Part shown: piece by piece, positions 1 to 64,000 of the stretch
Numbering within the stretch: position 1 is the first letter of the stretch
Layout: every line of letters starts with the position of its first letter
Assembly (NCBI GenBank): GCA_038087875.1
Contig: CM075990.1
Span: forward strand, 17,858,001-17,922,000
Source of the DNA: Malacoraja senta
Taxonomy: Eukaryota
Direction: 5' to 3'
Length of the DNA stretch: 64,000 nucleotides
Translations under genes and position numbers: made by a program
The notes under the pieces: model-generated
Databases searched by the model: none
What the model saw: only the letters and a program-made list of their open reading frames with translations
What the model was told of the DNA's origin: nothing

Positions 1-695
1 ACTAAGGGCACAAAATTGGCTTTAAATAGGTCCTTGGGTTTCTTGGTGATCTTAATACCTAAATAAGTAAAACAGTCGGTAGTCAATCTAAATGGAAACT
101 GCCCATAATTCACAATTTGATTGTTTAGTGGAAAAAGCTCACTCTTACTAAGATTTAATTTATAACCAGAAAAACGACTGAATTGGTTAAGTAAAGCTAA
201 TATTGCAGGAATAGATTTCTCTGGATTAAAAATAAATAATAACAGATCATCTGCATAGCTTATATGTCTTATTCCCACGGACAATACCAAAAATATTGGG
301 GGATTCCCTAAGAGCAGTGGCCAAAGGTTCCAAAGCAATATCAAACAATAAAGGGCTTAAAGGACAGCCCTGTCTAGTACCTCGAAAGAGCCGAAAGAAA
401 GAGGATCTCTGATTATTGGTAAGTACAGAAGCCTGAGGTATATGATATATCAGCTTGATCCAAGAGATAAATTTTGGACCAATCTTAAATTTTTCAAGTG
501 TATTGAATAAGTATTCCCATTCTAGCATCAAGTGAAATGACACATTCTGGAGTTTTATTTGAAGCAGTATATACAATATTCATTAATCTCCTAACGTTAA
601 AGTATGAATAACGATTTTTAATAAAACCGGTCTGATCTTCAAAAATAATTTGCGGTAAAATGTTTTCCAATCTCATAGCTAATATTTTTGAAAGA
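1..695 (-). mobile_element. L1-clade LINE ORF2 reverse transcriptase fragment (frameshifted)
   Basis: DQTGFIKNR, GTRQGCPLSPLLFDIALEPLA motifs across two frames. Confidence 0.85.
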
Positions 696-1380
696 TCTGC
701 CCTCTGTGTGAAAATGTTGCCCCTCAGATTCCTATTAAATCTTTCCTCTCTCACCTTAAACATACAGTTTTTGATTTCCCCTTCTCAGGGTAAAAGGCTG
801 TGCATCCACCCTATATATTTCCCTTATGATCTTATACACTTCTATAAGATCAGCTATCCTCCTACACTCCAAGGAATACAGTCCTAGCCTGTCCAACCAC
901 CAGCTCAGGCCAAGTCCTGGCAACATCCTCATAAATCTTCTCTGCACTCTTTTCAGCTCAACAACATCTTTCCTATAACAGGGCGACCAAACCTGAAGAC
1001 AATACATAAACTATGTCCTCACCAGCACCTTGTACAGCTGGAACATAACATCCCAACTTCTATCATCAAAACCCCTACTGATGAAGACCATAGTGCCGAA
1101 ATGCTTCTTGACCATTTAATCTATCTGTGACGCGACTCTCAAGGAACTATGCACCCCTAGATCCCTTTACTCTACAACACTCCTCAGAGCCCTGCCATTT
1201 ACTGTGAAGGTCCTGCCTTGGTTAGACTTCCTAAAATGCAACACCTCACATTTATCTGCATTAAACTCCATTAAACCTTAAAGCCCTGCGGTAAACCTTG
1301 ATAACTATCTTTGCTATCTATATTACCACCCACTTTAGAGTCATCTACAAACTTACTAATCATTTCTTGCACATTCTCAT
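696..1380 (-). mobile_element. Degenerate CR1 LINE 3' fragment
   Basis: YCLQVWSP..RVQRRF..LGLYSLE..DLIEVYKI, typical of the CR1 ORF2 C-terminus. Confidence 0.8.
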
Positions 1381-1785
1381 CAAAGCAAGGTTTCTGCAGA
1401 GCAAAAGTTTCCAGAAGCATCTGTGATAACTGCCCAGTCAGTCAGTTCAGAATGAGGCTGGTCAGACACTGAATGAGACCTCCACTTATTACCACAGAAT
1501 CTTAATGCATTTACAATGTGTCTGATTCAATCTCTCACTTCAAAGTTGGCAGCCCCCATGCTGCACAGAGGTGTCTGCCCAAATCATTGGTTGACAGTGG
1601 CTTACGACGACAGAGCATGGCACGGCAGTTTAACACCAATTAACATGTTTGAACTGGTATTGAAATATTATTTGGTTGACGCTGATTTATTTGATTAGCT
1701 TTCAATCTCAGACATTCTGGAGGGTATAAAATGAATTTAATTAAATGTGAATAACTGGGGAACATGCTTCTTCCTTTTAGCTCAC

Positions 1786-2049
1786 CTTTCTCTTTGGCCC
1801 CCTAGCCAATGACTTTGCTGTGTCTGGCGATGGACAGAGCTGCGTCTCATCGTTCTCATCCTCGTATTCCTCTTCGCTGACTTCATTCGGAGGCTCCATT
1901 ATCAATTCACTGTTGGCCGGTGGACACACAGACTGTGTAAATCCATTTTTACACGTTGCATTATTTACTGAATGCACATCGGCCTGCATTTCAGCACACT
2001 GTTCCTGTTCCTTCTCCCAGCAACTAGCTTGCTCCATCAGTTGCTCAGC
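1786..2049 (-). CDS. KAT6B: KAT6B internal coding exon, start of acidic region (AEQLMEQASCWEKEQEQ...RGPKRK)
   Basis: LMEQASCWEKE resembles KAT6B rather than KAT6A (from memory); ttcAG acceptor, GTGAG donor; 264 bp, phase 0/0. Confidence 0.85.
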
Positions 2050-3259
2050 CTGAATTTGAAAGTAGAGGAAAAAAAATCTGCAATTATTAACCTCCATCAC
2101 CGGTTCTTAATTAAGAGTTGAGTCAAATTCAACTATCTGCCTTTTTAATGAAATTGTCCCGAACTGAATCTGGCAGCAGCTTGTTCTAAAAAAGACATTG
2201 AACAGGTTGAGAATTTGTCATAGAACATTTGGAGCTGTGCATAACCAGTGAATAGGTTAAAAAGGTTTGCTCTACAGCACATGCCTTTGGTGGGTCAAAC
2301 ATATGGCACTCGTCATGAATATTCAATTATTTAAAGACAATTACTTCAGTTTCTCAGTTAAGTAGAGGCACACAACTGAGTTCGCAGGTTCAAGACCCAG
2401 CCAGGAAATCTGAAGCAACAATCTAGGTGGAGATGAACAATATAGCACTTTACTTAAAATTACTTCTCTGAAATGAGTTCTTCAATAGTTCCTCCAGCAG
2501 TTTGGCTTCTGCTCTTTACTAAATCCTGACTACCTTCTACATGCACCACTTAAACCAAATGAATTGACTCCACTGGCTTGACCAATGTTACTACAGTGGG
2601 TCAGATCTCACTACCTACCTCACTTCGTTGTGATGGTTTATTGCAATATTGTGACAGTAATTGTGTGGCACTTTGGAATGGGATGGACATTTCTTTAAAC
2701 ATATGAACTGTGCAATACGATGAGGTATTTAATTTTAGGTGAATGTGTGGAGGGTTTATTCAACAAAACACAGAAAATATATATATTTTTATTTTTATTT
2801 CGCTGTATTGCCAAGATTTAAAGTGGAGGCTATCATTTTCATTATGTACACAGTGACAAGCTCCATACTCCGGTCAACAGCCACAAAAGAATTGTCCAAA
2901 AGCTAAATGAGATAATTAAAATGTTAATGCACTGAACATTCATCAGATTGCAACTCTGTGTTGGGCTTTTGCAGTAGCATTAAATGATGCTCTATATTCA
3001 TTTTAATGATGCAAACACAAGTTTACCATCTATATGAGAGGCCGGTGGAAGGCATGGTCTTGTCCCCTGAAGTGGGCCTCCCGGTGGTGAGGGCCTATTT
3101 GAGTATTAATTAACATGGCATAACTATCTTGGTCACTGCTGCGACATTTGAGGTATCCAAATTCTTTCAAACAAATTTTTCTTCAAGCAAATCAGAATTA
3201 AGTGATTGTCCCTTGTGATATCCTTATCAATGTTGTTCCCCACCCAAAATTACCTCCTC

Positions 3260-3445
3260 AGTGGTGATGTTTTCAAGAGAGAGTTAGATTTAGCTCTTAG
3301 GGCTAAAGGAATCAAGGGATATGGGGAAAAAGCAGGAATGGGGTACTGATTTTAGATGATCAGCCATGATCATATTGAATGTCAATGCTGGCTCAAAGTG
3401 CCGAATGGCTTACTCCTGCACCCATTTTTCTATATTCTATGTTTC
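3260..3445 (+). mobile_element. CR1 3' tail
   Basis: gatcagccatgatcatattgaatg...tactcctgcacc...ttctat tail, shared with 11830-11914. Confidence 0.8.
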
Positions 3446-3944
3446 CTCCACACACTCCCCTACTGGTTGTCTTCAATACATCCCTCAACCTGCCTCTAAA
3501 GTATGCTTCTCTTCCCATCCTTGCTGGACATGTTACCTCTTCAACATTCCATGCCCTACAAGGTTCTCACCTATGAGGTTTTCTTCCAATTCCACCCTTT
3601 CCCCAATTCCCATCTAATCCCTCTCCCACACACCACCATTCATTTCTGCCATTCAACCTCAATTCTATTCCACCTTCCCACCCTTCTGGACTTCATCTTT
3701 TGGTAATTACAGGTGGTATTTACTATCGCTCAGTTCCCTTTGCCTCGAGAACCCATTCATTATTCACTAGCTTCAACCTCACTCTTCAGTTGGTATCACC
3801 ACTCATCATTCAACCTCTCCTGCCCTTCACCCCATCACATTCCTTCCCTTTTGCTCTCTCATTCCTTTCCATGCAACTTAGAACATATTTTATTTCTAAC
3901 TTTTCCTAATTTTGATGATTGATAATCAGAACCAGGAAATACTA

Positions 3945-4036
3945 GATGACAGGCACTAGAGTAACTCAGCGGTTCAGGCAGCGTCTATGGAGAAAAAGGA
4001 TGGGTGACGTTTCGGGTCAGGAACCTTCTTCAGACT
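3945..4036 (-). mobile_element. Short Penelope-type (pLTR-derived) insert with degenerate hammerhead core
   Basis: rc agtCTGAAGAaggttcctgacccGAAAcgtc; 13-bp TSD ccaggaaatacta at 3932-3944 and 4037-4049. Confidence 0.7.
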
Positions 4037-5526
4037 CCAGGAAATACTAAGACTGAGTTTCTTCACAGGTGCCTGATATATGGGGTATTTCCAGTTTTGT
4101 CTGAAGTTTGCATTCTATGGAAAGCACCATACACAGGAATACATACATTGTTTCATGGCCGTCTCTCTAGTTATCTCTGAGCAAAACAGACTGTTGGGGG
4201 AAACTGTAACTCTGATACTTGGCCTAATGTTGCCCTTAACAACAGTCACCGCTGCCCCAGCATATCAAGAAGGTGTTACTACAAGCCACATTATGCACAA
4301 ACTGCTGAACTCAGCGGGTCAGGCAGCATCTGTGGAAGGAAATGGACAATGTTTTAGGTTGGGACCCATCTTCAGACTGTATAGGCCAAAAGTATTTGGT
4401 CAGGATTATTTGTTAATTAAATAGAATATTAAAGGTAGACAAATTCAAATAATTTTTTTTTAAAAACTTGAATCAATCCAGAGGGAGATTTAGAACAAAC
4501 ACATGATAACAGGTCGGGTGACAGTTTTGCCTGAAGATGGGCTTTCACAAAATGTCACAAGTGGACAACGTGAATACTAATTTTGTCAGAGAAACTCAAA
4601 TACATTTGCCAGAAGTAAAGCTCAACAGCTGAGCTGTGATTTATGTCACGAGATGTATTTCATGCTACATCCAGTGCCTTTCAACAACAAACTGTGTGAC
4701 TAACAGATCTGCCACTCTTTGAGATGAGGTGTTAATGTCTAGATATTGCCATTTCCCCAGATGACATTTTGTGCTTATAATGGATTCCACAGATGGTTCG
4801 GGATTCTGACACACCAGAAGGGTCTATGTCATCCTAGTCAGGGTATATAATGTACTTCAAAAAAATAATTCCATTAAAAAAGCAATTCTATTTTCTTTGA
4901 TAAAAAAAAATCCTGGCTTTCCATATTTATAATGACTGCAGTCTTCCATTTTAAGTTTCTTCTTAACTGTTGCTATTTTAAGAAATATAATAGCGACAAA
5001 TGTCATAGAACATGCATATAGCCAAAGGGTATCAACCACCAGAACAGAACCATTAAGAAATGAGAGGATGATCATGTGTTGCAGAGCAAGAGCTCATATT
5101 AACATGAACGTTGTCACATAAACCAGACCAGGTGGTGAAACTATTTCAGCCATCACATAAAGCCAAGGCCAAGGAGTTCTGCTTTTCACAGAGAATACAT
5201 TGAATTACAAATATCACAGGAAAAAAAATCATAAGATCTGATTCAATGATGTTCAAGTCAGCCACTCTACAGAGATGCAGTCACAGAATCTGATTTTCAT
5301 GCATCAATAAAAATCCATGAACCTCATAAGTTAGTGTTACCATAAATTACATGCTCCACTTTCATATCTGGTACAATAATTCTTAATCATCTGGAAGAGA
5401 TTACATAGAAAATAAGGGCGGGGAAAATGCACCAGGCCCTGCTCTACTCTGCCATTCAATACAATAACTGTTGAACCTGTTTGCTCTCTGCTTATTCTTT
5501 GTCCAGAAATTTATCACAGCTGTTGT

Positions 5527-5632
5527 GTTTAAGAAAGAACTACAGGTGCTGGTAAATCGAAGGTAGACAAAAATGCTGGATAACTCAACGGGTGAGGCAG
5601 CATCTATGGAGAGAAAGAATTGGCGACGTTTC
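5527..5632 (-). mobile_element. Penelope-type short repeat, truncated inside the hammerhead core
   Basis: Same family as 17732-17853 (aagaactacaggtgctgg...actcaacgggtgaggcagcatctatggag...gacgtttc). Confidence 0.65.
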
Positions 5633-6000
5633 ACAGCCGCCTGCTATAGAACACAGAACACTGCAGCACAGGAACAGACCCTTCGGCCAACAATGTCTTC
5701 CTGGGATGAAAACCAAATACTAGAGGACATAGCTTTGAAGTGAGAGGGGCAAAGTTTAAAGGAAATGTGCAGGACAATTTTATTTTACAGAGGGTGGTGA
5801 GTGCCTGGAATCCACTGATGAGAGTGGTGGTGGAGGCAGTTACATGAATGGCATTTAAGAGACTTTTGGCTTGGCAAATGCATATGCAGGGAATGGAGGG
5901 GTATGGATTATGTGCAGGTAGATAAGAGATGGTCGGCATCATGTTCGGCACAGACACTGTGGGCCAAAGGACCTGTTCTTGTGCTGTACTGTTCTATATG
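5630..6000 (+). mobile_element. Degenerate CR1 3' fragment(s)
   Basis: actagaggacatagcttt...agagggtggtgagtgcctggaa...ggacctgttcttgtgctgtactgttctat. Confidence 0.7.
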
Positions 6001-6084
6001 CACAGTTCTCAACATAGACAATTGCTTGGCTATTTCACAAGGAAATTGATCCTGCTCGTAATCAACACGTATATAACCATGTTG

Positions 6085-6412
6085 AGCTGACCAAAATGTT
6101 AAATGGTCAGCTCAACATAGATTACAAGACCTACACCAAACCCAAACCAATTAGGAGTAGACGAGGACATTCGATCCAATTTGAGATTCCAGCTACCAAG
6201 ACAGATGTGTACAGCAATTCATTCTTCCCCCGCACAATTAAAGCATGGAATAATCTTCTCCCTACCATAGTTACCCAACCAGATGCAACTAAATTTAAGG
6301 TAGCTCTTTCTTCCCAAAAACCCTTTCTGGCTTAAGTCCTCCCTCCACCACCTCCAGTTTAAATTCCATTTGGAATATTTTGGAGGACCAAGAAAACAAG
6401 AACCAAGAACCA
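6085..6412 (+). mobile_element. 3' end of a CR1/L2-group LINE (Crack/Daphne-like)
   Basis: RSRRGH..SNSFFPRTIKAWNNLLP C-terminal motif; short 3' UTR ending in caagaac repeats. Confidence 0.65.
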
Positions 6413-6801
6413 CCACGTATATAATCATGGTACCAACTAATAGTTGTATTTGTGTTGATTTGTAAATGATTGGCCATTCTGGAGAGTTATGATTACTTAT
6501 GGCATATAGTTTGTAAATCAAACAGCCAGTATCCGAGAACATTTTGACAGAAATAATCATTAATTTATTTTTATTCTTTCAAACACCGAGAGAATTTCTG
6601 ATGTAATAATCATGTCCCTTTGAAAAATGTAATTGTGAAAAAAATGTTTTTGGATAATATGTGTACATTATATCATTACCCACTAAAGAATGAACCTTTT
6701 GTGAGAATGTAATTTTTATATTTATAATATTTGGCCTGTTTATAATTTCAGTAGAGAAATGCTTTATTTTGTGCTTGAATCTTCTGAAACAGCAACACTT
6801 A

Positions 6802-7021
6802 TGGGCCTGCCCTACATAGGCAATTTTTTAGGCGACTGCCGAAAAACTTTCAACATGCTGAACATTTTTCGGCGACATTGGTGACAATTTCAGCTGTCGT
6901 AGGTGCTGTCCTAGGTTGTCGCCAGGTTAACGTAGGTTGTCGCCGGTGCTGACTTCGGTGAATTCCATTGTCCTTGTCATTGGCAGTCATTAAAAAAAAA
7001 CGTGTAAGTGGGACAGGCCCA
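6802..7021. mobile_element. PIF/Harbinger-like MITE (short derivative)
   Basis: Ends TGGGCCTG...CAGGCCCA flanked by TTA/TTA (6799-6801, 7022-7024). Confidence 0.7.
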
Positions 7022-7033
7022 TTAGGATCCTAA

Positions 7034-7633
7034 AGGGCCTGTCCCACTCAGGCGATTTTTTAGGCGACTGTCATAGTCGTAGCAGGTGGGCGAAAAAACG
7101 GCGACTGGACAATGTCTACGACAAGCTACAACAACCTACCACCTAGTCGATGTCAAGCTACGGCAAGCTCCCGACAGCCGGCAACCTATTAGGACGTCCA
7201 CCTACGACCACACAGGCGACAACCTACTACAACCGAAGTCAACCTAGGTCCACCCGCAACAAGCTACGACCCTGTTGGCGACAACTGAAGACAATTCAGT
7301 CGCCGGTACCTGTCGCCGGTTGACGTAGGTAGTTGCCAATGGAATTCACCGAAGTCAGAACCGGATACAACCTACGTCACCTGGCGACAACCAACGACAG
7401 CACCTACGCCAGGAGAAGTCAAGCGACGTTCATTGGCGTCAACCCATTGTCGCCGAAAATGTTTGAACATGTTGAAAATCTAGCGGCGTCCAGATAGACG
7501 CTGCGCCTCTATGGGCGACTGAGGAAACTACTCACGACCATACAGGCGACACCCCGGCAACCATGTGGCGACAGCCTGGTTGCCTGTAGTCGCCAAAAAA
7601 ATAGCCCAAGTGAAGCCACGTAAGGCAGGCCCT
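7034..7633. mobile_element. PIF/Harbinger-like MITE
   Basis: TIR AGGGCCTGTCCCACT..GGCGATTTTTTAGGCGAC and its inverse; TAA/TAA TSD (7031-7033, 7634-7636); internal cgacaacc-type subrepeats. Confidence 0.75.
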
Positions 7634-7917
7634 TAAGTGCAGTACATTAATTTCATGTTTCCTGTTTCCTCCTCATAGAATGCACTGTATATATTTTTAA
7701 TCCTCTTTCTCTGGTTATCTTGTCTGTAGAGTTAAGTGTTTCAGGTTCATGTGTTGGCAATTTCTTCTTTTATACACAGAATGGTGGGTGCCTGGAATGC
7801 GCTGCCAGGGGTGGTGGTGGAGGCAGTCACCATAGTGCCGTGTAAGAGGGGTTTAGATAGGTACATAGATATGCAGGGAACCTGCAGGCAGATGAGATCA
7901 GTTTATGAGATTAGTGT

Positions 7918-7945
7918 CTGATGAAGGGTCTCGACCTGAAACGTT
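7918..7945 (+). ncRNA. Minimal hammerhead ribozyme core in a Penelope-type insert (7916-8011; TSD tgagattagt) inside a CR1 3' fragment
   Basis: CTGATGA-a-GGGT ctcg ACCT-GAAA-CG-TT; palindromic ACGT helix III. Confidence 0.6.
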
Positions 7946-8087
7946 ACCTATTCCTTTTCTCCAGAGATGCTGCCTGACCCGCTGAGTTACTCCAGCATAT
8001 TGTATCTATCTTGAGATTAGTTTAACTTGGCATCGTGTTCGGCACTGTCAAAAGGACCTGTTACTGTGCTCTGTTCTATATATTCTA

Positions 8088-9268
8088 AACCATATAACCA
8101 TATAACCATTACAGCACGGAAACAGGCCATCTCGGCCCTTCAAGTCCGTGCCGAACATTTTTAATTTTTTAAATTTTTTTTAAATAAATACTTCCCCCTA
8201 GTTCCATCTACCTGCACTCAGACCATAACCCTCCATTCCTTTCCCGTCCATATACCCATCCAATCTATTTTTAAAGGATAAAATCGAACCAGCCTCCACA
8301 AACCCGCTCATAATTTTAAAGACCTCTATCAAGTCCCCTCTTAACCTTCTGCGCTCCAAAGAATAAAGACCTAACTAGTTCAACCTTTCTCTGTAACTTA
8401 GTTGCTGAAACCCAGGCAACATTCTAGTAAATCTCCTCTGTACTCTCTCTATTTTGTTGACATCCTTCCTATAATTAGGCGACCAAAATTGTACTCCATA
8501 CTCCAGAATTGGCCTCACCAATGCCTTGTACAATTTTAACATTACATCCCAACTTCTATATTCAATGCTCTGATTTATAAAGGCCAGCACACCAAAAGCT
8601 TTCTTTACCACCCTATCTACATGAGATTCCACCTTCAGGGAACTATGCACAGTTATTCCTAGATCCCTCTGTTCAACTGCATTCCTCAATTCTCTACCAT
8701 TTACCATGTACGTCCTAATTTGATTTGTCCTGCCGAGATGTAGTACCTCACATTTATCAGCATTAAACTCCATCTGCCATCTTTCAGCCCACTCTTCCAA
8801 ATGGCCTAAATCTCTCTGTAGACTTTGAAAATCTTAGTATCATCTGCATACTTCCTAATCCAATTTTCCACACCATCATCCAGATCATTGATGTACATGA
8901 CAAACAACAGTGAACCCAACACAGACCCCCTGAGGCACCCCACTAGTCACCGGCCTCCAACCTGACAAACAGCCATCCACCATTACTCTCTGGCATCTCC
9001 CATTCAGCCACTGTTGAATCCATCTTGCTACTCCACCATTAATACCCAACAATTTAATCTTCTTAACCAACCTTCCATGAGGAATCTTGTCAAAGGCCTT
9101 ACTGAAGTCCATATAGACAACATCCACTGCTTTACCCTCATCAATTTCCCTAGTAACCTCTTCGAAAAATTCTAGAAGATTAGTCAAACATGACCTTCCA
9201 GGCACAAATCCATGTTGACTGTTCTTAATCAGACCCTGCTTATCCAGATGCTTATATATATTATCTCT
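8088..9268 (-). mobile_element. CR1 lineage A, 3' part (RT and tail; internal deletions)
   Basis: SQHGFVPGRSCLTNLLEFF, MDFSKAFD, SGVPQG; (tatggtta)n tail; continues at 14116 after the L1 insertion. Confidence 0.9.
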
Positions 9269-9375
9269 TTTGATTAATATTTTTATTAGAAGCAAACATA
9301 CTATAAAGTATAGTAACATATTATAATAGAAAAAAAAACTTTTCATATACATCAATCATACATTATTAAAATTGT

Positions 9376-11914
9376 CAAACAGGAAATTAGAAATGCGTGC
9401 AACAAAGGCAAAACAGTTATAATGGGTGACTTCAATCTACATATAGATTGGGTAAATCAAATTGGCAGGGGTGCTGAGGAAGAGGATTTCTTGGAATGTA
9501 TGCGGGATAGTTATCTAACCCAACATGTAGAGGAACCAACGAGAGAGCAGGCTATTCTAGACTGGGTATTGAGTAATGAGGAAGGGTTAGTTAGCAGTCT
9601 TGTTGTGCGTGCCCCCTTGGGCAAGAGTGACCATAATATGGTTGAGTTCTTCATTAGGATGGAGAGTGACATTGTTAATTCAGAAACAACGGTTCTGAAC
9701 TTAAAGAAAGGTAACATTGAGGGTATGAGACGTGAATTGGCCAAGATTGACTGGCAATTAGTTCTAAAAGGGTTGACGGTGGATATGCAATGGAAGGCAT
9801 TTAAAGACTGCATGGATGAACTACAAAAGTTGTTAATCCCAGTTTGGCAAAAGAATAAATCAGGGAAGGTAGAGCATCCGTGGATAACAAGGGAAATCAG
9901 GGATAGTATCAAAGCAAAAGATGATGCGTACAAATTAGCCAGAAAAAGCAGCATACCAGAGGATTGGGAGAAATTCAGAGACCAGCAGAGGAGGACAAAG
10001 GGCTTAATTAGGAAAGGGAAAATAGATTATGAAAGGAAACTGGCAGGGAACATAAAAACTGACTGCAAAAGTTTTTATAGATATGTGAAGAGAAAGAGAT
10101 TAGTTAAAACAAATGTAGGTCCCTTGCAGTCAGAAACGGGTGAATTGATCATGGGGAACAAGGATATGGCGGACCAATTGAATAACTACTTTGGTTCCGT
10201 CTTCACTAAGGAAGATATAAATAATCTGCCGGAAATAGCAGGGGGCCGCGGGTCAAAGGAGATGGAGGAACTGAGTGAAATCCAGGTTAGTCGGGAAGTG
10301 GTGTTGGGTAAATTGAATGGATTAAAGGCCGATAAATCACCAGGGCCAGATAGGCTGCTTCCCAGAGTACTTAAGGAAGTAGCTCCAGAAATAGTGGATG
10401 CATTAGTGATAATTTTTCAAAACTCTTTAGATTCTGGAGTAGTTCCTGAGGATTGGAGGGTAGCAAACGTAACCCCACTTTTTAAGAAGGGAGGGAGAGA
10501 GAAAACGGGGAATTACAGACCAGTTAGTCCAACATCGGTAGTGGGGAAACTGCTAGAGTCACTTATTAAAGATGGGATAGCAGCACATTTGGAAAGTGGT
10601 GAAATCATTGGACAAAGTCAGCATGGATTTACGAAAGGTAAATCATGTCTGACGAATCTTATAGAATTTTTCGAGGATGTAACTAGTAGAGTGGATAGGG
10701 GAGAACCAGTGGATGTGTTGTATCTGGACTTTCAGAAGGCTTTTGACAAGGTACCACATAAGAGATTAGTATACAAACTGAAAGCACATGGTATTGGGGG
10801 TTCAGTATTGATGTGGATAGAGAACTGGCTGACAAACAGGAAGCAAAGAGTAGGAGTAAACGGGTCCTTTTCACAATGGCAGGCAGTGACTAGTGGGGTA
10901 CCGCAAGGCTCAGTGCTGGGACCCCAGCTATTTACAATTTATATTAATGATCTGGATGAGGGAATTGAAGGCAACATCTCCAAGTTTGCGGATGACACTA
11001 AGCTGGGGGGCAGTGTTAGCTGTGAGGAGGATGCTAGGAGACTGCAAGGTGACTTGGATAGGCTGGGTGAGTGGGCAAATGTTTGGCAGATGCAGTATAA
11101 TGTGGATAAATGTGAGGTTATCCACTTTGGTGGCAAAAACAGGAAAGCAGCCTATTATCTAAATGATGGCTGATTAGGAAATGGGGAGATGCAGCGAGAC
11201 CTGGGTGTCATGGTACACCAGTCATTGAAAGTAGGCATGCAGGTGCAGCAGGCAGTGAAGAAAGCGAATGGTATGTTGGCCTTCATAGCAAGAGGATTTG
11301 AGTATAGGAGCAGGGAGGTTCTACTGCAGTTGTACAGGGTCTTGGTGAGACCACACCTGGAGTATTGCGTACAGTTTTGGTCTCCAAATCTGAGGAAGGA
11401 CATTATAGCCATAGAGGGAGTGCAGAGAAGGTTCACCAGACTGATCCCTGGGATGTCAGGACTTTCATATGAAGAAAGACTGGATAGACTTGGCTTATAC
11501 TCGCTAGAATTTAGGAGATTGAGAGGGGATCTTATAGAAACGTACAAAATTCTTATGGGGTTGGACAGGCTAGATGCAGGAAGATTGTTCCCGATGTTGG
11601 GGAAGTCCAGGACAAGGGGTCACAGCTTAAGGATAAGGGGGAAATCCTTTAAGACCGAGATGAGGAAAAACTTTTTCACACAGAGAGTGGTGAATCTCTG
11701 GAACTCTCTGCCACAGAGGGTAGTTGAGGCCAGTTCATTGGCTATATTTAAGAGGGAGTTAGATGTGGCCCTTGTGGCTAATGGGATCAGGGGGTATGGA
11801 GAGAAGGCAGGTACGGGATACTGTGTTGGATGATCAGCCATGATCATATTGAATGGCGGTGCAGGCTCGAAGGGCCGAATGGCCTACTCCTGCACCTATT
11901 TTCTATGTATCTAT
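9376..11914 (+). mobile_element. CR1 lineage B, 5'-truncated, one premature stop (TGA 11171-11173)
   Basis: GDFN, SDH, LDFQKAFDKV, GVPQGSVLGP, FADDTKL; near-identical to ~43750-46290; ttctatgt tail. Confidence 0.95.
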
Positions 11915-12928
11915 CTATGATACGCTTTTGCAATCCATTTTGTTTTTAATCTATGTTGTGCTTCCTTTTTAAGATGTGTTTCCTGGAGAAATATTATATC
12001 TGCTTTAAGTAATTTTAAATGAGCTAATACTTTACCTCTCTTGATTGGTTCATTAATTCCCTTAACATTCCAACTACAGAATTTAATTCCTTCACCCCCA
12101 ATTTTCCTATTAACGTCTTGCATCTTGTGATTAAAGTGGTCTATGTTAGAGCAGATGGCTCAGCACACCAAACCCCACCTTATACCCAAACATCAGGTAG
12201 ATGAATTTTAGGTCCCGTCGGTTTACCATCCGGACATATCTCCCTAAATAAAATATATAATTCCATTCCAAATACAAAATATAATATAACATAAGATAAA
12301 AAAGATAAAAAGAAGTTGCATTAATAACGTGTAAAGAGTAGAAAAATAAGAAAACTACAACTATGGTTAGTGCAGTTAGTGATAGCCACCCTAGTGTGGC
12401 TAAGCATCTAAGGACTTCCGTAGCTTTTGGTAAATAAAAAGATATTACTCGCTCCGTACTTTCCTTAAAAGGAAAGTTTCAATTACAATGAAAACAATTT
12501 ATGGGGGGGAGGGAAACAATAGTTATATTCCATAATTGAAATAATTATTAGTCTCAAATTAAAATGTTAGTTGCCAAAATTTTTAAAAAAAAACATTGTT
12601 AAAGAGTAAAATCAAAAATATCAAAGAAAAAACGTCCTAAATTTTTATTAAATTACCTGAATCACACTATACTTATATTTCATACTATTAATTAATTTAG
12701 AGTTGATCCAGTTAACAATAATTAGTATTGATTAGTATTCATAATTAGTAATAGTTGTTAGAAATTAGTACTAAAATGTAAATATTATATATCAGTAGCA
12801 ATCTAATTGCCCAATTCTTATTGCAGATTTTGGACAGTTCTTAAGTATAATAGTTTAAAGTTCCATTTCTTCTCTGCAGGGTAACAATGTCCGATATCTT
12901 CAGGTGAATGTTGGGTGTAGGGTATTAT

Positions 12929-13957
12929 TCAATCTTCGGACTTATTCACGATGCTCTGGGCGAATTCAAGTGCTTCTGTGTGCTTGATGAAGAAATGTTC
13001 CTTCCGCTCATAGGTTACTCTTAATGTTGCAGGGTATAACAGTCCATATCTCAAATTGTTTATATTCTTAAGTATTCTTCTTGTTTCTGTAAACAGTGCT
13101 CTCTTCTTGGCGACTTCCACAGGATAATCTCTAAATATGCTGATCTTGTCTCCTTCAAATACGAGGTTTCTGCTTTGAACAATTATCTTCATCATATTAT
13201 CCAAAACATGGTCATATTGCACCTTCACTATCAGTTGTCTTGGGGGGGCACCCGCCCTTCGGCAACGTCTCGATACTCTGTGCGCTCGGGGAAGTAGTGG
13301 TGCTTGATCCAAATTCAAGACTTTTTACAGTAGATCTGCAGCAAATTCACGGGGGTCACGATTCCCCTCTCTGCTTTCCTGGATGCCCACGATTCTTAAA
13401 TTCTGGCGTCTCTGTCGTCCCTCCAAGTCAATACATTTTTCGGTTATTTGATGTAATAACTTTGATAGGCGTTTATTCTCGGCAATAAGTTTATTTGTAG
13501 TTTCGGTGCTCGTCTCAGCAATTTCCTCTAATTCCGTCACAACCTGTTGGTGTTGATTTAATGTCTGGAGGATAGGCTCCAACTTAGAATCAAATTTAGA
13601 TTCCATCGAATTCAGTTTATCATTTACTTCTTCAATATTTTGTTTCATATTTTCTTCCATGTCTAACTTCCAATCTTCCAGAACTTCATGTATAGAAGTT
13701 GTAACTTCTTCTTTAATTTGTTCTTTAATTTCCTCTTTAAAAGAAATCAGATCCTGTTTAAGATTTTTAATTTCTTTCATTATTTTAGAGATTTCCTGTG
13801 TAAGGAAGATTTTTAATTCTTCCACATCTGTCTTTTTCTTCTTTGAGATATCTTCTTGGGATGCTGTTAAAACTGAGGCCGAGGCTTCAGTTGGGCCTAC
13901 CTCTTTTCCCTTGCCGGGTTTTCTCGCCTTGGGGGGGGGGGTATGTTGAATCGACAT
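12929..13957 (-). pseudogene. L1 ORF1p (coiled coil plus RRM/transposase-22-like domain), frameshift near 13320
   Basis: Heptad-rich N-terminus; DLEGRQRRQNLRIVGI, RAHR, IFRDY, LLYPATLRV motifs. Confidence 0.85.
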
Positions 13958-15819
13958 GCTGCCGGTGTCGCGCGCCTGATGACGTCACGAACTTACTGCA
14001 AACAATCGGTGCCGTTTACTGCAGGTAGGTCCCGTCTTTTTCCCCCGTTTTCAGCGTTTTTTTCACGGAGCTAGTCGGCGCGAGTCTCTCTTACTCCATA
14101 GCGCCACCGGAAGTGATATATATTATCTCTAAGTATCCTTTCCATTAATTTGCCCACAACTGACGTCAAACTAACAGGTCTATAATGGCTAGGTTTATTC
14201 TTAGAACCCTTTTTAAACAACGGAACAACATGCGCAGTACGCCAATCCTCCGGCACTATTCCCGTTTCTAATGACATTTGAAATATTTCTGTCATAGCCC
14301 CTGCTATTTCTACACTAACTTCCCTCAATGTCCTCGGGAATATCCTGTCAGGACCTGGAGACTTATCCGTTTTCATATTTTTCAAAAGTGTCCGCACCTC
14401 CTCTTCTTTGAATCTCATAGTTTCCATTGCTACTCTGCTTGTTTCCCTTACCTCACATAATTCCATATCCTTCTCCTTGGTGAATACTGAAGAAAAGAAA
14501 TTGTTCAATATCTCCCCCATCTCTTTTGGCTCTGCAGATAGCTGTCCACTCTGACTCTCTAATGGACCAATTTTATTCCTTGTTATCCTTTTGCTATTAA
14601 TATAGCTGTAGAAACCCTTTGGATTTACTTTCACCTTACTTGCCAAAGCAACCTCATATCTTCTTTTAGCTTTTCTAATTTCTTTCTTAATATTCTTTTT
14701 ACATTCTTTATACTCCTCAAGCACCTCATTTACTCCATGCTGCCTATAATTATTGTAGATCTCTCTCTTTTTCCGAACCAAGTGTCCAATTTCCCTTGAA
14801 AACCATGGCTCTTTCCAATTTTTACTATTTCCTTTCAACCGAACAGGGACATAAAGATTCTGTACTCTTAAAATTTCACCTTTAAATGTCCTCCATTTCT
14901 CTTCTACATCCTTCCCATAAAACAACATGTCCCAATTCACTCCTTTTAAATCCTTTCGCATCTCCTCAAAGTTAGCCTTTCTCCAATCAAAAATCTCAAC
15001 CCTAGTTCCAGTTCTGACCCTCTCCATAATTATATTGAAACTAATGGTATTGTGATCACTGGACCCGAAGTGCTCCCCAACGCTTACCTCCGCCACCTGC
15101 CCCGTCTCATTTCCTAACAGGAGGTCCAGCACTGCCCCTTCTCTAGTAGGTACCTCTATGTATTGCTGCAAAAAACTATCCTGCACACATTTTACAAATT
15201 CCAAACCATCCAGCCCTTTTACAGAATGTGTTTCCCAGTCTATGTGTGGAAAATTGAAATCTCCCACAATCACTACCTTGTGCTTACTATTAATCTCTGC
15301 TATCTCCTTACATATTTGCTCTTCCAATTCTCGCTCCCCATTTGGCGGTCTATAATACACCCCTAAGTGTTGCTACACCTTTCCCATTTCTCAGCTCCAC
15401 CAGAATAGCCTCCCTAGACGAGCCCTCTAATCTATCCTGCCAAAGCACTGCTGTAATATCTTCCTTGACAAGCAATGCAACACCCCCACCTCTTGCCCCT
15501 CCAAATCTATCACCCCTGAAGCAACAAAATCCTGGAATATTTAGTTTCCAATCACAGCCCTCCTGCAACCATGTTTCACTGATCGCCACAACATCATACT
15601 TCCAGGTGTCAATCCAGACTCTAAGCTCAACCACCTTTCTTACAATGCTCCTAGCATTAAAATATACACATTTAAGAAACCCACCACCACTTATTCTCTG
15701 TTTATTATCTTTTTCTTCTTTCTCCCCTACATTTTGGGTCCGAGTGCTTCCCTTCTCTGCCTCCTGCCTCCCACATTTTCTACTATCTTTCTCTATTTGA
15801 GTCCCTCCCCCCAACCGTT

Positions 15820-16755
15820 CTAGTTTAAAGTCTCCCCAGTAGCCTTTGCAAATCTCCCTGCCAGGATATTGGTTCCCCTCGGGTTCAAGTGCAACCCGTC
15901 CTTTCTGTACAGGTCACACCTTCCCCAAAAGAGGTCCCAATGATCAAGAAATTTGAATCCCTGCCCGCTGCACCAGTTCCTCAGCCACGCATTTATCCTC
16001 CACCTCATTTCATTCCTACTCTCACTGTCGCGTGGCACAGGTAGTAATCCTGAGATTGTTACCTTTGCGGACCTTCTCCTTAACTCTCCTCCCAACTCCC
16101 TAAATTCTCCTTTCAGGACCTCTTCTCTTTTTCTGCCTATGTCATTGGTACCTATATGTACCACAACCTCAGGCTCCTCTCCCTCCGATTTCAGGATATC
16201 TTGGACGCGTTCAGACACATCCCTGACCCTGGCACCAGGGAGGCAAACTACCATCCGGGTCTCCTGACTGCGTCCACAGAATCGCCTATCCGACCCCCTA
16301 ACCATAGAGTCCCCTATTACTATTGCCCTCCTCTTCTTTTCCCTACCCTTCTGGGCAATAGGGCCGGTCTCTGTGCCGGAGGCCCGGCCACTGTCGCTAC
16401 CCCCAGGAAGGCTGTCCCCCCCAACAGTACTCAAACAGGAGTACTTATTTTCAAGGTGTACAGCCACCGGGCTACTCACTAGTCCCTGCCTCTGCCCCTT
16501 GCCCTTCCTAACCGTGACCCACTTGTCTGCCTCCCGTGGTCTTGGAGTGGCCACCTCCCTATAACTCCTTTCTATGACCTCCTCACTCTCCCTGATCAGA
16601 CAGAGGTCATCGAGCTGCTGCTCCAGGTTCCTAACACGGTCCCTTAGGAACCCCATCTCTACGCACCTGACACAGATGTGGACGTCTGGAGGGGTATCAG
16701 ACTCCATGACCTCCCACATCTGACATCCAGAACAGTAAACTGCCCTGGCCCTCAT
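15820..16755 (-). CDS. CR1 ORF1p: zinc finger/leucine zipper plus SGNH (GDSL) esterase, intact 311 aa
   Basis: CSGC..CVRC, zipper, IGDSMVRG, PGA, HIGTNDIG, DGLHLN esterase blocks. Confidence 0.88.
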   Translation of the reverse strand: MRARAVYCSGCQMWEVMESDTPPDVHICVRCVEMGFLRDRVRNLEQQLDDLCLIRESEEVIERSYREVATPRPREADKWVTVRKGKGQRQGLVSSPVAVHLENKYSCLSTVGGDSLPGGSDSGRASGTETGPIAQKGREKKRRAIVIGDSMVRGSDRRFCGRSQETRMVVCLPGARVRDVSERVQDILKSEGEEPEVVVHIGTNDIGRKREEVLKGEFRELGGELRRRSAKVTISGLLPVPRDSESRNEMRWRINAWLRNWCSGQGFKFLDHWDLFWGRCDLYRKDGLHLNPRGTNILAGRFAKATGETLN

Positions 16756-16762
16756 TCTCCCC

Positions 16763-16858
16763 CCTTACCCTGGATACAATACAAAGCCTTACCCTGGATA
16801 CAATACAAAGCCTTACCCTGGGTACAATACAAAGCCTTACCCTGGATATAATACAAAC
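16763..16858 (-). repeat. Four tandem 24-bp units (ccttaccctggatacaatacaaag) at the CR1-A 5' end
   Basis: Direct head-to-tail units with 1-2 substitutions and no spacers. Confidence 0.9.
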
Positions 16859-17236
16859 TGGAGGAGGAAATCAGCAGGGATCTGACTCCCAATCAGCTGC
16901 TTCCTCTTAGTCTAAACCGAGATAAAGAAGGTGGATACTGAATATTCTCCTGGGTGAGGAACAACCTCTCATTCATTTTGGAACTTGATGTGCTTAGTTA
17001 TACATTTTGCTCCCACGATTTCTTCTTGTTAATTAAATATATTGCCTTGTGCAAACTTCTTTGAGAGTTTTCTTTACTTTCATGACTATAACATGTGAAG
17101 TAAAGGTCGGAGAAGTGTTTGTTACAAACATATCACTGAATATCTTAAATTAAATGTGAAATACAATCTTTTAAAACAGAACCTGTAATGCAATACATTT
17201 CAGTACCATAATCTAATCTTTCTTCACTGAAAATAC

Positions 17237-17396
17237 CTCTTTTTCAGCCTCCATTTCCTCTTCTGAAGCAGCAGTACTGGGAGCGACCAAAGGAGTCCAC
17301 CGCAGGCTTTCCTGGTCCACTTTATTGGCCCGTGGATTGGTATTCAGCTTACCCACATGTTCCTGAAGGAGTTTTTGTCTCCGGATGATAACAAAC
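17237..17396 (-). CDS. KAT6B: KAT6B internal coding exon, end of MYST domain ([13 protein letters not shown]...SLRWTP...EEEMEAEKE)
   Basis: LRWTP MYST C-terminal motif; ttttgtAG acceptor, GTATTT donor; 160 bp, phase 2 to 0. Confidence 0.9.
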
Positions 17397-17731
17397 CTAC
17401 AAAATGAAATGCAGTTTACATCATTGCTCATCAGTTTGTGTTAATTCATCAAATAACTCACCTAGGGGTCGCGGTAACTTATCAGACTAGGAAGGGTATC
17501 GGGAGAGGATTTTCCTTTGATCTCAAAGAAGCAACCTGCATGACAAACAATCCCATGGTTGCAATTATGTAAACTCCTTGGCTCATTCATACAAAAATCC
17601 TCTTCTACATTTGTCTTTGTGGTGAGATGCAACACTACTTCTTACCTATGTCATGCTTCCAAATCCAAGGTTTGTGTCAAAATCAGTGCTTTTGTATGTT
17701 TCCATCCGTAAAAGACACCATAACAGTTTAA

Positions 17732-17978
17732 GAAGGAACTGCAGATGCTGGAAAATCGAAGGTACACAAAAATGCTGGAGAAACTCAGCGGGTGCAGCAG
17801 CATCTATGGAGCGAAGGAAATAGGCAACGTTTCGGGCCGAAACCCTTCTTCAGCTTTTTCCTTTCTTCTCCCCACCCCCCATCAGTCTGAAGAAGGGTTT
17901 CGGCCCGAAACGTTGCCTATTTCCTTCGCTCCATAGATGCTGCTGCGCCCGCTGAGTTTCTCCAGCATTTTTGTGTAC
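17732..17978. mobile_element. Penelope-type insert with inverted pLTR arms, each with a hammerhead core
   Basis: Arms 17761-17853 and 17887-17979 are reverse complements (one mismatch); 14-bp TSD ccataacagtttaa (17718-17731, 17979-17992). Confidence 0.8.
17887..17914 (+). ncRNA. Minimal hammerhead ribozyme core
   Basis: CTGAAGA-a-GGGT TTCG GCCC-GAAA-CG-TT; mirror copy on the minus strand at 17826-17853. Confidence 0.62.
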
Positions 17979-18149
17979 CCATAACAGTTTAATATACTTT
18001 TTGTTAGACAACCCATTGCTCATACAATTTTTTTTAACAGCTGGAATTTTATGTTGAGCATTATTAAAGTAGTAATAACAGCAGAAAATGTTGGTAACAC
18101 TCAATTGGCCAGGTAGCAGTTGTGCAGAAACAAAAGTCCATATTTCAGT

Positions 18150-18177
18150 CTGAAGAAGGGTCTCGACCCGAAATGTC
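18150..18177 (+). ncRNA. Minimal hammerhead core in Penelope-type insert 18149-18239 (TSD agtccataYttcag)
   Basis: CTGAAGA-a-GGGT CTCG ACCC-GAAA-TG-TC. Confidence 0.58.
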
Positions 18178-18542
18178 ACCCATTCTCTCTCCAGAGATGC
18201 TGCCTGTCCCGCTGAGTTACTCCAGCATTTTGTGTCTACAGTCCATACTTCAGCTCAATAACTGTGTACCATGAATCCAAAAGTGTCTTTACAATAGACT
18301 GCGTGAGGTCACCAGAAAAAATATATATTAGTGGACAAATAGTGAAACTATTAATAAAAACTTTGTTGGGTGACTCAAACAGCCTAATATACTTCACATA
18401 ACGTTTCTAACTTACACTCAGACTATGGTTATAGTGCAGGCTTTTGTTCAGAATTCATGGTGTTGTTTGCAGCCTAAAAGTACATTTGCCAGGATTCCCT
18501 GAGAGATTAGTTTTAGCAGCTCTGCAATTCTTGGCATCTATG

Positions 18543-19583
18543 TAGGTATGTTACAAAACTTACCTTCAGTCGCGCTATAATTCTGCCACTGGCCGTGTGC
18601 GCGATTTTGGCGCCTTTAAGGGGGGGGCGGGGTTAAAACACGGTTTCTCCTCCCTTGTCCTGGAAATATTTTGTTGGAGTACAAACCTTAGCTGACAAAA
18701 TCGTTCCTACCGGCGTTTTGTGAATTTTTTATTTTTATTAAATCGTCAATGTCAGCGCTACAGTCATTTTAAAAGCAGCTCCTGAAGCGTCAACGCCGAT
18801 AACGGGGACGGATTTCACACAATGGACAGGTAAACGAAAGTGCTTTCTTTAAATGTATAAGAGTGCTTCTTAAGAAGCCTTTAATTCACATTTTGTCATG
18901 CGACACGGTGATTTTATTCCCCGAATTAACGGCAGTATTTTTCATGCCAATACGGGGTTAAATTCACCGCAAATCAACGTTCCAAAAGATCGCGTTCCAG
19001 TAATCCTCACTGACAAGATGAATTTAATCCCCATTAATTTACAGGTATTAAACATTCAATTCCTTCCATTTGGCCTGTAAATTCATGAAAATTAGATTTA
19101 AAAATTATGTTATATTGTGAATTATTGTGTGAATGTTATTTGGACACTTAGGCTATTTAAAAATGTTAATCTATTCTTAAGAAATTGATAGATGTTTAGA
19201 TCTAGTAATTGAATTTTGTAATTAGCTACAATTAGGTAACTAACTAATTATATGCTTTACTTTCATGTCTTCGAAGTAAGATTGTTTCATATTTGTTTCA
19301 GAATGCTTCAATCTATAATACCTGAAAATTTCTTTCAGTTACCATAATTTTTAAGAAGGTTATGGGCTTTTAACTGTCCTCGATCACAGCTTTTGTGTTA
19401 AGTCAATGGAAAAGCAATAGGGAACTAGATGCTAATTTCTGAGTATGATAATGGCCATAACTTTTTTAATACTGAAGATATGAAAGTGAATTAAGTGTCA
19501 AATTAAACTTCTTTTTATGCTTTATCTGATGGGATAAATTGCAGACTTTATTTTTTAAATCTCAAAATTTTGTAACATTGCTA
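18543..19583. mobile_element. Non-autonomous DNA transposon, 1041 bp, TAG..CTA termini, 7-bp TSD (copy 1)
   Basis: TIR TAGGTATGTTACAAAA / TTTTGTAACATTGCTA; TSD atctatg at 18536-18542 and 19584-19590; second copy at 60134. Confidence 0.85.
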
Positions 19584-19884
19584 ATCTATGGGAAACCGCT
19601 AGAGGAGGCAGTGGGAATTCTCATTTGCAGTTCTTCAGGGAAAAAAGCAAGTTGCAAACCCATTAGAATTCTCTCAGCCAGTGAAATCATATCTTTTTAA
19701 AAGTCAACTTCTTCAACATACACAGCTTTATTGTAATAATAACCACTTCATTCTGTGGAGGTCTGTCAGATAGAGAATATGGAAGCTGAAGTCTGTAAAT
19801 ATCCCAAAATACACATTGAACAAGATGCGATTGACAGACACTTGATAAATTGAGGAATCTGGAAATAGTGCCAGCACAGTGCAC

Positions 19885-20072
19885 TAATGGTGCAGGGGAG
19901 AGAAAAGACTTTGCCTTCCATCACAGTGAGGAGGAGATTCACTGTGATGGATGTTTTTCTGTAGATTGAATTGTTTGTGTGTCTTGTAGGAATTGTTTTG
20001 TTTGTATGGCTGTGGAAATGGAATTTCATTTGAGCCTCTTTGAGGTTCAAATGACAATAAAATCTAATCTAA
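19885..20072 (+). mobile_element. 3' part of a non-autonomous retroelement (hairpin, TG-rich tract, gacaataaa tail)
   Basis: Similar to 47180-47350; tail resembles Rex1-type 3' ends. Confidence 0.55.
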
Positions 20073-20133
20073 ACATGTAGTTTGTCAAAACATACCTAAT
20101 TTGTTACTTCTTTTTTTTCCATATGATACCTAC

Positions 20134-20365
20134 TTGCATTGCTGTTTGTCAATCATCTTTAGCTGCTGCAGGGTCATTGCAATGTCATGTGGACACATTC
20201 CTGTTTCCCTACTAATGCCCTTGATACTGATTTGCTTGTCCTGATGACGTTGCAGATATTCTAGTATCACGCTCTTCCAATATGCCAGATATGAAAGTCG
20301 TCCCAAGTCAGACAGGGGTTTTTCAGGTGATCCTGCCTGCCCTTCTTGCCTTGAAAGTAAGTAGC
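20134..20365 (-). CDS. KAT6B: KAT6B internal coding exon with catalytic Glu ([29 protein letters not shown]...MIDKQQC)
   Basis: [15 protein letters not shown] motif; cttacAG acceptor, GTAGGT donor; 232 bp, phase 1 to 2. Confidence 0.93.
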
Positions 20366-20524
20366 CTGTAAGGATCACAGAAAATGCCATTAATGAGAAT
20401 ACAGAAACAAAAGCAAATGCAGGTTATTTAGAGACACGAGGACCTGTAGAAAGAAGGAACTGCTAAAAAATGTTACACTAGCACTTTGTGTCTATTTTTA
20501 GGTTATTTGGGGCATTTTACCACA

Positions 20525-20820
20525 TCACAATAATAATCATAATCATACTTTATTAGCCAAGTATGTTTTGCAACATACGAGGAATTTGATTTGCCATACA
20601 GTCATACCAATAAAAAGCAATAAAATACACAAAAACAATCGCATCCCCGGCAAGGTAAGAGATTGAAAAAAAGTTTTCCCCGACCCCCTCCCCCACCCCC
20701 ACATAAAACAAACCAGAGAACATTAACACAAACTTTTAAAACACACTAAAAATAACAAAAAAGACGAAAAGACAGACAGACCGTTGGTGAGGCAGTCATT
20801 GCTGATGCGCCACCCAGTGG
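20525..20820 (-). mobile_element. Non-autonomous retroelement remnant (GC head, T-rich linker, G-run; short-repeat tail)
   Basis: rc ggtggcgca...gtctgtctgtc-T-rich-ggggaaaac resembles 46615-46770; tail shared with 53826-53884. Confidence 0.5.
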
Positions 20821-21545
20821 TACAAATACATTTCCACAGAAGGTACTGAAAGAAATTGTACACAATGGTAACTACAGAAAATAATGGGATAGTGCCTTTT
20901 ATGGCTTCAGTTCCCAAAGAGATTCCTGTCAATGAAATAGCTACTACACCTTCCGGTGTTGGACTAATTGTCAGCCTACATTTTATTCTCACAAGTTTGG
21001 ACGATTAAAAAAAATCAAATATTGTTGAAAATGAGGTAAAAACCCAACTGAGGAAATTGAAGGAGCCAGCTATAAGCATGACAAAGAAAGGAACAAATTC
21101 TAAATTCCTGAAGGTAACAAAAATAAATTTGCTAGAGGATATTCACAAGGCAAATGTATTAATTGCCTTCTATGCATAGCATGATAATTACCAAATTAGT
21201 CTTAAAGCAACATTTTCAGAACTTCTGTTACAACATGCAAATTAATCTTTGCGTAGTGTTTGCCTGTAAATTACATTAACTTCACCTTTAAACCACAATC
21301 AGACAAAATCCACACAATCAGACAAAATGGAGGCTGGCAATGTCACCGTTTGTAAACAGCAGTTCAGGAGGCAGCAGGAAACTACTATGGAGTGAAGAGT
21401 AGTTTCCAGCCATTAACCTTGACTATGCAGATCATTGCATAACTTAGAAAACAATTACATAAGCACATTGCAGTTCAGAAAAGTCCTTTATAATTTTATC
21501 TTGGGTGTAATTTTGAAAACAAAAAGTGAACAAAAATGTGATATG

Positions 21546-24452
21546 ATCCTACTGGCCAACGTACAGTCCCTTGAAAATAAAGTGGAGGACTTAAGGACAA
21601 GACTGCTTTATCAAAGGGAGCTGAGGGAATGCTCTGTGTTGCTTCAGAGACATGGCTCACCCCCAGCTCCCCAGACACAGCGGTCCAGCCTGAAGGGTTC
21701 TCCATCCACCGTATGGACCATACACTGGCATCTGGGAAAGGAAGAGGAGGGGGCGTCTGCCTCATGGTCAACTCTGCGTGGTGCTCAGACGTGGCAGTTC
21801 TGTCCAACTCCTGCTCTCCACACCTCGAACATCTGGCGGTGAAGTGTCGTCCCTTCTACCTTCCGAGGGAATTCACCTCCATTATCCTGACCGCGGTCTA
21901 CATCCCACCTCAGGCAGACGTCCGTCTGGCACTGGAGGAGCTGCACGCCGTGGTCAACAAACACCAGACGTCTTACCCCGAGGCATTTACCAACATTGCT
22001 GGGGACTTCAATAAGGCAAACCCAAAGAAATCACTCCCTAACTTCCACCAACATGTCTCCTGCTGCACCAGAGGATCAAACACCCTCGACCACTGCTACA
22101 CCACCATCAAGAATGCCTATCGCTCTATCCCTTGCCCTCACTTCGGTAAATCCGACCATACTGCGGTACTGCTTCTTCCTGCCTACAGGGAGCAATTAAA
22201 GAGCGCACCCACAGAGGTGAGGACAGTGCAGAGCTGGTCGGGGGGGTGGGGGGCAGAGGAACAACTACAGGACTGTTTGGAGTCTGTAGACTGGGCAATG
22301 TTCAAGGACTCGGCAACGGACTTGAACGAATACGCCACAGTCGCTACAGACTTCATTAAGAAATGTGTGGAGGACTGCATCCCTACAAAAACCTTCCGAG
22401 TGTTTCCCAATCAGAAACCTTGGATGAACTTTCAGATCCGCACTCTTCTGAAGACCAAACACCGGGCATTCATGTCTGATGATACAGTGGTCTACAAGAA
22501 GTCCAGATACGACCTTGGTAAGGCCATCAAAAAGGCCAAAAGGGACCTGCTCCAAACTGGAGGATGCGACAGATGTTCGGCAGCTGTGGCGGGGCCTGAA
22601 TGCAATCACCTCCTACAAGGCGAAATCAGGAGGCAGCTCGAATGTTGGCGAAAAATCACTCCCTGATGAGCTTAATGCGTTTTACGCACGCTTTGATAGG
22701 GAGAACACCGATGTGCCTTCCCGAGCTCCCATTCGCTGTGATGGTATTTCAGTCTCAGTCACAGAGGCCGACGTCAGGAAATCCTTCAGAGGGGTGAACC
22801 CTCGAAAAGCGCCTGGACCTGATGGTATACCTGGTCGTGTTCTAAAAACCTGTGCGGACCAACTGGCTGGAGTTTTTACAGACATTTTCAACCTCTCACT
22901 TCTGAGGTCTGAGGTTCCCACCTGCTTAAAAAGGGCATCAATCATACCAGTGCCCAAGAAGAGCAAGGTGACGTGCCTCAATGACTATCGACCTGTGGCA
23001 CTAACGCCTGTGGTGATGAAGTGCTTTGAGAGGTTGATCATGGTGCAAATCAACTCCTACCTCAACAAAAACCTGGACCCACTGCAGTTTGCTTACCGCC
23101 ACAACAAATCAACGGTGGATGCGATCTCGCTGGCCCTCCACTCCGCTCTGGACCACTTGGACAACAAAAACTCATATGTCAGGCTGTTATTCATCGATTA
23201 CAGCTCGGCATTTAATACAATCATCCCCTTCAAGCTGGTTACCAAACTCGCAGAACTGGGTATCTGCGCATCCCTCTGCAATTGGATCCTCGACTTCCTC
23301 ATTCTCAGACCACAGTCTGTTCGTATTGGTGGAAATGTGTCAGACTCGATAACAATCAGCACGGGAGCACCTCAAGGCTGCGTGCTCAGCCCCCTGCTGT
23401 ACTCACTCTATACTCATGACTGCGTAGCCGGTCATAGTGCGAACTCGATCATCAAGTTCGCTGACGACACCACTGTTGTGGGACGTATCACTGATGAGGA
23501 TGAGTCAGAAGAGAGATCGAGCAACCGTCCATATGGTGCCAGCACAATAACCTGGCCCTCAACACCAGCAAAACCAAGGAACTGATTGTGGACTTTGGAA
23601 GGAGTAGGATGGGGACCCACAGTCCCGTTTATATCAATGGGTCGATGGTTGAAAGGGTCAAGAGCTTTAAATTCATGGGTACACAAAAATACTGGAGGAA
23701 CTCAGCGGGTGCAGCAGCATCTATGGAGCGAAGAAAATAGGCAACGTTTCGGGCCGAAACCCTTCTTCAGAATTCTTTAAATTCCTGGGCGTGCACATCT
23801 CTGAGGATCTTTCCTGGTCCGAGAACACTGATGCTACTATTAAGAAAGCACATCAGCGCCTCAACTTCCTGAGAAGATTACGGAGAGTTGGTTTGTCAAG
23901 GAGGACTCTAACTTCTACAGGTGCACAGTAGAGAGCATGCTGACCGGTTGCATCGTGGCTTGGTTCGGCAACTTGAGCGCCCTGGAGAGGAAAAGACTAC
24001 AAAGTGTAGTAAACACTGCCCAGTCCATCATCGGCTCTGACCTCCCTTCCATCGAGGGGATCTATCGCAGTCGCTGCCTCAAAAAGGCTGGCAGTATCAT
24101 CAAGGACCCACACCATCCTGGCCACACACTCATCTCCCTGCTACCTTCAGGTAGAAGGTACAGGAGCCTGAAGACTGCAACGTCCAGGTTCAGGAATAGC
24201 TACTTCCCCACAGCCATCAGGCTATTAAACTTGGCTCGGACAAAACTATGAACATTAATAGCCCATTATCTGTTACTTGCACTTTATCAGTTTATTTATT
24301 CATGTGTGTATATATTTTTATAATGATATATGGACACACTGATCTGTTTTGTAGTCAATGCCTTCTATGTTCTGTTGTGCTGAAGCAAAGCAAGAATTTC
24401 ATTTGCCTATCAGGGACACATGACAATAACTCACTTGACTTGACTTGACTTG
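21546..24452 (+). mobile_element. Rex1/Babar LINE, APE-RT with frameshifts, (cttga)n tail
   Basis: LANVQSLENK, CRPFYLPREF, GDFN, SDH, LDPLQFAYR, GAPQGCVLSPLLYSLYT, KFADDTT, LLPSGRRYRS. Confidence 0.92.
23743..23770 (-). ncRNA. Minimal hammerhead core in a Penelope-type insert (~23677-23774; TSD ctttaaattc) within Rex1; identical copies at 27590-27617 and 31436-31463
   Basis: rc CTGAAGA-a-GGGT TTCG GCCC-GAAA-CG-TT. Confidence 0.58.
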
Positions 24453-25120
24453 ATATGATTTTAAAGTGGGCAAGATGAATGTTCAGGTATCAGGTGACAC
24501 CAAGACTTGGATTCTACATGGAGATTTCAAAACACTGATCACACCAATCTCACGATTTCACTTGGTCTGTGGTAGAGATTTCCTTACTTTGCCCATTCAG
24601 ATCACACTTGAGAAAGTGGTGGCAACTGTCTTTCTGACCACAGGTCATGTAGTGAAGCGACATCCTCAAAGGTGCCTGACAAAGGACAAAGGACATTTAT
24701 TGTCACATACACCAAATGGTGTAGTGAAATTTGGTTGCTTCAGCAATGACATAGTGATTGATATAGATATATGTCAGAATCAGAAGGGTGTGGTTGGGTT
24801 TTTGTGTACTCCTGAGCATTCACTCCCTCTGATTGACTGCACATTGCAATTCTGATTATGACGGTTTTTTCCAGCTTTCAAGTTAACTTTTTCTTTCCAT
24901 TACCATCACTTCAGTGTTTGATTACTTTTCCAGCTTTCTGTTAACGTATTACTTTTATTCTCTCTCTCACTCGATTTATTTATTTATTTATTGTATTTAT
25001 CTTTCCTTTCCTGCTCTGAAATCAAAGAGGTAGGGCGATGAACGTTCAAGTATACTGAAAACATATTTATGGAATGAAAAATAATGAAAGTATACTGTTT
25101 CAGTTAAAAAATGATTAGTT

Positions 25121-26692
25121 TTTTTTTTTGTTTTGTTTATTTTATTAGAAGTTAATACAATATAAAACAATACAGTGGCACCTAATTTTAGGTGCCAACT
25201 ATGTCATAACGTAATGCATTCTATGTACAACCTCTAGTTTTATGTTTTAGAAAAGGAGGTAAAAAAAAAAAAAAAAGAAAGAAAAAAAAAAGAGAAAAAA
25301 AAGAGGAAAAATAAATAGTAGAAAATAGAAAAACGTGAAGTGTGTATATAAGAAAAGAAAAAATAGAAAGTAGAAATAGTAGAAAAAGACCCTTAAAAAT
25401 GAAATTTTCAAATCTTTCTTTGGAGATGTAAATCTATCCACGACCTGACCTGAAATCAGTAATCTTTACGGTACTGCTGCATCACATGATTCCAAAAAGT
25501 CGATGAAAGGTGACCAACTCCTTAAGAATTGGTCATATTTATCTATTAGGCGGAGTCTCATTTCTTCAAGGTGTGCTATGTCCGTCATATTCCTAATCCA
25601 CATTTTAATAGTTGGTATAGCTGTATTTTTCCAAAATTTAAGTATCAATTTCTTTCCAATTATTAACCCATAATTAAAGAATACTTTTTGGTCTTTGTTT
25701 AAATTGATATCTTCTAATATTATTCCAAATATAATCCATTCCATATTAGGTTCTATTCTTGACTTGAAGAGCTTTGTAAATATATCAAATATATCGCTCC
25801 AAAATGTGTTCAACTTTGTACATCCTACAAATGAATGTGTTATATTGGCATTTTGAAACAAACATTTATCGCATCTGGGAGAGACATTTGGGTAAAATTT
25901 ATTCAACCTCGTTTTTGAATAATATAGTCTATGTAATAATTTAAATTGAATTAAATTATGTCTTGCATTAATGGAACAATTATGTGTATTCATCAGATAC
26001 TTTTCCCATCTATCTTTCGGGATCTTTAGCATTAGTTCATGTTCCCAATCTTCTCTTAGTGCCTCTGTTGAGGGTAATTCTCTATTTAATATACTATTAT
26101 AAAAATATGATATTAGTTTTTCTGAATCAGCCTTAATATTCATTGCTTCTTCTAATGGTCTAAAAATATAGTTTGAGATCTATGTATATATTTCTTCATA
26201 AAGTCACATATCTGTATATATTTAAAATATTGATTATCATTCAGTTTAAATTTAAATTTTAATTGTTGAAATGATAACAATTTGCCCAGTTCATACATAT
26301 CTCCTACTTTCCAATCCCCAATCTATCCCATTGTTTATATGTTTTATCGATAAGAGATGGTTTGAATGCAGGATTATTCAGAATTGGGGTTAATACTGAT
26401 AGATTATTTAATTTCAAGGATAATTTTATTTATTTCCAAATTCTTATTGTATTGTGAATAATTGGGTTCTTCTTATATATCATACTATTCAATTTTATTG
26501 GTGAGAACAAGATCGTTCCTATATCGTACGGGAAACACTCCTCTTTTTCCATTCTTATCCACTCCGACTGGTGAGTTGAACTATCCGACCAGTACATTAT
26601 GTTCTTAATATGCACTGCCCAGTAGTAATACGTAAAGTTAGGTAGTGATAAACCCCCAGCTTCTTTAGGTTTACACAAATGCTTTCGTTGAA
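25121..26692 (-). mobile_element. 5'-truncated L1 (ORF2 C-terminus with CCHC zinc knuckle, 3'UTR, polyA); copies at ~28967-30540 and ~32823-34400
   Basis: GGLSLPNF, CDKC..HSFVGC; probable TSD aatgattagtt (25110-25120, 26703-26713). Confidence 0.88.
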
Positions 26693-29600
26693 TTAGTTAG
26701 AGAATGATTAGTTAGAGAATTATGCAAGAGAGTTACTACAGTTTTTTGTGTCTATCTTCAGTTTAAACCAGCACTTGCAGTTACTTCTGAAAGAGTTAAT
26801 ACAGTCAAATCTAATAGGGTTCACAAAATTGAGTTGCTGTAATTGTTCTTCTTACTAATTTAAGTCGGCGCTCATCTTTCCCCCATCCCACCCCCCCACA
26901 AGGAAAATTCTGGAATTTGTTTTTCTAAATGAAAGCTCTCCCCAAGAATCTGATTAAAACGGATTTTTAAAAATCTCATCCCCCCCCACCCCCACCCCTT
27001 GAGGTGGAAACTGCTGTTCCCATTGTGATGTAATTGTGGGCTGAAAGACTGTTCATGAGCAGGTTATGTAAATGAGATCCCATTGTGATGTCATAGCTCT
27101 AACTGCCACCGCTGAATCTTTCCCAAATTGGATTTAGTAAAGCTAAAAATGTTAATATCTAGTAAAATATAACACCAATCTAAACGAAACTTGTTGAAAA
27201 CACGCCACAGGACAATTGTGAGTAAGGTGGAGCAAAATTTGTAGCCTTATCATGTACCGTTTTGGCGCAATTTCAGGATCTCACTCACTTAATCACACAT
27301 GCTCACAGACAGACATCCAAACAAGATGAGAGTTTTAGTAATATACTAGACCAAGTGGGACCCGTTGGTCCTCATTCTCCCAACGCAATATTCCACCACT
27401 CACCCATTCCCCCAATGCAACCCGTTTTCACCACTCACCTGTTCCCCCCAACATAACCCGTTCTCCCAACGCAATATTCCACCACTCACACATAGACCCC
27501 AACTGGGCAGGCGTGGCTCATTTCCCCTCACAAAAATACTGGAGGAACTCAGCGGGTGCAGCAGCATCTATGGAGCGAAGAAAATAGGCAACGTTTCGGG
27601 CCGAAACCCTTCTTCAGAATTCTTTAAATTCCTGGGCGTGCACATCTCTGAGGATCTTTCCTGGTCCGAGAACACTGATGCTACTATTAAGAAAGCACAT
27701 CAGCGCCTCAACTTCCTGAGAAGATTACGGAGAGTTGGTTTGTCAAGGAGGACTCTAACTTCTACAGGTGCACAGTAGAGAGCATGCTGACCGGTTGCAT
27801 CGTGGCTTGGTTCGGCAACTTGAGCGCCCTGGAGAGGAAAAGACTACAAAGTGTAGTAAACACTGCCCAGTCCATCATCGGCTCTGACCTCCCTTCCATC
27901 GAGGGGATCTATCGCAGTCGCTGCCTCAAAAAGGCTGGCAGTATCATCAAGGACCCACACCATCCTGGCCACACACTCATCTCCCTGCTACCTTCAGGTA
28001 GAAGGTACAGGAGCCTGAAGACTGCAACGTCCAGGTTCAGGAATAGCTACTTCCCCACAGCCATCAGGCTATTAAACTTGGCTCGGACAAAACTATGAAC
28101 ATTAATAGCCCATTATCTGTTACTTGCACTTTATCAGTTTATTTATTCATGTGTGTATATATTTTTATAATGATATATGGACACACTGATCTGTTTTGTA
28201 GTCAATGCCTTCTATGTTCTGTTGTGCTGAAGCAAAGCAAGAATTTCATTTGCCTATCAGGGACACATGACAATAAACTCACTTGACTTGACTTGACTTG
28301 ATATGATTTTAAAGTGGGCAAGATGAATGTTCAGGTATCAGGTGACACCAAGACTTGGATTCTACATGGAGATTTCAAAACACTGATCACACCAATCTCA
28401 CGATTTCACTTGGTCTGTGGTAGAGATTTCCTTACTTTGCCCATTCAGATCACACTTGAGAAAGTGGTGGCAACTGTCTTTCTGACCACAGGTCATGTAG
28501 TGAAGCGACATCCTCAAAGGTGCCTGACAAAGGACAAAGGACATTTATTGTCACATACACCAAATGGTGTAGTGAAATTTGGTTGCTTCAGCAATGACAT
28601 AGTGATTGATATAGATATATGTCAGAATCAGAAGGGTGTGGTTGGGTTTTTGTGTACTCCTGAGCATTCACTCCCTCTGATTGACTGCACATTGCAATTC
28701 TGATTATGACGGTTTTTTCCAGCTTTCAAGTTAACTTTTTCTTTCCATTACCATCACTTCAGTGTTTGATTACTTTTCCAGCTTTCTGTTAACGTATTAC
28801 TTTTATTCTCTCTCTCACTCGATTTATTTATTTATTTATTGTATTTATCTTTCCTTTCCTGCTCTGAAATCAAAGAGGTAGGGCGATGAACGTTCAAGTA
28901 TACTGAAAACATATTTATGGAATGAAAAATAATGAAAGTATACTGTTTCAGTTAAAAAATGATTAGTTTTTTTTTTTGTTTTGTTTATTTTATTAGAAGT
29001 TAATACAATATAAAACAATACAGTGGCACCTAATTTTAGGTGCCAACTATGTCATAACGTAATGCATTCTATGTACAACCTCTAGTTTTATGTTTTAGAA
29101 AAGGAGGTAAAAAAAAAAAAAAAGAAAGAAAAAAAAAAGAGAAAAAAAGAGGAAAAATAAATAGTAGAAAATAGAAAAACGTGAAGTGTGTATATAAGAA
29201 AAGAAAAAATAGAAAGTAGAAATAGTAGAAAAAGACCCTTAAAAATGAAATTTTCAAATCTTTCTTTGGAGATGTAAATCTATCCACGACCTGACCTGAA
29301 ATCAGTAATCTTTACGGTACTGCTGCATCACATGATTCCAAAAAGTCGATGAAAGGTGACCAACTCCTTAAGAATTGGTCATATTTATCTATTAGGCGGA
29401 GTCTCATTTCTTCAAGGTGTGCTATGTCCGTCATATTCCTAATCCACATTTTAATAGTTGGTATAGCTGTATTTTTCCAAAATTTAAGTATCAATTTCTT
29501 TCCAATTATTAACCCATAATTAAAGAATACTTTTTGGTCTTTGTTTAAATTGATATCTTCTAATATTATTCCAAATATAATCCATTCCATATTAGGTTCT

Positions 29601-32600
29601 ATTCTTGACTTGAAGAGCTTTGTAAATATATCAAATATATCGCTCCAAAATGTGTTCAACTTTGTACATCCTACAAATGAATGTGTTATATTGGCATTTT
29701 GAAACAAACATTTATCGCATCTGGGAGAGACATTTGGGTAAAATTTATTCAACCTCGTTTTTGAATAATATAGTCTATGTAATAATTTAAATTGAATTAA
29801 ATTATGTCTTGCATTAATGGAACAATTATGTGTATTCATCAGATACTTTTCCCATCTATCTTTCGGGATCTTTAGCATTAGTTCATGTTCCCAATCTTCT
29901 CTTAGTGCCTCTGTTGAGGGTAATTCTCTATTTAATATACTATTATAAAAATATGATATTAGTTTTTCTGAATCAGCCTTAATATTCATTGCTTCTTCTA
30001 AATGGTCTAAAAATATAGTTTGAGATCTATGTATATATTTCTTCATAAAGTCACATATCTGTATATATTTAAAATATTGATTATCATTCAGTTTAAATTT
30101 AAATTTTAATTGTTGAAATGATAACAATTTGCCCAGTTCATACATATCTCCTACTTTCCCAATCCCCAATCTATCCCATTGTTTATATGTTTTATCGATA
30201 AGAGATGGTTTGAATGCAGGATTATTCAGAATTGGGGTTAATACTGATAGATTATTTAATTTCAAGGATAATTTTATTTATTTCCAAATTCTTATTGTAT
30301 TGTGAATAATTGGGTTCTTCTTATATATCATACTATTCAATTTTATTGGTGAGAACAAGATCGTTCCTATATCGTACGGGAAACACTCCTCTTTTTCCAT
30401 TCTTATCCACTCCGACTGGTGAGTTGAACTATCCGACCAGTACATTATGTTCTTAATATGCACTGCCCAGTAGTAATACGTAAAGTTAGGTAGTGATAAA
30501 CCCCCAGCTTCTTTAGGTTTACACAAATGCTTTCGTTGAATTAGTTAGAGAATGATTAGTTAGAGAATTATGCAAGAGAGTTACTACAGTTTTTTGTGTC
30601 TATCTTCAGTTTAAACCAGCACTTGCAGTTACTTCTGAAAGAGTTAATACAGTCAAATCTAATAGGGTTCACAAAATTGAGTTGCTGTAATTGTTCTTCT
30701 TACTAATTTAAGTCGGCGCTCATCTTTCCCCATCCCACCCCCCCACAAGGAAAATTCTGGAATTTGTTTTTCTAAATGAAAGCTCTCCCCAAGAATCTGA
30801 TTAAAACGGATTTTTAAAAATCTCATCCCCCCCCACCCCCACCCCTTGAGGTGGAAACTGCTGTTCCCATTGTGATGTAATTGTGGGCTGAAAGACTGTT
30901 CATGAGCAGGTTATGTAAATGAGATCCCATTGTGATGTCATAGCTCTAACTGCCACCGCTGAATCTTTCCCAAATTGGATTTAGTAAAGCTAAAAATGTT
31001 AATATCTAGTAAAATATAACACCAATCTAAACGAAACTTGTTGAAAACACGCCACAGGACAATTGTGAGTAAGGTGGAGCAAAATTTGTAGCCTTATCAT
31101 GTACCGTTTTGGCGCAATTTCAGGATCTCACTCACTTAATCACACATGCTCACAGACAGACATCCAAACAAGATGAGAGTTTTAGTAATATACTAGACCA
31201 AGTGGGACCCGTTGGTCCTCATTCTCCCAACGCAATATTCCACCACTCACCCATTCCCCCAATGCAACCCGTTTTCACCACTCACCTGTTCCCCCCAACA
31301 TAACCCGTTCTCCCAACGCAATATTCCACCACTCACACATAGACCCCAACTGGGCAGGCGTGGCTCATTTCCCTCACAAAAATACTGGAGGAACTCAGCG
31401 GGTGCAGCAGCATCTATGGAGCGAAGAAAATAGGCAACGTTTCGGGCCGAAACCCTTCTTCAGAATTCTTTAAATTCCTGGGCGTGCACATCTCTGAGGA
31501 TCTTTCCTGGTCCGAGAACACTGATGCTACTATTAAGAAAGCACATCAGCGCCTCAACTTCCTGAGAAGATTACGGAGAGTTGGTTTGTCAAGGAGGACT
31601 CTAACTTCTACAGGTGCACAGTAGAGAGCATGCTGACCGGTTGCATCGTGGCTTGGTTCGGCAACTTGAGCGCCCTGGAGAGGAAAAGACTACAAAGTGT
31701 AGTAAACACTGCCCAGTCCATCATCGGCTCTGACCTCCCTTCCATCGAGGGGATCTATCGCAGTCGCTGCCTCAAAAAGGCTGGCAGTATCATCAAGGAC
31801 CCACACCATCCTGGCCACACACTCATCTCCCTGCTACCTTCAGGTAGAAGGTACAGGAGCCTGAAGACTGCAACGTCCAGGTTCAGGAATAGCTACTTCC
31901 CCACAGCCATCAGGCTATTAAACTTGGCTCGGACAAAACTATGAACATTAATAGCCCATTATCTGTTACTTGCACTTTATCAGTTTATTTATTCATGTGT
32001 GTATATATTTTTATAATGATATATGGACACACTGATCTGTTTTGTAGTCAATGCCTTCTATGTTCTGTTGTGCTGAAGCAAAGCAAGAATTTCATTTGCC
32101 TATCAGGGACACATGACAATAAACTCACTTGACTTGACTTGACTTGATATGATTTTAAAGTGGGCAAGATGAATGTTCAGGTATCAGGTGACACCAAGAC
32201 TTGGATTCTACATGGAGATTTCAAAACACTGATCACACCAATCTCACGATTTCACTTGGTCTGTGGTAGAGATTTCCTTACTTTGCCCATTCAGATCACA
32301 CTTGAGAAAGTGGTGGCAACTGTCTTTCTGACCACAGGTCATGTAGTGAAGCGACATCCTCAAAGGTGCCTGACAAAGGACAAAGGACATTTATTGTCAC
32401 ATACACCAAATGGTGTAGTGAAATTTGGTTGCTTCAGCAATGACATAGTGATTGCTTCAGCAATGATATAGATATATGTCAGAATCAGAAGGGTGTGGTT
32501 GGGTTTTTGTGTACTCCTGAGCATTCACTCCCTCTGATTGACTGCACATTGCAATTCTGATTATGACGGTTTTTTCCAGCTTTCAAGTTAACTTTTTCTT

Positions 32601-34719
32601 TCCATTACCATCACTTCAGTGTTTGATTACTTTTCCAGCTTTCTGTTAACGTATTACTTTTATTCTCTCTCTCACTCGATTTATTTATTTATTTATTGTA
32701 TTTATCTTTCCTTTCCTGCTCTGAAATCAAAGAGGTAGGGCGATGAACGTTCAAGTATACTGAAAACATATTTATGGAATGAAAAATAATGAAAGTATAC
32801 TGTTTCAGTTAAAAAATGATTAGTTTTTTTTTTTGTTTTGTTTATTTTATTAGAAGTTAATACAATATAAAACAATACAGTGGCACCTAATTTTAGGTGC
32901 CAACTATGTCATAACGTAATGCATTCTATGTACAACCTCTAGTTTTATGTTTTAGAAAAGGAGGTAAAAAAAAAAAAAAAAGAAAGAAAAAAAAAAGAGA
33001 AAAAAAAGAGGAAAAATAAATAGTAGAAAATAGAAAAACGTGAAGTGTGTATATAAGAAAAGAAAAAATAGAAAGTAGAAATAGTAGAAAAAGACCCTTA
33101 AAAATGAAATTTTCAAATCTTTCTTTGGAGATGTAAATCTATCCACGACCTGACCTGAAATCAGTAATCTTTACGGTACTGCTGCATCACATGATTCCAA
33201 AAAGTCGATGAAAGGTGACCAACTCCTTAAGAATTGGTCATATTTATCTATTAGGCGGAGTCTCATTTCTTCAAGGTGTGCTATGTCCGTCATATTCCTA
33301 ATCCACATTTTAATAGTTGGTATAGCTGTATTTTTCCAAAATTTAAGTATCAATTTCTTTCCAATTATTAACCCATAATTAAAGAATACTTTTTGGTCTT
33401 TGTTTAAATTGATATCTTCTAATATTATTCCAAATATAATCCATTCCATATTAGGTTCTATTCTTGACTTGAAGAGCTTTGTAAATATATCAAATATATC
33501 GCTCCAAAATGTGTTCAACTTTGTACATCCTACAAATGAATGTGTTATATTGGCATTTTGAAACAAACATTTATCGCATCTGGGAGAGACATTTGGGTAA
33601 AATTTATTCAACCTCGTTTTTGAATAATATAGTCTATGTAATAATTTAAATTGAATTAAATTATGTCTTGCATTAATGGAACAATTATGTGTATTCATCA
33701 GATACTTTTCCCATCTATCTTTCGGGATCTTTAGCATTAGTTCATGTTCCCAATCTTCTCTTAGTGCCTCTGTTGAGGGTAATTCTCTATTTAATATACT
33801 ATTATAAAAATATGATATTAGTTTTTCTGAATCAGCCTTAATATTCATTGCTTCTTCTAAATGGTCTAAAAATATAGTTTGAGATCTATGTATATATTTC
33901 TTCATAAAGTCACATATCTGTATATATTTAAAATATTGATTATCATTCAGTTTAAATTTAAATTTTAATTGTTGAAATGATAACAATTTGCCCAGTTCAT
34001 ACATATCTCCTACTTTCCCAATCCCCAATCTATCCCATTGTTTATATGTTTTATCGATAAGAGATGGTTTGAATGCAGGATTATTCAGAATTGGGGTTAA
34101 TACTGATAGATTATTTAATTTCAAGGATAATTTTATTTATTTCCAAATTCTTATTGTATTGTGAATAATTGGGTTCTTCTTATATATCATACTATTCAAT
34201 TTTATTGGTGAGAACAAGATCGTTCCTATATCGTACGGGAAACACTCCTCTTTTTCCATTCTTATCCACTCCGACTGGTGAGTTGAACTATCCGACCAGT
34301 ACATTATGTTCTTAATATGCACTGCCCAGTAGTAATACGTAAAGTTAGGTAGTGATAAACCCCCAGCTTCTTTAGGTTTACACAAATGCTTTCGTTGAAT
34401 TAGTTAGAGAATGATTAGTTAGAGAATTATGCAAGAGAGTTACTACAGTTTTTTGTGTCTATCTTCAGTTTAAACCAGCACTTGCAGTTACTTCTGAAAG
34501 AGTTAATACAGTCAAATCTAATAGGGTTCACAAAATTGAGTTGCTGTAATTGTTCTTCTTACTAATTTAAGTCGGCGCTCATCTTTCCCCCATCCCACCC
34601 CCCCACAAGGAAAATTCTGGAATTTGTTTTTCTAAATGAAAGCTCTCCCCAAGAATCTGATTAAAACGGATTTTTAAAAATCTCATCCCCCCCCACCCCC
34701 ACCCCTTGAGGTGGAAACT

Positions 34720-36940
34720 GCTGTTCCCATTGTGATGTAATTGTGGGCTGAAAGACTGTTCATGAGCAGGTTATGTAAATGAGATCCCATTGTGATGTCA
34801 TAGCTCTAACTGCCACCGCTGAATCTTTCCCAAATTGGATTTAGTAAAGCTAAAAATGTTAATATCTAGTAAAATATAACACCAATCTAAACGAAACTTG
34901 TTGAAAACACGCCACAGGACAATTGTGAGTAAGGTGGAGCAAAATTTGTAGCCTTATCATGTACCGTTTTGGCGCAATTTCAGGATCTCACTCACTTAAT
35001 CACACATGCTCACAGACAGACATCCAAACAAGATGAGAGTTTTAGTAATATACTAGACCAAGTGGGACCCGTTGGTCCTCATTCTCCCAACGCAATATTC
35101 CACCACTCACCCATTCCCCCAATGCAACCCGTTTTCACCACTCACCTGTTCCCCCCAACATAACCCGTTCTCCCAACGCAATATTCCACCACTCACACAT
35201 AGACCCCAACTGGGCAGGCGTGGCTCATTTCCCCTCATCCCCCAAGACTCCCTCCCCCTCCTCTTCATCCTCCCTCATCTCTCCCCTCTCCTCCTCCCCT
35301 CCTCCATTCCCTCCCTCACCTCTCCCTCCCCTTTTCCCTACCCTCAGTCACTCCCTCCCACCCTCCATAACCCCTCCCTAACCCCCATGACCCATTGCGC
35401 CCCGTTCCCCCTACGCAATATTCCACCACTCACCTGTTCCCCCAACGCAACCCGTTTCCACCACTCACCCATTCCCCCAACGCAACCCGTTCCCCCAACG
35501 CAATATCTACCACTCATCCGTTCCCCAACGCAACCCGTTTCCACCACTCACCCATTCCCCCAACGCAACCCGTTCCCCCAACGCAATATTCTACCACTCA
35601 CCCATAGCCCCCAACTGCTCAGGCAAGGCTCATACACTCCCTCGCCCTCCTCTTCACCCACCCTCTTCTCCTCCCTCTCCTTTTCCCTACCCTCAGTCAC
35701 TCCCTCCCTCACCTCTCCCCTATCGCACTCCCCCACTACATACAATGTTTAAATAACATTTCTTCTCCTCCCTCCCTTCCCCCTCCCTCTCCTTACAACA
35801 AATCTCTCATTGAACTGGGTGGAACGCTGTTGATAGGCTGGAGGACTGTTCATGGCAGCTTATATAAATGAGATCCCATTGTGACGTCATAGCTGGAAAC
35901 TGCCAGAATCTCCCAGCAGCTGCCACAGCAACTGCCAAGTTATTGTTCTCAAAGTGGGGTTTTGTAAAGTCTTAAATGTGAATATTAGCGCTGTCGTGTA
36001 TCGTTTTGGCGTGGGTCCAGGATTACATGTGCGCGCATAGATAGATAGAAACAAGATGAGAATTTTAGTAATATACTAGACCAAGTGGGGCCCGTTGGTC
36101 CCTGTCACACGGGAGGCCTGGTCCCCCAACGCAACCCGTTCCCCCAACGCAATATTGGAACACTCACCCATAGCCCCCAAGGAAGGCCTGGCCCCCCAAC
36201 GCAGTCCGTTCCCCAACATAAGACTCCACCACTCACCCGTTTCCCCAACGCAACCCGTTCCCCCAATGCAATATTCCACCACTCACCCATAGCCCCCAAC
36301 TGAGCAGGTCGGCTCATTTTTTCAACCTCCCTCATTTTAAACTTTTAAAAAATTGCAATTGCACTAACATTTTTTAATTCTTTAATGTGATGTAGGTGCC
36401 ACCAACATGGCCATACAACTTTGCTGTGGCTTTGCAGTCATATGTGTGCTGGGTTAGGCTGGCAGATTCTTCCCCTGAAGGACATTTGCTGTCAAGGACT
36501 CAATGTCCTGGGATAGCAACATTGTAGCTAGGGCATTGTGATGTCATAGCTGGTAACTTCCAGTTCAGATTTTAAGAAATCCTTCTCAAAGTGGGGTTTT
36601 GTAAATTTTTTAATGTCATTAATTTGCGAAATATAACATCAATCTGATGTGACACGTGACACAAACGACCACAGGACAATGGTGAGTAAGGTGGTGCAAA
36701 AATGTTAGCGCTATCCTGTACCGTTTTAGCGTAGTTCCGGGATCACATGGATACTCGCACGTATAAATATAGATAGAAACAAACAAGATGAGAGGATCGA
36801 TAGATAGATACAAACAAGATGAGAGGATAGATAGATAGTTACAAACAAGATGAGAGGATAGATAGTTACAAACAAGATGAGAGGATAGATAGATAGTTGC
36901 AAACAAGATGAGATGATCGATAGGTAGATAGATAGATAGT
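34720..36940 (-). mobile_element. Head-to-tail array of non-autonomous Helitron-like units with internal minisatellites; partial copies also at ~27010-27528 and ~30860-31374
   Basis: rc 3' end GGACC-aacg-GGTCC-cacttggt-CTAG joined to 5'-type tatattactaaaactctcatcttg at 35053 and 36076. Confidence 0.68.
36776..36938 (+). repeat. Tandem ~27-31-bp units acaaacaagatgagagga(taga)n, about 5 copies
   Basis: Direct repeats; amplified Helitron-like 5' motif plus GATA microsatellite. Confidence 0.85.
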
Positions 36941-37002
36941 ACACGATTGCTGTGATCTTGTCAGATGACTGCAACAACGAGGTAAGAGTTGGAATGTGTC
37001 AA

Positions 37003-37579
37003 AGGCCTGTCTCACGCGTCTGTGGTCATTGGCAGTGATACAGGAAGTATCTACCGCTCGTGGACCGCCAGAAACCGCGGGTTCGGTCAAACGCCCACCG
37101 CCGAGGCCGTGCGGCATTGGTCCCAACATCGCACGGTGCTCACAAAAAGTCAGCACTGTTTAAAAATAATTTCTTACCGCACAGCTGCCGCCAGTGCGGC
37201 ACGGTCACCGCCACAGCCGCCGCCAGTGAGGCACGAGTGCGGCACGGTCACCGCCACAGCCGCCGCCAGTGCGGCACGAGCGCCGTGAGTGGAACTCTCA
37301 CCGCCACAGCGTCCGCCAGTGAGGCACGTGTGCGGCACGGTCACCGCCACAGCCTCCGCCAGCGCCGCGATCAGCACTACCACCGCCACAGCCCCGCTTG
37401 CTTTCTATAACACCGCAAGCTCGTGGGACCGGCCGTACTGAGATCACTCGGCCCCCGCGCAGCATCCGTGCGGCGCTCCCGCGGCATAGGCTCGGCGCTC
37501 TCGGGGTTAACGTGCGGTCCCCTCTTCCGGCGACGCCGCGCTTCACCGCCAATGACCGCAACACCGTGAGACAGAGCCT
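37003..37579. mobile_element. GC-rich Harbinger-like MITE with internal cacggtcaccgccacagccgccgccagtg repeats
   Basis: Inverted ends AGGC(T)CTGTCTCACG...GGTCATTGGC(A/G)GTGA; flanks CAA/TAA. Confidence 0.62.
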
Positions 37580-38268
37580 TAAAGCATTCACGCAGCCCTT
37601 TAGGAGGTCAATGAGAACAACCCAGGAACTCTTCACAAAGAATATCATACAGCTAGTTGCTTTTACTTCCATTTACTACAAAACAGTCAACTATGTATTT
37701 GTATGCTCCTAAAACATGAAAATGACATGTTGAGAAGCTGACCTTAATACACTGCAACTTTAACTCCCTCAATTTTATAAAATGTTATGGTCTGTATAAA
37801 ATGCAAGGGATATTCTTTCACAAGCCTTTAATAGGGAAAATCAAGTGTGATTTCTCAAGGTAGTGTCAAATGTTTGTTCAATTTCCTACTACTAAAATAT
37901 AATTGTATTTGCAAAAGCTTTTGAAATATTTCAATTTTTTCTACCCAATTGTTTGATCTTTAAAAGGTACTGGATATACTGATTGCATCCTATTTCATTT
38001 CAATCTTTAGCAATATGTTTCAGGCCTGCTGGCTTTGAGTGCTGGCTTGTGCTTTGACAGTTACATTCTTAATTCAAGATGAGAGGAATGAGAAGAGTAA
38101 CATTTCATAACTTAAGGAGTGTCAAGGTCTCTGATATTTAATGAGGCAAATATCAAAGCAGTTACATCAAAAGTAAAATGTACACATTTATCAATTTTTT
38201 AATTCCATTATTTATGAACTAACATTCGCATTATTGGAACACTGTTTCAAACAAAGCAAAGCACTTAC

Positions 38269-38362
38269 TGAAATCAATCAGGAACCTTCCAAAGCCTTGC
38301 CTTTGGTACTGGGGCATGATCATTATGCAAGAGACATTGTACTTCTGCTGGCAAAGCTTTTC
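38269..38362 (-). CDS. KAT6B: KAT6B internal coding exon with acetyl-CoA binding motif ([32 protein letters not shown])
   Basis: QRQGFG motif A; ccccAG acceptor, GTAAGT donor; 94 bp, ends phase 1, matching the next exon. Confidence 0.93.
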
Positions 38363-38544
38363 CTGGGGGACGGAGAAATAGATATGGTTGGTCAGTGCTC
38401 TGCGATGCTGACAACATGTATTACCCATAACTGTCCTTGTCTAATGTCACAGCAACCTCGGCAAACACTGATAGCGAATACTAACGACAGTTGATGATCT
38501 ATGTTGTTTTCAGTCAGATCCAAATTGTCATCTCTGTTGTTGAA

Positions 38545-39345
38545 CCTTGGGGCTCATGTCGATGGTTTCTTGAAAGTGGCAACACAGGTGGGTGGGATGG
38601 TGAAGGCAGCAAATGGCATGCTTGCCTTCGCAGCTGAGGGAGGGCATGGAATATAACAGTTGGGATGTTATGCTGTAACGTTACTAAACACTGATAGATT
38701 GCATTTGAAGTACTGTGTGCACGATTTCAGTTATGGGAAAATACTAGATAGGGTGGGCTCTTTTTCACTGGAGTAAAGAAGGCTGAGGAAGAACAGATCA
38801 AATTATAGGAGCAGACAGTTAGAATATTTTTCACATGGACACAAGGTGCTGGAGCAACTCAGCAGATCAGGCAGCATTTCCAGAGAACATGGATAGGTGA
38901 CGTTTTGGGTCAAGACCTTTCTTCAGAAGAAATCTGAAGAAGTCTTCTTCAGTCTGAAGAAGGGTCTCAACCCAAAACATGGTCTATCCGTGTTCTCCGG
39001 AGATGCTGCCTGATCTGCTGAGTTACTCCTTTTGTGTATTAACAAGCATTTACAGTTCCTTGTTTCTACTTATTTTTCCCATGGTATGGATATTAAAAAA
39101 CAAGAAGATATAGGTGAAGAGAAAGTGAGAGAAAAGTGTTTGAAATGTTTTTGGGGGCAAGTTTTTTTGCACAGAGAATGGTTGACATCTGCAACTCACT
39201 GAGGTGGTGAAATCAACTGCTATTGGAGTTTAAATAGGCAAGATATTGAAAGATACGGACCTAACATGGGCATACAAAATTAGGGTAGTTGGGCAAAAAA
39301 GTATCGGGCGGGCCAACAGGTCTGTGATGTACAACTCTATGACTG
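38545..39345 (+). mobile_element. Old CR1 3' fragment interrupted by an inverted Penelope-type pair (~38838-39068) with decayed hammerhead cores
   Basis: ttgaaagtggcaacacaggtg..aatggcatgcttgccttc; insert arms ..gacgttttgggtcaagacctttcttcag / ctgaagaagggtctcaacccaaaac.. Confidence 0.7.
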
Positions 39346-40501
39346 TTTGACAAACAGACGATGTACATGGATTATCTATGTATTAAAATCTTTTCAATTT
39401 AATTTTTCAATATAATAATGCAAAAGACACGTCTTTGAAAACTTGGTTTGCCCAGCAATTTCCTTCAAAATACATATTTACGCTTAAGTATAGAAAGGCA
39501 TTATATATTTTGTACAGAATGGAATGTTAAACTGTGATTCAAATTAACAAACAGTTAATAGGATACATTTAGTGAAGAACTAGGCTGCTGCTGAAATAAA
39601 CAAAATCTACTTCAGCCTTAGGATTTAAAAAAAATTAAAACCATTTGACATTTTTGCTCGATCAATATTTAGCAGGCAATCAATGCACCCTGATGCTGCA
39701 TAAATTAAACCTCTTTATTAGGTTAATCCAAATAATAGATGGTTCAAAACTAGCAGACGTTGTTGTACCTGCAGTAAAGGTGAAAGGATAGGTTAGATAT
39801 ATTCCAGCTTCATTTTCCAAACTGAACAGACATTCATGGTGCATGGGTAAGGGTAAACTACCCACAAAACTACTAGACAACCCTATCTATTCGATCCATA
39901 ACCCCTGCAATACTGCACACAATACCTGTTTTACCTTCAGAAATCTATTTCAAAAGTAGTTCAGACAAATAAACAAGGAAATGAATACAGAGCCTTTCCA
40001 TTCCCCGCTGATGATAAAAGTCAAACAGCATCAAGTAATCTCTAAATGGAATAATCACTCTGTATTAAATTTGGGTAAACTTGCAGTCTGATAAAACATT
40101 GAATGTTGTCATGATATCTGCAACTGCACCAATGCATGGTTTGCTGCGCTGTATACAATATTAGGTCATCCAACAACGAATTCCCCTTTAAAATACACAA
40201 AGTGCTGGAGAACATGGACAGGTGATGTTTCGGATCAGAACTCTTCAATTCCCTTTCTAGCCTTGAAACATTGGAGGAGGTGTGCTGTTCTGAACATCAT
40301 AATCATTATTGGAGGGATGTGGCCATTCTGCCTGCTGGGTTCATGCCAGCTCCCTGCAGAGCAATCCTATCAGTCCATTCTGCTGCTTTTTCCCCAGGAG
40401 CATGCAAACCTTCTCCCCCTCATGCCTATCCATTCCCTATCAGAAACTATGGCAGACAGTCTTATTATTATTATTATGTTTAAAGGAAGTGGGTTGCAGA
40501 T

Positions 40502-41060
40502 CATTCAATTCAATTCAATTCCTTTATTGTCATTTTGCAAGCAACAGTTGTGCAGTGCAAAACGAAAAGACGTTTCCCAGGGAATACCGGAGCATCGCAC
40601 ATGAAGTTTAAAACATTTCACACATGATAACAACACTAAAAACAATTCAGTCCCTGATGGAACAGTATAAAGTTAAAATAGATAAAAAACAACGTTAAAA
40701 TACAGTAAGACCAATCATAAACATGTCCGGGGTGGCTGATTTGAGTGGCCAGTGCTAGTTATTGAAGTGGCCAGTGCCAGTTCTTATAGTGTCCGTGCCA
40801 AGCCGCAGAATCAGGTGACTGTGAGTACAGAGTGGCTGTTTAGCAGCCTCACAGCATATGGCAGGAAGCTGTTTAGCAGTCTTGTAGTCCGGGCTTTGAT
40901 GCTGCGATATCTCTTGCCTGATGGCAGGAGATCCAGGTGTATGTGGAGGGGGTGCAGTTTGTCCTTAGCAATTCGCTGAGCTTTTTTCCGACAGCGGCTC
41001 AGGAACAGTTCTTGTACCGAGGGTAGGGAGACGCCAATGATCTTCTCTGCTCCCCTCACT
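40502..41060 (-). mobile_element. Rex1/Babar 3' fragment, (gaatt)n tail
   Basis: AEKIIG..LPS..HPLH..LLPSGKRYRSIKARTTRLLNSF. Confidence 0.85.
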
Positions 41061-41229
41061 AACCATTCCTTGGTGAGAAAGCAGTTCCTCGGGTACTAGT
41101 TCTACTTTTGCCCTTCACACTGACTGTATGAGCCCATGGTCACTGGACTTCTGCAAACAGGAAATGTTTCCCTCTATATTTCCTCTCGTAACCCATCATC
41201 ATCTACACATTTCTATCAGTCGTCCTCTC

Positions 41230-42000
41230 CACTTTCAATTGAAGTAATCTTGTATACATAGACCAAAGAGGAGCACAACACAAAACAGACCAATGAAGGC
41301 AAGCAAACCATATGGCTTCTTTACCACTCTATCGATTTTGTGTTGCCAATTCCAGGCAGCTACAGATAGGGACCCAAGATCCCTCTGTACATCAATGTCA
41401 TTGAGTGCCTTGGAACAAAGTAACAACATTGGCTCCTCTCCAGTTGCCTGTGACTAGAGAAGATACAAAAATCATCCTCAAGGCTCCTGCATTATCCTCC
41501 CTTAGGCTCTGGGGACTTGGGCACTTTAATGCTCTTCAAGAGCCCCATATACCACCTCCTTCTTGATTTTAAACTGCTTCAGCATATTAGATTCTCCACA
41601 CTCATTGCACTCAAAGTCCTTCTGCTTGGAGGACAGATTTAAAGTACTCATATAGTGCCTTGTCCACATCCTCTGATTCCAAGCATAAATTTCCTCCTTT
41701 ATCCTTGAGAGGTCCTACCTTCTCCCTAGTTATCATCTTGCTTTTAATGTAGGTATAAAGACCTTTTCCATTCAAACTTTGTAGCCAAATTGACACTTCT
41801 CTGGAACCATTCTAACAACTCTTTTCTCCATTCTGTCTACAATCGTCTTATATCTGATGACCAGAATTGGGCATAACACCCCATCTGTGAACTAACTAGT
41901 TTTATACTGGTTTCATGCAACTTCCTTTCTTTTGTACGCAATGCTTCCTGGAGACCCCATATGTTTTTCAGCTGCTCTCTCAACATGGGTCTGTCACTTT
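41230..42000 (-). mobile_element. Degenerate CR1 fragments
   Basis: VQRDLG..VVKKPYGLLAFI; YIKSKMITREKVGPLKD. Confidence 0.65.
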
Positions 42001-42010
42001 CAGATATCTA

Positions 42011-45000
42011 TCTATATATTTAAAAGTCTAATCTTGACCACTTCCTGTCTGCATATTGATTTTAGAAAAAACGCTACCCTGTATTGCTGTGATTTTTGGC
42101 CATCTTACTCACAGTCCTCCTCCGCTGAGCCAACCCCGAAGATTTTTCCCATAGATGAAAAATAAAAAAGTTATGAGTGTTTAAATAAACCTTGAGATCC
42201 GCTGATTGGTCCTCTCGCCTGTCAATCACCGCGATGAAGGTAACGCCCCTTCCGGAGCGGGGGGGGGGTAGGGGGGGGGGGGGGTAGGACTATAAAACCC
42301 CGGATGCCTGGACGCGAGTCAGTCACTCTGCAAGATTGCGAGGGAGAGGCCACGACTGTCATTCTAAGCTGTGGAACAACTGACTGTCATTCTAAGCTGT
42401 GAATCAACAATGTACTTGCAATCAATGATGTTAGCCCTTAATGACGATGCCATGAGTTGTTTGGCCTGCTACCCTGCCTGTGCTTGAAAGTGCAATGCTT
42501 AATTGGAAATGAAATGAAATGAAATGACAATGCCATGAGTTGTTTGGCCTGCTGCCCTGCCTGTGCTTGAAACTGCAATGCTTTATTAGGTCTGACTGTG
42601 TTTGGAAGGAATAAATGCTTTATTAGATCCGACTGTGTTTGGAAGGAATAAATGCTTTATTAGGTCCGACTGTGTTTAGTCCAAAAGTCCTGGTCATTTT
42701 GTGACTTTTGTTTAGTGGACAGGTCGCGATGATTGCATAATTTCCGGTGAGTGCAGAGGTCGCGCTGATTGCGTAATTTCCAGTAAGTGCAGAGATCACG
42801 CTGATTGCGGAAGTGCCGCCGACTGCGGAAGCCCCATAGTGGAGAGGCCGCGCTCAGCCATGTGAGTAGATTCAAGAAAGTTTACTGTCATATATATGGT
42901 GTGTGAGTGTGTGTGTATGTGTGTGTGAGTGTGAGTGTATGTGTGTGTGTGAGTGTATGTGTGAGTGTATGTCTTTTGTGGAAGGTTCGACCTGTACAAA
43001 AAGGATGGGTTGCACTTGAACCTGAGGGGGACCGATATCCTGGCGGGGAGATCTGCAAAGGCTACTGGGGAGACTTTAAACTAGAATGGTTGGGGGGAGG
43101 GACTCAAATAGAGAATGCTATTAGACAGTGTGTGAGGCAGGAGGCAGAGAAGGAAAGCACTCAGACCCAACATGTAGGGGGGAAAGAAGAAAACAATAAT
43201 AAACAGAGAATAAGAGGTGGTGGGGTTCTTAAATGGGTGAGCAGAGAAACAGAGGGGTGTAAAATGCGGGCGGAAGCAATAGGTAGCAAGGTGAAAGGTA
43301 AAAGTGGCAGGCAGACAAATCCAGGGCAAAAATCAAAAAGAGCCACTTTTCAACATAATTGTATAAGGGGTAAGAGCGTTGTAAAAACAAGCCTGAAGGC
43401 TTTGTGTCTCAATGCAAGGAGCATTCGTAATAAGGTGGATGAGTTGAACGTGCAGATAGCAATTAATGATTATGATATAGTTGGGATCACGGAGACATGG
43501 CTCCAAGGTGACCAAGGCTGGGAGCTGAACATCCAGGGATATTCAATATTCAGGAGGGATAGAGAGAAAGGAAAAGGAGGTGGGGTGGCGTTGCTGGTTA
43601 GAGAGGAGATTAACGCAGTGGAAAGGAAGGACATTAGCTTGGAGGATGTGGAATCGGTATGGGTAGAGCTGCGAAACACTAAGGGGCAGAAAACGCTGGT
43701 GGGCGTTGTGTACAGGCCACCTAGCAGTAGTAGTGAAGTTGGGGATGGCATCAAACAGGAAATTAGAAATGCGTGCAACAAAGGCAAAACAGTTATAATG
43801 GGTGACTTCAATCTACATATAGATTGGGTGAATCAAATTGGCAGGGGTGCTGAGGAAGAGGATTTCTTGGAATGTATGAGGGATAGTTATCTAAACCAAC
43901 ATGTAGAGGAACCAACGAGAGAGCAGGCTATTCTAGACTGGGTATTGAGTAATGAGGAAGGGTTAGTTAGCAGACTTGTTGTGCGTGCCCCCTTGGGCAA
44001 GAGTGATCATAATATGGTTGAGTTCTTCATTAGGATGGAGAGTGACATTGTTAATTCAGAAACAACGGTTCTGAACTTAAAGAAAGGTAACTTTGAGGGT
44101 ATGAGACGTGAATTGGCCAAGATTGACTGGCAATTAGTTCTAAAAGGGTTGACGGTGGATATGCAATGGAAGGCATTTAAAGACTGCATGGATGAACTAC
44201 AAAAATTGTTCATCCCAGTTTGGCAAAAGAATAAATCAAGGAAGGTAGTGCATCCGTGGATAACAAGGGAAATCAGGGATAGTATCAAAGCAAAAGATGA
44301 TGCGTACAAATTAGCCAGAAAAAGCAGCATACCAGAGGACTGGGAGAAATTCAGAGACCAGCAGAGGAGGACAAAGGGCTTAATTAGGAAAGGGAAAATA
44401 GATTATGAAAGGAAACTGGCAGGGAACATAAAAACTGACTGCAAAAGTTTTTATAGATATGTGAAGAGAAAGAGATTAGTTAAATCAAATGTAGGTCCCT
44501 TGCAGTCAGAAACAGGTGAATTGATCATGGGGAACAAGGATATGGCAGACCAATTGAATAACTACTTTGGTTCCGTCTTCACTAAGGAAGACATAAATAA
44601 TCTGCCGGAAATAGCAGGGGGCCGCGGGTCAAAGGAGATGGAGGAACTGAGTGAAATCCAGGTTAGTCGGGAAGTGGTGTTGGGTAAATTGAATGGATTA
44701 AAGGCCGATAAATCACCAGGGCCAGATAGGCTGCATCCCAGAGTACTTAAGGAAGTAGCTCCAGAAATAGTGGATGCATTAGTGATAATTTTTCAAAACT
44801 CTTTAGATTCTGGAGTAGTTCCTGAGGATTGGAGGGTAGCAAACGTAACCCCACTTTTTAAGAAGGGAGGGAGAGAGAAAACGGGGAATTACAGACCAGT
44901 TAGTCTAACATCGGTAGTGGGGAAACTGCTAGAGTCAGTTATTAAAGATGGGATAGCAGCACATTTGGAAAGTGGTGAAATCATTGGACAAAGTCAGCAT

Positions 45001-46293
45001 GGATTTACGAAAGGTAAATCGTGTCTGACGAATCTTATAGAATTTTTCGAGGATGTAACTAGTAGAGTGGATAGGGGAGAACCAGTGGATGTGTTGTATC
45101 TGGGCTTTCAGAAGGCTTTCGACAAGGTACCACATAAGAGATTAGGATACAAACTTAAATCACACGGTATTGGGGGTTCAGTATTGATGTGGATAGAGAA
45201 CTGGCTGGCAAACAGGAAGCAAAGAGTAGGAGTAAACGGGTCCTTTTCACAATGGCAGGCAGTGACTAGTGGGGTACCACAAGGCTCAGTGCTGGGACCC
45301 CAGCTATTTACAATTTATATTAATGATCTGGACGAGGGAATTGAAAGCAACATCTCCAAGTTTGCGGATGACACTAAGCTGGGGGGCAGTGTTAGCTGTG
45401 AGGAGGATGCTAGGAGACTGCAAGGTGACTTGGATAGGCTGGGTGAGTGGGCAAATGTTTGGCAGATGCAGTATAATGTGGATAAATGTGAGGTTATCCA
45501 CTTTGGTAGCAAAAACGGGAAGGCAGACTATTATCTAAATGGTGGCCGATTAGGAAATGGGGAGATGCAGCGAGACCTGGGGGTCATGGTACACCAGTCA
45601 TTGAAAGTAGGCATGCAGGTGCAGCAGGCAGTGAAGAAAGCGAATGGTATGTTGGCCTTCATAGCAAGAGGATTTGAGTATAGGAGCAGCGAGGTTCTAC
45701 TGCAGTTGTACAGGGTCTTGGTGAGACCACACCTGGAGTATTGCGTACAGTTTTGGTCTCCAAATCTGAGGAAGGACATTATAGCCATAGAGGGAGTGCA
45801 GAGAAGGTTCACCAGACTGATTCCTGGGATGTCAGGACTTTCATATGAAGAAAGACTGGATAGACTTGGCTTATACTCGCTAGAATTTAGGAGATTGAGA
45901 GGGGATCTTATAGAAACGTACAAGATTCTTATGGGGTTGGACAGGCTAGATGCAGGAAGATTGTTCCCGATGTTGGGGAAGTCCAGGACAAGGGGTCACA
46001 GCTTAAGGATAAGGGGGAAATCCTTTAAGACCGAGATGAGGAAAAACTTTTTCACACAGAGAGTGGTGAATCTCTGGAACGCTCTGCCACAGAGGGTAGT
46101 TGAGGCCAGTTCATTGGCTATATTTAAGAGGGAATTAGATGTGGCCCTTGTGGCTAAAGGGATCAGGGGGTATGGAGAGAAGGCAGGTACGGGATACTGA
46201 GTTGGATGATCAGCCATGATCGTATTGAATGGCGGTGCAGGCTCGAAGGGCCGAATGGCCTACTCCTGCACCTAATTTCTATGTATCTATGTA

Positions 46294-46324
<31 letters not shown>

Positions 46325-46432
46325 ATGAGTGTGTGTGTGTGTGAGTCTATGTCTGTGTGTGTGTGTGTGTGTGTGAGTGTATGTGTGTGTGGGAGTGTGT
46401 GTGTGAGAGTGTATGTGTGAGTGAGTGAGTGA

Positions 46433-46468
<36 letters not shown>

Positions 46469-46554
46469 TGGAATTGGTGGAGAGGTGGAATATTGCATTG
46501 GGGGACCAGCCCTTCCGTGTGAAGCTGAGACCCAATGAGTCCCACTTAGTCTAG
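42011..46554 (+). mobile_element. Non-autonomous Helitron-like element hosting a CR1 in its (TG)n tract
   Basis: A|TCTATATATTTAAAAGTCTAATCTTG 5' end; ...gtcccacttagtCTAG|T 3' end; no TSD; 5' part similar to 51858-52288. Confidence 0.65.
42973..46290 (+). mobile_element. CR1 LINE, truncated in ORF1, ORF2 frame open from 43075 to 46200 (APE-RT)
   Basis: Esterase end DGLHLN..ATGETLN*, then NARS/ETW/GDFN/SDH and RT motifs; RT motif reads LGFQKAF. Confidence 0.95.
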
Positions 46555-46611
46555 TATGTATGTGTGTGTATATATATATACATTATATAGAGAGAAGGTG
46601 GTGTGGCGGGG

Positions 46612-47350
46612 GAAGGTGGTGGTGCCTAACGGCAGCGGCTCGACTACAGTCCGTCTGTCTTTTTTTTAATTTTTGTCTTGTTAAATGTATGTTTTGATTC
46701 TAGTTTTATTATTTTTTTAGCTGTGTATTTTTAGGTGGGGAGGGGGAAACCGTTTAATCTCTTCCTGTTCGGGTCTCCGATGTCGTTGGGCCTAACATCG
46801 TGGAGCTGGCGGTGGCCTCTGGCCAGGACCAACCTGAGGGCTCCAGTCGCGGAGCCTGCGGACCTGCCATCGCGGAGCTGGCCGACTTTGGAGTGGGAGG
46901 AGCTGTGGTGGCGCTCGGCTGCAACCGACTTCGGAGCTCCGGCCGCAGGCCCTGTGGACAGTAACATTGGGAGCTCGCAGGTTCCTGGTGGGAGACCACT
47001 TTTCGGAGCTCCCACAACGGCAACTTCTCCCGCCGGAATCGCGGGGTGAAATGACTTGGGGCCTAACATCGCCCGGCGCAACTGCCGCGTGACTTACCAT
47101 CGCCCGCCGGGGCTTTAACATCGAGAGCCCGTTCGCCTCGACGTTGCAGTTGGACTGGTGGACCGCGGGAAAAGAACAAGGGAGGAGGTAAGACTTTTGC
47201 GGAGGTATTGGAGATTCACTGTGATGGATGTTTGTGTAAAGTGTGTTAAGTGTGCTGGGTCTTGTTTTTTTTTGTAATTGTTAAGACTGTAGAAAATGCA
47301 ATTTTGTTCAAACCAAGCTGTTTGAATGACAATAAAAGGCATTCTATTCA
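46612..47350 (+). mobile_element. Non-autonomous GC-rich retroelement (SINE-like; no tRNA head recognised)
   Basis: GC head, gtccgtctgtc, T-rich tract, ggggaaac, CpG-rich body, gacaataaa tail. Confidence 0.55.
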
Positions 47351-47368
47351 TTATATACACACACACAC

Positions 47369-47401
<33 letters not shown>

Positions 47402-47624
47402 TAATACAGTGGCTTGCAAAAGTATTCATACCCCTTGAACTTTTCCACATTTTGTCACGTTACAACCACAAACATAAATGTATTTTATTGGGATTTTATG
47501 TGACAGACCAACACAAAGTGGTGCATAATTGTGAAGTGGAAGGAAAATTATACATGGTTTTCAAATTTTTTTACAAATAAAAAACTGAAAAGTGTGACGT
47601 GCAAAAGTATTCAGCCCCCCTGAG

Positions 47625-48330
47625 TCAATACTTTGTAGAACCACCTTTCGCTGCAATTACAGCTGCAAGTCTTTTGGGGTATGTCTCTACCAGCTTTGCA
47701 CATCTAGACTGAAATTTTTGCCCATTCTTCTTTGCAAAATAGCTCAAGCTCAGTCAGATTGGATGGAGAGCGTCTGTGAACAGCAATTTTCAAGTCTTGC
47801 CAGAGATTCTCAATTGGATTTAGGTCTGGACTTTGACTGGGCCATTCTAACACATGAATATGCTTTGATCTAAACCATTCCATTGTAGCTCTGGCTGTAT
47901 GTTTAGGGTCGTTGTCCTGCTGGAAGGTGAACCTCCGCCCCAGTCTCAAGTCTTTTGCAGACTCCAACAGGTTTTCTTCCAAGATTGCCCTGTATTTGGC
48001 TCCATCCATCTTCCCATCAACTCTGACCAGCTTCCCTGTCCCTGCTGAAGAAAAGCATCCCCACAGCATGATGCTGCCACCACCATGTTTCACAGTGGGG
48101 ATGGTGTGTTCAGGGTGATGTGCAGTGTTAGTTTTCCGCCACACATAGCGTTTTGCATTTAGGCCAAAAACTTCAATTTTGGTCTCATCTGACCAGAGCA
48201 CCTTCCTCCACATGTTTGCTGTGTCCCCCACATGTTCAAAGCTTGGGATATTTTTAATATAACCTAACCTTGCTTTAAACTTCTCCACAACTTTATCCCT
48301 GACCTGTCTGGTGTGTTCCTTGGGCTTCAT
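47625..48330 (-). pseudogene. Tc1 transposase, DD34E, with DNA-binding region deleted and a C-terminal frameshift
   Basis: WSDETK, QQDNDPKH, 34 residues to SPDLNPIE; tail CAKLVETYPKRLAAVIAAKGGSTKY in another frame. Confidence 0.9.
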
Positions 48331-48377
48331 GATGCTGTTTGTTCACTAATGTTCTCTAACAAACCTCTGAGGCCTTC

Positions 48378-49613
48378 TTCTTCTTCTTCTTCTTCTTTGG
48401 AGTTTTACGGCAGCCGGCATCCGCAATGTTGCATTGCTGCCACCTTCTGACTTCATTCCACCGTACTCATGTCTTTACATTATATCCTTTTTAGAAGCCC
48501 AGAGGCCCTCAAGAAATCAAACAACAACTTTATTCCTTTTCCTTTCCCTCCACTCTAGAATGTTCTTTACTGATACTTCTGTCAATCCAATTTTCCTAAT
48601 TTCAATGATCATAAATCCTCTTTCTGTCTCATATCTCCTACATGCAATTAGGGCATGCTGAACTGTTTCTGGCTGATGGCATTCCTCACACAGCCCAGTA
48701 GGGTGTTTTCCCAATATTTTTAATGTGCTGTTCAGGTGAGTGTGTCCTATCCTCAATCTTGTTAATACTACCTGTTCCCTCCTGTTCCCCCCTCTTCTTG
48801 CTGTAATTCCCACTCTGTTTTGTAGCGTATAGAGGTGTCCTCCCCTTTGTCTCCTGTTCCCAGTATTGTTGCCATTCCTGATTTATTTTCTTCCACACAA
48901 TGTATTTTCCTTCAGATTTGGATAGTTGTAAGTTTACCTCTATGTTTCTTTTTTTACAGCCTCCTTTGCCAATTTATCCACCTTTTCATTCCCTAGAACA
49001 CCAATGTGTGCTGGGACCCACAACAACGTCACGTCACTGCCCCTCCTTGTCACTTGGCTTAATAGTAGCAGGTTTTCATACACTAAGTCAGGCCGCCTAT
49101 GGGATGCACCAGACCAAATACTCTGGATTGCAGATAATGAGTCGCTACATATTAATACTTTACATGGTTGCATCTGTTCCATCCACCGAACTGCCATCAA
49201 AATAGCGTAGTTCCACTGTATATACTGTCAAATAGTTATTTGTTCTTTTGTAAAGCTCAACATTCATCCCCTGGACTACCACAGCCGCCCCTGTTGTTTC
49301 AGCTACTGGGTCCTTTGATCCATCTGTGAAAATTAAGAGGTGTTCCCTGTATCTATTATCTATATGGTTATGATATTCTGTCTTTAGGTCTGAATTTTTG
49401 TTCCTCCTTTTTGCCTCCCATATCTCCAGATCAACTTTTGGGATGTTCAGTAACCATATTGGCACAGATGGCCACAATACTGCAGGGCAGAACTCTTTGT
49501 CCTCTACTTCCATGTCCCTTGCCACAACTCCTCCAACCCAGCCAAAGCTTCCACACTGAGCCACCCCTCTCTCCCAGCACTCCTTTACTACCTGTTTTGT
49601 TGGGTGGTTCCCC
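48378..49613 (-). mobile_element. 5'-truncated I-group (Nimb-like) LINE with RNase H and CCHC, (AAG)n tail, inserted in the Tc1
   Basis: IFTDGSK, CSDSLSA, WVPAHIGVLGNEKVDKLAK, RLRIGH..CEEC..HALIAC; TSD ctgaggccttc (48367-48377, 49614-49624). Confidence 0.85.
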
Positions 49614-49979
49614 CTGAGGCCTTCACAGAACAGCTGTATTTATACTGAGATTAGATTACACACAAGTGGACTCTATTTACTAATTAGGTGACTTCTGAAG
49701 GCAATTGGTTGCACTGGATTTTATTTAGGGGTATCAGAGTAAAGGGGGCTGAATACTTTTGCACGCCACACTTTTCAGTTTTTTATTTGTAAAAAAATTT
49801 GAAACCCATGTATCATTTTCCTTCCACTTCACAATTATGCGCCACTTTGTGTTGGTCTATCACATAAAATCCCAATAAAATACATTCACGTTTGTGGTTG
49901 TAACGTGACAAAATGTGGAAAAGTTCAAGGGGTATGAATACTTTTGCAAGCCACTGTATATACACACACACACACATAC

Positions 49980-50016
<37 letters not shown>

Positions 50017-50144
50017 CATCTCTCTGGTCACCCTCCTGAATTGTGTCATTTGGTCTCAATTCCAATCCAAATGCATCACTTTGTACTCTTCTGTATTAAA
50101 TATCACCTGCCAATTGTATGGCTATTCAGCAGGTACATTCTCAT

Positions 50145-51027
<883 letters not shown>

Positions 51028-51334
51028 TTATCTTCTTCCTCCAAAAATAATTACTGGTATTTTCTCTCAAATATATTGCTTTCTAATTCCGCAGATTAAA
51101 ACTGTTTGGGGTATTTATTAACATAGCTTTCTTTGAAAGGACAGTTGTGCACAAACTTTATCATTAAACTACAATCATTTGAAATGTCAAGGTATCTAAA
51201 CATCTTAGGCACAAAGCCTAGAAACAAGGAATTGCAGATGCTGGATTTCCAAGGAAATGCTGAAGTAACTCAATAGGAGACGGAAACAAATTAAATATAT
51301 CCCAAATTTCATTTTTTAATTATGGTTTAATAAT

Positions 51335-51835
51335 AGCAAAAAAACTCATACCTAAATTTTGGAAAAATGCCACTATACCAACACTCAAAATGTGGATTGG
51401 TAATATGTTGGAAACTGCCCACTTGGAAGAAATGAGACTCCTCCTAATAGATAAACAAGACCAATTCTTAACGAGTTGGTCTCCATTTATTGACCTTGTG
51501 GATTCATGTGGTGCAATAGTATTGTAAAATTAAAAAATTCTGGGTTTGGGCGAAAAATGATTAAGAATATAAAACAGCATCGACTTGTGGCGAGGAAGAA
51601 TCTCCTTTCTGCTTCACTTTCTTACTTATTTCTTTTCTTTATCTCACACTCACTAGACTTTTCTATACTCTTCACTACTTCTTTCTTTCTCATTTCTTTC
51701 TAAAAAAAAAAAAAAAAGGAAGTTGTACATAGAATGTTTTAATAATCCGGGGAACCTGTAAAAAGGTACCATCAAAATGTAATGTACTTACTTCTAATAA
51801 ATAAAAAAATAAATTAAAAAATTAAAAAATTGAAA
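51335..51835 (+). mobile_element. L1 3' fragment
   Basis: LILKFWKN..HLEEMRL..WSPFID like the 25466 ORF; cttctaataaa plus A-rich tail. Confidence 0.8.
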
Positions 51836-51857
51836 AATGACCTCATGAACCATCATA

Positions 51858-52288
51858 TCTATATAATTAAAAGTCTCATCTTGACCACTTCCTGTTTGCA
51901 CTGCTTTGATTTTAGAAAAAATATGACCACATAAGGCTGTGATTTTTTGGCCATCTTACTCAGAGTCCTCCTCCGCTGCACAGGTCCCGAGGATTTTTCC
52001 CATCGATGAAAAATAAAAGACTTATTAGTGTTTAAAAAATCTTGAGATTCTCTCTCCTGTCAATCACCGCCATGAAGGCCACGCCCCTTCCGGTGGGAGA
52101 GACTATAAAACCCGGAAGTGTGAGCGTGACTCTGTCTGCAAGATGGCGAGAGAGAGGTCACGACTCTCTGTCTGAGCTGGGAAACTACAGAACACTGTGA
52201 GTATGCAATGTACTTGAATAAATGATTTGTTAGTCCTTAATGAAAATGAAATGAGTGGTTTGGCCTGCCCTGTGCTTGAAACTGCAAT
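51858..52288 (+). mobile_element. 5' part of a Helitron-like element running into the gap
   Basis: A|TCTATATAATTAAAAGTCTCATCTTGACCACTTCCTG; homologous to 42011-42580. Confidence 0.62.
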
Positions 52289-52488
52289 NNNNNNNNNNNN
52301 NNNNNNNNNNNNNNNNNNNNNNNNNNNNNNNNNNNNNNNNNNNNNNNNNNNNNNNNNNNNNNNNNNNNNNNNNNNNNNNNNNNNNNNNNNNNNNNNNNNN
52401 NNNNNNNNNNNNNNNNNNNNNNNNNNNNNNNNNNNNNNNNNNNNNNNNNNNNNNNNNNNNNNNNNNNNNNNNNNNNNNNNNNNNNNNN
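52289..52488. other. Assembly gap (200 N)
   Basis: Run of exactly 200 N. Confidence 0.99.
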
Positions 52489-53016
52489 CCTTTTAAACAT
52501 CACTATCACGTCTGCTTGCACTAATTCCACTGACAGCACATTCCAGGCACCTGTCACATAAAAAAGCCTGCCTCACAAGTCTCTTTTAAACCTTCCCCTC
52601 TCTCCTGAAAGCTATACCTTCTGGTATTTGACATCTCAACCCTTGGAAAGCGACTCATAATTTTATAGACTTCTATCAAGTCTTCTATCGGTGGTGAGTG
52701 CATGAAGCACACTGCGGAGGGTGGAGGTAGAGTTACATACGATAGCTTAGTTTCATATATTGTCACGTGTACTGGAGTACAATGAAAACCTTTTTGGTGC
52801 ATGCTATCCAGTCCACGGACAGACTATACATGTTTACAATCAAGCCAATCACAGTATAATTTAATCATTTATTAAATATAATTTAGCACAAATCCAGTAA
52901 AGTCCGATTAAATATAATCTGAGGGTTTACAAAGAGGTAGATGTTAGGTCAGGACCACTCTCTCATTGGTGATAGGACGGCTAATATTTAAGAGACTTTT
53001 GGAAAGCACATGGATA

Positions 53017-53336
53017 AGTCTCCATTTATTGAATTCTTGAAAAAGTGATTTGGTTTAACACAAAATTAGGGTTGAAACCTGAGTTTGGGATTGGATGAAT
53101 AGTTATATTCAACATTTCCTGGATCTATCTCCACATTTGGTAGTTTCCTTTTGTGTCTCCTTTTTCTCTCTATTAGATTATAGTTTCTCTCATCTTTTTC
53201 TCTTTATCTTTATTCTTAAAAACAAAATTGTTTTAAAAACTGAAGCTACATAAGAAATCTGTAATTAAATTGTCGCTTACTATTATTTGTATACATGCTT
53301 CTAATAAAAATATTTTAATAAATAAATAAATAAATA
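53017..53336 (+). mobile_element. L1 3' end remnant
   Basis: tctccatttattga..cttctaataaaa..(aata)n. Confidence 0.6.
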
Positions 53337-53399
53337 GAAAGATTTCCTTGCAGTTTCAAATATCAGATGTGATAATTTAAGTATATTCATTTTTGAATG

Positions 53400-53900
53400 A
53401 AAAATCCATGCAGATGTTGGAAATGCAAAACAGAAAGTGCAGCCAAATCAATGGGAAGAGAAGCTGAGTAGAATCTCTAGTCAATGACAGTAGAATAGAA
53501 CAGGAAACACAAGAAAACAATTACATTTTAAGTTGCAGAAGCAAGGGTGGTGTGAATAGGGGCAATATTGACAGGTGCTGATCAAAGGTGTCAATGTTAC
53601 AATCACTACAGCCTCAGACAGAAGATGATATGCTGTTGCCTGAGCTTAAATTGTGCACTGGTGGATAAAGGTAGGTGGCCAAGAAGAGGGGTTCTAGAGG
53701 GGGGGGGGGGGTAGGACAGAACATTAAAGGGATTGGCAATGGACACTCAAGATGGCTATTGCAGAATGAACTAAAATGTTTTGCACAGCATGGCCAAATC
53801 AGCAATCTGGTTTCTCCAGTGTAGATCAATCAATCAATCACAATCAGACTTTATTAGCCATGTATGTTTTGCAACATACGAGGAGATCCCATTGTGAGTA
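53400..53900 (-). mobile_element. Degenerate Penelope-like element, GIY-YIG region; upstream part at ~57586-57890
   Basis: YTGETR..AKHFSS here and HPTSS..PCNCRGYTSCP..TIQG..KQQFTC at 57590-57886; split by the CR1 insertion (tgagta at both ends). Confidence 0.6.
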
Positions 53901-56900
53901 AGGGGGAGGATCCAGTGGTCGTGGTCCATGTGGGGACCAATGACATAGGAAGGACGAGGAAGGAGGATCTGCTGAAGGAGTTTGAGCAGTTAGGGAATAA
54001 ATTAAAAAGCAGAACCTCGAGGGTACTGATCTCCGGATTGCTACCTGAGCCACGGGCCAAATCGGCGAGGGTACGTAAAATTAAAAAGCTGAATGCGTGG
54101 CTCAAAGACTGGTGTGGGAAAAATGGGTTTGGTTTCTTGGGCCACTGGCACCAGTACTGGGACAGGGGGGATCTGTTCTGTAAGGACGGACTTCACCTGA
54201 ACGGTGCTGGGACTGGGGTCCTGGCAAATCATATAACTAGGGCAGTAGAGAGGTCTTTAAACTAAGTAGCGGGGGGGAGGTATCAAGGGGGGTAATAACG
54301 GCAGGGGTAGAGGAAATAGAGCAGGGTATCAGTGGGGAAACGGAAAATCAAAATGTGACAGGAGGATCCAGAATGTGTGAAGATAAAGCTCTAGATGTAA
54401 AAGGGGCAAAAACAGAAAGGAAGGGTAGTAAAAATCATCTGAAAGTGCTGTATCTAAATGCACGGAGTATTCAAAATAAGATAAATGAATTAACGGTGCA
54501 ATTAAGTATATATAGTTATGATATCGTGGCCATTACGGAGACATGGCTGCAAGGGGATCAGGATTGGGAGTTAAATATAGAGGGGTACTCGACAATTAGA
54601 AAAGATAGACAGGAAAGAAAGGGAGGAGGGGTGGCCCTTTTAATAAGGGAGGGAATAACGGCAATAGAGAGGAAGGATATTGCGTTGAAAGATCAGGATA
54701 GTGAAACAGCTTGGGTACAGATAGAGAATAACAAGGGGAAAAAAACACTAGTGGGTGTAATTTATAGACCTCCAAATAGCTGTGACGCTGTTAGTCAGAA
54801 CATAAATCTGCAAATAGTTGACGCATGTAAAAAGGGAACTGCTGTAATCATGGGGGACTTCAATTTTCATATTAATTGGGCAAACCAAACTGGGCAGGGT
54901 AGACTAGAGGAAGAGTTTATAGAATGTATTAGAGACGGGTTCCTAGAACAGTATGTCACAGAACCGACAAGGGGGGAGGCAATCTTGGATCTGGTCCTGT
55001 GTAATGAAGCAGGATTAATTAAAAATGTCATAGTTAGGGACTCGTTGGGAACAAGTGACCACAATATGGTCGAATTTCATATTCAAATAGAAGGGGAGCA
55101 GGTTGAAACTCAGGCTAGGGTACTTAGTCTAAATAAGGGGGATTATGAAGGTATGAGGACTGAGCTGATCAAAGTTGACTGGGATAGCAGACTCAAGAAT
55201 AAGACGGTACATGAGCAGTGGTGTACGTTTAAGGATCTACTGTATAACCTTCAAGAAAAATTTATTCCTATGAAGAAAAAAAGGGGTAAGGGAAAGAACA
55301 GTCAGCCATGGCTCAGTAAAACTATAAAGGATAGTATTCGGCTGAAGGCAAGGGCATATAAGGTAGCCAGAGATAGTGGGAGGGTAGAGGATTGGGAAGC
55401 ATTTAAAGGTCAGCAAAAAATAACTAAGAGATTAATTAAGACGGGGAAAATAGACTATGAAAGGAATTTAGCGAACAACATAAAAACTAATAGTAAGAGT
55501 TTTTATAGCTATATAAAAAGAAAAAGGGTGGCTAAGGTGAACGTTGGTCCATTGGAGGGTGAGACTGGAGAGTTGTTGGTGGGGAACATGGAAATGGCAA
55601 AGGCATTAAACGAGTATTTTGTATCAGTCTTCACCATAGAAGACACAAAAAATATTCCAACGCTGGATAAACAGGGGGCGGTAGGAATGGAGGAGCTAAA
55701 TACTATTAAGATCACCAAGGTGGTATTAGGGAAATTAATGAGACTGAAGGAGGATAAATCCCCTGGGCCTGATGGATTACATCCAAGGGTCTTGAGGGAG
55801 ATAGCGGTGGGGATTGTGGATGCATTGGTGATAATTTTCCAAAACTCCCTGGAGGCAGGAACGGTCCCAGTGGATTGGAAAATGGCCAATGTAACACCTA
55901 TATTTAAAAAAGGAAGTAAACAGAAGGCGGGTAACTATAGACCGGTTAGTCTAACATCGGTGGTGGGTAAAATGTTAGAGACAATTATTAAAGAAACACT
56001 AACGGGGCACTTGGATAAACATGACTTCATCGGACAGAACCAGCATGGTTTTGTGAAGGGGAAGTCCTGTTTGACGAATCTGCTCGAATTCTTTGAGGAA
56101 GTAACAACCCGGGTGGATAAAGGGGAACCGGTGGATGTGGTATACTTGGACTTCCAAAAGGCTTTTGACAAGGTGCCACATAAGAGACTATTGCTAAAAA
56201 TAAAAAATTATGGGATTGGGGGTAATATATTAGCATGGGTAGAGGATTGGCTAACAAATAGGAAGCAGAGAGTGGGGATAAATGGTTCATACTCGGGATG
56301 GCAACCGGTAACTAGCGGGGTTCCGCAAGGGTCGGTGCTGGGACCCCAGTTGTTCACAATTTATATAAATGATTTGGAGGAGGGAACCAAGTGTAATATA
56401 TCAAAATTTGCGGACGATACAAAAATGGGAGGAAAAGTAGGGGATGAGGAGGATAGGAAGAGTCTGCAAAAGGATATAGATAAGCTAGGTGAGTGGGCAA
56501 CAACTTGGCAGATGAAATTTAATACTAATAAATGTGAAGTCATTCACTTTGGGAAAAAAAATGATAGGGCAAGTTATTTTCTAAATGAGGTGGAGCTGCG
56601 TTGTAATGCAACGCAAAGGCATCTAGGGGTAGTAGTACATGAATCACTAAAAGTTAGTATGCAGGTGCAGCAAGCAATCAGGAAGGCCAATGGAGTTTTG
56701 GCCTTTATTGCTAGGGGGATTGAGTATAAAAACACGGAGGTCTTGCTGCAGCTGTACACAGTATTAGTGAGACCACATTTGGAATACTGTGTACAGTTCT
56801 GGGGTCCATACTTAAGAAAGGATGTACTGGCCCTGGAGGCAGTGCAGCGAAGGTTTACAAGATTAATTCCTGCAATGAGGGGATTGACATATGAGGAAAG

Positions 56901-57580
56901 GTTAAGTAGGCTGGAACTCTACTCTTTGGAGTTTAGAAGAATGAGAGGCGATCTCATTGAAACATATAAGATCGTGAGGGGCCTTGATCGGGTGGATGCA
57001 CCGAGGATGTTCCCAATGATCGGGGAAACTAGAACTAGGGGACATAGTTGTAGAATAAGGGGGGGCTCTTTTAAAACTGAGATGAGGAAGAACTTCTTCA
57101 CCCAGAGGGTGGTTAATTTATGGAATTCACTGTCCCAGGGAGCAGTGGAAGCAGAAACATTAAATATATTTAAGTCTAAAATAGATGGTTTTTTAGCTGC
57201 CAAGGGGATAAGGGGCTACGGGGAGAAGGCAGGGATATGGACCTAGGTATGGTTAGTATAGTAAGACCTGAGTGATCTCCTGGACAAGTGTCGATCGCCT
57301 GGATTGGGGTCGGAGAGGAATTTCCCGGATTTTTTTCCCGAATTGGACCTGGGTTTTTATCCGGTTTTTTGCCTCCCCCAGGAGATCACGCGGTTCTTGG
57401 GGTGGAGAGGGGTGATAGCGGTATAAAGGGGAGGGTAGTGTCTTGTGTTCTGTGTCTTGTGTCTACTGTTTGTGGGTAAGGGTGTCTGTTTAGTGTTCAG
57501 CCATGAGCGAATGGCGGTGCGGGCTCGATGGGCCTGGTGGTCTACTCTCGCACCTACTTTCTATGTTTCTATGTTTCTAT
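53901..57580 (+). mobile_element. CR1 lineage C: partial esterase ORF1 (to 54265), open ORF2, long 3'UTR, (tttctatg)n tail
   Basis: HVGTNDIG, DGLHLN; APE and RT motifs intact. Confidence 0.95.
54256..57246 (+). CDS. CR1 ORF2p (APE endonuclease plus reverse transcriptase), uninterrupted frame
   Basis: NARS, ETW, GDFN, SDH, LDFQKAFDKV, GVPQGSVLGP, FADDTK; frame open from the slippery site. Confidence 0.88.
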   Translation, partial: FKLSSGGEVSRGVITAGVEEIEQGISGETENQNVTGGSRMCEDKALDVKGAKTERKGSKNHLKVLYLNARSIQNKINELTVQLSIYSYDIVAITETWLQGDQDWELNIEGYSTIRKDRQERKGGGVALLIREGITAIERKDIALKDQDSETAWVQIENNKGKKTLVGVIYRPPNSCDAVSQNINLQIVDACKKGTAVIMGDFNFHINWANQTGQGRLEEEFIECIRDGFLEQYVTEPTRGEAILDLVLCNEAGLIKNVIVRDSLGTSDHNMVEFHIQIEGEQVETQARVLSLNKGDYEGMRTELIKVDWDSRLKNKTVHEQWCTFKDLLYNLQEKFIPMKKKRGKGKNSQPWLSKTIKDSIRLKARAYKVARDSGRVEDWEAFKGQQKITKRLIKTGKIDYERNLANNIKTNSKSFYSYIKRKRVAKVNVGPLEGETGELLVGNMEMAKALNEYFVSVFTIEDTKNIPTLDKQGAVGMEELNTIKITKVVLGKLMRLKEDKSPGPDGLHPRVLREIAVGIVDALVIIFQNSLEAGTVPVDWKMANVTPIFKKGSKQKAGNYRPVSLTSVVGKMLETIIKETLTGHLDKHDFIGQNQHGFVKGKSCLTNLLEFFEEVTTRVDKGEPVDVVYLDFQKAFDKVPHKRLLLKIKNYGIGGNILAWVEDWLTNRKQRVGINGSYSGWQPVTSGVPQGSVLGPQLFTIYINDLEEGTKCNISKFADDTKMGGKVGDEEDRKSLQKDIDKLGEWATTWQMKFNTNKCEVIHFGKKNDRASYFLNEVELRCNATQRHLGVVVHESLKVSMQVQQAIRKANGVLAFIARGIEYKNTEVLLQLYTVLVRPHLEYCVQFWGPYLRKDVLALEAVQRRFTRLIPAMRGLTYEERLSRLELYSLEFRRMRGDLIETYKIVRGLDRVDAPRMFPMIGETRTRGHSCRIRGGSFKTEMRKNFFTQRVVNLWNSLSQGAVEAETLNIFKSKIDGFLAAKGIRGYGEKAGIWT

Positions 57581-58485
57581 GAGTACTGACAACAGTGCAC
57601 CAATGCAAGTGAATTGCTGCTTCACCCAAAGATTGGATCCCTGGATGGTTGGGAGAGAAGCAGTAATAGGGCAGCTGGTATATCCCCTGCAATTGCATGG
57701 AGAGTACCATGAGCTGAGTGGTTCATTGAAAAGTGTAACAGGAGTTCCAGTCAGAATGGTCAGAACAGTCAGAACATCATTGGAGGTGATGGAAACTATG
57801 GAGGCTGATATGTTGAATGTAGAAGATGTTGGGTGGATGGTGAGCGAGTAAGACACTGTATCCTTGTTCTGGCTTGGAAGAGGCAAAAGCAGAGAGACTG
57901 CCTTCGATCCCTATATATCCCAGTGCCTGTAGAGGAAAGTCAGTGAATATTTTTAAGGCAGAGATAGATAGATATTTGATTAGTACAGGTGTCAATTATT
58001 ATGGGGAGAAGACAGGAGAATGGGGTTAGGATGGATAGATAGATCAGTCATGATTGAATGGCGGAATAGACTTGATGGGCCGAATGGCTTAATTCTACTA
58101 TCCCTTATGACCCTATCAACCCACTCCTTGCTGTATTTACTGAAATCAATACATATTCAACAGGTAAATAGGAACCAAATCAAAACATTGCAATCAAAAC
58201 GAAACAAATCAGCATACATAAACGGCTGGTTTCTACCAGATAGTATCTGCATAGGCAGATCAACACTATTTTTATTATTAAAAATATCGCAGGTAAATAT
58301 TCCCCAAATAAGGATTTAACAATCCATTAAACAAATCAACCCATTGAGTTTAACTTGTACAGGCTAGAAATATCACGGTGTAACTGTAAATCTGCTCAAA
58401 ATGACATCAAACTAAGAAAACTGTAAAATGCATGCCAGATGATGTCAAATTCTATAATGCTCCCACAAAACATGGTTCAGTAAAC

Positions 58486-58685
58486 CTTTAGTGCATCCTG
58501 CAGTTGTGCAGCAATTGCTCTGGCTTGAGGACTGTCCCCTTCACCTCGAGCTGCCAGGTCTGCAAGCTGTCCAGCCAGGTGTTCGACCCGGTCACACTTT
58601 CCAGTCAGTTCCTGGCGATATGGTCCCATTAATGCGTTGGCTAGTCGACGGCCTTCAGCAACAAGTCCACGGATAGCAGCCTGGC
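58486..58685 (-). CDS. VCL: Vinculin internal coding exon ([67 protein letters not shown])
   Basis: Vinculin sequence; catttAG acceptor, GT donor; 200 bp, phase 1 to 0; joins the preceding exon in frame. Confidence 0.92.
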
Positions 58686-59389
58686 CTAAATGAGAAGGAA
58701 AAACCAATTATTTGAATTAATGCATACAATTACGATTTTGGAAGACATAATATAACATTGCGATGTTCAAAATGTAATTATCCAAATCAAAATTAAGAGC
58801 GCCCATTAATAGAGAAAAACCAAACAATATAAATATAAACAAATTAGTAGAAGGATTAGAGGCCAGATGGTCAAGGTTCTTCACCCAGAGAATGGGATAA
58901 GATCATTAATTTTCCAAAATTATTCATTTCAACTGCAACAATTTAGGGGAAAAGGTGAAGATAAAGGAAGATAAAGGAAAATCATTCCTGGCTGCTCTTG
59001 TTCAACTTTCCTTAACATAAATAAATACAATCAAATCAATTAGTACATCAACTAAATTGATGGCAAAATGTGAAGCAGGGAGAAAATAAATGGCTGAAAT
59101 GATAATCCAAGTATTATATTGAGACAAAAACAGTAAATGGCTGTAAATATAAAACATTGAAAGCAAAGAGATTTTGCCTCTCAATAATTGTTTCCTCACA
59201 ATCTCTGGGAAGGAAAAAAATGCAGATAATACAAGCACTTCAGCCATATTTTCATATGCACACTGCAGAATGGGAATGTTATTTGTTGTACAGATGTACA
59301 TACATCACACAAATTCAGATACTTTCATCAAAACATTGCTTCCAATGCAAGAGATGCAAGTTTTATGAAACCGCAAAATAACTTCCTGC

Positions 59390-60133
59390 CTCTTATACGG
59401 GTGTCAGGTTATGGGGAGAAGGCAGGAGATTGGGGTTAGGGGGGAAGATATAGATCAGCCATGATTGAATGGTGGAGTAGACTTAATGGGCCAAAAGGCC
59501 TAATTCTGCTCCTATCACTTAAGACATTATGACCCAATGCCTCAAATTCATTACTGGCTTCCTGATAGAAGACAGAGTTGTAATGGACGGCCGATTTTCA
59601 GTCTACCGGACTACGACCAGTGGAGTTCCGCAAGGATCTGTGCCGAGACCTCTGTTGTTTCATATATCTCAAACAACAATATATTATATGCACAGGAGCA
59701 CCTAAAGGCTGTGTGCAGTCCCCTGCTCTACTCACTCTATACCCATAACTGTGTAGCCAGTCACAGTTCCAACTCCATCGGTAAATTCGCCAAAGAAACC
59801 AACGGTGTTGGACAAAGTCAGAATATAGGAGGAAGATCGATCATCTGAACGATTCCACAACAACATCCTTGTTCAACCTTGGACCAGGTAGGGTAATGCA
59901 CAGTCTTTTACCCAGAGCAGAGGAATTAAGGCCCAGAGGATGCAGAAAGATTTTAGGAACCTGAGGGGCAACTTTTTCACTCAGAAGTTTGTGGGTATAT
60001 GGAACAAACTGCCAGCGGAGGTAGTTGAGGCAGGTACTATAACAACATTTAAAAGACATTGGTATATGGATAGGAAAGGCATAGAGAGATACGGGCCAAA
60101 TACAGGTGGGACTTGTGTAGATGGGGCATCTTG
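59390..60133 (+). mobile_element. Degenerate CR1/Rex fragments; CR1 tail resumes at 61175-61240
   Basis: CR1 tail motifs; NLRGNFFTQK..WNKLP; SPLLYSLYTH. Confidence 0.6.
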
Positions 60134-61174
60134 TAGGTATGTTACAAAACTTACCTTCAGTCGTGCTGTAATTCTGCCACTGGCCGTGTGCGCGATTTTG
60201 GCGCCTTTAAGGGGGGGCGGGGTTAAAACGCGGGTTTCTCCTCCCTTGTCCAAGTTAATATTGTGTTGGAGTACACGCGTTGGCTGATGAATCGTTCCTA
60301 GTGGCGATTTGTGAATTTTTTATTTTTATTAAATCGTCAATGTCAGCGCTACAATAATTTTAAAATCAGCTCCTGAAGCGTCAACGCCGATAACGGGGAC
60401 GGATTTCACGCATGGGACAGGTAAACGAAAGTGCTTTCTTTAAATGTATAAAAGTGCTTCTTAAGAAGCCTTTAATTCACATTTTTTCATGCGACACGGT
60501 GATTTTATTCCCCGAATTAACGGCAGTATTTTTCATGCCAATACGGGGTTAAATTCACCGCAAATCAACGTTCCAAAAGATCGCGTTCCAGTAATCCTCA
60601 CTCGCAAGATGAATTAAATGTCCATTAATTTACAGGTATTAAACATTCAATTCCTTCCATTTGGCCTGTAAATTCATGAAAATTAGATTTAAAAATTATG
60701 TTATATTGTGAATTATTGTGTGAATGTTATTTGGACACTTAGGCTATTTAAAAATGTTAATCTATTCTTAAGAAATTGATAGATGTTTAGATCTAGTAAT
60801 TGAATTTTGTAATTAGCTACAATTAGGTAACTAACTCATTATACGCTTTACTTTCATGTCTTCGAAGTAAGATTGTTTCATATTTGTTTCAGAATGCTTC
60901 AATCTATAATAACTGAACATTTCTTTCAGTTATCATAATTTTTAAGAAATTTATGGGCTTTTAACTGTCCTCGATCACAGCTTTTGTGTTAAGTCAATGG
61001 AAAAGCAATAGGGAACTAGATGCTAATTTCTGAGTATGATAATGGCCATAACTTTTTTAATACTGAAGATATGAAAGTGAATTAAGTGTCAAATTAAACT
61101 TCTTTTTATGCTTTATCTGATGGGATAAATTGCAGACTTTATTTTTTAAATCTCAAAATTTTGTAACATTGCTA
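60134..61174. mobile_element. Non-autonomous DNA transposon, 1041 bp, 7-bp TSD (copy 2)
   Basis: Same TIRs as 18543-19583; TSD catcttg at 60127-60133 and 61175-61181. Confidence 0.85.
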
Positions 61175-61314
61175 CATCTTGATCAGCATTGACAAGTTGG
61201 GCCAAAGGGCCTGTTTCCATGCTGTATGACTCTATGACGATATTTGACCTACCAAAGTGTAACATCTCACACTTGCCCAGATTAAACCCCATCTGCCACT
61301 TCTCCACTGTAACT

Positions 61315-61470
61315 TATTTAGTTCAGTTTAGAGATACAGTGTAGAAATAGATCCTTCGGCTCATTGCGTCTGCACCGACCAGAAATCCCCATACACTAAG
61401 CACTATCCAACACATCAGGGACAATTTACCAAAGCCAATTAACCTACAAACTTGTGTGTCTTTGGAGATC
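61315..61470 (-). mobile_element. V-SINE (HE1-like) 3' fragment with CR1-type tail
   Basis: rc ctccaaagac..aagtttgtaggttaattggc V-domain-like core; tail ending ctaaactgaac. Confidence 0.55.
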
Positions 61471-61639
61471 TATATCCCATTCTATCCTTTGGCAGCCTTC
61501 TTCACCATTTGCAACTCCAACAATTTTTTATGTTGTCCGCAGATTTACCAACTAACCATTTTACATTTTTAGCCGTTATTTATATGCATCACAAACAACA
61601 GAGGTACCTGCACAGATCCCTGCAGAACACTATTGGTCA

Positions 61640-62583
61640 AAGGAGGAGCCGCCATCTTGGAGGAACGGCTGCTAAACAGCAGCCGTCCGTCAAATTCACT
61701 CTTTCTTTAGTTTTTGTGTTTTTTATTTCTTTGTTTGTTTGGGGGGTTTTGACTTTTAATGTGGGGGGGTAAGGGGGAAACTATTTCTAGGTCCCTACCT
61801 GGTCGGTGAGGCAGCTTTTTCTCCAGGCTGCCTCGTCAACCCGTCCTCGTGGCCTACCAGCGGGCATGGAGCGCCGTTTCCTGACAGGGCCGCCCAGCAC
61901 CTTCAGCTTCGTTGGCGGCACAGCGCTGGAGCGCTATCGGAGAGCGTAGCGGGCGATGCCTTGCCTGGGTCGCCGCGCTGGATCGACGCGCTGGAGCTCC
62001 AGAATGCGCTGACCGCCGACATCAACACCTCCGGGCTGTGGGACTGCGGAGCGACCAGCGGTGCCGACTCCAACATCGGGAGCCTCGTGGCTCCAAATCG
62101 TGGCTCCAAATCGGCGCGGCCCTGTCGGCTTCAGGTGACATCGACTCCGCTGGGAGGACTCTCCCGACGGCCAGGAACATTGGGCCTCCGTAGAGGCAAC
62201 TGTGGTGGCCTCGATGGGCCTGACTCTGGGGAGAACTGGGTTGGGGACTGGACATTGTGCCTTCCCCCACAGTGGTGGTCATTGTGGGGGGATGATTTCT
62301 GTGTGCTGTGCCTGTTAGTCCGTGTACAAGATGGCGGTCGGAGGGGAGAGTGGACGCTGGCGCGAATTGGTCGCCGCTGCTCTCTCCTCAAATTGTGTTT
62401 CTTATTTTCTTTTGGTGCTCTTGAAATTGAATTCTGTCCTTGATTTGTGTACTGTCGTGTTTTTATATTTAATTTATTCCGATTATGTGTTTTGTATTTT
62501 TTTTGTTGTGATTCTATGCATTGTAAGGTGTCCTTGGGTTTTAGAAAGGCGCCAGTAAATAAAATGATTATTATTATTATTAT
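61640..62583 (+). mobile_element. Non-autonomous GC-rich retroelement with L2-type tail
   Basis: gccgccatcttg head, T-rich linker, ggggaaac, CpG body, gaaaggcg..taaataaaatg(att)n tail. Confidence 0.55.
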
Positions 62584-62659
62584 AAAGATCGCCAGTCAGA
62601 AAAGCATCATTCCACCACTACAATCTTGTGGTCAATAGGTAAACCAGATTTGAATCAAA

Positions 62660-63100
62660 ACTACCTAGTCACCCAGTGGATTTTATGCAACTTAATCTTA
62701 TGGATTAGCCTATCATGAGGGACATTGTAATATGCCTTACTCAAGTCCATGTAGGGAACATCCACTACTTTATCCTCATCAATCACCTTCATCTCCCCCT
62801 CAAAAATCTCAATCAAATTTGTCAGACATGACCTGCCACAGGCAAAGCCATGCTGATTGTTCCTACTTAGCCCATTCTCTTCCAAATGAAAGCAAGTCCG
62901 CTTGAGCTGTAAATAACCTCCCTACCACTGAAGTGAGGCTCACTAGCTTATAATTCCCTTATTCATCCATGTTTCCCTTCTTAAATAATGGTGTAACATT
63001 GGCTTCTCTCCTGATTTCCAGGACCTCATCTGTGGCTAGATAGCATATAAAGATTCAAGTCAAAGCCCCAGCAATCTCCTCTTTGCCTCTCTCAATAACC
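62660..63100 (-). mobile_element. Old CR1 RT fragment
   Basis: QHGFACGRSCLTNLIEIF..VDVPYMDLSKAY. Confidence 0.75.
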
Positions 63101-63781
63101 TGACGTGGGCAAGTGGCAGAGTCAGAGTGGTTGATGGGAATGCGGGGAAAATAAAAATAGGATTAATTACAAATAGATGCTTGATGGTCAGGTAGAAATA
63201 TAAATAAAATAATTCCTGCTCCTATTTAAGTGTGTTCTTGCGTATTCTCGTGCTTATTAGTAGGTGTACATTTGGTGGGTTAAAGTTCTTGCTGTGCTGT
63301 ATGACACATATAAATCCAGATAAGTAGTTCACATTTGATTACAGCAGTTACCATATTTTTATTTCCTTGAATTATGTACATTTAAAAAATTCTGTTCAGG
63401 AAACCCTACGTGTGAGGGGAGGTTGCGTTCCTAGAAAATGGCAAAAACTGTCATGATTTTCCCTAATGCAAAGCTGTCAACTGCACATGCGTCAAGAAAT
63501 GAGAATTGAAAACATTTTGTTTAGATATATTGATTTTTTATCACAAATTCCACGAGATTGTATTTTATTCATTACCTCTCATTTTTGAACAGTAATGTAT
63601 AATCTCTAAGGCAAACATCTTTAACCTTAACCCAGCTGTTACTTGGGATCGCCTGTATGTTGAAAATACGAGATTAAGAGATAAATATTTTTTCTGCTAT
63701 TAAATAATCTGCCACATAACATGAAGTAAGATATCTTAGTACAGCCGCCTAAAAATGAGATATCACCATCTGAATACTCAC

Positions 63782-63972
63782 CCACGCCACGGTCATCCAT
63801 CGTAGGATTATCAATCCAGCGCTGGGCTTGCTCAATTTTCCCCTCCAAATTCACTGCTGCTTTTACAGGCCGACTATTGGCCACTGCACGATTTGTTTTC
63901 GTCTGCAGGTTCTGCAATGTGGTTGCAATTTGCTTGGACAAAGCACGGGCTTCAGGGGTGTCACCTTTTCCT
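63782..63972 (-). CDS. VCL: Vinculin internal coding exon ([63 protein letters not shown])
   Basis: Recognisable vinculin head-domain sequence; ttcccAG acceptor, GTGAGT donor; 191 bp, ends phase 1. Confidence 0.93.
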
Positions 63973-64000
63973 CTGGGAAGCACAAAAAGTCATGGTCACA

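Follow-up and report, generated by a model that had tools for sequence, protein, structure and literature searches.

How did short inserts carrying minimal hammerhead ribozyme motifs come to be scattered over a skate chromosome, and does the ribozyme set their boundaries? We addressed this question in a 64,000-nt stretch of Malacoraja senta DNA (GCA_038087875.1 CM075990.1:17858001-17922000; referred to as the window), in which an earlier note had proposed a dense, non-autonomous Penelope-type family. A strict minimal-hammerhead descriptor (CUGAnGA, helix II of at least 3 bp, GAAA, pairable 15.2/16.2, and UH) gave seven matches in the window, with five independent arms positive, while Markov controls gave no match in 98/100 and a single match in 2/100. 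By itself, the loose pattern discriminated weakly: it matched 10 times where the mean was 4.4, and 2/100 shuffles scored equally high. The intact cores of arms A, D to H, I, and J, and the decayed copies of arms B, C, K-L, and M, all previously proposed, were present (Table 1), and the proposed density of roughly one per 5 kb agreed with 12 loci in ~56 kb of unique sequence. A CTGATGA match at 1078 was rejected: it sits within a LINE fragment, outside the hammerhead family.

Table 1. Arms, loci, and associated features in the window (positions counted from its first nucleotide)
Feature	Position	Strand	Core	TSD	Description
Arm A	3945..4036	-	4006-4033	3932-3944 and 4037-4049; 13 bp, exact	Short-ended; one helix II mismatch
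Arm B	4287..4379	-			Short-ended; decayed (G12->A and 16.2 G->A, both CpGs)
Arm C	5528..5633	-			Long-tailed; 5'-truncated at GAAA box, without CUGA or helix II
Arm D	7916..8011	+	7918-7945	7893-7905 and 8012-8024; 1 mismatch	Short-ended; 10-nt additional target copy at 7906-7915
Arm E	17726..17853	-	17826-17853	Left, 17718-17731	Long-tailed half of head-to-head pair
Arm F	17854..17978	+	17887-17914	Right, 17979-17992	Short-ended half of EF insertion
Arm G	18145..18239	+	18150-18177	18135-18148 and 18240-18253; 1 mismatch	Short-ended; last 4 nt of TSD overlap native 5' sequence
Locus O	20430..20499	.			Tail-only arm (-) and short-end stub (+); without hammerhead
Tandem unit	23682..35237	.			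3,847 bp, three copies; 99.6-99.7% identity, indels only
Arm H	23680..23774	-	23743-23770	23665-23679 and 23775-23789; 1 mismatch	Short-ended; directly downstream of LINE RT-encoding frame
Arm N	26743..26791	+		14 bp; 1 mismatch	Tail-bearing 3' stub without hammerhead
Arm I	27529..27621	-	27590-27617		Copy of H at start of second 3,847-bp unit; no independent insertion
Arm J	31375..31467	-	31436-31463		Copy of H at start of third 3,847-bp unit; no independent insertion
Arm K	38839..38927	-	Decayed	Left, 38825-38838	Short-ended half of second head-to-head pair
KL junction	38928-38949				Palindromic; assembled from CUGA-box repeats
Arm L and junction	38928..39070	+	Decayed	Right, 39071-39084	Long-tailed
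Arm M	40189..40246	-	Decayed		Short-ended; internal deletion of ~30 nt
Arm P	51218..51277	-			Tail-bearing 3' stub without hammerhead; E 0.0015; beyond the range of the earlier note

The core (C3 U4 G5 A6 N7 G8 A9, G12 A13 A14, A15.1, U16.1, and H17) was complete in arms A, D, E, F, G, and H, and broken at G12 in B, K, and L. As anticipated in the earlier note, it was more conserved than the rest of the element: among eight arms, 3/88 differences at 11 core positions versus 100/621 elsewhere (column-permutation p ~0.005; 0.04 when restricted to the four divergent arms), all three being G12->A at a CpG. Two downstream boxes, picked post hoc, equalled the core in conservation (2/72 and 0/64). 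All 11 core positions were properly spaced, though the arms, which fall into several coexisting subfamilies, were only 68-89% alike. The assignment to Penelope-type inserts with minimal type I hammerheads was borne out by the motif (PMC4209133): an extra unpaired base between A9 and G10.1 was found in 9/9 arms; position G10.1-C11.1 was G-C in 5/8, G-U in 2/8, and unpaired in 1/8; and the palindromic ACGU (15.2-16.2), permitting a dimeric helix III, was retained in 5/8 independent arms, the remaining three having CpG transitions. The minimal hammerhead motif is genuine, and very abundant here.

The covariation claimed for helix II was not recovered: none of its four pairs had a two-sided change (0/6 including helix I; a small sample of eight arms). 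Changes in the 4-bp helix II and the 2-bp helix I (87.5% of cells paired) were one-sided only, U-G/U-A and G-C/G-U, and 500/500 shuffles scored equally high. Inspection by eye for distal pairing that would extend helix I showed registers that vary between subfamilies. The Infernal/Rfam check suggested in the earlier note gave nine matches at E<=5, none of them a hammerhead model, the best being hairpin artefacts from the EF inversion. The minimum-energy fold differed from the hammerhead in 9/10 folded pieces; in the tenth (B), helix II appeared in a weak fold. In 6/6 arms the active dimer was predicted to be 20-37 kcal/mol less stable than the best fold; these energy models disfavoured ribozyme activity of the solo copies.

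The anatomy of the insertions (tail, inverted pairs, TSDs, and an empty site) supported a PLE origin more strongly than the motif did. Nine arms were short-ended (A, B, D, F, G, H, K, M, and the plus-strand part of O), and 6/15 carried a tail of 30-36 nt (C, E, L, N, P, and the minus-strand part of O). A tailed and an untailed arm were joined head-to-head in EF and KL clearly, and probably also in O, which would be a third such insert; O is flanked by an exact 9-bp direct repeat (20421-20429 and 20500-20508; found by eye, weak). TSDs were present as claimed, but their length was 13-15 bp instead of 10-14 bp, in 7/12 loci (counting those with at most one mismatch as convincing; 1/295 random positions scored equally high); a convincing TSD was looked for at arm B without success. 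Insert EF was missing in a relative (organism E), in which a record joins 17717 to 17979 with a single TSD copy, while the start of arm G was found in this relative too. One sequence record contains the arm F stretch 17854-17950. The possibility that arm A had inserted into an older hammerhead was rejected: the rebuilt empty site gave no family-profile match. At several 3' junctions a microhomology of 1-6 nt was found: 6 nt at E, where the end of the tail coincides with the left TSD, 2 nt at F and H, and 1 nt at D.

The proposal that edges fall at the CUGA core held for 8/11 hammerhead-bearing arms, which begin at -5 to 0 of C3, and failed for five arms or loci: the start of F lies 33 nt upstream and that of C ~20 nt downstream, and a hammerhead is missing from N, O, and P. 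The 33 nt of native sequence in F consist of a pyrimidine tract ending in CAG-T immediately 5' of the core, and the same tract and CAG were found in loose ends from sequencing runs. In some PLEs, a spliceosomal intron ends on the 5' side of helix I. The insert edges do not match the cleavage site but precede it by ~28 nt, which argues against hammerhead cleavage setting the insert boundaries. The arms lacked poly(A) and simple-repeat tails, a search of the window for tRNA genes gave none, and the TSD-bounded arms shared no head upstream.

The cores at 23743, 27590, and 31436 do exist, but they do not represent three separate inserts: they are one insertion within the triplicated 3,847-bp unit, which on the left breaks off within arm H, 2-4 nt in from the short 3' end. 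Two further occurrences of arm N are likewise owed to the triplication.

No coding partner was found in the window. PLE coding sequence was absent from the scanned window frames and from protein searches with element frames, and no GIY-YIG family match was obtained in 169 stop-to-stop frames (a scan that for the most part skipped long LINE bodies and both additional tandem units) or across 50001-64000 in all six frames. In the protein-database search with element frames, 4/16 candidates passed, two being Leucoraja erinacea gene models in which the repeat is exonised; HMMER gave five matches, one a chance PKD-repeat protein; and 0/3 candidates passed with the ATG frame. All hits from these searches were either exonised copies or chance matches. 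No reading frame common to the subfamilies starts within the repeat, and pattern scans for a longer copy gave no match in any of two viral, two metagenome, and one prokaryote collections. The lack of an RT/GIY-YIG ORF is expected of truncated ends. The non-autonomous family earlier proposed was not established by the data: the variable 5' ends, the native sequence upstream of the core (in arm F and in the loose ends), and the coexisting subfamilies are all expected of 5'-truncated ends of longer PLEs. We consider it likely that the repeats are 5'-truncated 3' ends (a pseudo-LTR and an optional tail) of endonuclease-bearing Penelope-like retrotransposons of several subfamilies; their connection with an RT/GIY-YIG gene, the order of priming, and any cleavage are what we infer. 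The sharp 5' boundary, which is unlike the prediction of random truncation, the 2-bp helix I and 4-bp helix II without a covarying pair, the two downstream boxes conserved like the core, and the failure of the scans to find PLE coding sequence count against this model.

Such an element would insert as follows. Its GIY-YIG domain would make a staggered cut, 13-15 nt apart, and the freed 3' end would serve as primer for copying the element RNA from either of two internal start sites ~30-36 nt apart, the choice of which would yield a short-ended (~92 nt) or tailed (~128 nt) arm. When both target strands are primed, one per start site, a head-to-head pair within one TSD may result. Synthesis would usually halt within the ~5 nt that precede the CUGA box, and joining may proceed by microhomology or by fold-back at the self-complementary TCAG-T-CTGA near this box. 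The hammerhead would be kept by selection in the source elements, acting there as a dimer, probably with the help of protein, while in dispersed copies it would be passive inherited cargo that decays at CpGs after insertion.

These features were compared with those of known systems. In the available text on hammerheads of PLE terminal repeats (Cervera and de la Pena 2014, PMC4209133), the core boxes, extra base at A9/G10.1, G10.1-C11.1, and palindromic 15.2-16.2 without loop 3 are like those found here, and the motifs are mostly dispersed singles ascribed to truncated PLEs, with some close opposite-strand pairs and several consensus families per genome, as here. In its examples, helix II is 6-8 bp instead of 4 bp and helix I is 4-5 bp instead of 2 bp, although the Drosophila virilis variant also has 2 bp. 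The ~4,000 motifs given there for coelacanth and 9,000 for Xenopus would be far less dense than the five independent positives per ~56 kb found here, if the window is typical. Cartilaginous fish are unnamed among the hosts in that portion of the paper. Accounts of EN+ PLEs (Penelope/Poseidon and Neptune; PMC3846280, PMC8557442, and PMC2377424), as far as their text was available, share 5' truncation, TSDs, microhomology joins, an optional one-arm tail (30-40 bp there), head-to-head inversions, and palindromic junctions; TSDs are 8-10 bp in Adineta PLEs, shorter than those here. The strong 5' boundary at the core is a feature of the skate arms, which are known here without an ORF. In vitro, Anolis Poseidon (PAc; PMC11167929) uses two internal RT start sites that define the tail and extends both strands, a mechanism that predicts the tailed/untailed pairing of EF, KL, and probably O. 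The spacing from the hammerhead to the start site is similar, the distance from the cut site to the tail end being 100 nt here versus a computed 85-92 nt, and in both cases no RNA-seq ends were found at the cleavage site. The RT start of PAc is non-homologous to the cut DNA, whereas microhomology was found here.

The repeats are of a known kind, PLE ends with minimal hammerheads having already been described, in a new lineage and at high density. The described association is extended to skates, at an unusual density of about one locus per 5 kb, and the inserts are clear genomic instances of priming on both strands from two start sites, as observed in vitro for the anole element; their abundance means that counting alone could test whether a PLE hammerhead sets insert boundaries by cleavage. 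In the literature, we found no report of hammerheads in skate or ray repeats; the supplements of PMC4209133 or of bioRxiv 10.64898/2026.07.22.740005, or Repbase/Dfam, may contain the family.

Two other origins appeared very improbable. The absence of an Rfam hammerhead match, of covariation, and of a linked PLE gene, together with the predicted energy cost of the active dimer, would suit the tail of a SINE or LINE unrelated to PLEs, in which hammerhead-like letters occur by chance or are long dead; this is contradicted by the spacing and conservation of the 11 core positions across divergent arms, by seven descriptor matches against at most one in controls, by the tails and inverted pairs, and by the lack of a poly(A)/simple-repeat tail or tRNA head. 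Non-LTR retrozymes (PMC7229834; bioRxiv 10.64898/2026.07.22.740005) are likewise described, in the text available, as non-coding, with a type I hammerhead, and as kin of PLE terminal repeats; retrozymes derived from such repeats are reported from one chondrichthyan in the bioRxiv paper. If the arms were retrozyme monomers, arrays would be transcribed, cleaved as dimers, circularised, and reverse transcribed into dispersed monomers, and each DNA run did yield 26-41 contigs per row with head-to-tail joints (18238 back to 18145-18149; spacer length undefined). However, these amount to just ~0.05% of 290,092 contigs, the window contains no tandem unit of the element, the edges are off the cleavage site, and read ends did not accumulate there in one poly(A) run (a weak test). 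Furthermore, retrozymes are described as tandem hammerhead units with circular RNA, and an optional tail and inverted pairs are not among their features in the text available; the inserts here stand alone or inverted, with a minimal core and with TSDs.

A further reading takes solo ~92/128-nt copies in host transcripts as self-delimiting templates for a PLE enzyme in trans: reverse transcription would halt at the hammerhead fold or palindrome, so that a unit-length copy is remade without a promoter or cleavage. We regard this as unlikely. It would account for the 5' boundary in 8/11 arms; it would also fit the family being embedded in other transcripts in poly(A) RNA of a relative (24,644/7,335,232 reads; 0.34%), the report, in the part available, that Adineta terminal repeats suffice for trans mobilisation (PMC3846280), and the 3,847-bp tandem, which has a host-sense-oriented short-end site at its end. 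In spite of this, arm F and numerous reads and contigs contain native upstream sequence (1,012 reads and 832 contigs have pyrimidine-rich loose ends, with agreement of 0.47 and 0.38, respectively), and no arm has a transduced host flank besides the tandem. Core CpGs decay, yet the youngest copies (E, F, and H) have kept theirs, pointing to a small number of intact masters. The broader form, in which the hammerhead region is a boundary of reverse transcription and no cutter, copies in host transcripts are remade as promoter-less 92-/128-nt units ~10^5 times per genome, and read-past on nascent pre-mRNA duplicates host DNA in place, as in the tandem at the end of arm H, is similarly doubtful; if true, it would mean a retro-unit that needs no promoter and sets its own limits, and a way in which genes could be duplicated locally.

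With truncated PLE ends as the preferred reading, the sequencing runs gave several further observations. Across the family, the tail recurred as a consensus of loose ends in RNA as well as DNA runs, and 1,257 RNA reads had a loose end at 17726 in arm E. RNA reads were equal on both strands, which could reflect an unstranded library, the host exon being covered by no read; 97% continued into unlike sequence. Each DNA run contained 17-34 contigs per row with opposite-strand joints at 18145-18148.

The hammerhead cores proposed in the earlier note were all located by BLAST and a profile HMM, together with three extra 3' stubs; weak HMM matches at 2487, 16878, and 18152 were left out of the counts. 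A strict descriptor (CUGAnGA, helix II of at least 3 bp, GAAA, pairable 15.2/16.2, and UH) gave seven matches in the window versus none in 98 and one in 2 of 100 Markov controls. Since three of the seven represented one insertion (arm H), lying in a 3,847-bp unit that occurs in triplicate, the tally was 12 loci and 15 arms (single repeat copies) in ~56 kb of unique sequence. Eleven of these arms contained hammerhead sequence and 5 passed the descriptor. In the arms, CUGA(A/U)GA is followed by an extra base and a 4-bp helix II, then by GAAA, CGU, and H, which agrees with the traits of minimal hammerheads of Penelope-like elements (PLEs) in PMC4209133. The core was conserved beyond the remainder: among eight independent arms, 3/88 differences were found at 11 core positions (all G12 to A at CpG) versus 100/621 elsewhere. 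Fisher's test, which takes no account of the relatedness of the arms, gave p = 0.0006; column permutation gave p = 0.005, and 0.04 using four divergent arms. Two boxes downstream were as conserved as the core.

Most tested features of the proposed Penelope-type inserts with minimal type I hammerheads were found. Covariation of the helices was not: two-sided changes occurred in 0/6 pairs, a small sample. An Rfam scan of the window returned no hammerhead match. Monomers were predicted to favor mostly a hairpin pairing the purine-rich core with the pyrimidine tract past the cleavage site. For the active dimer fold, the computed energy exceeded that of the best fold by 20-37 kcal/mol in 6 of 6 arms (energies that include neither tertiary contacts nor proteins). 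Dimer cleavage of minimal motifs is regarded as established in a review (PMC6765202). Inverted pairs are no source of such a dimer because only one arm per strand is in sense and the pair forms a 93-bp hairpin. The helix II 3' strand and its mimic past the cleavage site vary together by subfamily (G/G in arms F and H versus A/A in arms D and G). Because the mimic matches this strand, the helix II 5' strand has two candidate partners, and a comparison of two subfamilies raises the possibility of an off/on switch.

Direct repeats of 13-15 bp with at most one mismatch flanked 7 of the 12 loci, a score equaled at 1/295 random positions. Nine arms end ~92 nt past C3 (the first core base) and six carry an additional 30-36 nt. 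The pairs EF and KL are head-to-head, each with one target site duplication (TSD), one tailed arm, and one untailed arm; O, a probable pair, looks the same but is strongly truncated. The KL junction consists of palindromic CUGA-box repeats. Public reads were compared over 17200-18300 using 4 of 24 listed runs. A contig from a relative (organism E) joined 17717 directly to 17979, with the EF insert missing and the 14-bp target single; the EF TSD thus arose on insertion and, since this contig extends into arm G, G is older than EF. From the loose ends came a consensus for the tail, a sharply defined long end at 17726, and, 5' of the core, a pyrimidine-rich consensus; the 33 nt upstream of F were present in one contig. 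Part of the family therefore carries element sequence beyond the hammerhead on its 5' side.

Of the 11 arms with hammerhead sequence, eight (A, B, D, E, G, H, K, and L) start at -5 to 0 of C3, which puts their edge ~28 nt 5' of the predicted cut. This edge was pinned by a TSD or an inversion junction in seven of them, and public-run contigs showed recurrent inversion joints at the same positions at other loci. The spot overlaps a 9-nt self-complementary stretch and a pyrimidine tract with CAG. In D. virilis, the 5' side of helix I marks the end of the intron (PMC4209133); a spliced template is unlikely here because several arms retain AG and no upstream exon common to the arms is seen. We infer that a reverse transcriptase (RT) stop or fold-back at the self-complementary structure sets the boundary.

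We consider it quite likely that the repeats are 5'-truncated PLE 3' ends from target-primed reverse transcription, which would begin at two start sites and would sometimes be primed from both strands; the predicted ribozyme would be under selection in source elements and decay in inserted copies. No RT/GIY-YIG gene linked to the repeats was found in the scanned frames of the window, or by protein or collection searches. In ray and skate genomes, such repeats presumably sit directly downstream of a GIY-YIG C-terminus. The repeats work like terminal repeats of PLEs that bear minimal type I hammerheads, and share most of the features tested. Tails, inverted pairs, palindromic junctions, and TSDs are reported for PLEs (PMC3846280, PMC8557442, PMC2377424, and PMC8969392), which occur in all vertebrate lineages (PMC4350176). 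In PMC11167929, a Poseidon protein uses two internal sites in the RNA, which delimit the tail, as starting points for extending both target strands, the Poseidon hammerhead cleaves only when the protein is present, and cleavage is dispensable for insertion in vitro. Judged by the tandem arrangement that characterizes retrozymes (PMC7229834 and bioRxiv 10.64898/2026.07.22.740005), the repeats are not of that type. They extend to skates a PLE-hammerhead association that was described before.

One breakpoint of the triplication falls within the short 3' end of H, 2-4 nt in from its edge and in host sense, and the other within a different repeat, with 2-nt microhomology; a post hoc hand estimate put the chance of the coincidence with the H end at ~0.5%. 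A PLE-end-primed duplication in cis, an ordinary duplication, or an assembly error or artefact may account for the triplication.

Contigs from two probable DNA runs mapped onto the arms (290,092 and 263,606, not a copy number), and the family is very abundant. The density was one descriptor-positive arm per 11 kb in one window; if typical, a genome of 2-2.5 Gb would hold ~2 x 10^5, a one-window extrapolation far above the 4,000-9,000 motifs of coelacanth and Xenopus. In the organism E poly(A) run (~6% read), 24,644/7,335,232 reads mapped to arms, with strands equal and 97% continuing into unlike sequence; no end pile-up was seen in these fragmented reads, which reveal ends poorly. This fits passive inclusion in host RNAs, in a library that may be unstranded. 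No report of the family in skates was found in the literature, although paper supplements and repeat libraries may contain it. The repeat was present in gene models named Leucoraja erinacea (87-90% identity), so the window comes from a skate or a near relative of skates. In three predicted skate gene models (P0001, P0003, and P0004), it is counted as coding sequence; in P0001, it starts exactly at the core, fitting a used, or predicted, splice-acceptor-like site.

Coordinates of features in the window
Position	Strand	Feature	Remarks
23682-35237		3,847-bp unit	three tandem copies, indel differences only
17854-17978	+	arm F	
18145-18239	+	arm G	
23680-23774	-	arm H	copied in units 2 and 3 (I, J)
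17887-17930; 18150-18193		helix II mimic	four bases past cleavage site resemble helix II 3' strand
~50.8-51.0, 38.3, 20.2-20.4 kb	-	MOZ/SAS exons	in profile order
52200-52490		N gap	between KAT6-type and vinculin-like exons, same strand, only ~7 kb apart
27346-27528; 35053-36330; 36760-36935		modular head-to-tail repeat	C-rich subrepeats of 18/35/83 bp, end motifs in common
42907-46200		open LINE frame	1,097 aa; broken copy at 9317-11833, 98-99% identical, 34,376 bp off
54241-57246		third LINE frame	endonuclease-RT, 1,001 aa, more distant
6810-7030; 7040-7640		MITE-like inverted-repeat elements	self-complementary ends, internal repeats
18560-19000; 59900-61300		common repeat with terminal inverted repeats	near 18.6-20.1 and 60-61.5 kb; recognised from translations and inverted-repeat context
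47704-48342; 48520-49639		DDE_3 transposase fragment and LINE fragment	LINE fragment with RNase H

Since the MOZ/SAS exons were arranged in profile order, most inserts are assigned to introns of a KAT6-type gene. Frames past the N gap, near 52.3 kb, are ones we take to be vinculin-like, and a large amount of sequence around this gap is probably absent or wrongly joined. LINE-type reading frames were plentiful in this vertebrate DNA, and the modular repeat presumably resembles a non-autonomous Helitron-type element.

Follow-up and report, generated by a model that had tools for sequence, protein, structure and literature searches.

A putative −1 frameshift signal linking the esterase ORF1 and the endonuclease–reverse transcriptase ORF2 of CR1 LINEs

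The CR1 LINEs compared here probably make their endonuclease–reverse transcriptase (RT) as an ORF1–ORF2 fusion through programmed −1 ribosomal frameshifting, a reading drawn from the comparison of their ORF1–ORF2 junctions. Most ribosomes would stop at the end of ORF1 and release ORF1p, while a minority would slip from UUA AAC to UUU AAA and resume at CUA, yielding the predicted junction peptide ...ETLN-LERLGGG.... Stop codon and downstream G-run together would make the ribosome pause, probably via a bound protein and not via RNA structure, and the slip rate would set the ORF1p:ORF2p ratio, as with Gag and Gag-Pol. Such a gag-pol-like fusion had been proposed in an initial annotation of the DNA analyzed here, and our comparisons support it; the slip itself is what we infer.

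The CR1 copies of the window

The window is a stretch of 64,000 nucleotides from Malacoraja senta (assembly GCA_038087875.1, contig CM075990.1). Its three CR1 ORF1 copies (15829, minus strand; 43075 and 54256, plus strand) all end in the heptamer TTTAAAC. By count, the window shows no excess of the 10-mer formed by heptamer and stop codon (8 matches when one mismatch is allowed, against 7.4 expected); what departs from chance is its placement at the ends of all three ORF1 copies, not its count.

ORF1 of the minus-strand copy (15820–16755, 311 aa plus stop) comprises an N-terminal CX2C-X16-CX2C motif, a coiled-coil-like stretch and an SGNH/GDSL esterase (Pfam Lipase_GDSL_2, E = 1e-14), and ends in ...GETLN. 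A profile of its relatives matched the solved LINE ORF1 esterase 4C1B (E = 1.5e-43), and its nearest named relatives in a protein search are skate and ray proteins (best 87%). A single-sequence search with ORF2 against solved structures returned no match. The APE endonuclease was recognized on this copy (Pfam Exo_endo_phos) and the RT on another copy of the window, 41% identical to it (RVT_1); in longer copies, the RT motif lies ~2100–2280 nt past the ORF1 stop. CR1 elements end in short TTCTATG-type repeats in place of poly(A), and a tail of this type was found 3050–3300 nt past the stop in 5 of the 8 long loci examined, the window copy itself being truncated. With its zinc finger, zipper and esterase, the element is a CR1-clade LINE carrying an esterase ORF1 of type IVB, one of the types described in PMC4120745. 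Relationships were drawn from a tree among the fetched loci, and bird-type loci were recognized by ORF1 tails that match named bird proteins.

Re-reading the sequence confirmed the junction as first annotated. The last codons of ORF1 are ACT TTA AAC TAG, so that minus-strand TTTAAAC (15829–15823) stands as U_UUA_AAC in the X_XXY_YYZ register directly before the stop codon TAG (15820–15822). From the heptamer, the −1 frame reads FKLERLGGG... and stays open through a linker of 57 codons (15659–15829, minus strand), AUG-free in frame, to the endonuclease start NARS at 15658. The annotated G tract, GGTTGGGGGGAGGG (15816–15803, minus strand), does exist, but its conserved part starts 10 nt past the heptamer, not ~6 nt; in this copy, it is the run G6-A-G3 (15803–15812, minus strand), a candidate 3′ stimulator.

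The first part of the ORF2 endonuclease (15350–15658, minus strand) hits a stop, the result of 2 nt lost near 15363. This deletion is private to the window copy: reads from relatives have two extra bases behind 15363. The second part of the endonuclease and the start of the pre-RT region (14116–15372, minus strand) follow in their own frame, with the first Met past the SDH motif, and near 14115 another element truncates ORF2. With these two lesions, the copy is dead. The other two junctions, both on the plus strand, belong to further subfamilies: the linker of the second (43075–43084, heptamer and TAG) spans 329 nt and holds an AUG at codon 64, and that of the third (54256–54265, heptamer and TAA) spans 194 nt and holds one at codon 40.

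Several neighboring features were recorded. The element that interrupts ORF2 runs from ~14115 down to 12000 on the minus strand and includes a coiled-coil-rich ORF (13984–13325) that is broken by a stop and continues to 12929; Pfam assigned this ORF no specific family, and from its motifs we take it to resemble an L1-type ORF1. On the plus strand, 9317–11915 holds a 5′-truncated CR1 ORF2 that includes an RT domain, is interrupted by one stop and ends in a tail of the TTCTATG type. Immediately upstream of the ORF1 start, a 24-nt unit is repeated in tandem about three times (16840–16765, minus strand). Among protein records, CR1 ORF1 sequence also occurs in P0022, P0031, P0060 and P0251, which either bear the name of a Pseudomonas hydrolase or join it to host genes (those for ribosomal protein S24 and TMEM204) and may represent contamination, annotation artefact or exonisation.

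Conservation of the heptamer, the frame and the G-run

We searched the genome with a pattern that fixes the catalytic DGxHL and accepts any Leu/Phe-Asn-stop codons 57 nt on. Exact TTTAAAC was present in 8532 of the 8856 matching ORF1 ends, a proportion that is not in itself evidence of selection because most copies are neutral; no large subfamily of this genome departs from the heptamer. The corresponding pattern for non-Asn catalytic motifs gave mostly chance matches.

Across lineages, ORF1 ends were found by protein profile, independently of the heptamer, in the genome and in 45 metagenome loci, 15 of which had a usable junction. The 139 ends (124 from the genome itself, some elements being fetched twice) formed 26 clusters. 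Three were dropped: one was an L2-type element, and the other two were copies that have an indel shortly before the ORF1 end but still show the heptamer a few bases further along. Of the 23 retained, three each consist of a single element fetched twice. The terminal Leu codon is UUA in 22 of the 23 clusters and the terminal Asn codon AAC in all of them, against 11% UUA and 44% AAC in the same ORF1s. The base preceding UUA is U in 22 clusters, under nine different amino acids, where the third-base T baseline is 23%. The stop codon is free to vary (TAG in 12 clusters, TAA in 8, TGA in 3), and a control Leu after the catalytic His uses six codons, with TTA in 1 of 17. One old copy departs from the heptamer with TCTAAAC and the distant locus L151 with G_UUA_AAC, the latter listed as the equine arteritis virus form in the PMC5009743 review. 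The clusters thus share what frameshifting calls for, an X_XXY_YYZ heptamer in the upstream frame with conserved silent sites.

The start of the endonuclease could be located in 13 clusters, the other 10 of the 23 being degraded or short. In 12 of these 13 (in cluster 6, in one of two copies), the −1 frame leads from the heptamer into ORF2, and the ten modal or second-mode linker lengths are 110, 125, 143, 152, 164, 191, 194, 197, 245 and 329 nt. Conservation of heptamer and −1 register across lineages, on which the initial annotation had staked its proposal, is therefore borne out. The sole register exception is cluster 3, a single element with a G13 run and ORF2 in frame 0. In several clusters, the −1 frame is closed by a stop 0–5 codons upstream of the heptamer, so entry must occur at the heptamer or later. 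Within one subfamily, the G-run lacks a base in 7 of 35 loci, which leaves the endonuclease off-register; several very similar copies of one subfamily (L061–L068) show this shorter G-run with ORF2 off the −1 register. Off-register loci (7 of 35) are most simply read as homopolymer indels, arising by error or by slippage at insertion.

A run of at least four G starts 5–14 nt past the heptamer in 19 of the 23 clusters (background 6%), with G at +11, +12 and +13 in 20, 21 and 22 clusters, respectively, placing the core after a 10-nt spacer. The 80 nt past the junction gave fold z-scores of −1.5 to +1.9 relative to shuffles, with no stable RNA structure 5–9 nt downstream and no local hairpin or pseudoknot in the 23 clusters. 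This counts against frameshifting, as a slippery heptamer on its own usually shifts poorly. Nor did the G-run have a shared long-range partner, the best duplexes in 9 long loci falling at unrelated places. Fold prediction places a G-quadruplex in 5 of the 23 clusters, including the subfamily of the window copy; it was rejected as a general stimulator because several clusters have only one long G-run. The stimulator suggested in the initial annotation thus holds as a conserved G-run, but not, in general, as a pseudoknot or G-quadruplex.

More distant relatives were compared at the protein level. Three protein searches yielded 319 proteins, 232 of them with a catalytic D-x-x-H 20–45 residues from the end, and 102 remained after removal of near-duplicates. 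The C-terminal tripeptide could be encoded by a canonical heptamer at the very end in 61 of the 102 and one residue earlier in 20, against 0–10 at other offsets. LN, GN, KN or GF lies near the end of ORF1 in 73 of the 102 tails (shuffles: mean 12.7, maximum 22), the remaining 29 having none of the four endings. In 72 of these 73, the preceding residue permits the base (U, G, A and G) required by U_UUA_AAC, G_GGA_AAC, A_AAA_AAC or G_GGU_UUU, respectively, a fit at the level of protein. Label permutation gave a mean of 16.8 misfits (P = 1e-5), although such P-values for switching overstate the case, because the data had been seen before the four classes were picked and the lineages are related. 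At other places in these proteins, 76 of 297 occurrences of the dipeptides are misfits. With duplicates kept, the fit is 125/127 for LN, 34/34 for GN, 14/14 for KN and 13/13 for GF, and 23 of the 34 GN tails are preceded by Gln, which cannot end in U. A test of the residue preceding LN taken by itself was not significant (2/30 against 40/270 misfits, P = 0.28).

PMC5009743 counts all four heptamers among those most prone to shifting. Nearly all LN and GN tails have the stop immediately after the putative heptamer; in the KN families, ORF1 continues for 10–11 codons beyond the predicted site. The GN, KN and GF families are known from their proteins: scans of viral contigs for their DNA found no relative, a genome scan gave seven weak loci, none with such a junction, and a search for longer, fused proteins returned none. 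One record, P0334, is a natural copy of a distant LN family in which the esterase runs through FKL..GG into NARS with no Met between. Judged from these tails, distant relatives appear to swap the heptamer for other slippery sequences.

Other tails and junctions were seen. Thirteen esterase tails have FF near the end (P0099, P0133, P0194, P0271 and others), often after Glu, Gln or Met, and do not fit a canonical U_UUU_UUZ site; a few other tails end in SN or EN. These FF, SN and EN tails are possibly non-canonical slip sites. At ~2500–3000 of L218, a contig filed in a bacterial MAG and probably animal DNA in a bacterial bin, a single in-frame TAG separates esterase-like and APE-like ORFs, a possible stop read-through junction or one-off mutation.

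Start codons and other readings of the junction

A conserved junction could also arise if ORF1 needed a Leu-Asn C-terminus and the shared ancestry of the elements preserved it, the frame of ORF2 being a by-product. LN does end 59 of the 65 homologous ORF1 tails of normal length, and the terminal Asn is invariant in alignment A1. Protein constraint, however, leaves silent positions free, and here they are fixed while those of the catalytic-motif residues vary, by which this reading is largely refuted. Moreover, identity between the ORF2s of the main heptamer-bearing groups, bird-type loci included, is only ~30–39% (ignoring the row of L011, where an internal frame error upset the alignment), and the ORF1 ends are GN, KN or GF in distant families and different again in L2-type esterases; we regard constraint on the protein as a very improbable cause. 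Equally improbable in our estimation is a signal for DNA or RNA processing that would place ORF2 on its own message. TTTAAAC-TAG looks like a branch point with an acceptor, and TTTAAA with a G-rich box looks like a core promoter, a resemblance that speaks for this proposal. A splice acceptor is disfavored because 11 of the 23 clusters have TAA or TGA and hence no AG. RNA reads of a related species (2647, 2716 and 25330 aligned reads from three runs) run across the junction uninterrupted; no joint exceeds 5 reads, and read starts do not pile up at the junction, a weak argument because passive transcription may account for much of this RNA. A look-up of RNA datasets containing the exact stretch itself listed none, which speaks in neither direction. 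On the stops without AG and the unbroken coverage, both the splice acceptor and the internal promoter were rejected; a separate ORF2 message would, in any case, still need a start codon.

The alternative that retains some probability, though we consider it unlikely, is termination followed by reinitiation at or just past the ORF1 stop, through an AUG in the linker or without one, with heptamer and G-run serving as the reinitiation signal. Reinitiation has been reported for SART1 (PMC10275272), AUG-independent initiation is favored for the mammalian LINE ORF2 (PMC5009743), and the stop adjoins the heptamer in nearly all LN and GN tails, as noted above. Start codons bear on it in both directions. 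The initial annotation had described ORF2 as lacking an AUG before the SDH motif; this holds for the window copy, read as two pieces each in its own frame, and for its subfamily, but not for other families. In the subfamily, 24 of 25 distinct copies are AUG-free before the endonuclease motif, and the first Met lies past SDH in 7 of the 9 copies open that far. These copies break at different places and therefore share no lesion, and the AUG of the sister subfamily lies within 55 codons that the subfamily has lost in-frame. An AUG before the endonuclease motif is also absent in L159, L160 and L162, the last of which additionally lacks CUG, GUG, UUG and ACG. By contrast, 12 of 17 open representatives carry an in-frame linker AUG, the first AUG standing at codon 5 in 3 of the 17, at codons 20–64 in 9 and nowhere in 5; in three bird-type loci (L153–L155), it is at codon 5, directly past the stop. 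Absence of an AUG is thus a property of the subfamily and not a general one, so reinitiation may operate in some families; nor is a missing AUG proof, because initiation of the mammalian LINE ORF2 is believed not to depend on its AUG (PMC5009743).

Against reinitiation, the 17 representatives share no start codon, AUG or near-cognate, and have no conserved AUG overlapping or just past the ORF1 stop. Such an AUG does occur in the L2-type esterase LINEs L185 and L195, where it overlaps the stop (AUGACUGA) and the heptamer is absent, a junction of the reinitiation type. Reinitiation also leaves unexplained why the seven upstream bases take the X_XXY_YYZ form and switch only among such forms, why ORF1 of the KN families extends beyond the site, and why, in families with a later AUG, the −1 frame stays open for the 19 to 63 codons between the heptamer and the first AUG (in representatives chosen for being open). 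Shuffle probabilities of linker openness, calculated on copies selected as open, were set aside as a test. Silent sites and start codons together indicate that neither a Leu-Asn codon constraint nor a conserved ORF2 AUG, both foreseen in the initial annotation, explains the motif, and −1 frameshifting is the reading we favor.

Significance and relation to known systems

We found no report of CR1 frameshifting in the literature searched; primary CR1 descriptions, supplements and Repbase or Dfam notes may contain an earlier remark. In the portions available, the PMC5009743 frameshifting review does not mention CR1 and ascribes LINE ORF2 to an unknown kind of initiation, and PMC4120745, on esterase ORF1 types, does not mention frameshifting. 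Provisionally, then, frameshifting is a known mechanism, and what is new is its proposed use by CR1 LINEs, the apparent switching of heptamers and the unstructured G-run. In bird genomes, CR1 is the principal repeat (PMC11835228), and close to 9,000 CR1 ORF1 ends occur in the present genome. If frameshifting is true of CR1, its enzyme would be tethered to ORF1p, which would change models of particle assembly; the start-less ORF2s in CR1 annotation would be accounted for, the building of a working CR1 assay would be guided, and a short signal that seems to work without RNA structure would be at hand. On a wider and tentative view, somewhat doubtful as it stands, a whole animal LINE branch, from cartilaginous fish to birds and beyond, may make a Gag-Pol-like esterase–endonuclease–RT fusion using a structure-free signal composed of any of the four most slippery heptamers, a stop and a protein-read G-run 10 nt on. 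No other frameshift signal in vertebrate genomes would then be as widespread, and the stimulator would belong to a new class.

Among LINEs, SART1, mammalian L1 and the L2-type esterase elements have a bicistronic message like that of CR1, and the L2-type elements share its esterase ORF1 (4C1B match; PMC4120745); they differ in having an AUG at or past the stop and separate proteins. Coronavirus IBV uses U_UUA_AAC as its −1 frameshift site (PMC5009743), and CR1 has it in the same register, with a structural ORF that would be fused to a −1 polymerase ORF, as in retroviral gag-pol. Unlike these viral sites, CR1 has no pseudoknot or hairpin 5–9 nt downstream and is a cellular non-LTR element in which the slip is deduced. 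In the arterivirus PRRSV, CCCANCUCC lies 11 nt 3′ of the frameshifting site, with nsp1-beta and poly(C)-binding protein binding to it (PMC5009743). The CR1 signal resembles it as a short, unstructured, homopolymer-rich motif at a nearly equal distance (spacer of 10 nt), but is G-rich and not C-rich, and a protein reader for CR1 is suggested by this analogy. The Dictyostelium APE-type non-LTR elements TRE5-A and TRE3-A, whose ORF2 is said to require −1 frameshifting (PMC5911963), belong to another lineage and carry another ORF1, yet by description they are like CR1 in being non-LTR elements with ORF2 (APE, RT) in the −1 frame.

Follow-up and report, generated by a model that had tools for sequence, protein, structure and literature searches.

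CR1 is the dominant group of LINEs in most vertebrates (PMC13343379), and the translation of ORF2 in LINEs has been described as an open question (PMC3894237). SART1, with its UAAUG coupling, and L1, with its unconventional reinitiation, resemble CR1 in having a bicistronic LINE RNA and a low output of ORF2, which they make as a separate protein (PMC3894237, PMC5009743). The Dictyostelium elements TRE5-A and TRE3-A are likewise APE-RT LINEs, and according to the legend of a review their ORF2 needs a -1 frameshift (PMC5911963); they differ from CR1 in belonging to another clade and in their type of ORF1. The locus presented here shares with the canonical vertebrate CR1 LINEs of PMC13343379 the order of the domains, an esterase ORF1, a tandem-repeat 3' tail and 5' truncation, and what it adds to them is a putative recoding signal at the end of ORF1. 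A literature search found no paper on frameshifting in CR1; the 1997 descriptions of full-length turtle and chicken CR1 and the Repbase notes lie outside that search, and a prior mention is possible. The terms "frameshift", "overlap", "start codon" and "translation" are absent from the main text of PMC13343379 in a term search.

The window, that is, the whole stretch of 64,000 nucleotides that was analysed, carries this locus near its 3' end, with the following parts.

53895-53900, + strand: likely left target-site duplication, TGAGTA, matching 57580-57585
53901-57581, + strand: CR1 LINE, truncated at its 5' end, from a family that is young and has a very high copy number (Pfam, read depth, sequence comparison)
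53903-54265, + strand: 3' remnant of ORF1 with SGNH/GDSL esterase domain, last 120 codons and TAA (Pfam PF13472, E 6e-12)
54256-54262, + strand: slippery heptamer T_TTA_AAC, X_XXY_YYZ in the zero-frame register, the same in 15 of 15 junctions
54263-54265, + strand: ORF1 stop codon directly 3' of the heptamer; a stop stands there in 13 of 15 junctions (TAG 10, TAA 2, TGA 1)
54262-54447, + strand: linker from heptamer to endonuclease, 62 codons, rich in G/E/S/K and stop-free in the -1 frame
54273-54277, + strand: conserved G5 core within the G7 at 54271-54277, 10 nt after the heptamer, candidate stimulator, present in 13 of 13 junctions
54287-54292, + strand: second G-run (G6), family-specific and polymorphic (54290 G>T)
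54373-54375, + strand: first in-frame AUG of ORF2, a rival start, with A at -3, before the endonuclease
54448-57246, + strand: body of ORF2, APE endonuclease followed by reverse transcriptase (Pfam PF03372, PF14529, PF00078)
57247-57581, + strand: 3' UTR with terminal (TTTCTATG)3 at 57558-57581
57580-57585, + strand: likely right target-site duplication, TGAGTA, 6 bp, pairing with 53895-53900

A 3' tail of short tandem repeats, the lack of poly(A) and 5' truncation are the marks of CR1 LINEs. The copy at 53901-57581 has a tandem-repeat tail without poly(A), starts inside ORF1 and is flanked by a 6-bp duplication; with its SGNH esterase ORF1 and APE-RT ORF2 it is, judged from its sequence, a CR1 LINE. 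The family's full-length ORF1 protein (P0056) is identical to the remnant at 118 of 120 residues and matches PDB 4C1B, a solved LINE esterase, at E 5e-29. The nearest named relatives of the ORF1 of the neighbouring copy are little-skate proteins (84-87% identity), which makes a skate or ray the likely host, and ORF2 is 43-44% identical over more than 900 aa to that of two bird-type loci (L004, L006). The family is young and very abundant, since half or more of its words occur in 15 of the 24 listed runs and only 6 of 501 positions are variable at >=4% (four runs; the runs used for read variation are contigs, from DNA or of a type not known). In RNA runs just 10-13% of the family's words are present. 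The first part of its 3' UTR, 57247-57510 (+), comprises about 260 extra nt that no other CR1 copy in the window shares.

The window also contains repeats of other kinds. Three tandem units of about 3.85 kb at 23682-35237, 99.6-99.7% identical and all containing a fragment of a LINE-like 3' ORF (weak zf-RVT match), represent either a recent tandem duplication or an assembly artefact. A DDE_3 transposase fragment lies at 47704-48342 (-), E 1e-14, which is presumably part of a Tc1/mariner-type DNA transposon, and a 1.05-kb repeat is present in two copies, 18533-19587 and 60125-61179, with 96% identity.

The first-pass annotation had placed the heptamer immediately before the stop codon of ORF1, with the -1 frame open to 57246, and the ORF and frame analysis confirms both. 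ORF1 ends with TCT TTA AAC TAA at 54254-54265, the heptamer TTTAAAC occupying 54256-54262, and ORF2, which lies at -1 to ORF1, is open from stop to stop over 54241-57246 (1001 aa). The G-tracts are also as claimed: the heptamer is followed by 8 nt (54263-54270), G7 (54271-54277), A, GG, TATCAA and G6 (54287-54292). The bare heptamer is common in the window, with 33 matches on both strands against 16 expected (12 of the 33 inside a triplicated unit), so that the motif by itself means little. The combination of the heptamer with GGGGG after exactly 10 nt occurs only at three CR1 junctions of the window, at 54256, 43075 and 15829, the last two of which are the following.

43075-43081, + strand: identical heptamer at the ORF1/ORF2 junction of the second CR1 copy, which appears chimeric and has an ORF open over 42907-46200 (ORF scan, comparison)
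15823-15829, - strand: identical heptamer at the ORF1/ORF2 junction of the third CR1 copy, whose ORF1 is near-complete and in which no AUG intervenes before the endonuclease

The claim that the heptamer is kept in divergent lineages stands, with a correction. It is identical at all three sites, the 43075 (+) and 15829 (-) junctions reading ACT TTA AAC TAG against the TCT and TAA of the 54256 junction; these two, which had been treated as "lineage A", are however one family, 91% identical over 264 nt. As the 43075 copy is moreover apparently chimeric, the window holds two independent junction lineages and not three. The chimeric-looking copy, 42972-46200 (+), has an intact frame of 1097 codons, in which 42972-43235 resembles 15669-15932 (91%) and the remainder matches the family at 9375-11919 (98%), the two being joined in frame. 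The ORF2 of the 53901-57581 copy is 66% identical to that of the 43075 copy and 39-44% identical to that of the 15829 copy, and its ORF1 is 52% identical to that of the latter.

Further junctions were sought with a motif lying 140 codons upstream of the ORF1 end, which yielded 35 loci of host-like DNA in metagenomes. Sixteen match the ORF1 end, 4 of them stopping short of it and 12 covering it; apart from these 12, the other 23 of the 35 end earlier or give no match. The 12 loci are mostly bird-type by protein similarity, and 6 of them come from one data set, so that they do not amount to 12 independent lineages. In the three junctions of the window and these 12 loci, TTTAAAC is identical (15/15), silent positions included, and the codon before it, which encodes Ser, Thr, Ala or Cys, yet ends in T in all 15. 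A control Leu, invariant in the 12 indel-free copies (L006, L018 and L028 left out), is encoded by 4 different codons; in these ORF1s TTA accounts for 16 of 125 Leu codons and AAC for 15 of 44 Asn codons, and the 72 nt upstream of the heptamer have a median identity of 51% across the 15 junctions. Upstream of the heptamer the -1 frame meets a stop within 1-5 codons in 9 of the 15 junctions, and the -1 register is kept across linkers of 37, 51, 55, 61, 65, 88 and 110 codons. Synonymous variation of TTA and AAC, which had been named as evidence against a signal at this place, was looked for in the 15 junctions and none was found; together with the covarying terminal residues of distant ORF1 proteins described below, this supports the earlier proposal that selection acts on the RNA signal.

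Within the 54256 family itself variation is too low to test the heptamer site: no variable position among the 501 nt falls on the heptamer or the AUG. Run X3 contains a 1-nt and a 2-nt deletion at 54365/54367, upstream of AUG 54373, each at about 9% of depth and adding up to 3 nt; from their equal depth they appear to lie on the same molecule, with the frame kept. In shuffles, the absence of stops ahead of the first AUG or the endonuclease has a probability of 0.11, 0.025, 0.02, 0.62 and 0.15 in the junctions evaluated, the first value being that of the 54256 family, with its 36 stop-free codons before AUG 54373.

The consensus elements in the supplementary table of PMC13343379 extend the range of the junction. 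By eye, 17 of the 22 heptamer-plus-stop places viewed there (out of 23) are ORF1/ORF2 junctions, with codes that read as sharks, rays, chimaera, coelacanth, bowfin, frog, crocodilians and one other; the search was conditioned on the heptamer-plus-stop motif and shows presence only. G5 stands at the 10-nt spacing in 6 of these 17, the rest having another spacing or no G-run. In the same supplement AldAff_Crack-2, labelled Crack, has an esterase-like ORF that ends with heptamer and stop, and no G5 run. No relatives were found in viral contigs in three scans, and prokaryotic genome contigs gave one weak, unrelated match, so that neither supplied DNA of the distant ORF1 clade with Gln-Gly-Asn ends.

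Since the heptamer is unchanged in related elements of the window and in bird-type elements, the ORF2 enzyme is likely made by -1 slippage. The full-length CR1 RNA would probably yield ORF1p by termination and, by slippage on UUA AAC aided by the adjacent stop codon and the G5, a minor ORF1-ORF2 fusion, a reading that is held here with good confidence. Most ribosomes would stop at the end of ORF1 and release ORF1p (312 aa in the full-length P0056), while a minority with tRNA-Leu and tRNA-Asn on UUA AAC would slip to UUU AAA and read 994 further codons, giving a fusion of about 1306 aa according to the Gag/Gag-Pol logic of retroviruses. The pause might come from the adjacent stop codon and a single-stranded G-tract, rather than from a hairpin or G-quadruplex, and the G-tract could perhaps be bound by a protein or act at the mRNA entry channel. 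Because the 53901-57581 copy lacks the start of ORF1, the signal would act in full-length source elements and not in this copy. Natural ORF1-ORF2 fusion proteins were considered as proof and set aside: the 15 matches are mostly automatic gene models, and the 2 that contain the Phe-Lys-Leu of the -1 frame are indistinguishable from spliced models or broken copies.

The same slippage could be stimulated by a G-quadruplex formed by the downstream G-runs, as the first-pass annotation had suggested in calling the sequence G-quadruplex-like. In reporters, G-quadruplexes placed 6-8 nt after U3A3C gave up to 7% -1 frameshifting (PMC3919603), and G-quadruplexes and frameshifting in human genes are the topic of PMC12809536. 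The G4Hunter-type score at the 54256 junction is 2.2, a two-tier pattern is possible in 7 of the 13 junctions that are long enough, and ViennaRNA folds a G-quadruplex in 4 of the 13, the 54256 family not being among these. Against this, a three-tier G-quadruplex with loops up to 7 nt is found in 0 of 13 junctions, and the two-tier pattern is missing in 6. In the 54256 family a three-tier form is possible only with long loops and a third run at 54304-54307, so that the label overstates the case; the minimum-energy prediction does not adopt this form, and the variant 54290 G>T, in which the G6 run is interrupted, no longer allows it. Run X1 contains this variant alone, and in X6 it makes up about 18% of depth. 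Stimulation in the reporters is strongest at 6-8 nt and weakens when loops lengthen or quartets become fewer (PMC3919603), whereas the spacing conserved at the junctions is 10 nt. A G-quadruplex is thus an unlikely stimulator.

What is conserved is the G5 core at a fixed 10-nt spacing together with a short second G-run: GGGGG stands 11-15 nt past the heptamer in all 13, even where its bases are third positions of -1-frame codons. In the 13 junctions no conserved hairpin was found downstream of the heptamer, where a canonical -1 site carries a stem-loop or pseudoknot at 5-9 nt; the 70 nt after the 54256 site fold at only -4.3 kcal/mol, and a search of Rfam up to E 1 was empty. The idea that the G-tract pairs with the 3' UTR of its own element was rejected, as the best duplex (-22.9 kcal/mol, at about 57370) was reached by 8 of 150 fair shuffles and none was present in 7 other targets. 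A 12-bp inverted repeat at about 57272-57283 and 57379-57390 adjoins a C-run complementary to the junction G-tract, a pairing that is not significant.

A further possibility is that ORF2 is translated mainly by termination and reinitiation after the ORF1 stop, from AUG 54373 in this family, from UAAUG or UAG-NN-AUG elsewhere, or independently of an AUG as proposed for L1; the heptamer and G-tract would then be signals that keep the ribosome in place, or frameshifting would contribute only as a side route. SART1 and L1 provide the precedents (PMC3894237, PMC5009743). AUG 54373, which the first-pass annotation had raised as a caveat that still holds, is in frame, with A at -3, and precedes the endonuclease, and an in-frame AUG lies 3-4 codons after the heptamer start in 5 of the 15 junctions. 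The out-of-frame AUG-UGA at 54353, however, comes before AUG 54373, and the 54256 junction lacks the SART1-type UAAUG stop-start overlap, its sequence being TAA GT AGC. The position of the first AUG, moreover, varies among the junctions (codon 3, 4, 18, 22, 39, 63, 67, 89 or none, the 15829 junction and L018 having no AUG ahead of the endonuclease motif), whereas the heptamer is conserved. Reinitiation also predicts neither the switching among X_XXY_YYZ heptamers nor the clade with a heptamer 2-12 codons before the stop to which the ORF1 proteins point. As the main route it is quite improbable, though it may act alongside frameshifting, or instead of it, in some lineages. The heptamer is followed by UAAUG at the L034 junction and in the consensus elements ScyCan_CR1-1a, SquAca_CR1-6c and SquAca_CR1-17a (PMC13343379 supplement), and this coincidence of slippery site and stop-start overlap suggests that both routes may coexist.

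The conservation might instead reside in the protein, if ORF1p needed a terminal Leu-Asn and the nucleotides reflected shared ancestry and codon bias. ORF1 homologues beyond the aligned junctions bear on this. At least 120 homologues are listed, and of the 81 with an intact end 72 terminate in Leu-Asn, their source names being those of sharks, rays, coelacanth, frogs, turtles and squamates; the residue before Leu-Asn can be encoded by NNT in 70 of the 72. A distant ORF1 clade ends mostly in Gln-Gly-Asn. Among 150 cluster representatives (50% clustering), 109 have an intact tail, and in 59 of these the final triplet of residues is compatible with a canonical heptamer, against 1-12 at positions -2 to -15. 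The residue before Leu-Asn is unable to end in T in 1 of 40 cases, while before Gly-Asn it is Gln in 9 of 13 and in none unable to end in G; it thus covaries as T_TTA and G_GGA demand (Fisher 7.6e-6, the sequences not being independent).

In a tree of 116 esterase domains (101 ingroup, 15 outgroup), built with the terminal residues left out, a fitting triplet stands at the homologous place in 85 of 101 ingroup proteins (control windows 24 and 13) and in 5 of 15 outgroup proteins (controls 5 and 0); it is missing in 16 of the 101. Nine proteins of one clade (P0205, P0219, P0231, P0237, P0260, P0264, P0266, P0275, P0284) have x-Lys-Asn 2-12 codons before the stop, with x always able to end in A, which fits A_AAA_AAC with a longer overlap of the ORFs; their sister proteins fit U_UUU_UUY/A, as judged from protein. 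The 2-12 codon window was picked after the data had been seen, and the search profile contained Leu-Asn and Gly-Asn ends. The heptamers of the distant clades are deduced from protein only, and the four main terminal patterns would correspond to four heptamers that are among the most shifty on mammalian ribosomes (PMC5009743). One of the proteins, P0022, is a CR1 ORF1, 58% identical to that of the window. In a public assembly it stands on a 4-kb contig under the name of a Pseudomonas aeruginosa hydrolase, likely as host contamination.

A need for particular residues would agree with the terminal Asn common to the Leu-Asn, Gly-Asn and Lys-Asn ends, and with the few proteins that end in Ser-Asn or Glu-Asn, which fit no heptamer. 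It does not account for the lack of synonymous change (0/15) where control codons vary, nor for the covariation of the preceding residue with the first base of the heptamer. Since x-Lys-Asn is internal in its clade, the need for a terminal residue cannot explain it, and Gly-Phe and Phe-Phe ends dispense with Asn; the 4C1B match stops before the terminal residues, and outgroup esterases end otherwise. Conservation at the protein level is therefore largely refuted and very improbable. A joining of the two frames ahead of translation, whether the RNA polymerase slips on the T3A3 run or a splice spans the stop, is scarcely credible: a T and A run could slip, and two database proteins (P0033, P0050) run from ORF1 into the Phe-Lys-Leu of the -1 frame, but indels in individual copies are the best explanation for these proteins, three bases make a short run for a slipping polymerase, the set of heptamers agrees with the rules of tRNA re-pairing, and no joints or indels occur at the heptamer in the contigs examined (from DNA or of a type not known), a weak point in itself.

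Programmed -1 frameshifting, as the preferred reading, may be extended to animals at large, although such an extension is tentative. Esterase-type CR1s would rely on an ancient -1 frameshift to make an ORF1-ORF2 fusion of the Gag-Pol kind, the heptamer switching among the slipperiest types, and in vertebrates the shift would be driven by a new, structure-free stimulator, G5 at a fixed 10-nt spacing, which a trans-acting protein would read. With a 7-nt site defined and the spacing of the G-tract fixed, the ORF2 question becomes testable by a 60-nt reporter. If the reading is true, annotations that begin CR1 ORF2 at an internal Met miss part of it, the active enzyme is attached to the esterase protein of ORF1, and the few natural frameshift stimulators known gain one that is apparently unstructured. 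If the G5 is read by a trans-acting protein, it offers a possible point at which the host or ORF1p could control transposition.

The junction can finally be compared with described recoding sites outside LINEs. The -2/-1 shift of the arterivirus PRRSV likewise involves no RNA structure and has a short motif about 11 nt past the shift site (PMC7939443). That motif is C-rich and bound by nsp1-beta and PCBP, whereas the CR1 motif is G-rich and its binder hypothetical; the likeness is one of analogy only. The viral -1 sites (IBV U_UUA_AAC, retroviral gag-pol) share with CR1 the heptamer and its register, and in them too the structural ORF comes first and the polymerase follows in the -1 frame (PMC5009743). 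Unlike these, the CR1 junction belongs to a LINE, in which Pfam found no protease domain. On the evidence of its sequence, it would work as a viral -1 frameshift does and depart from it in the structural stimulator, having, in place of a conserved stem-loop, G5 at 10 nt and an adjacent stop codon.
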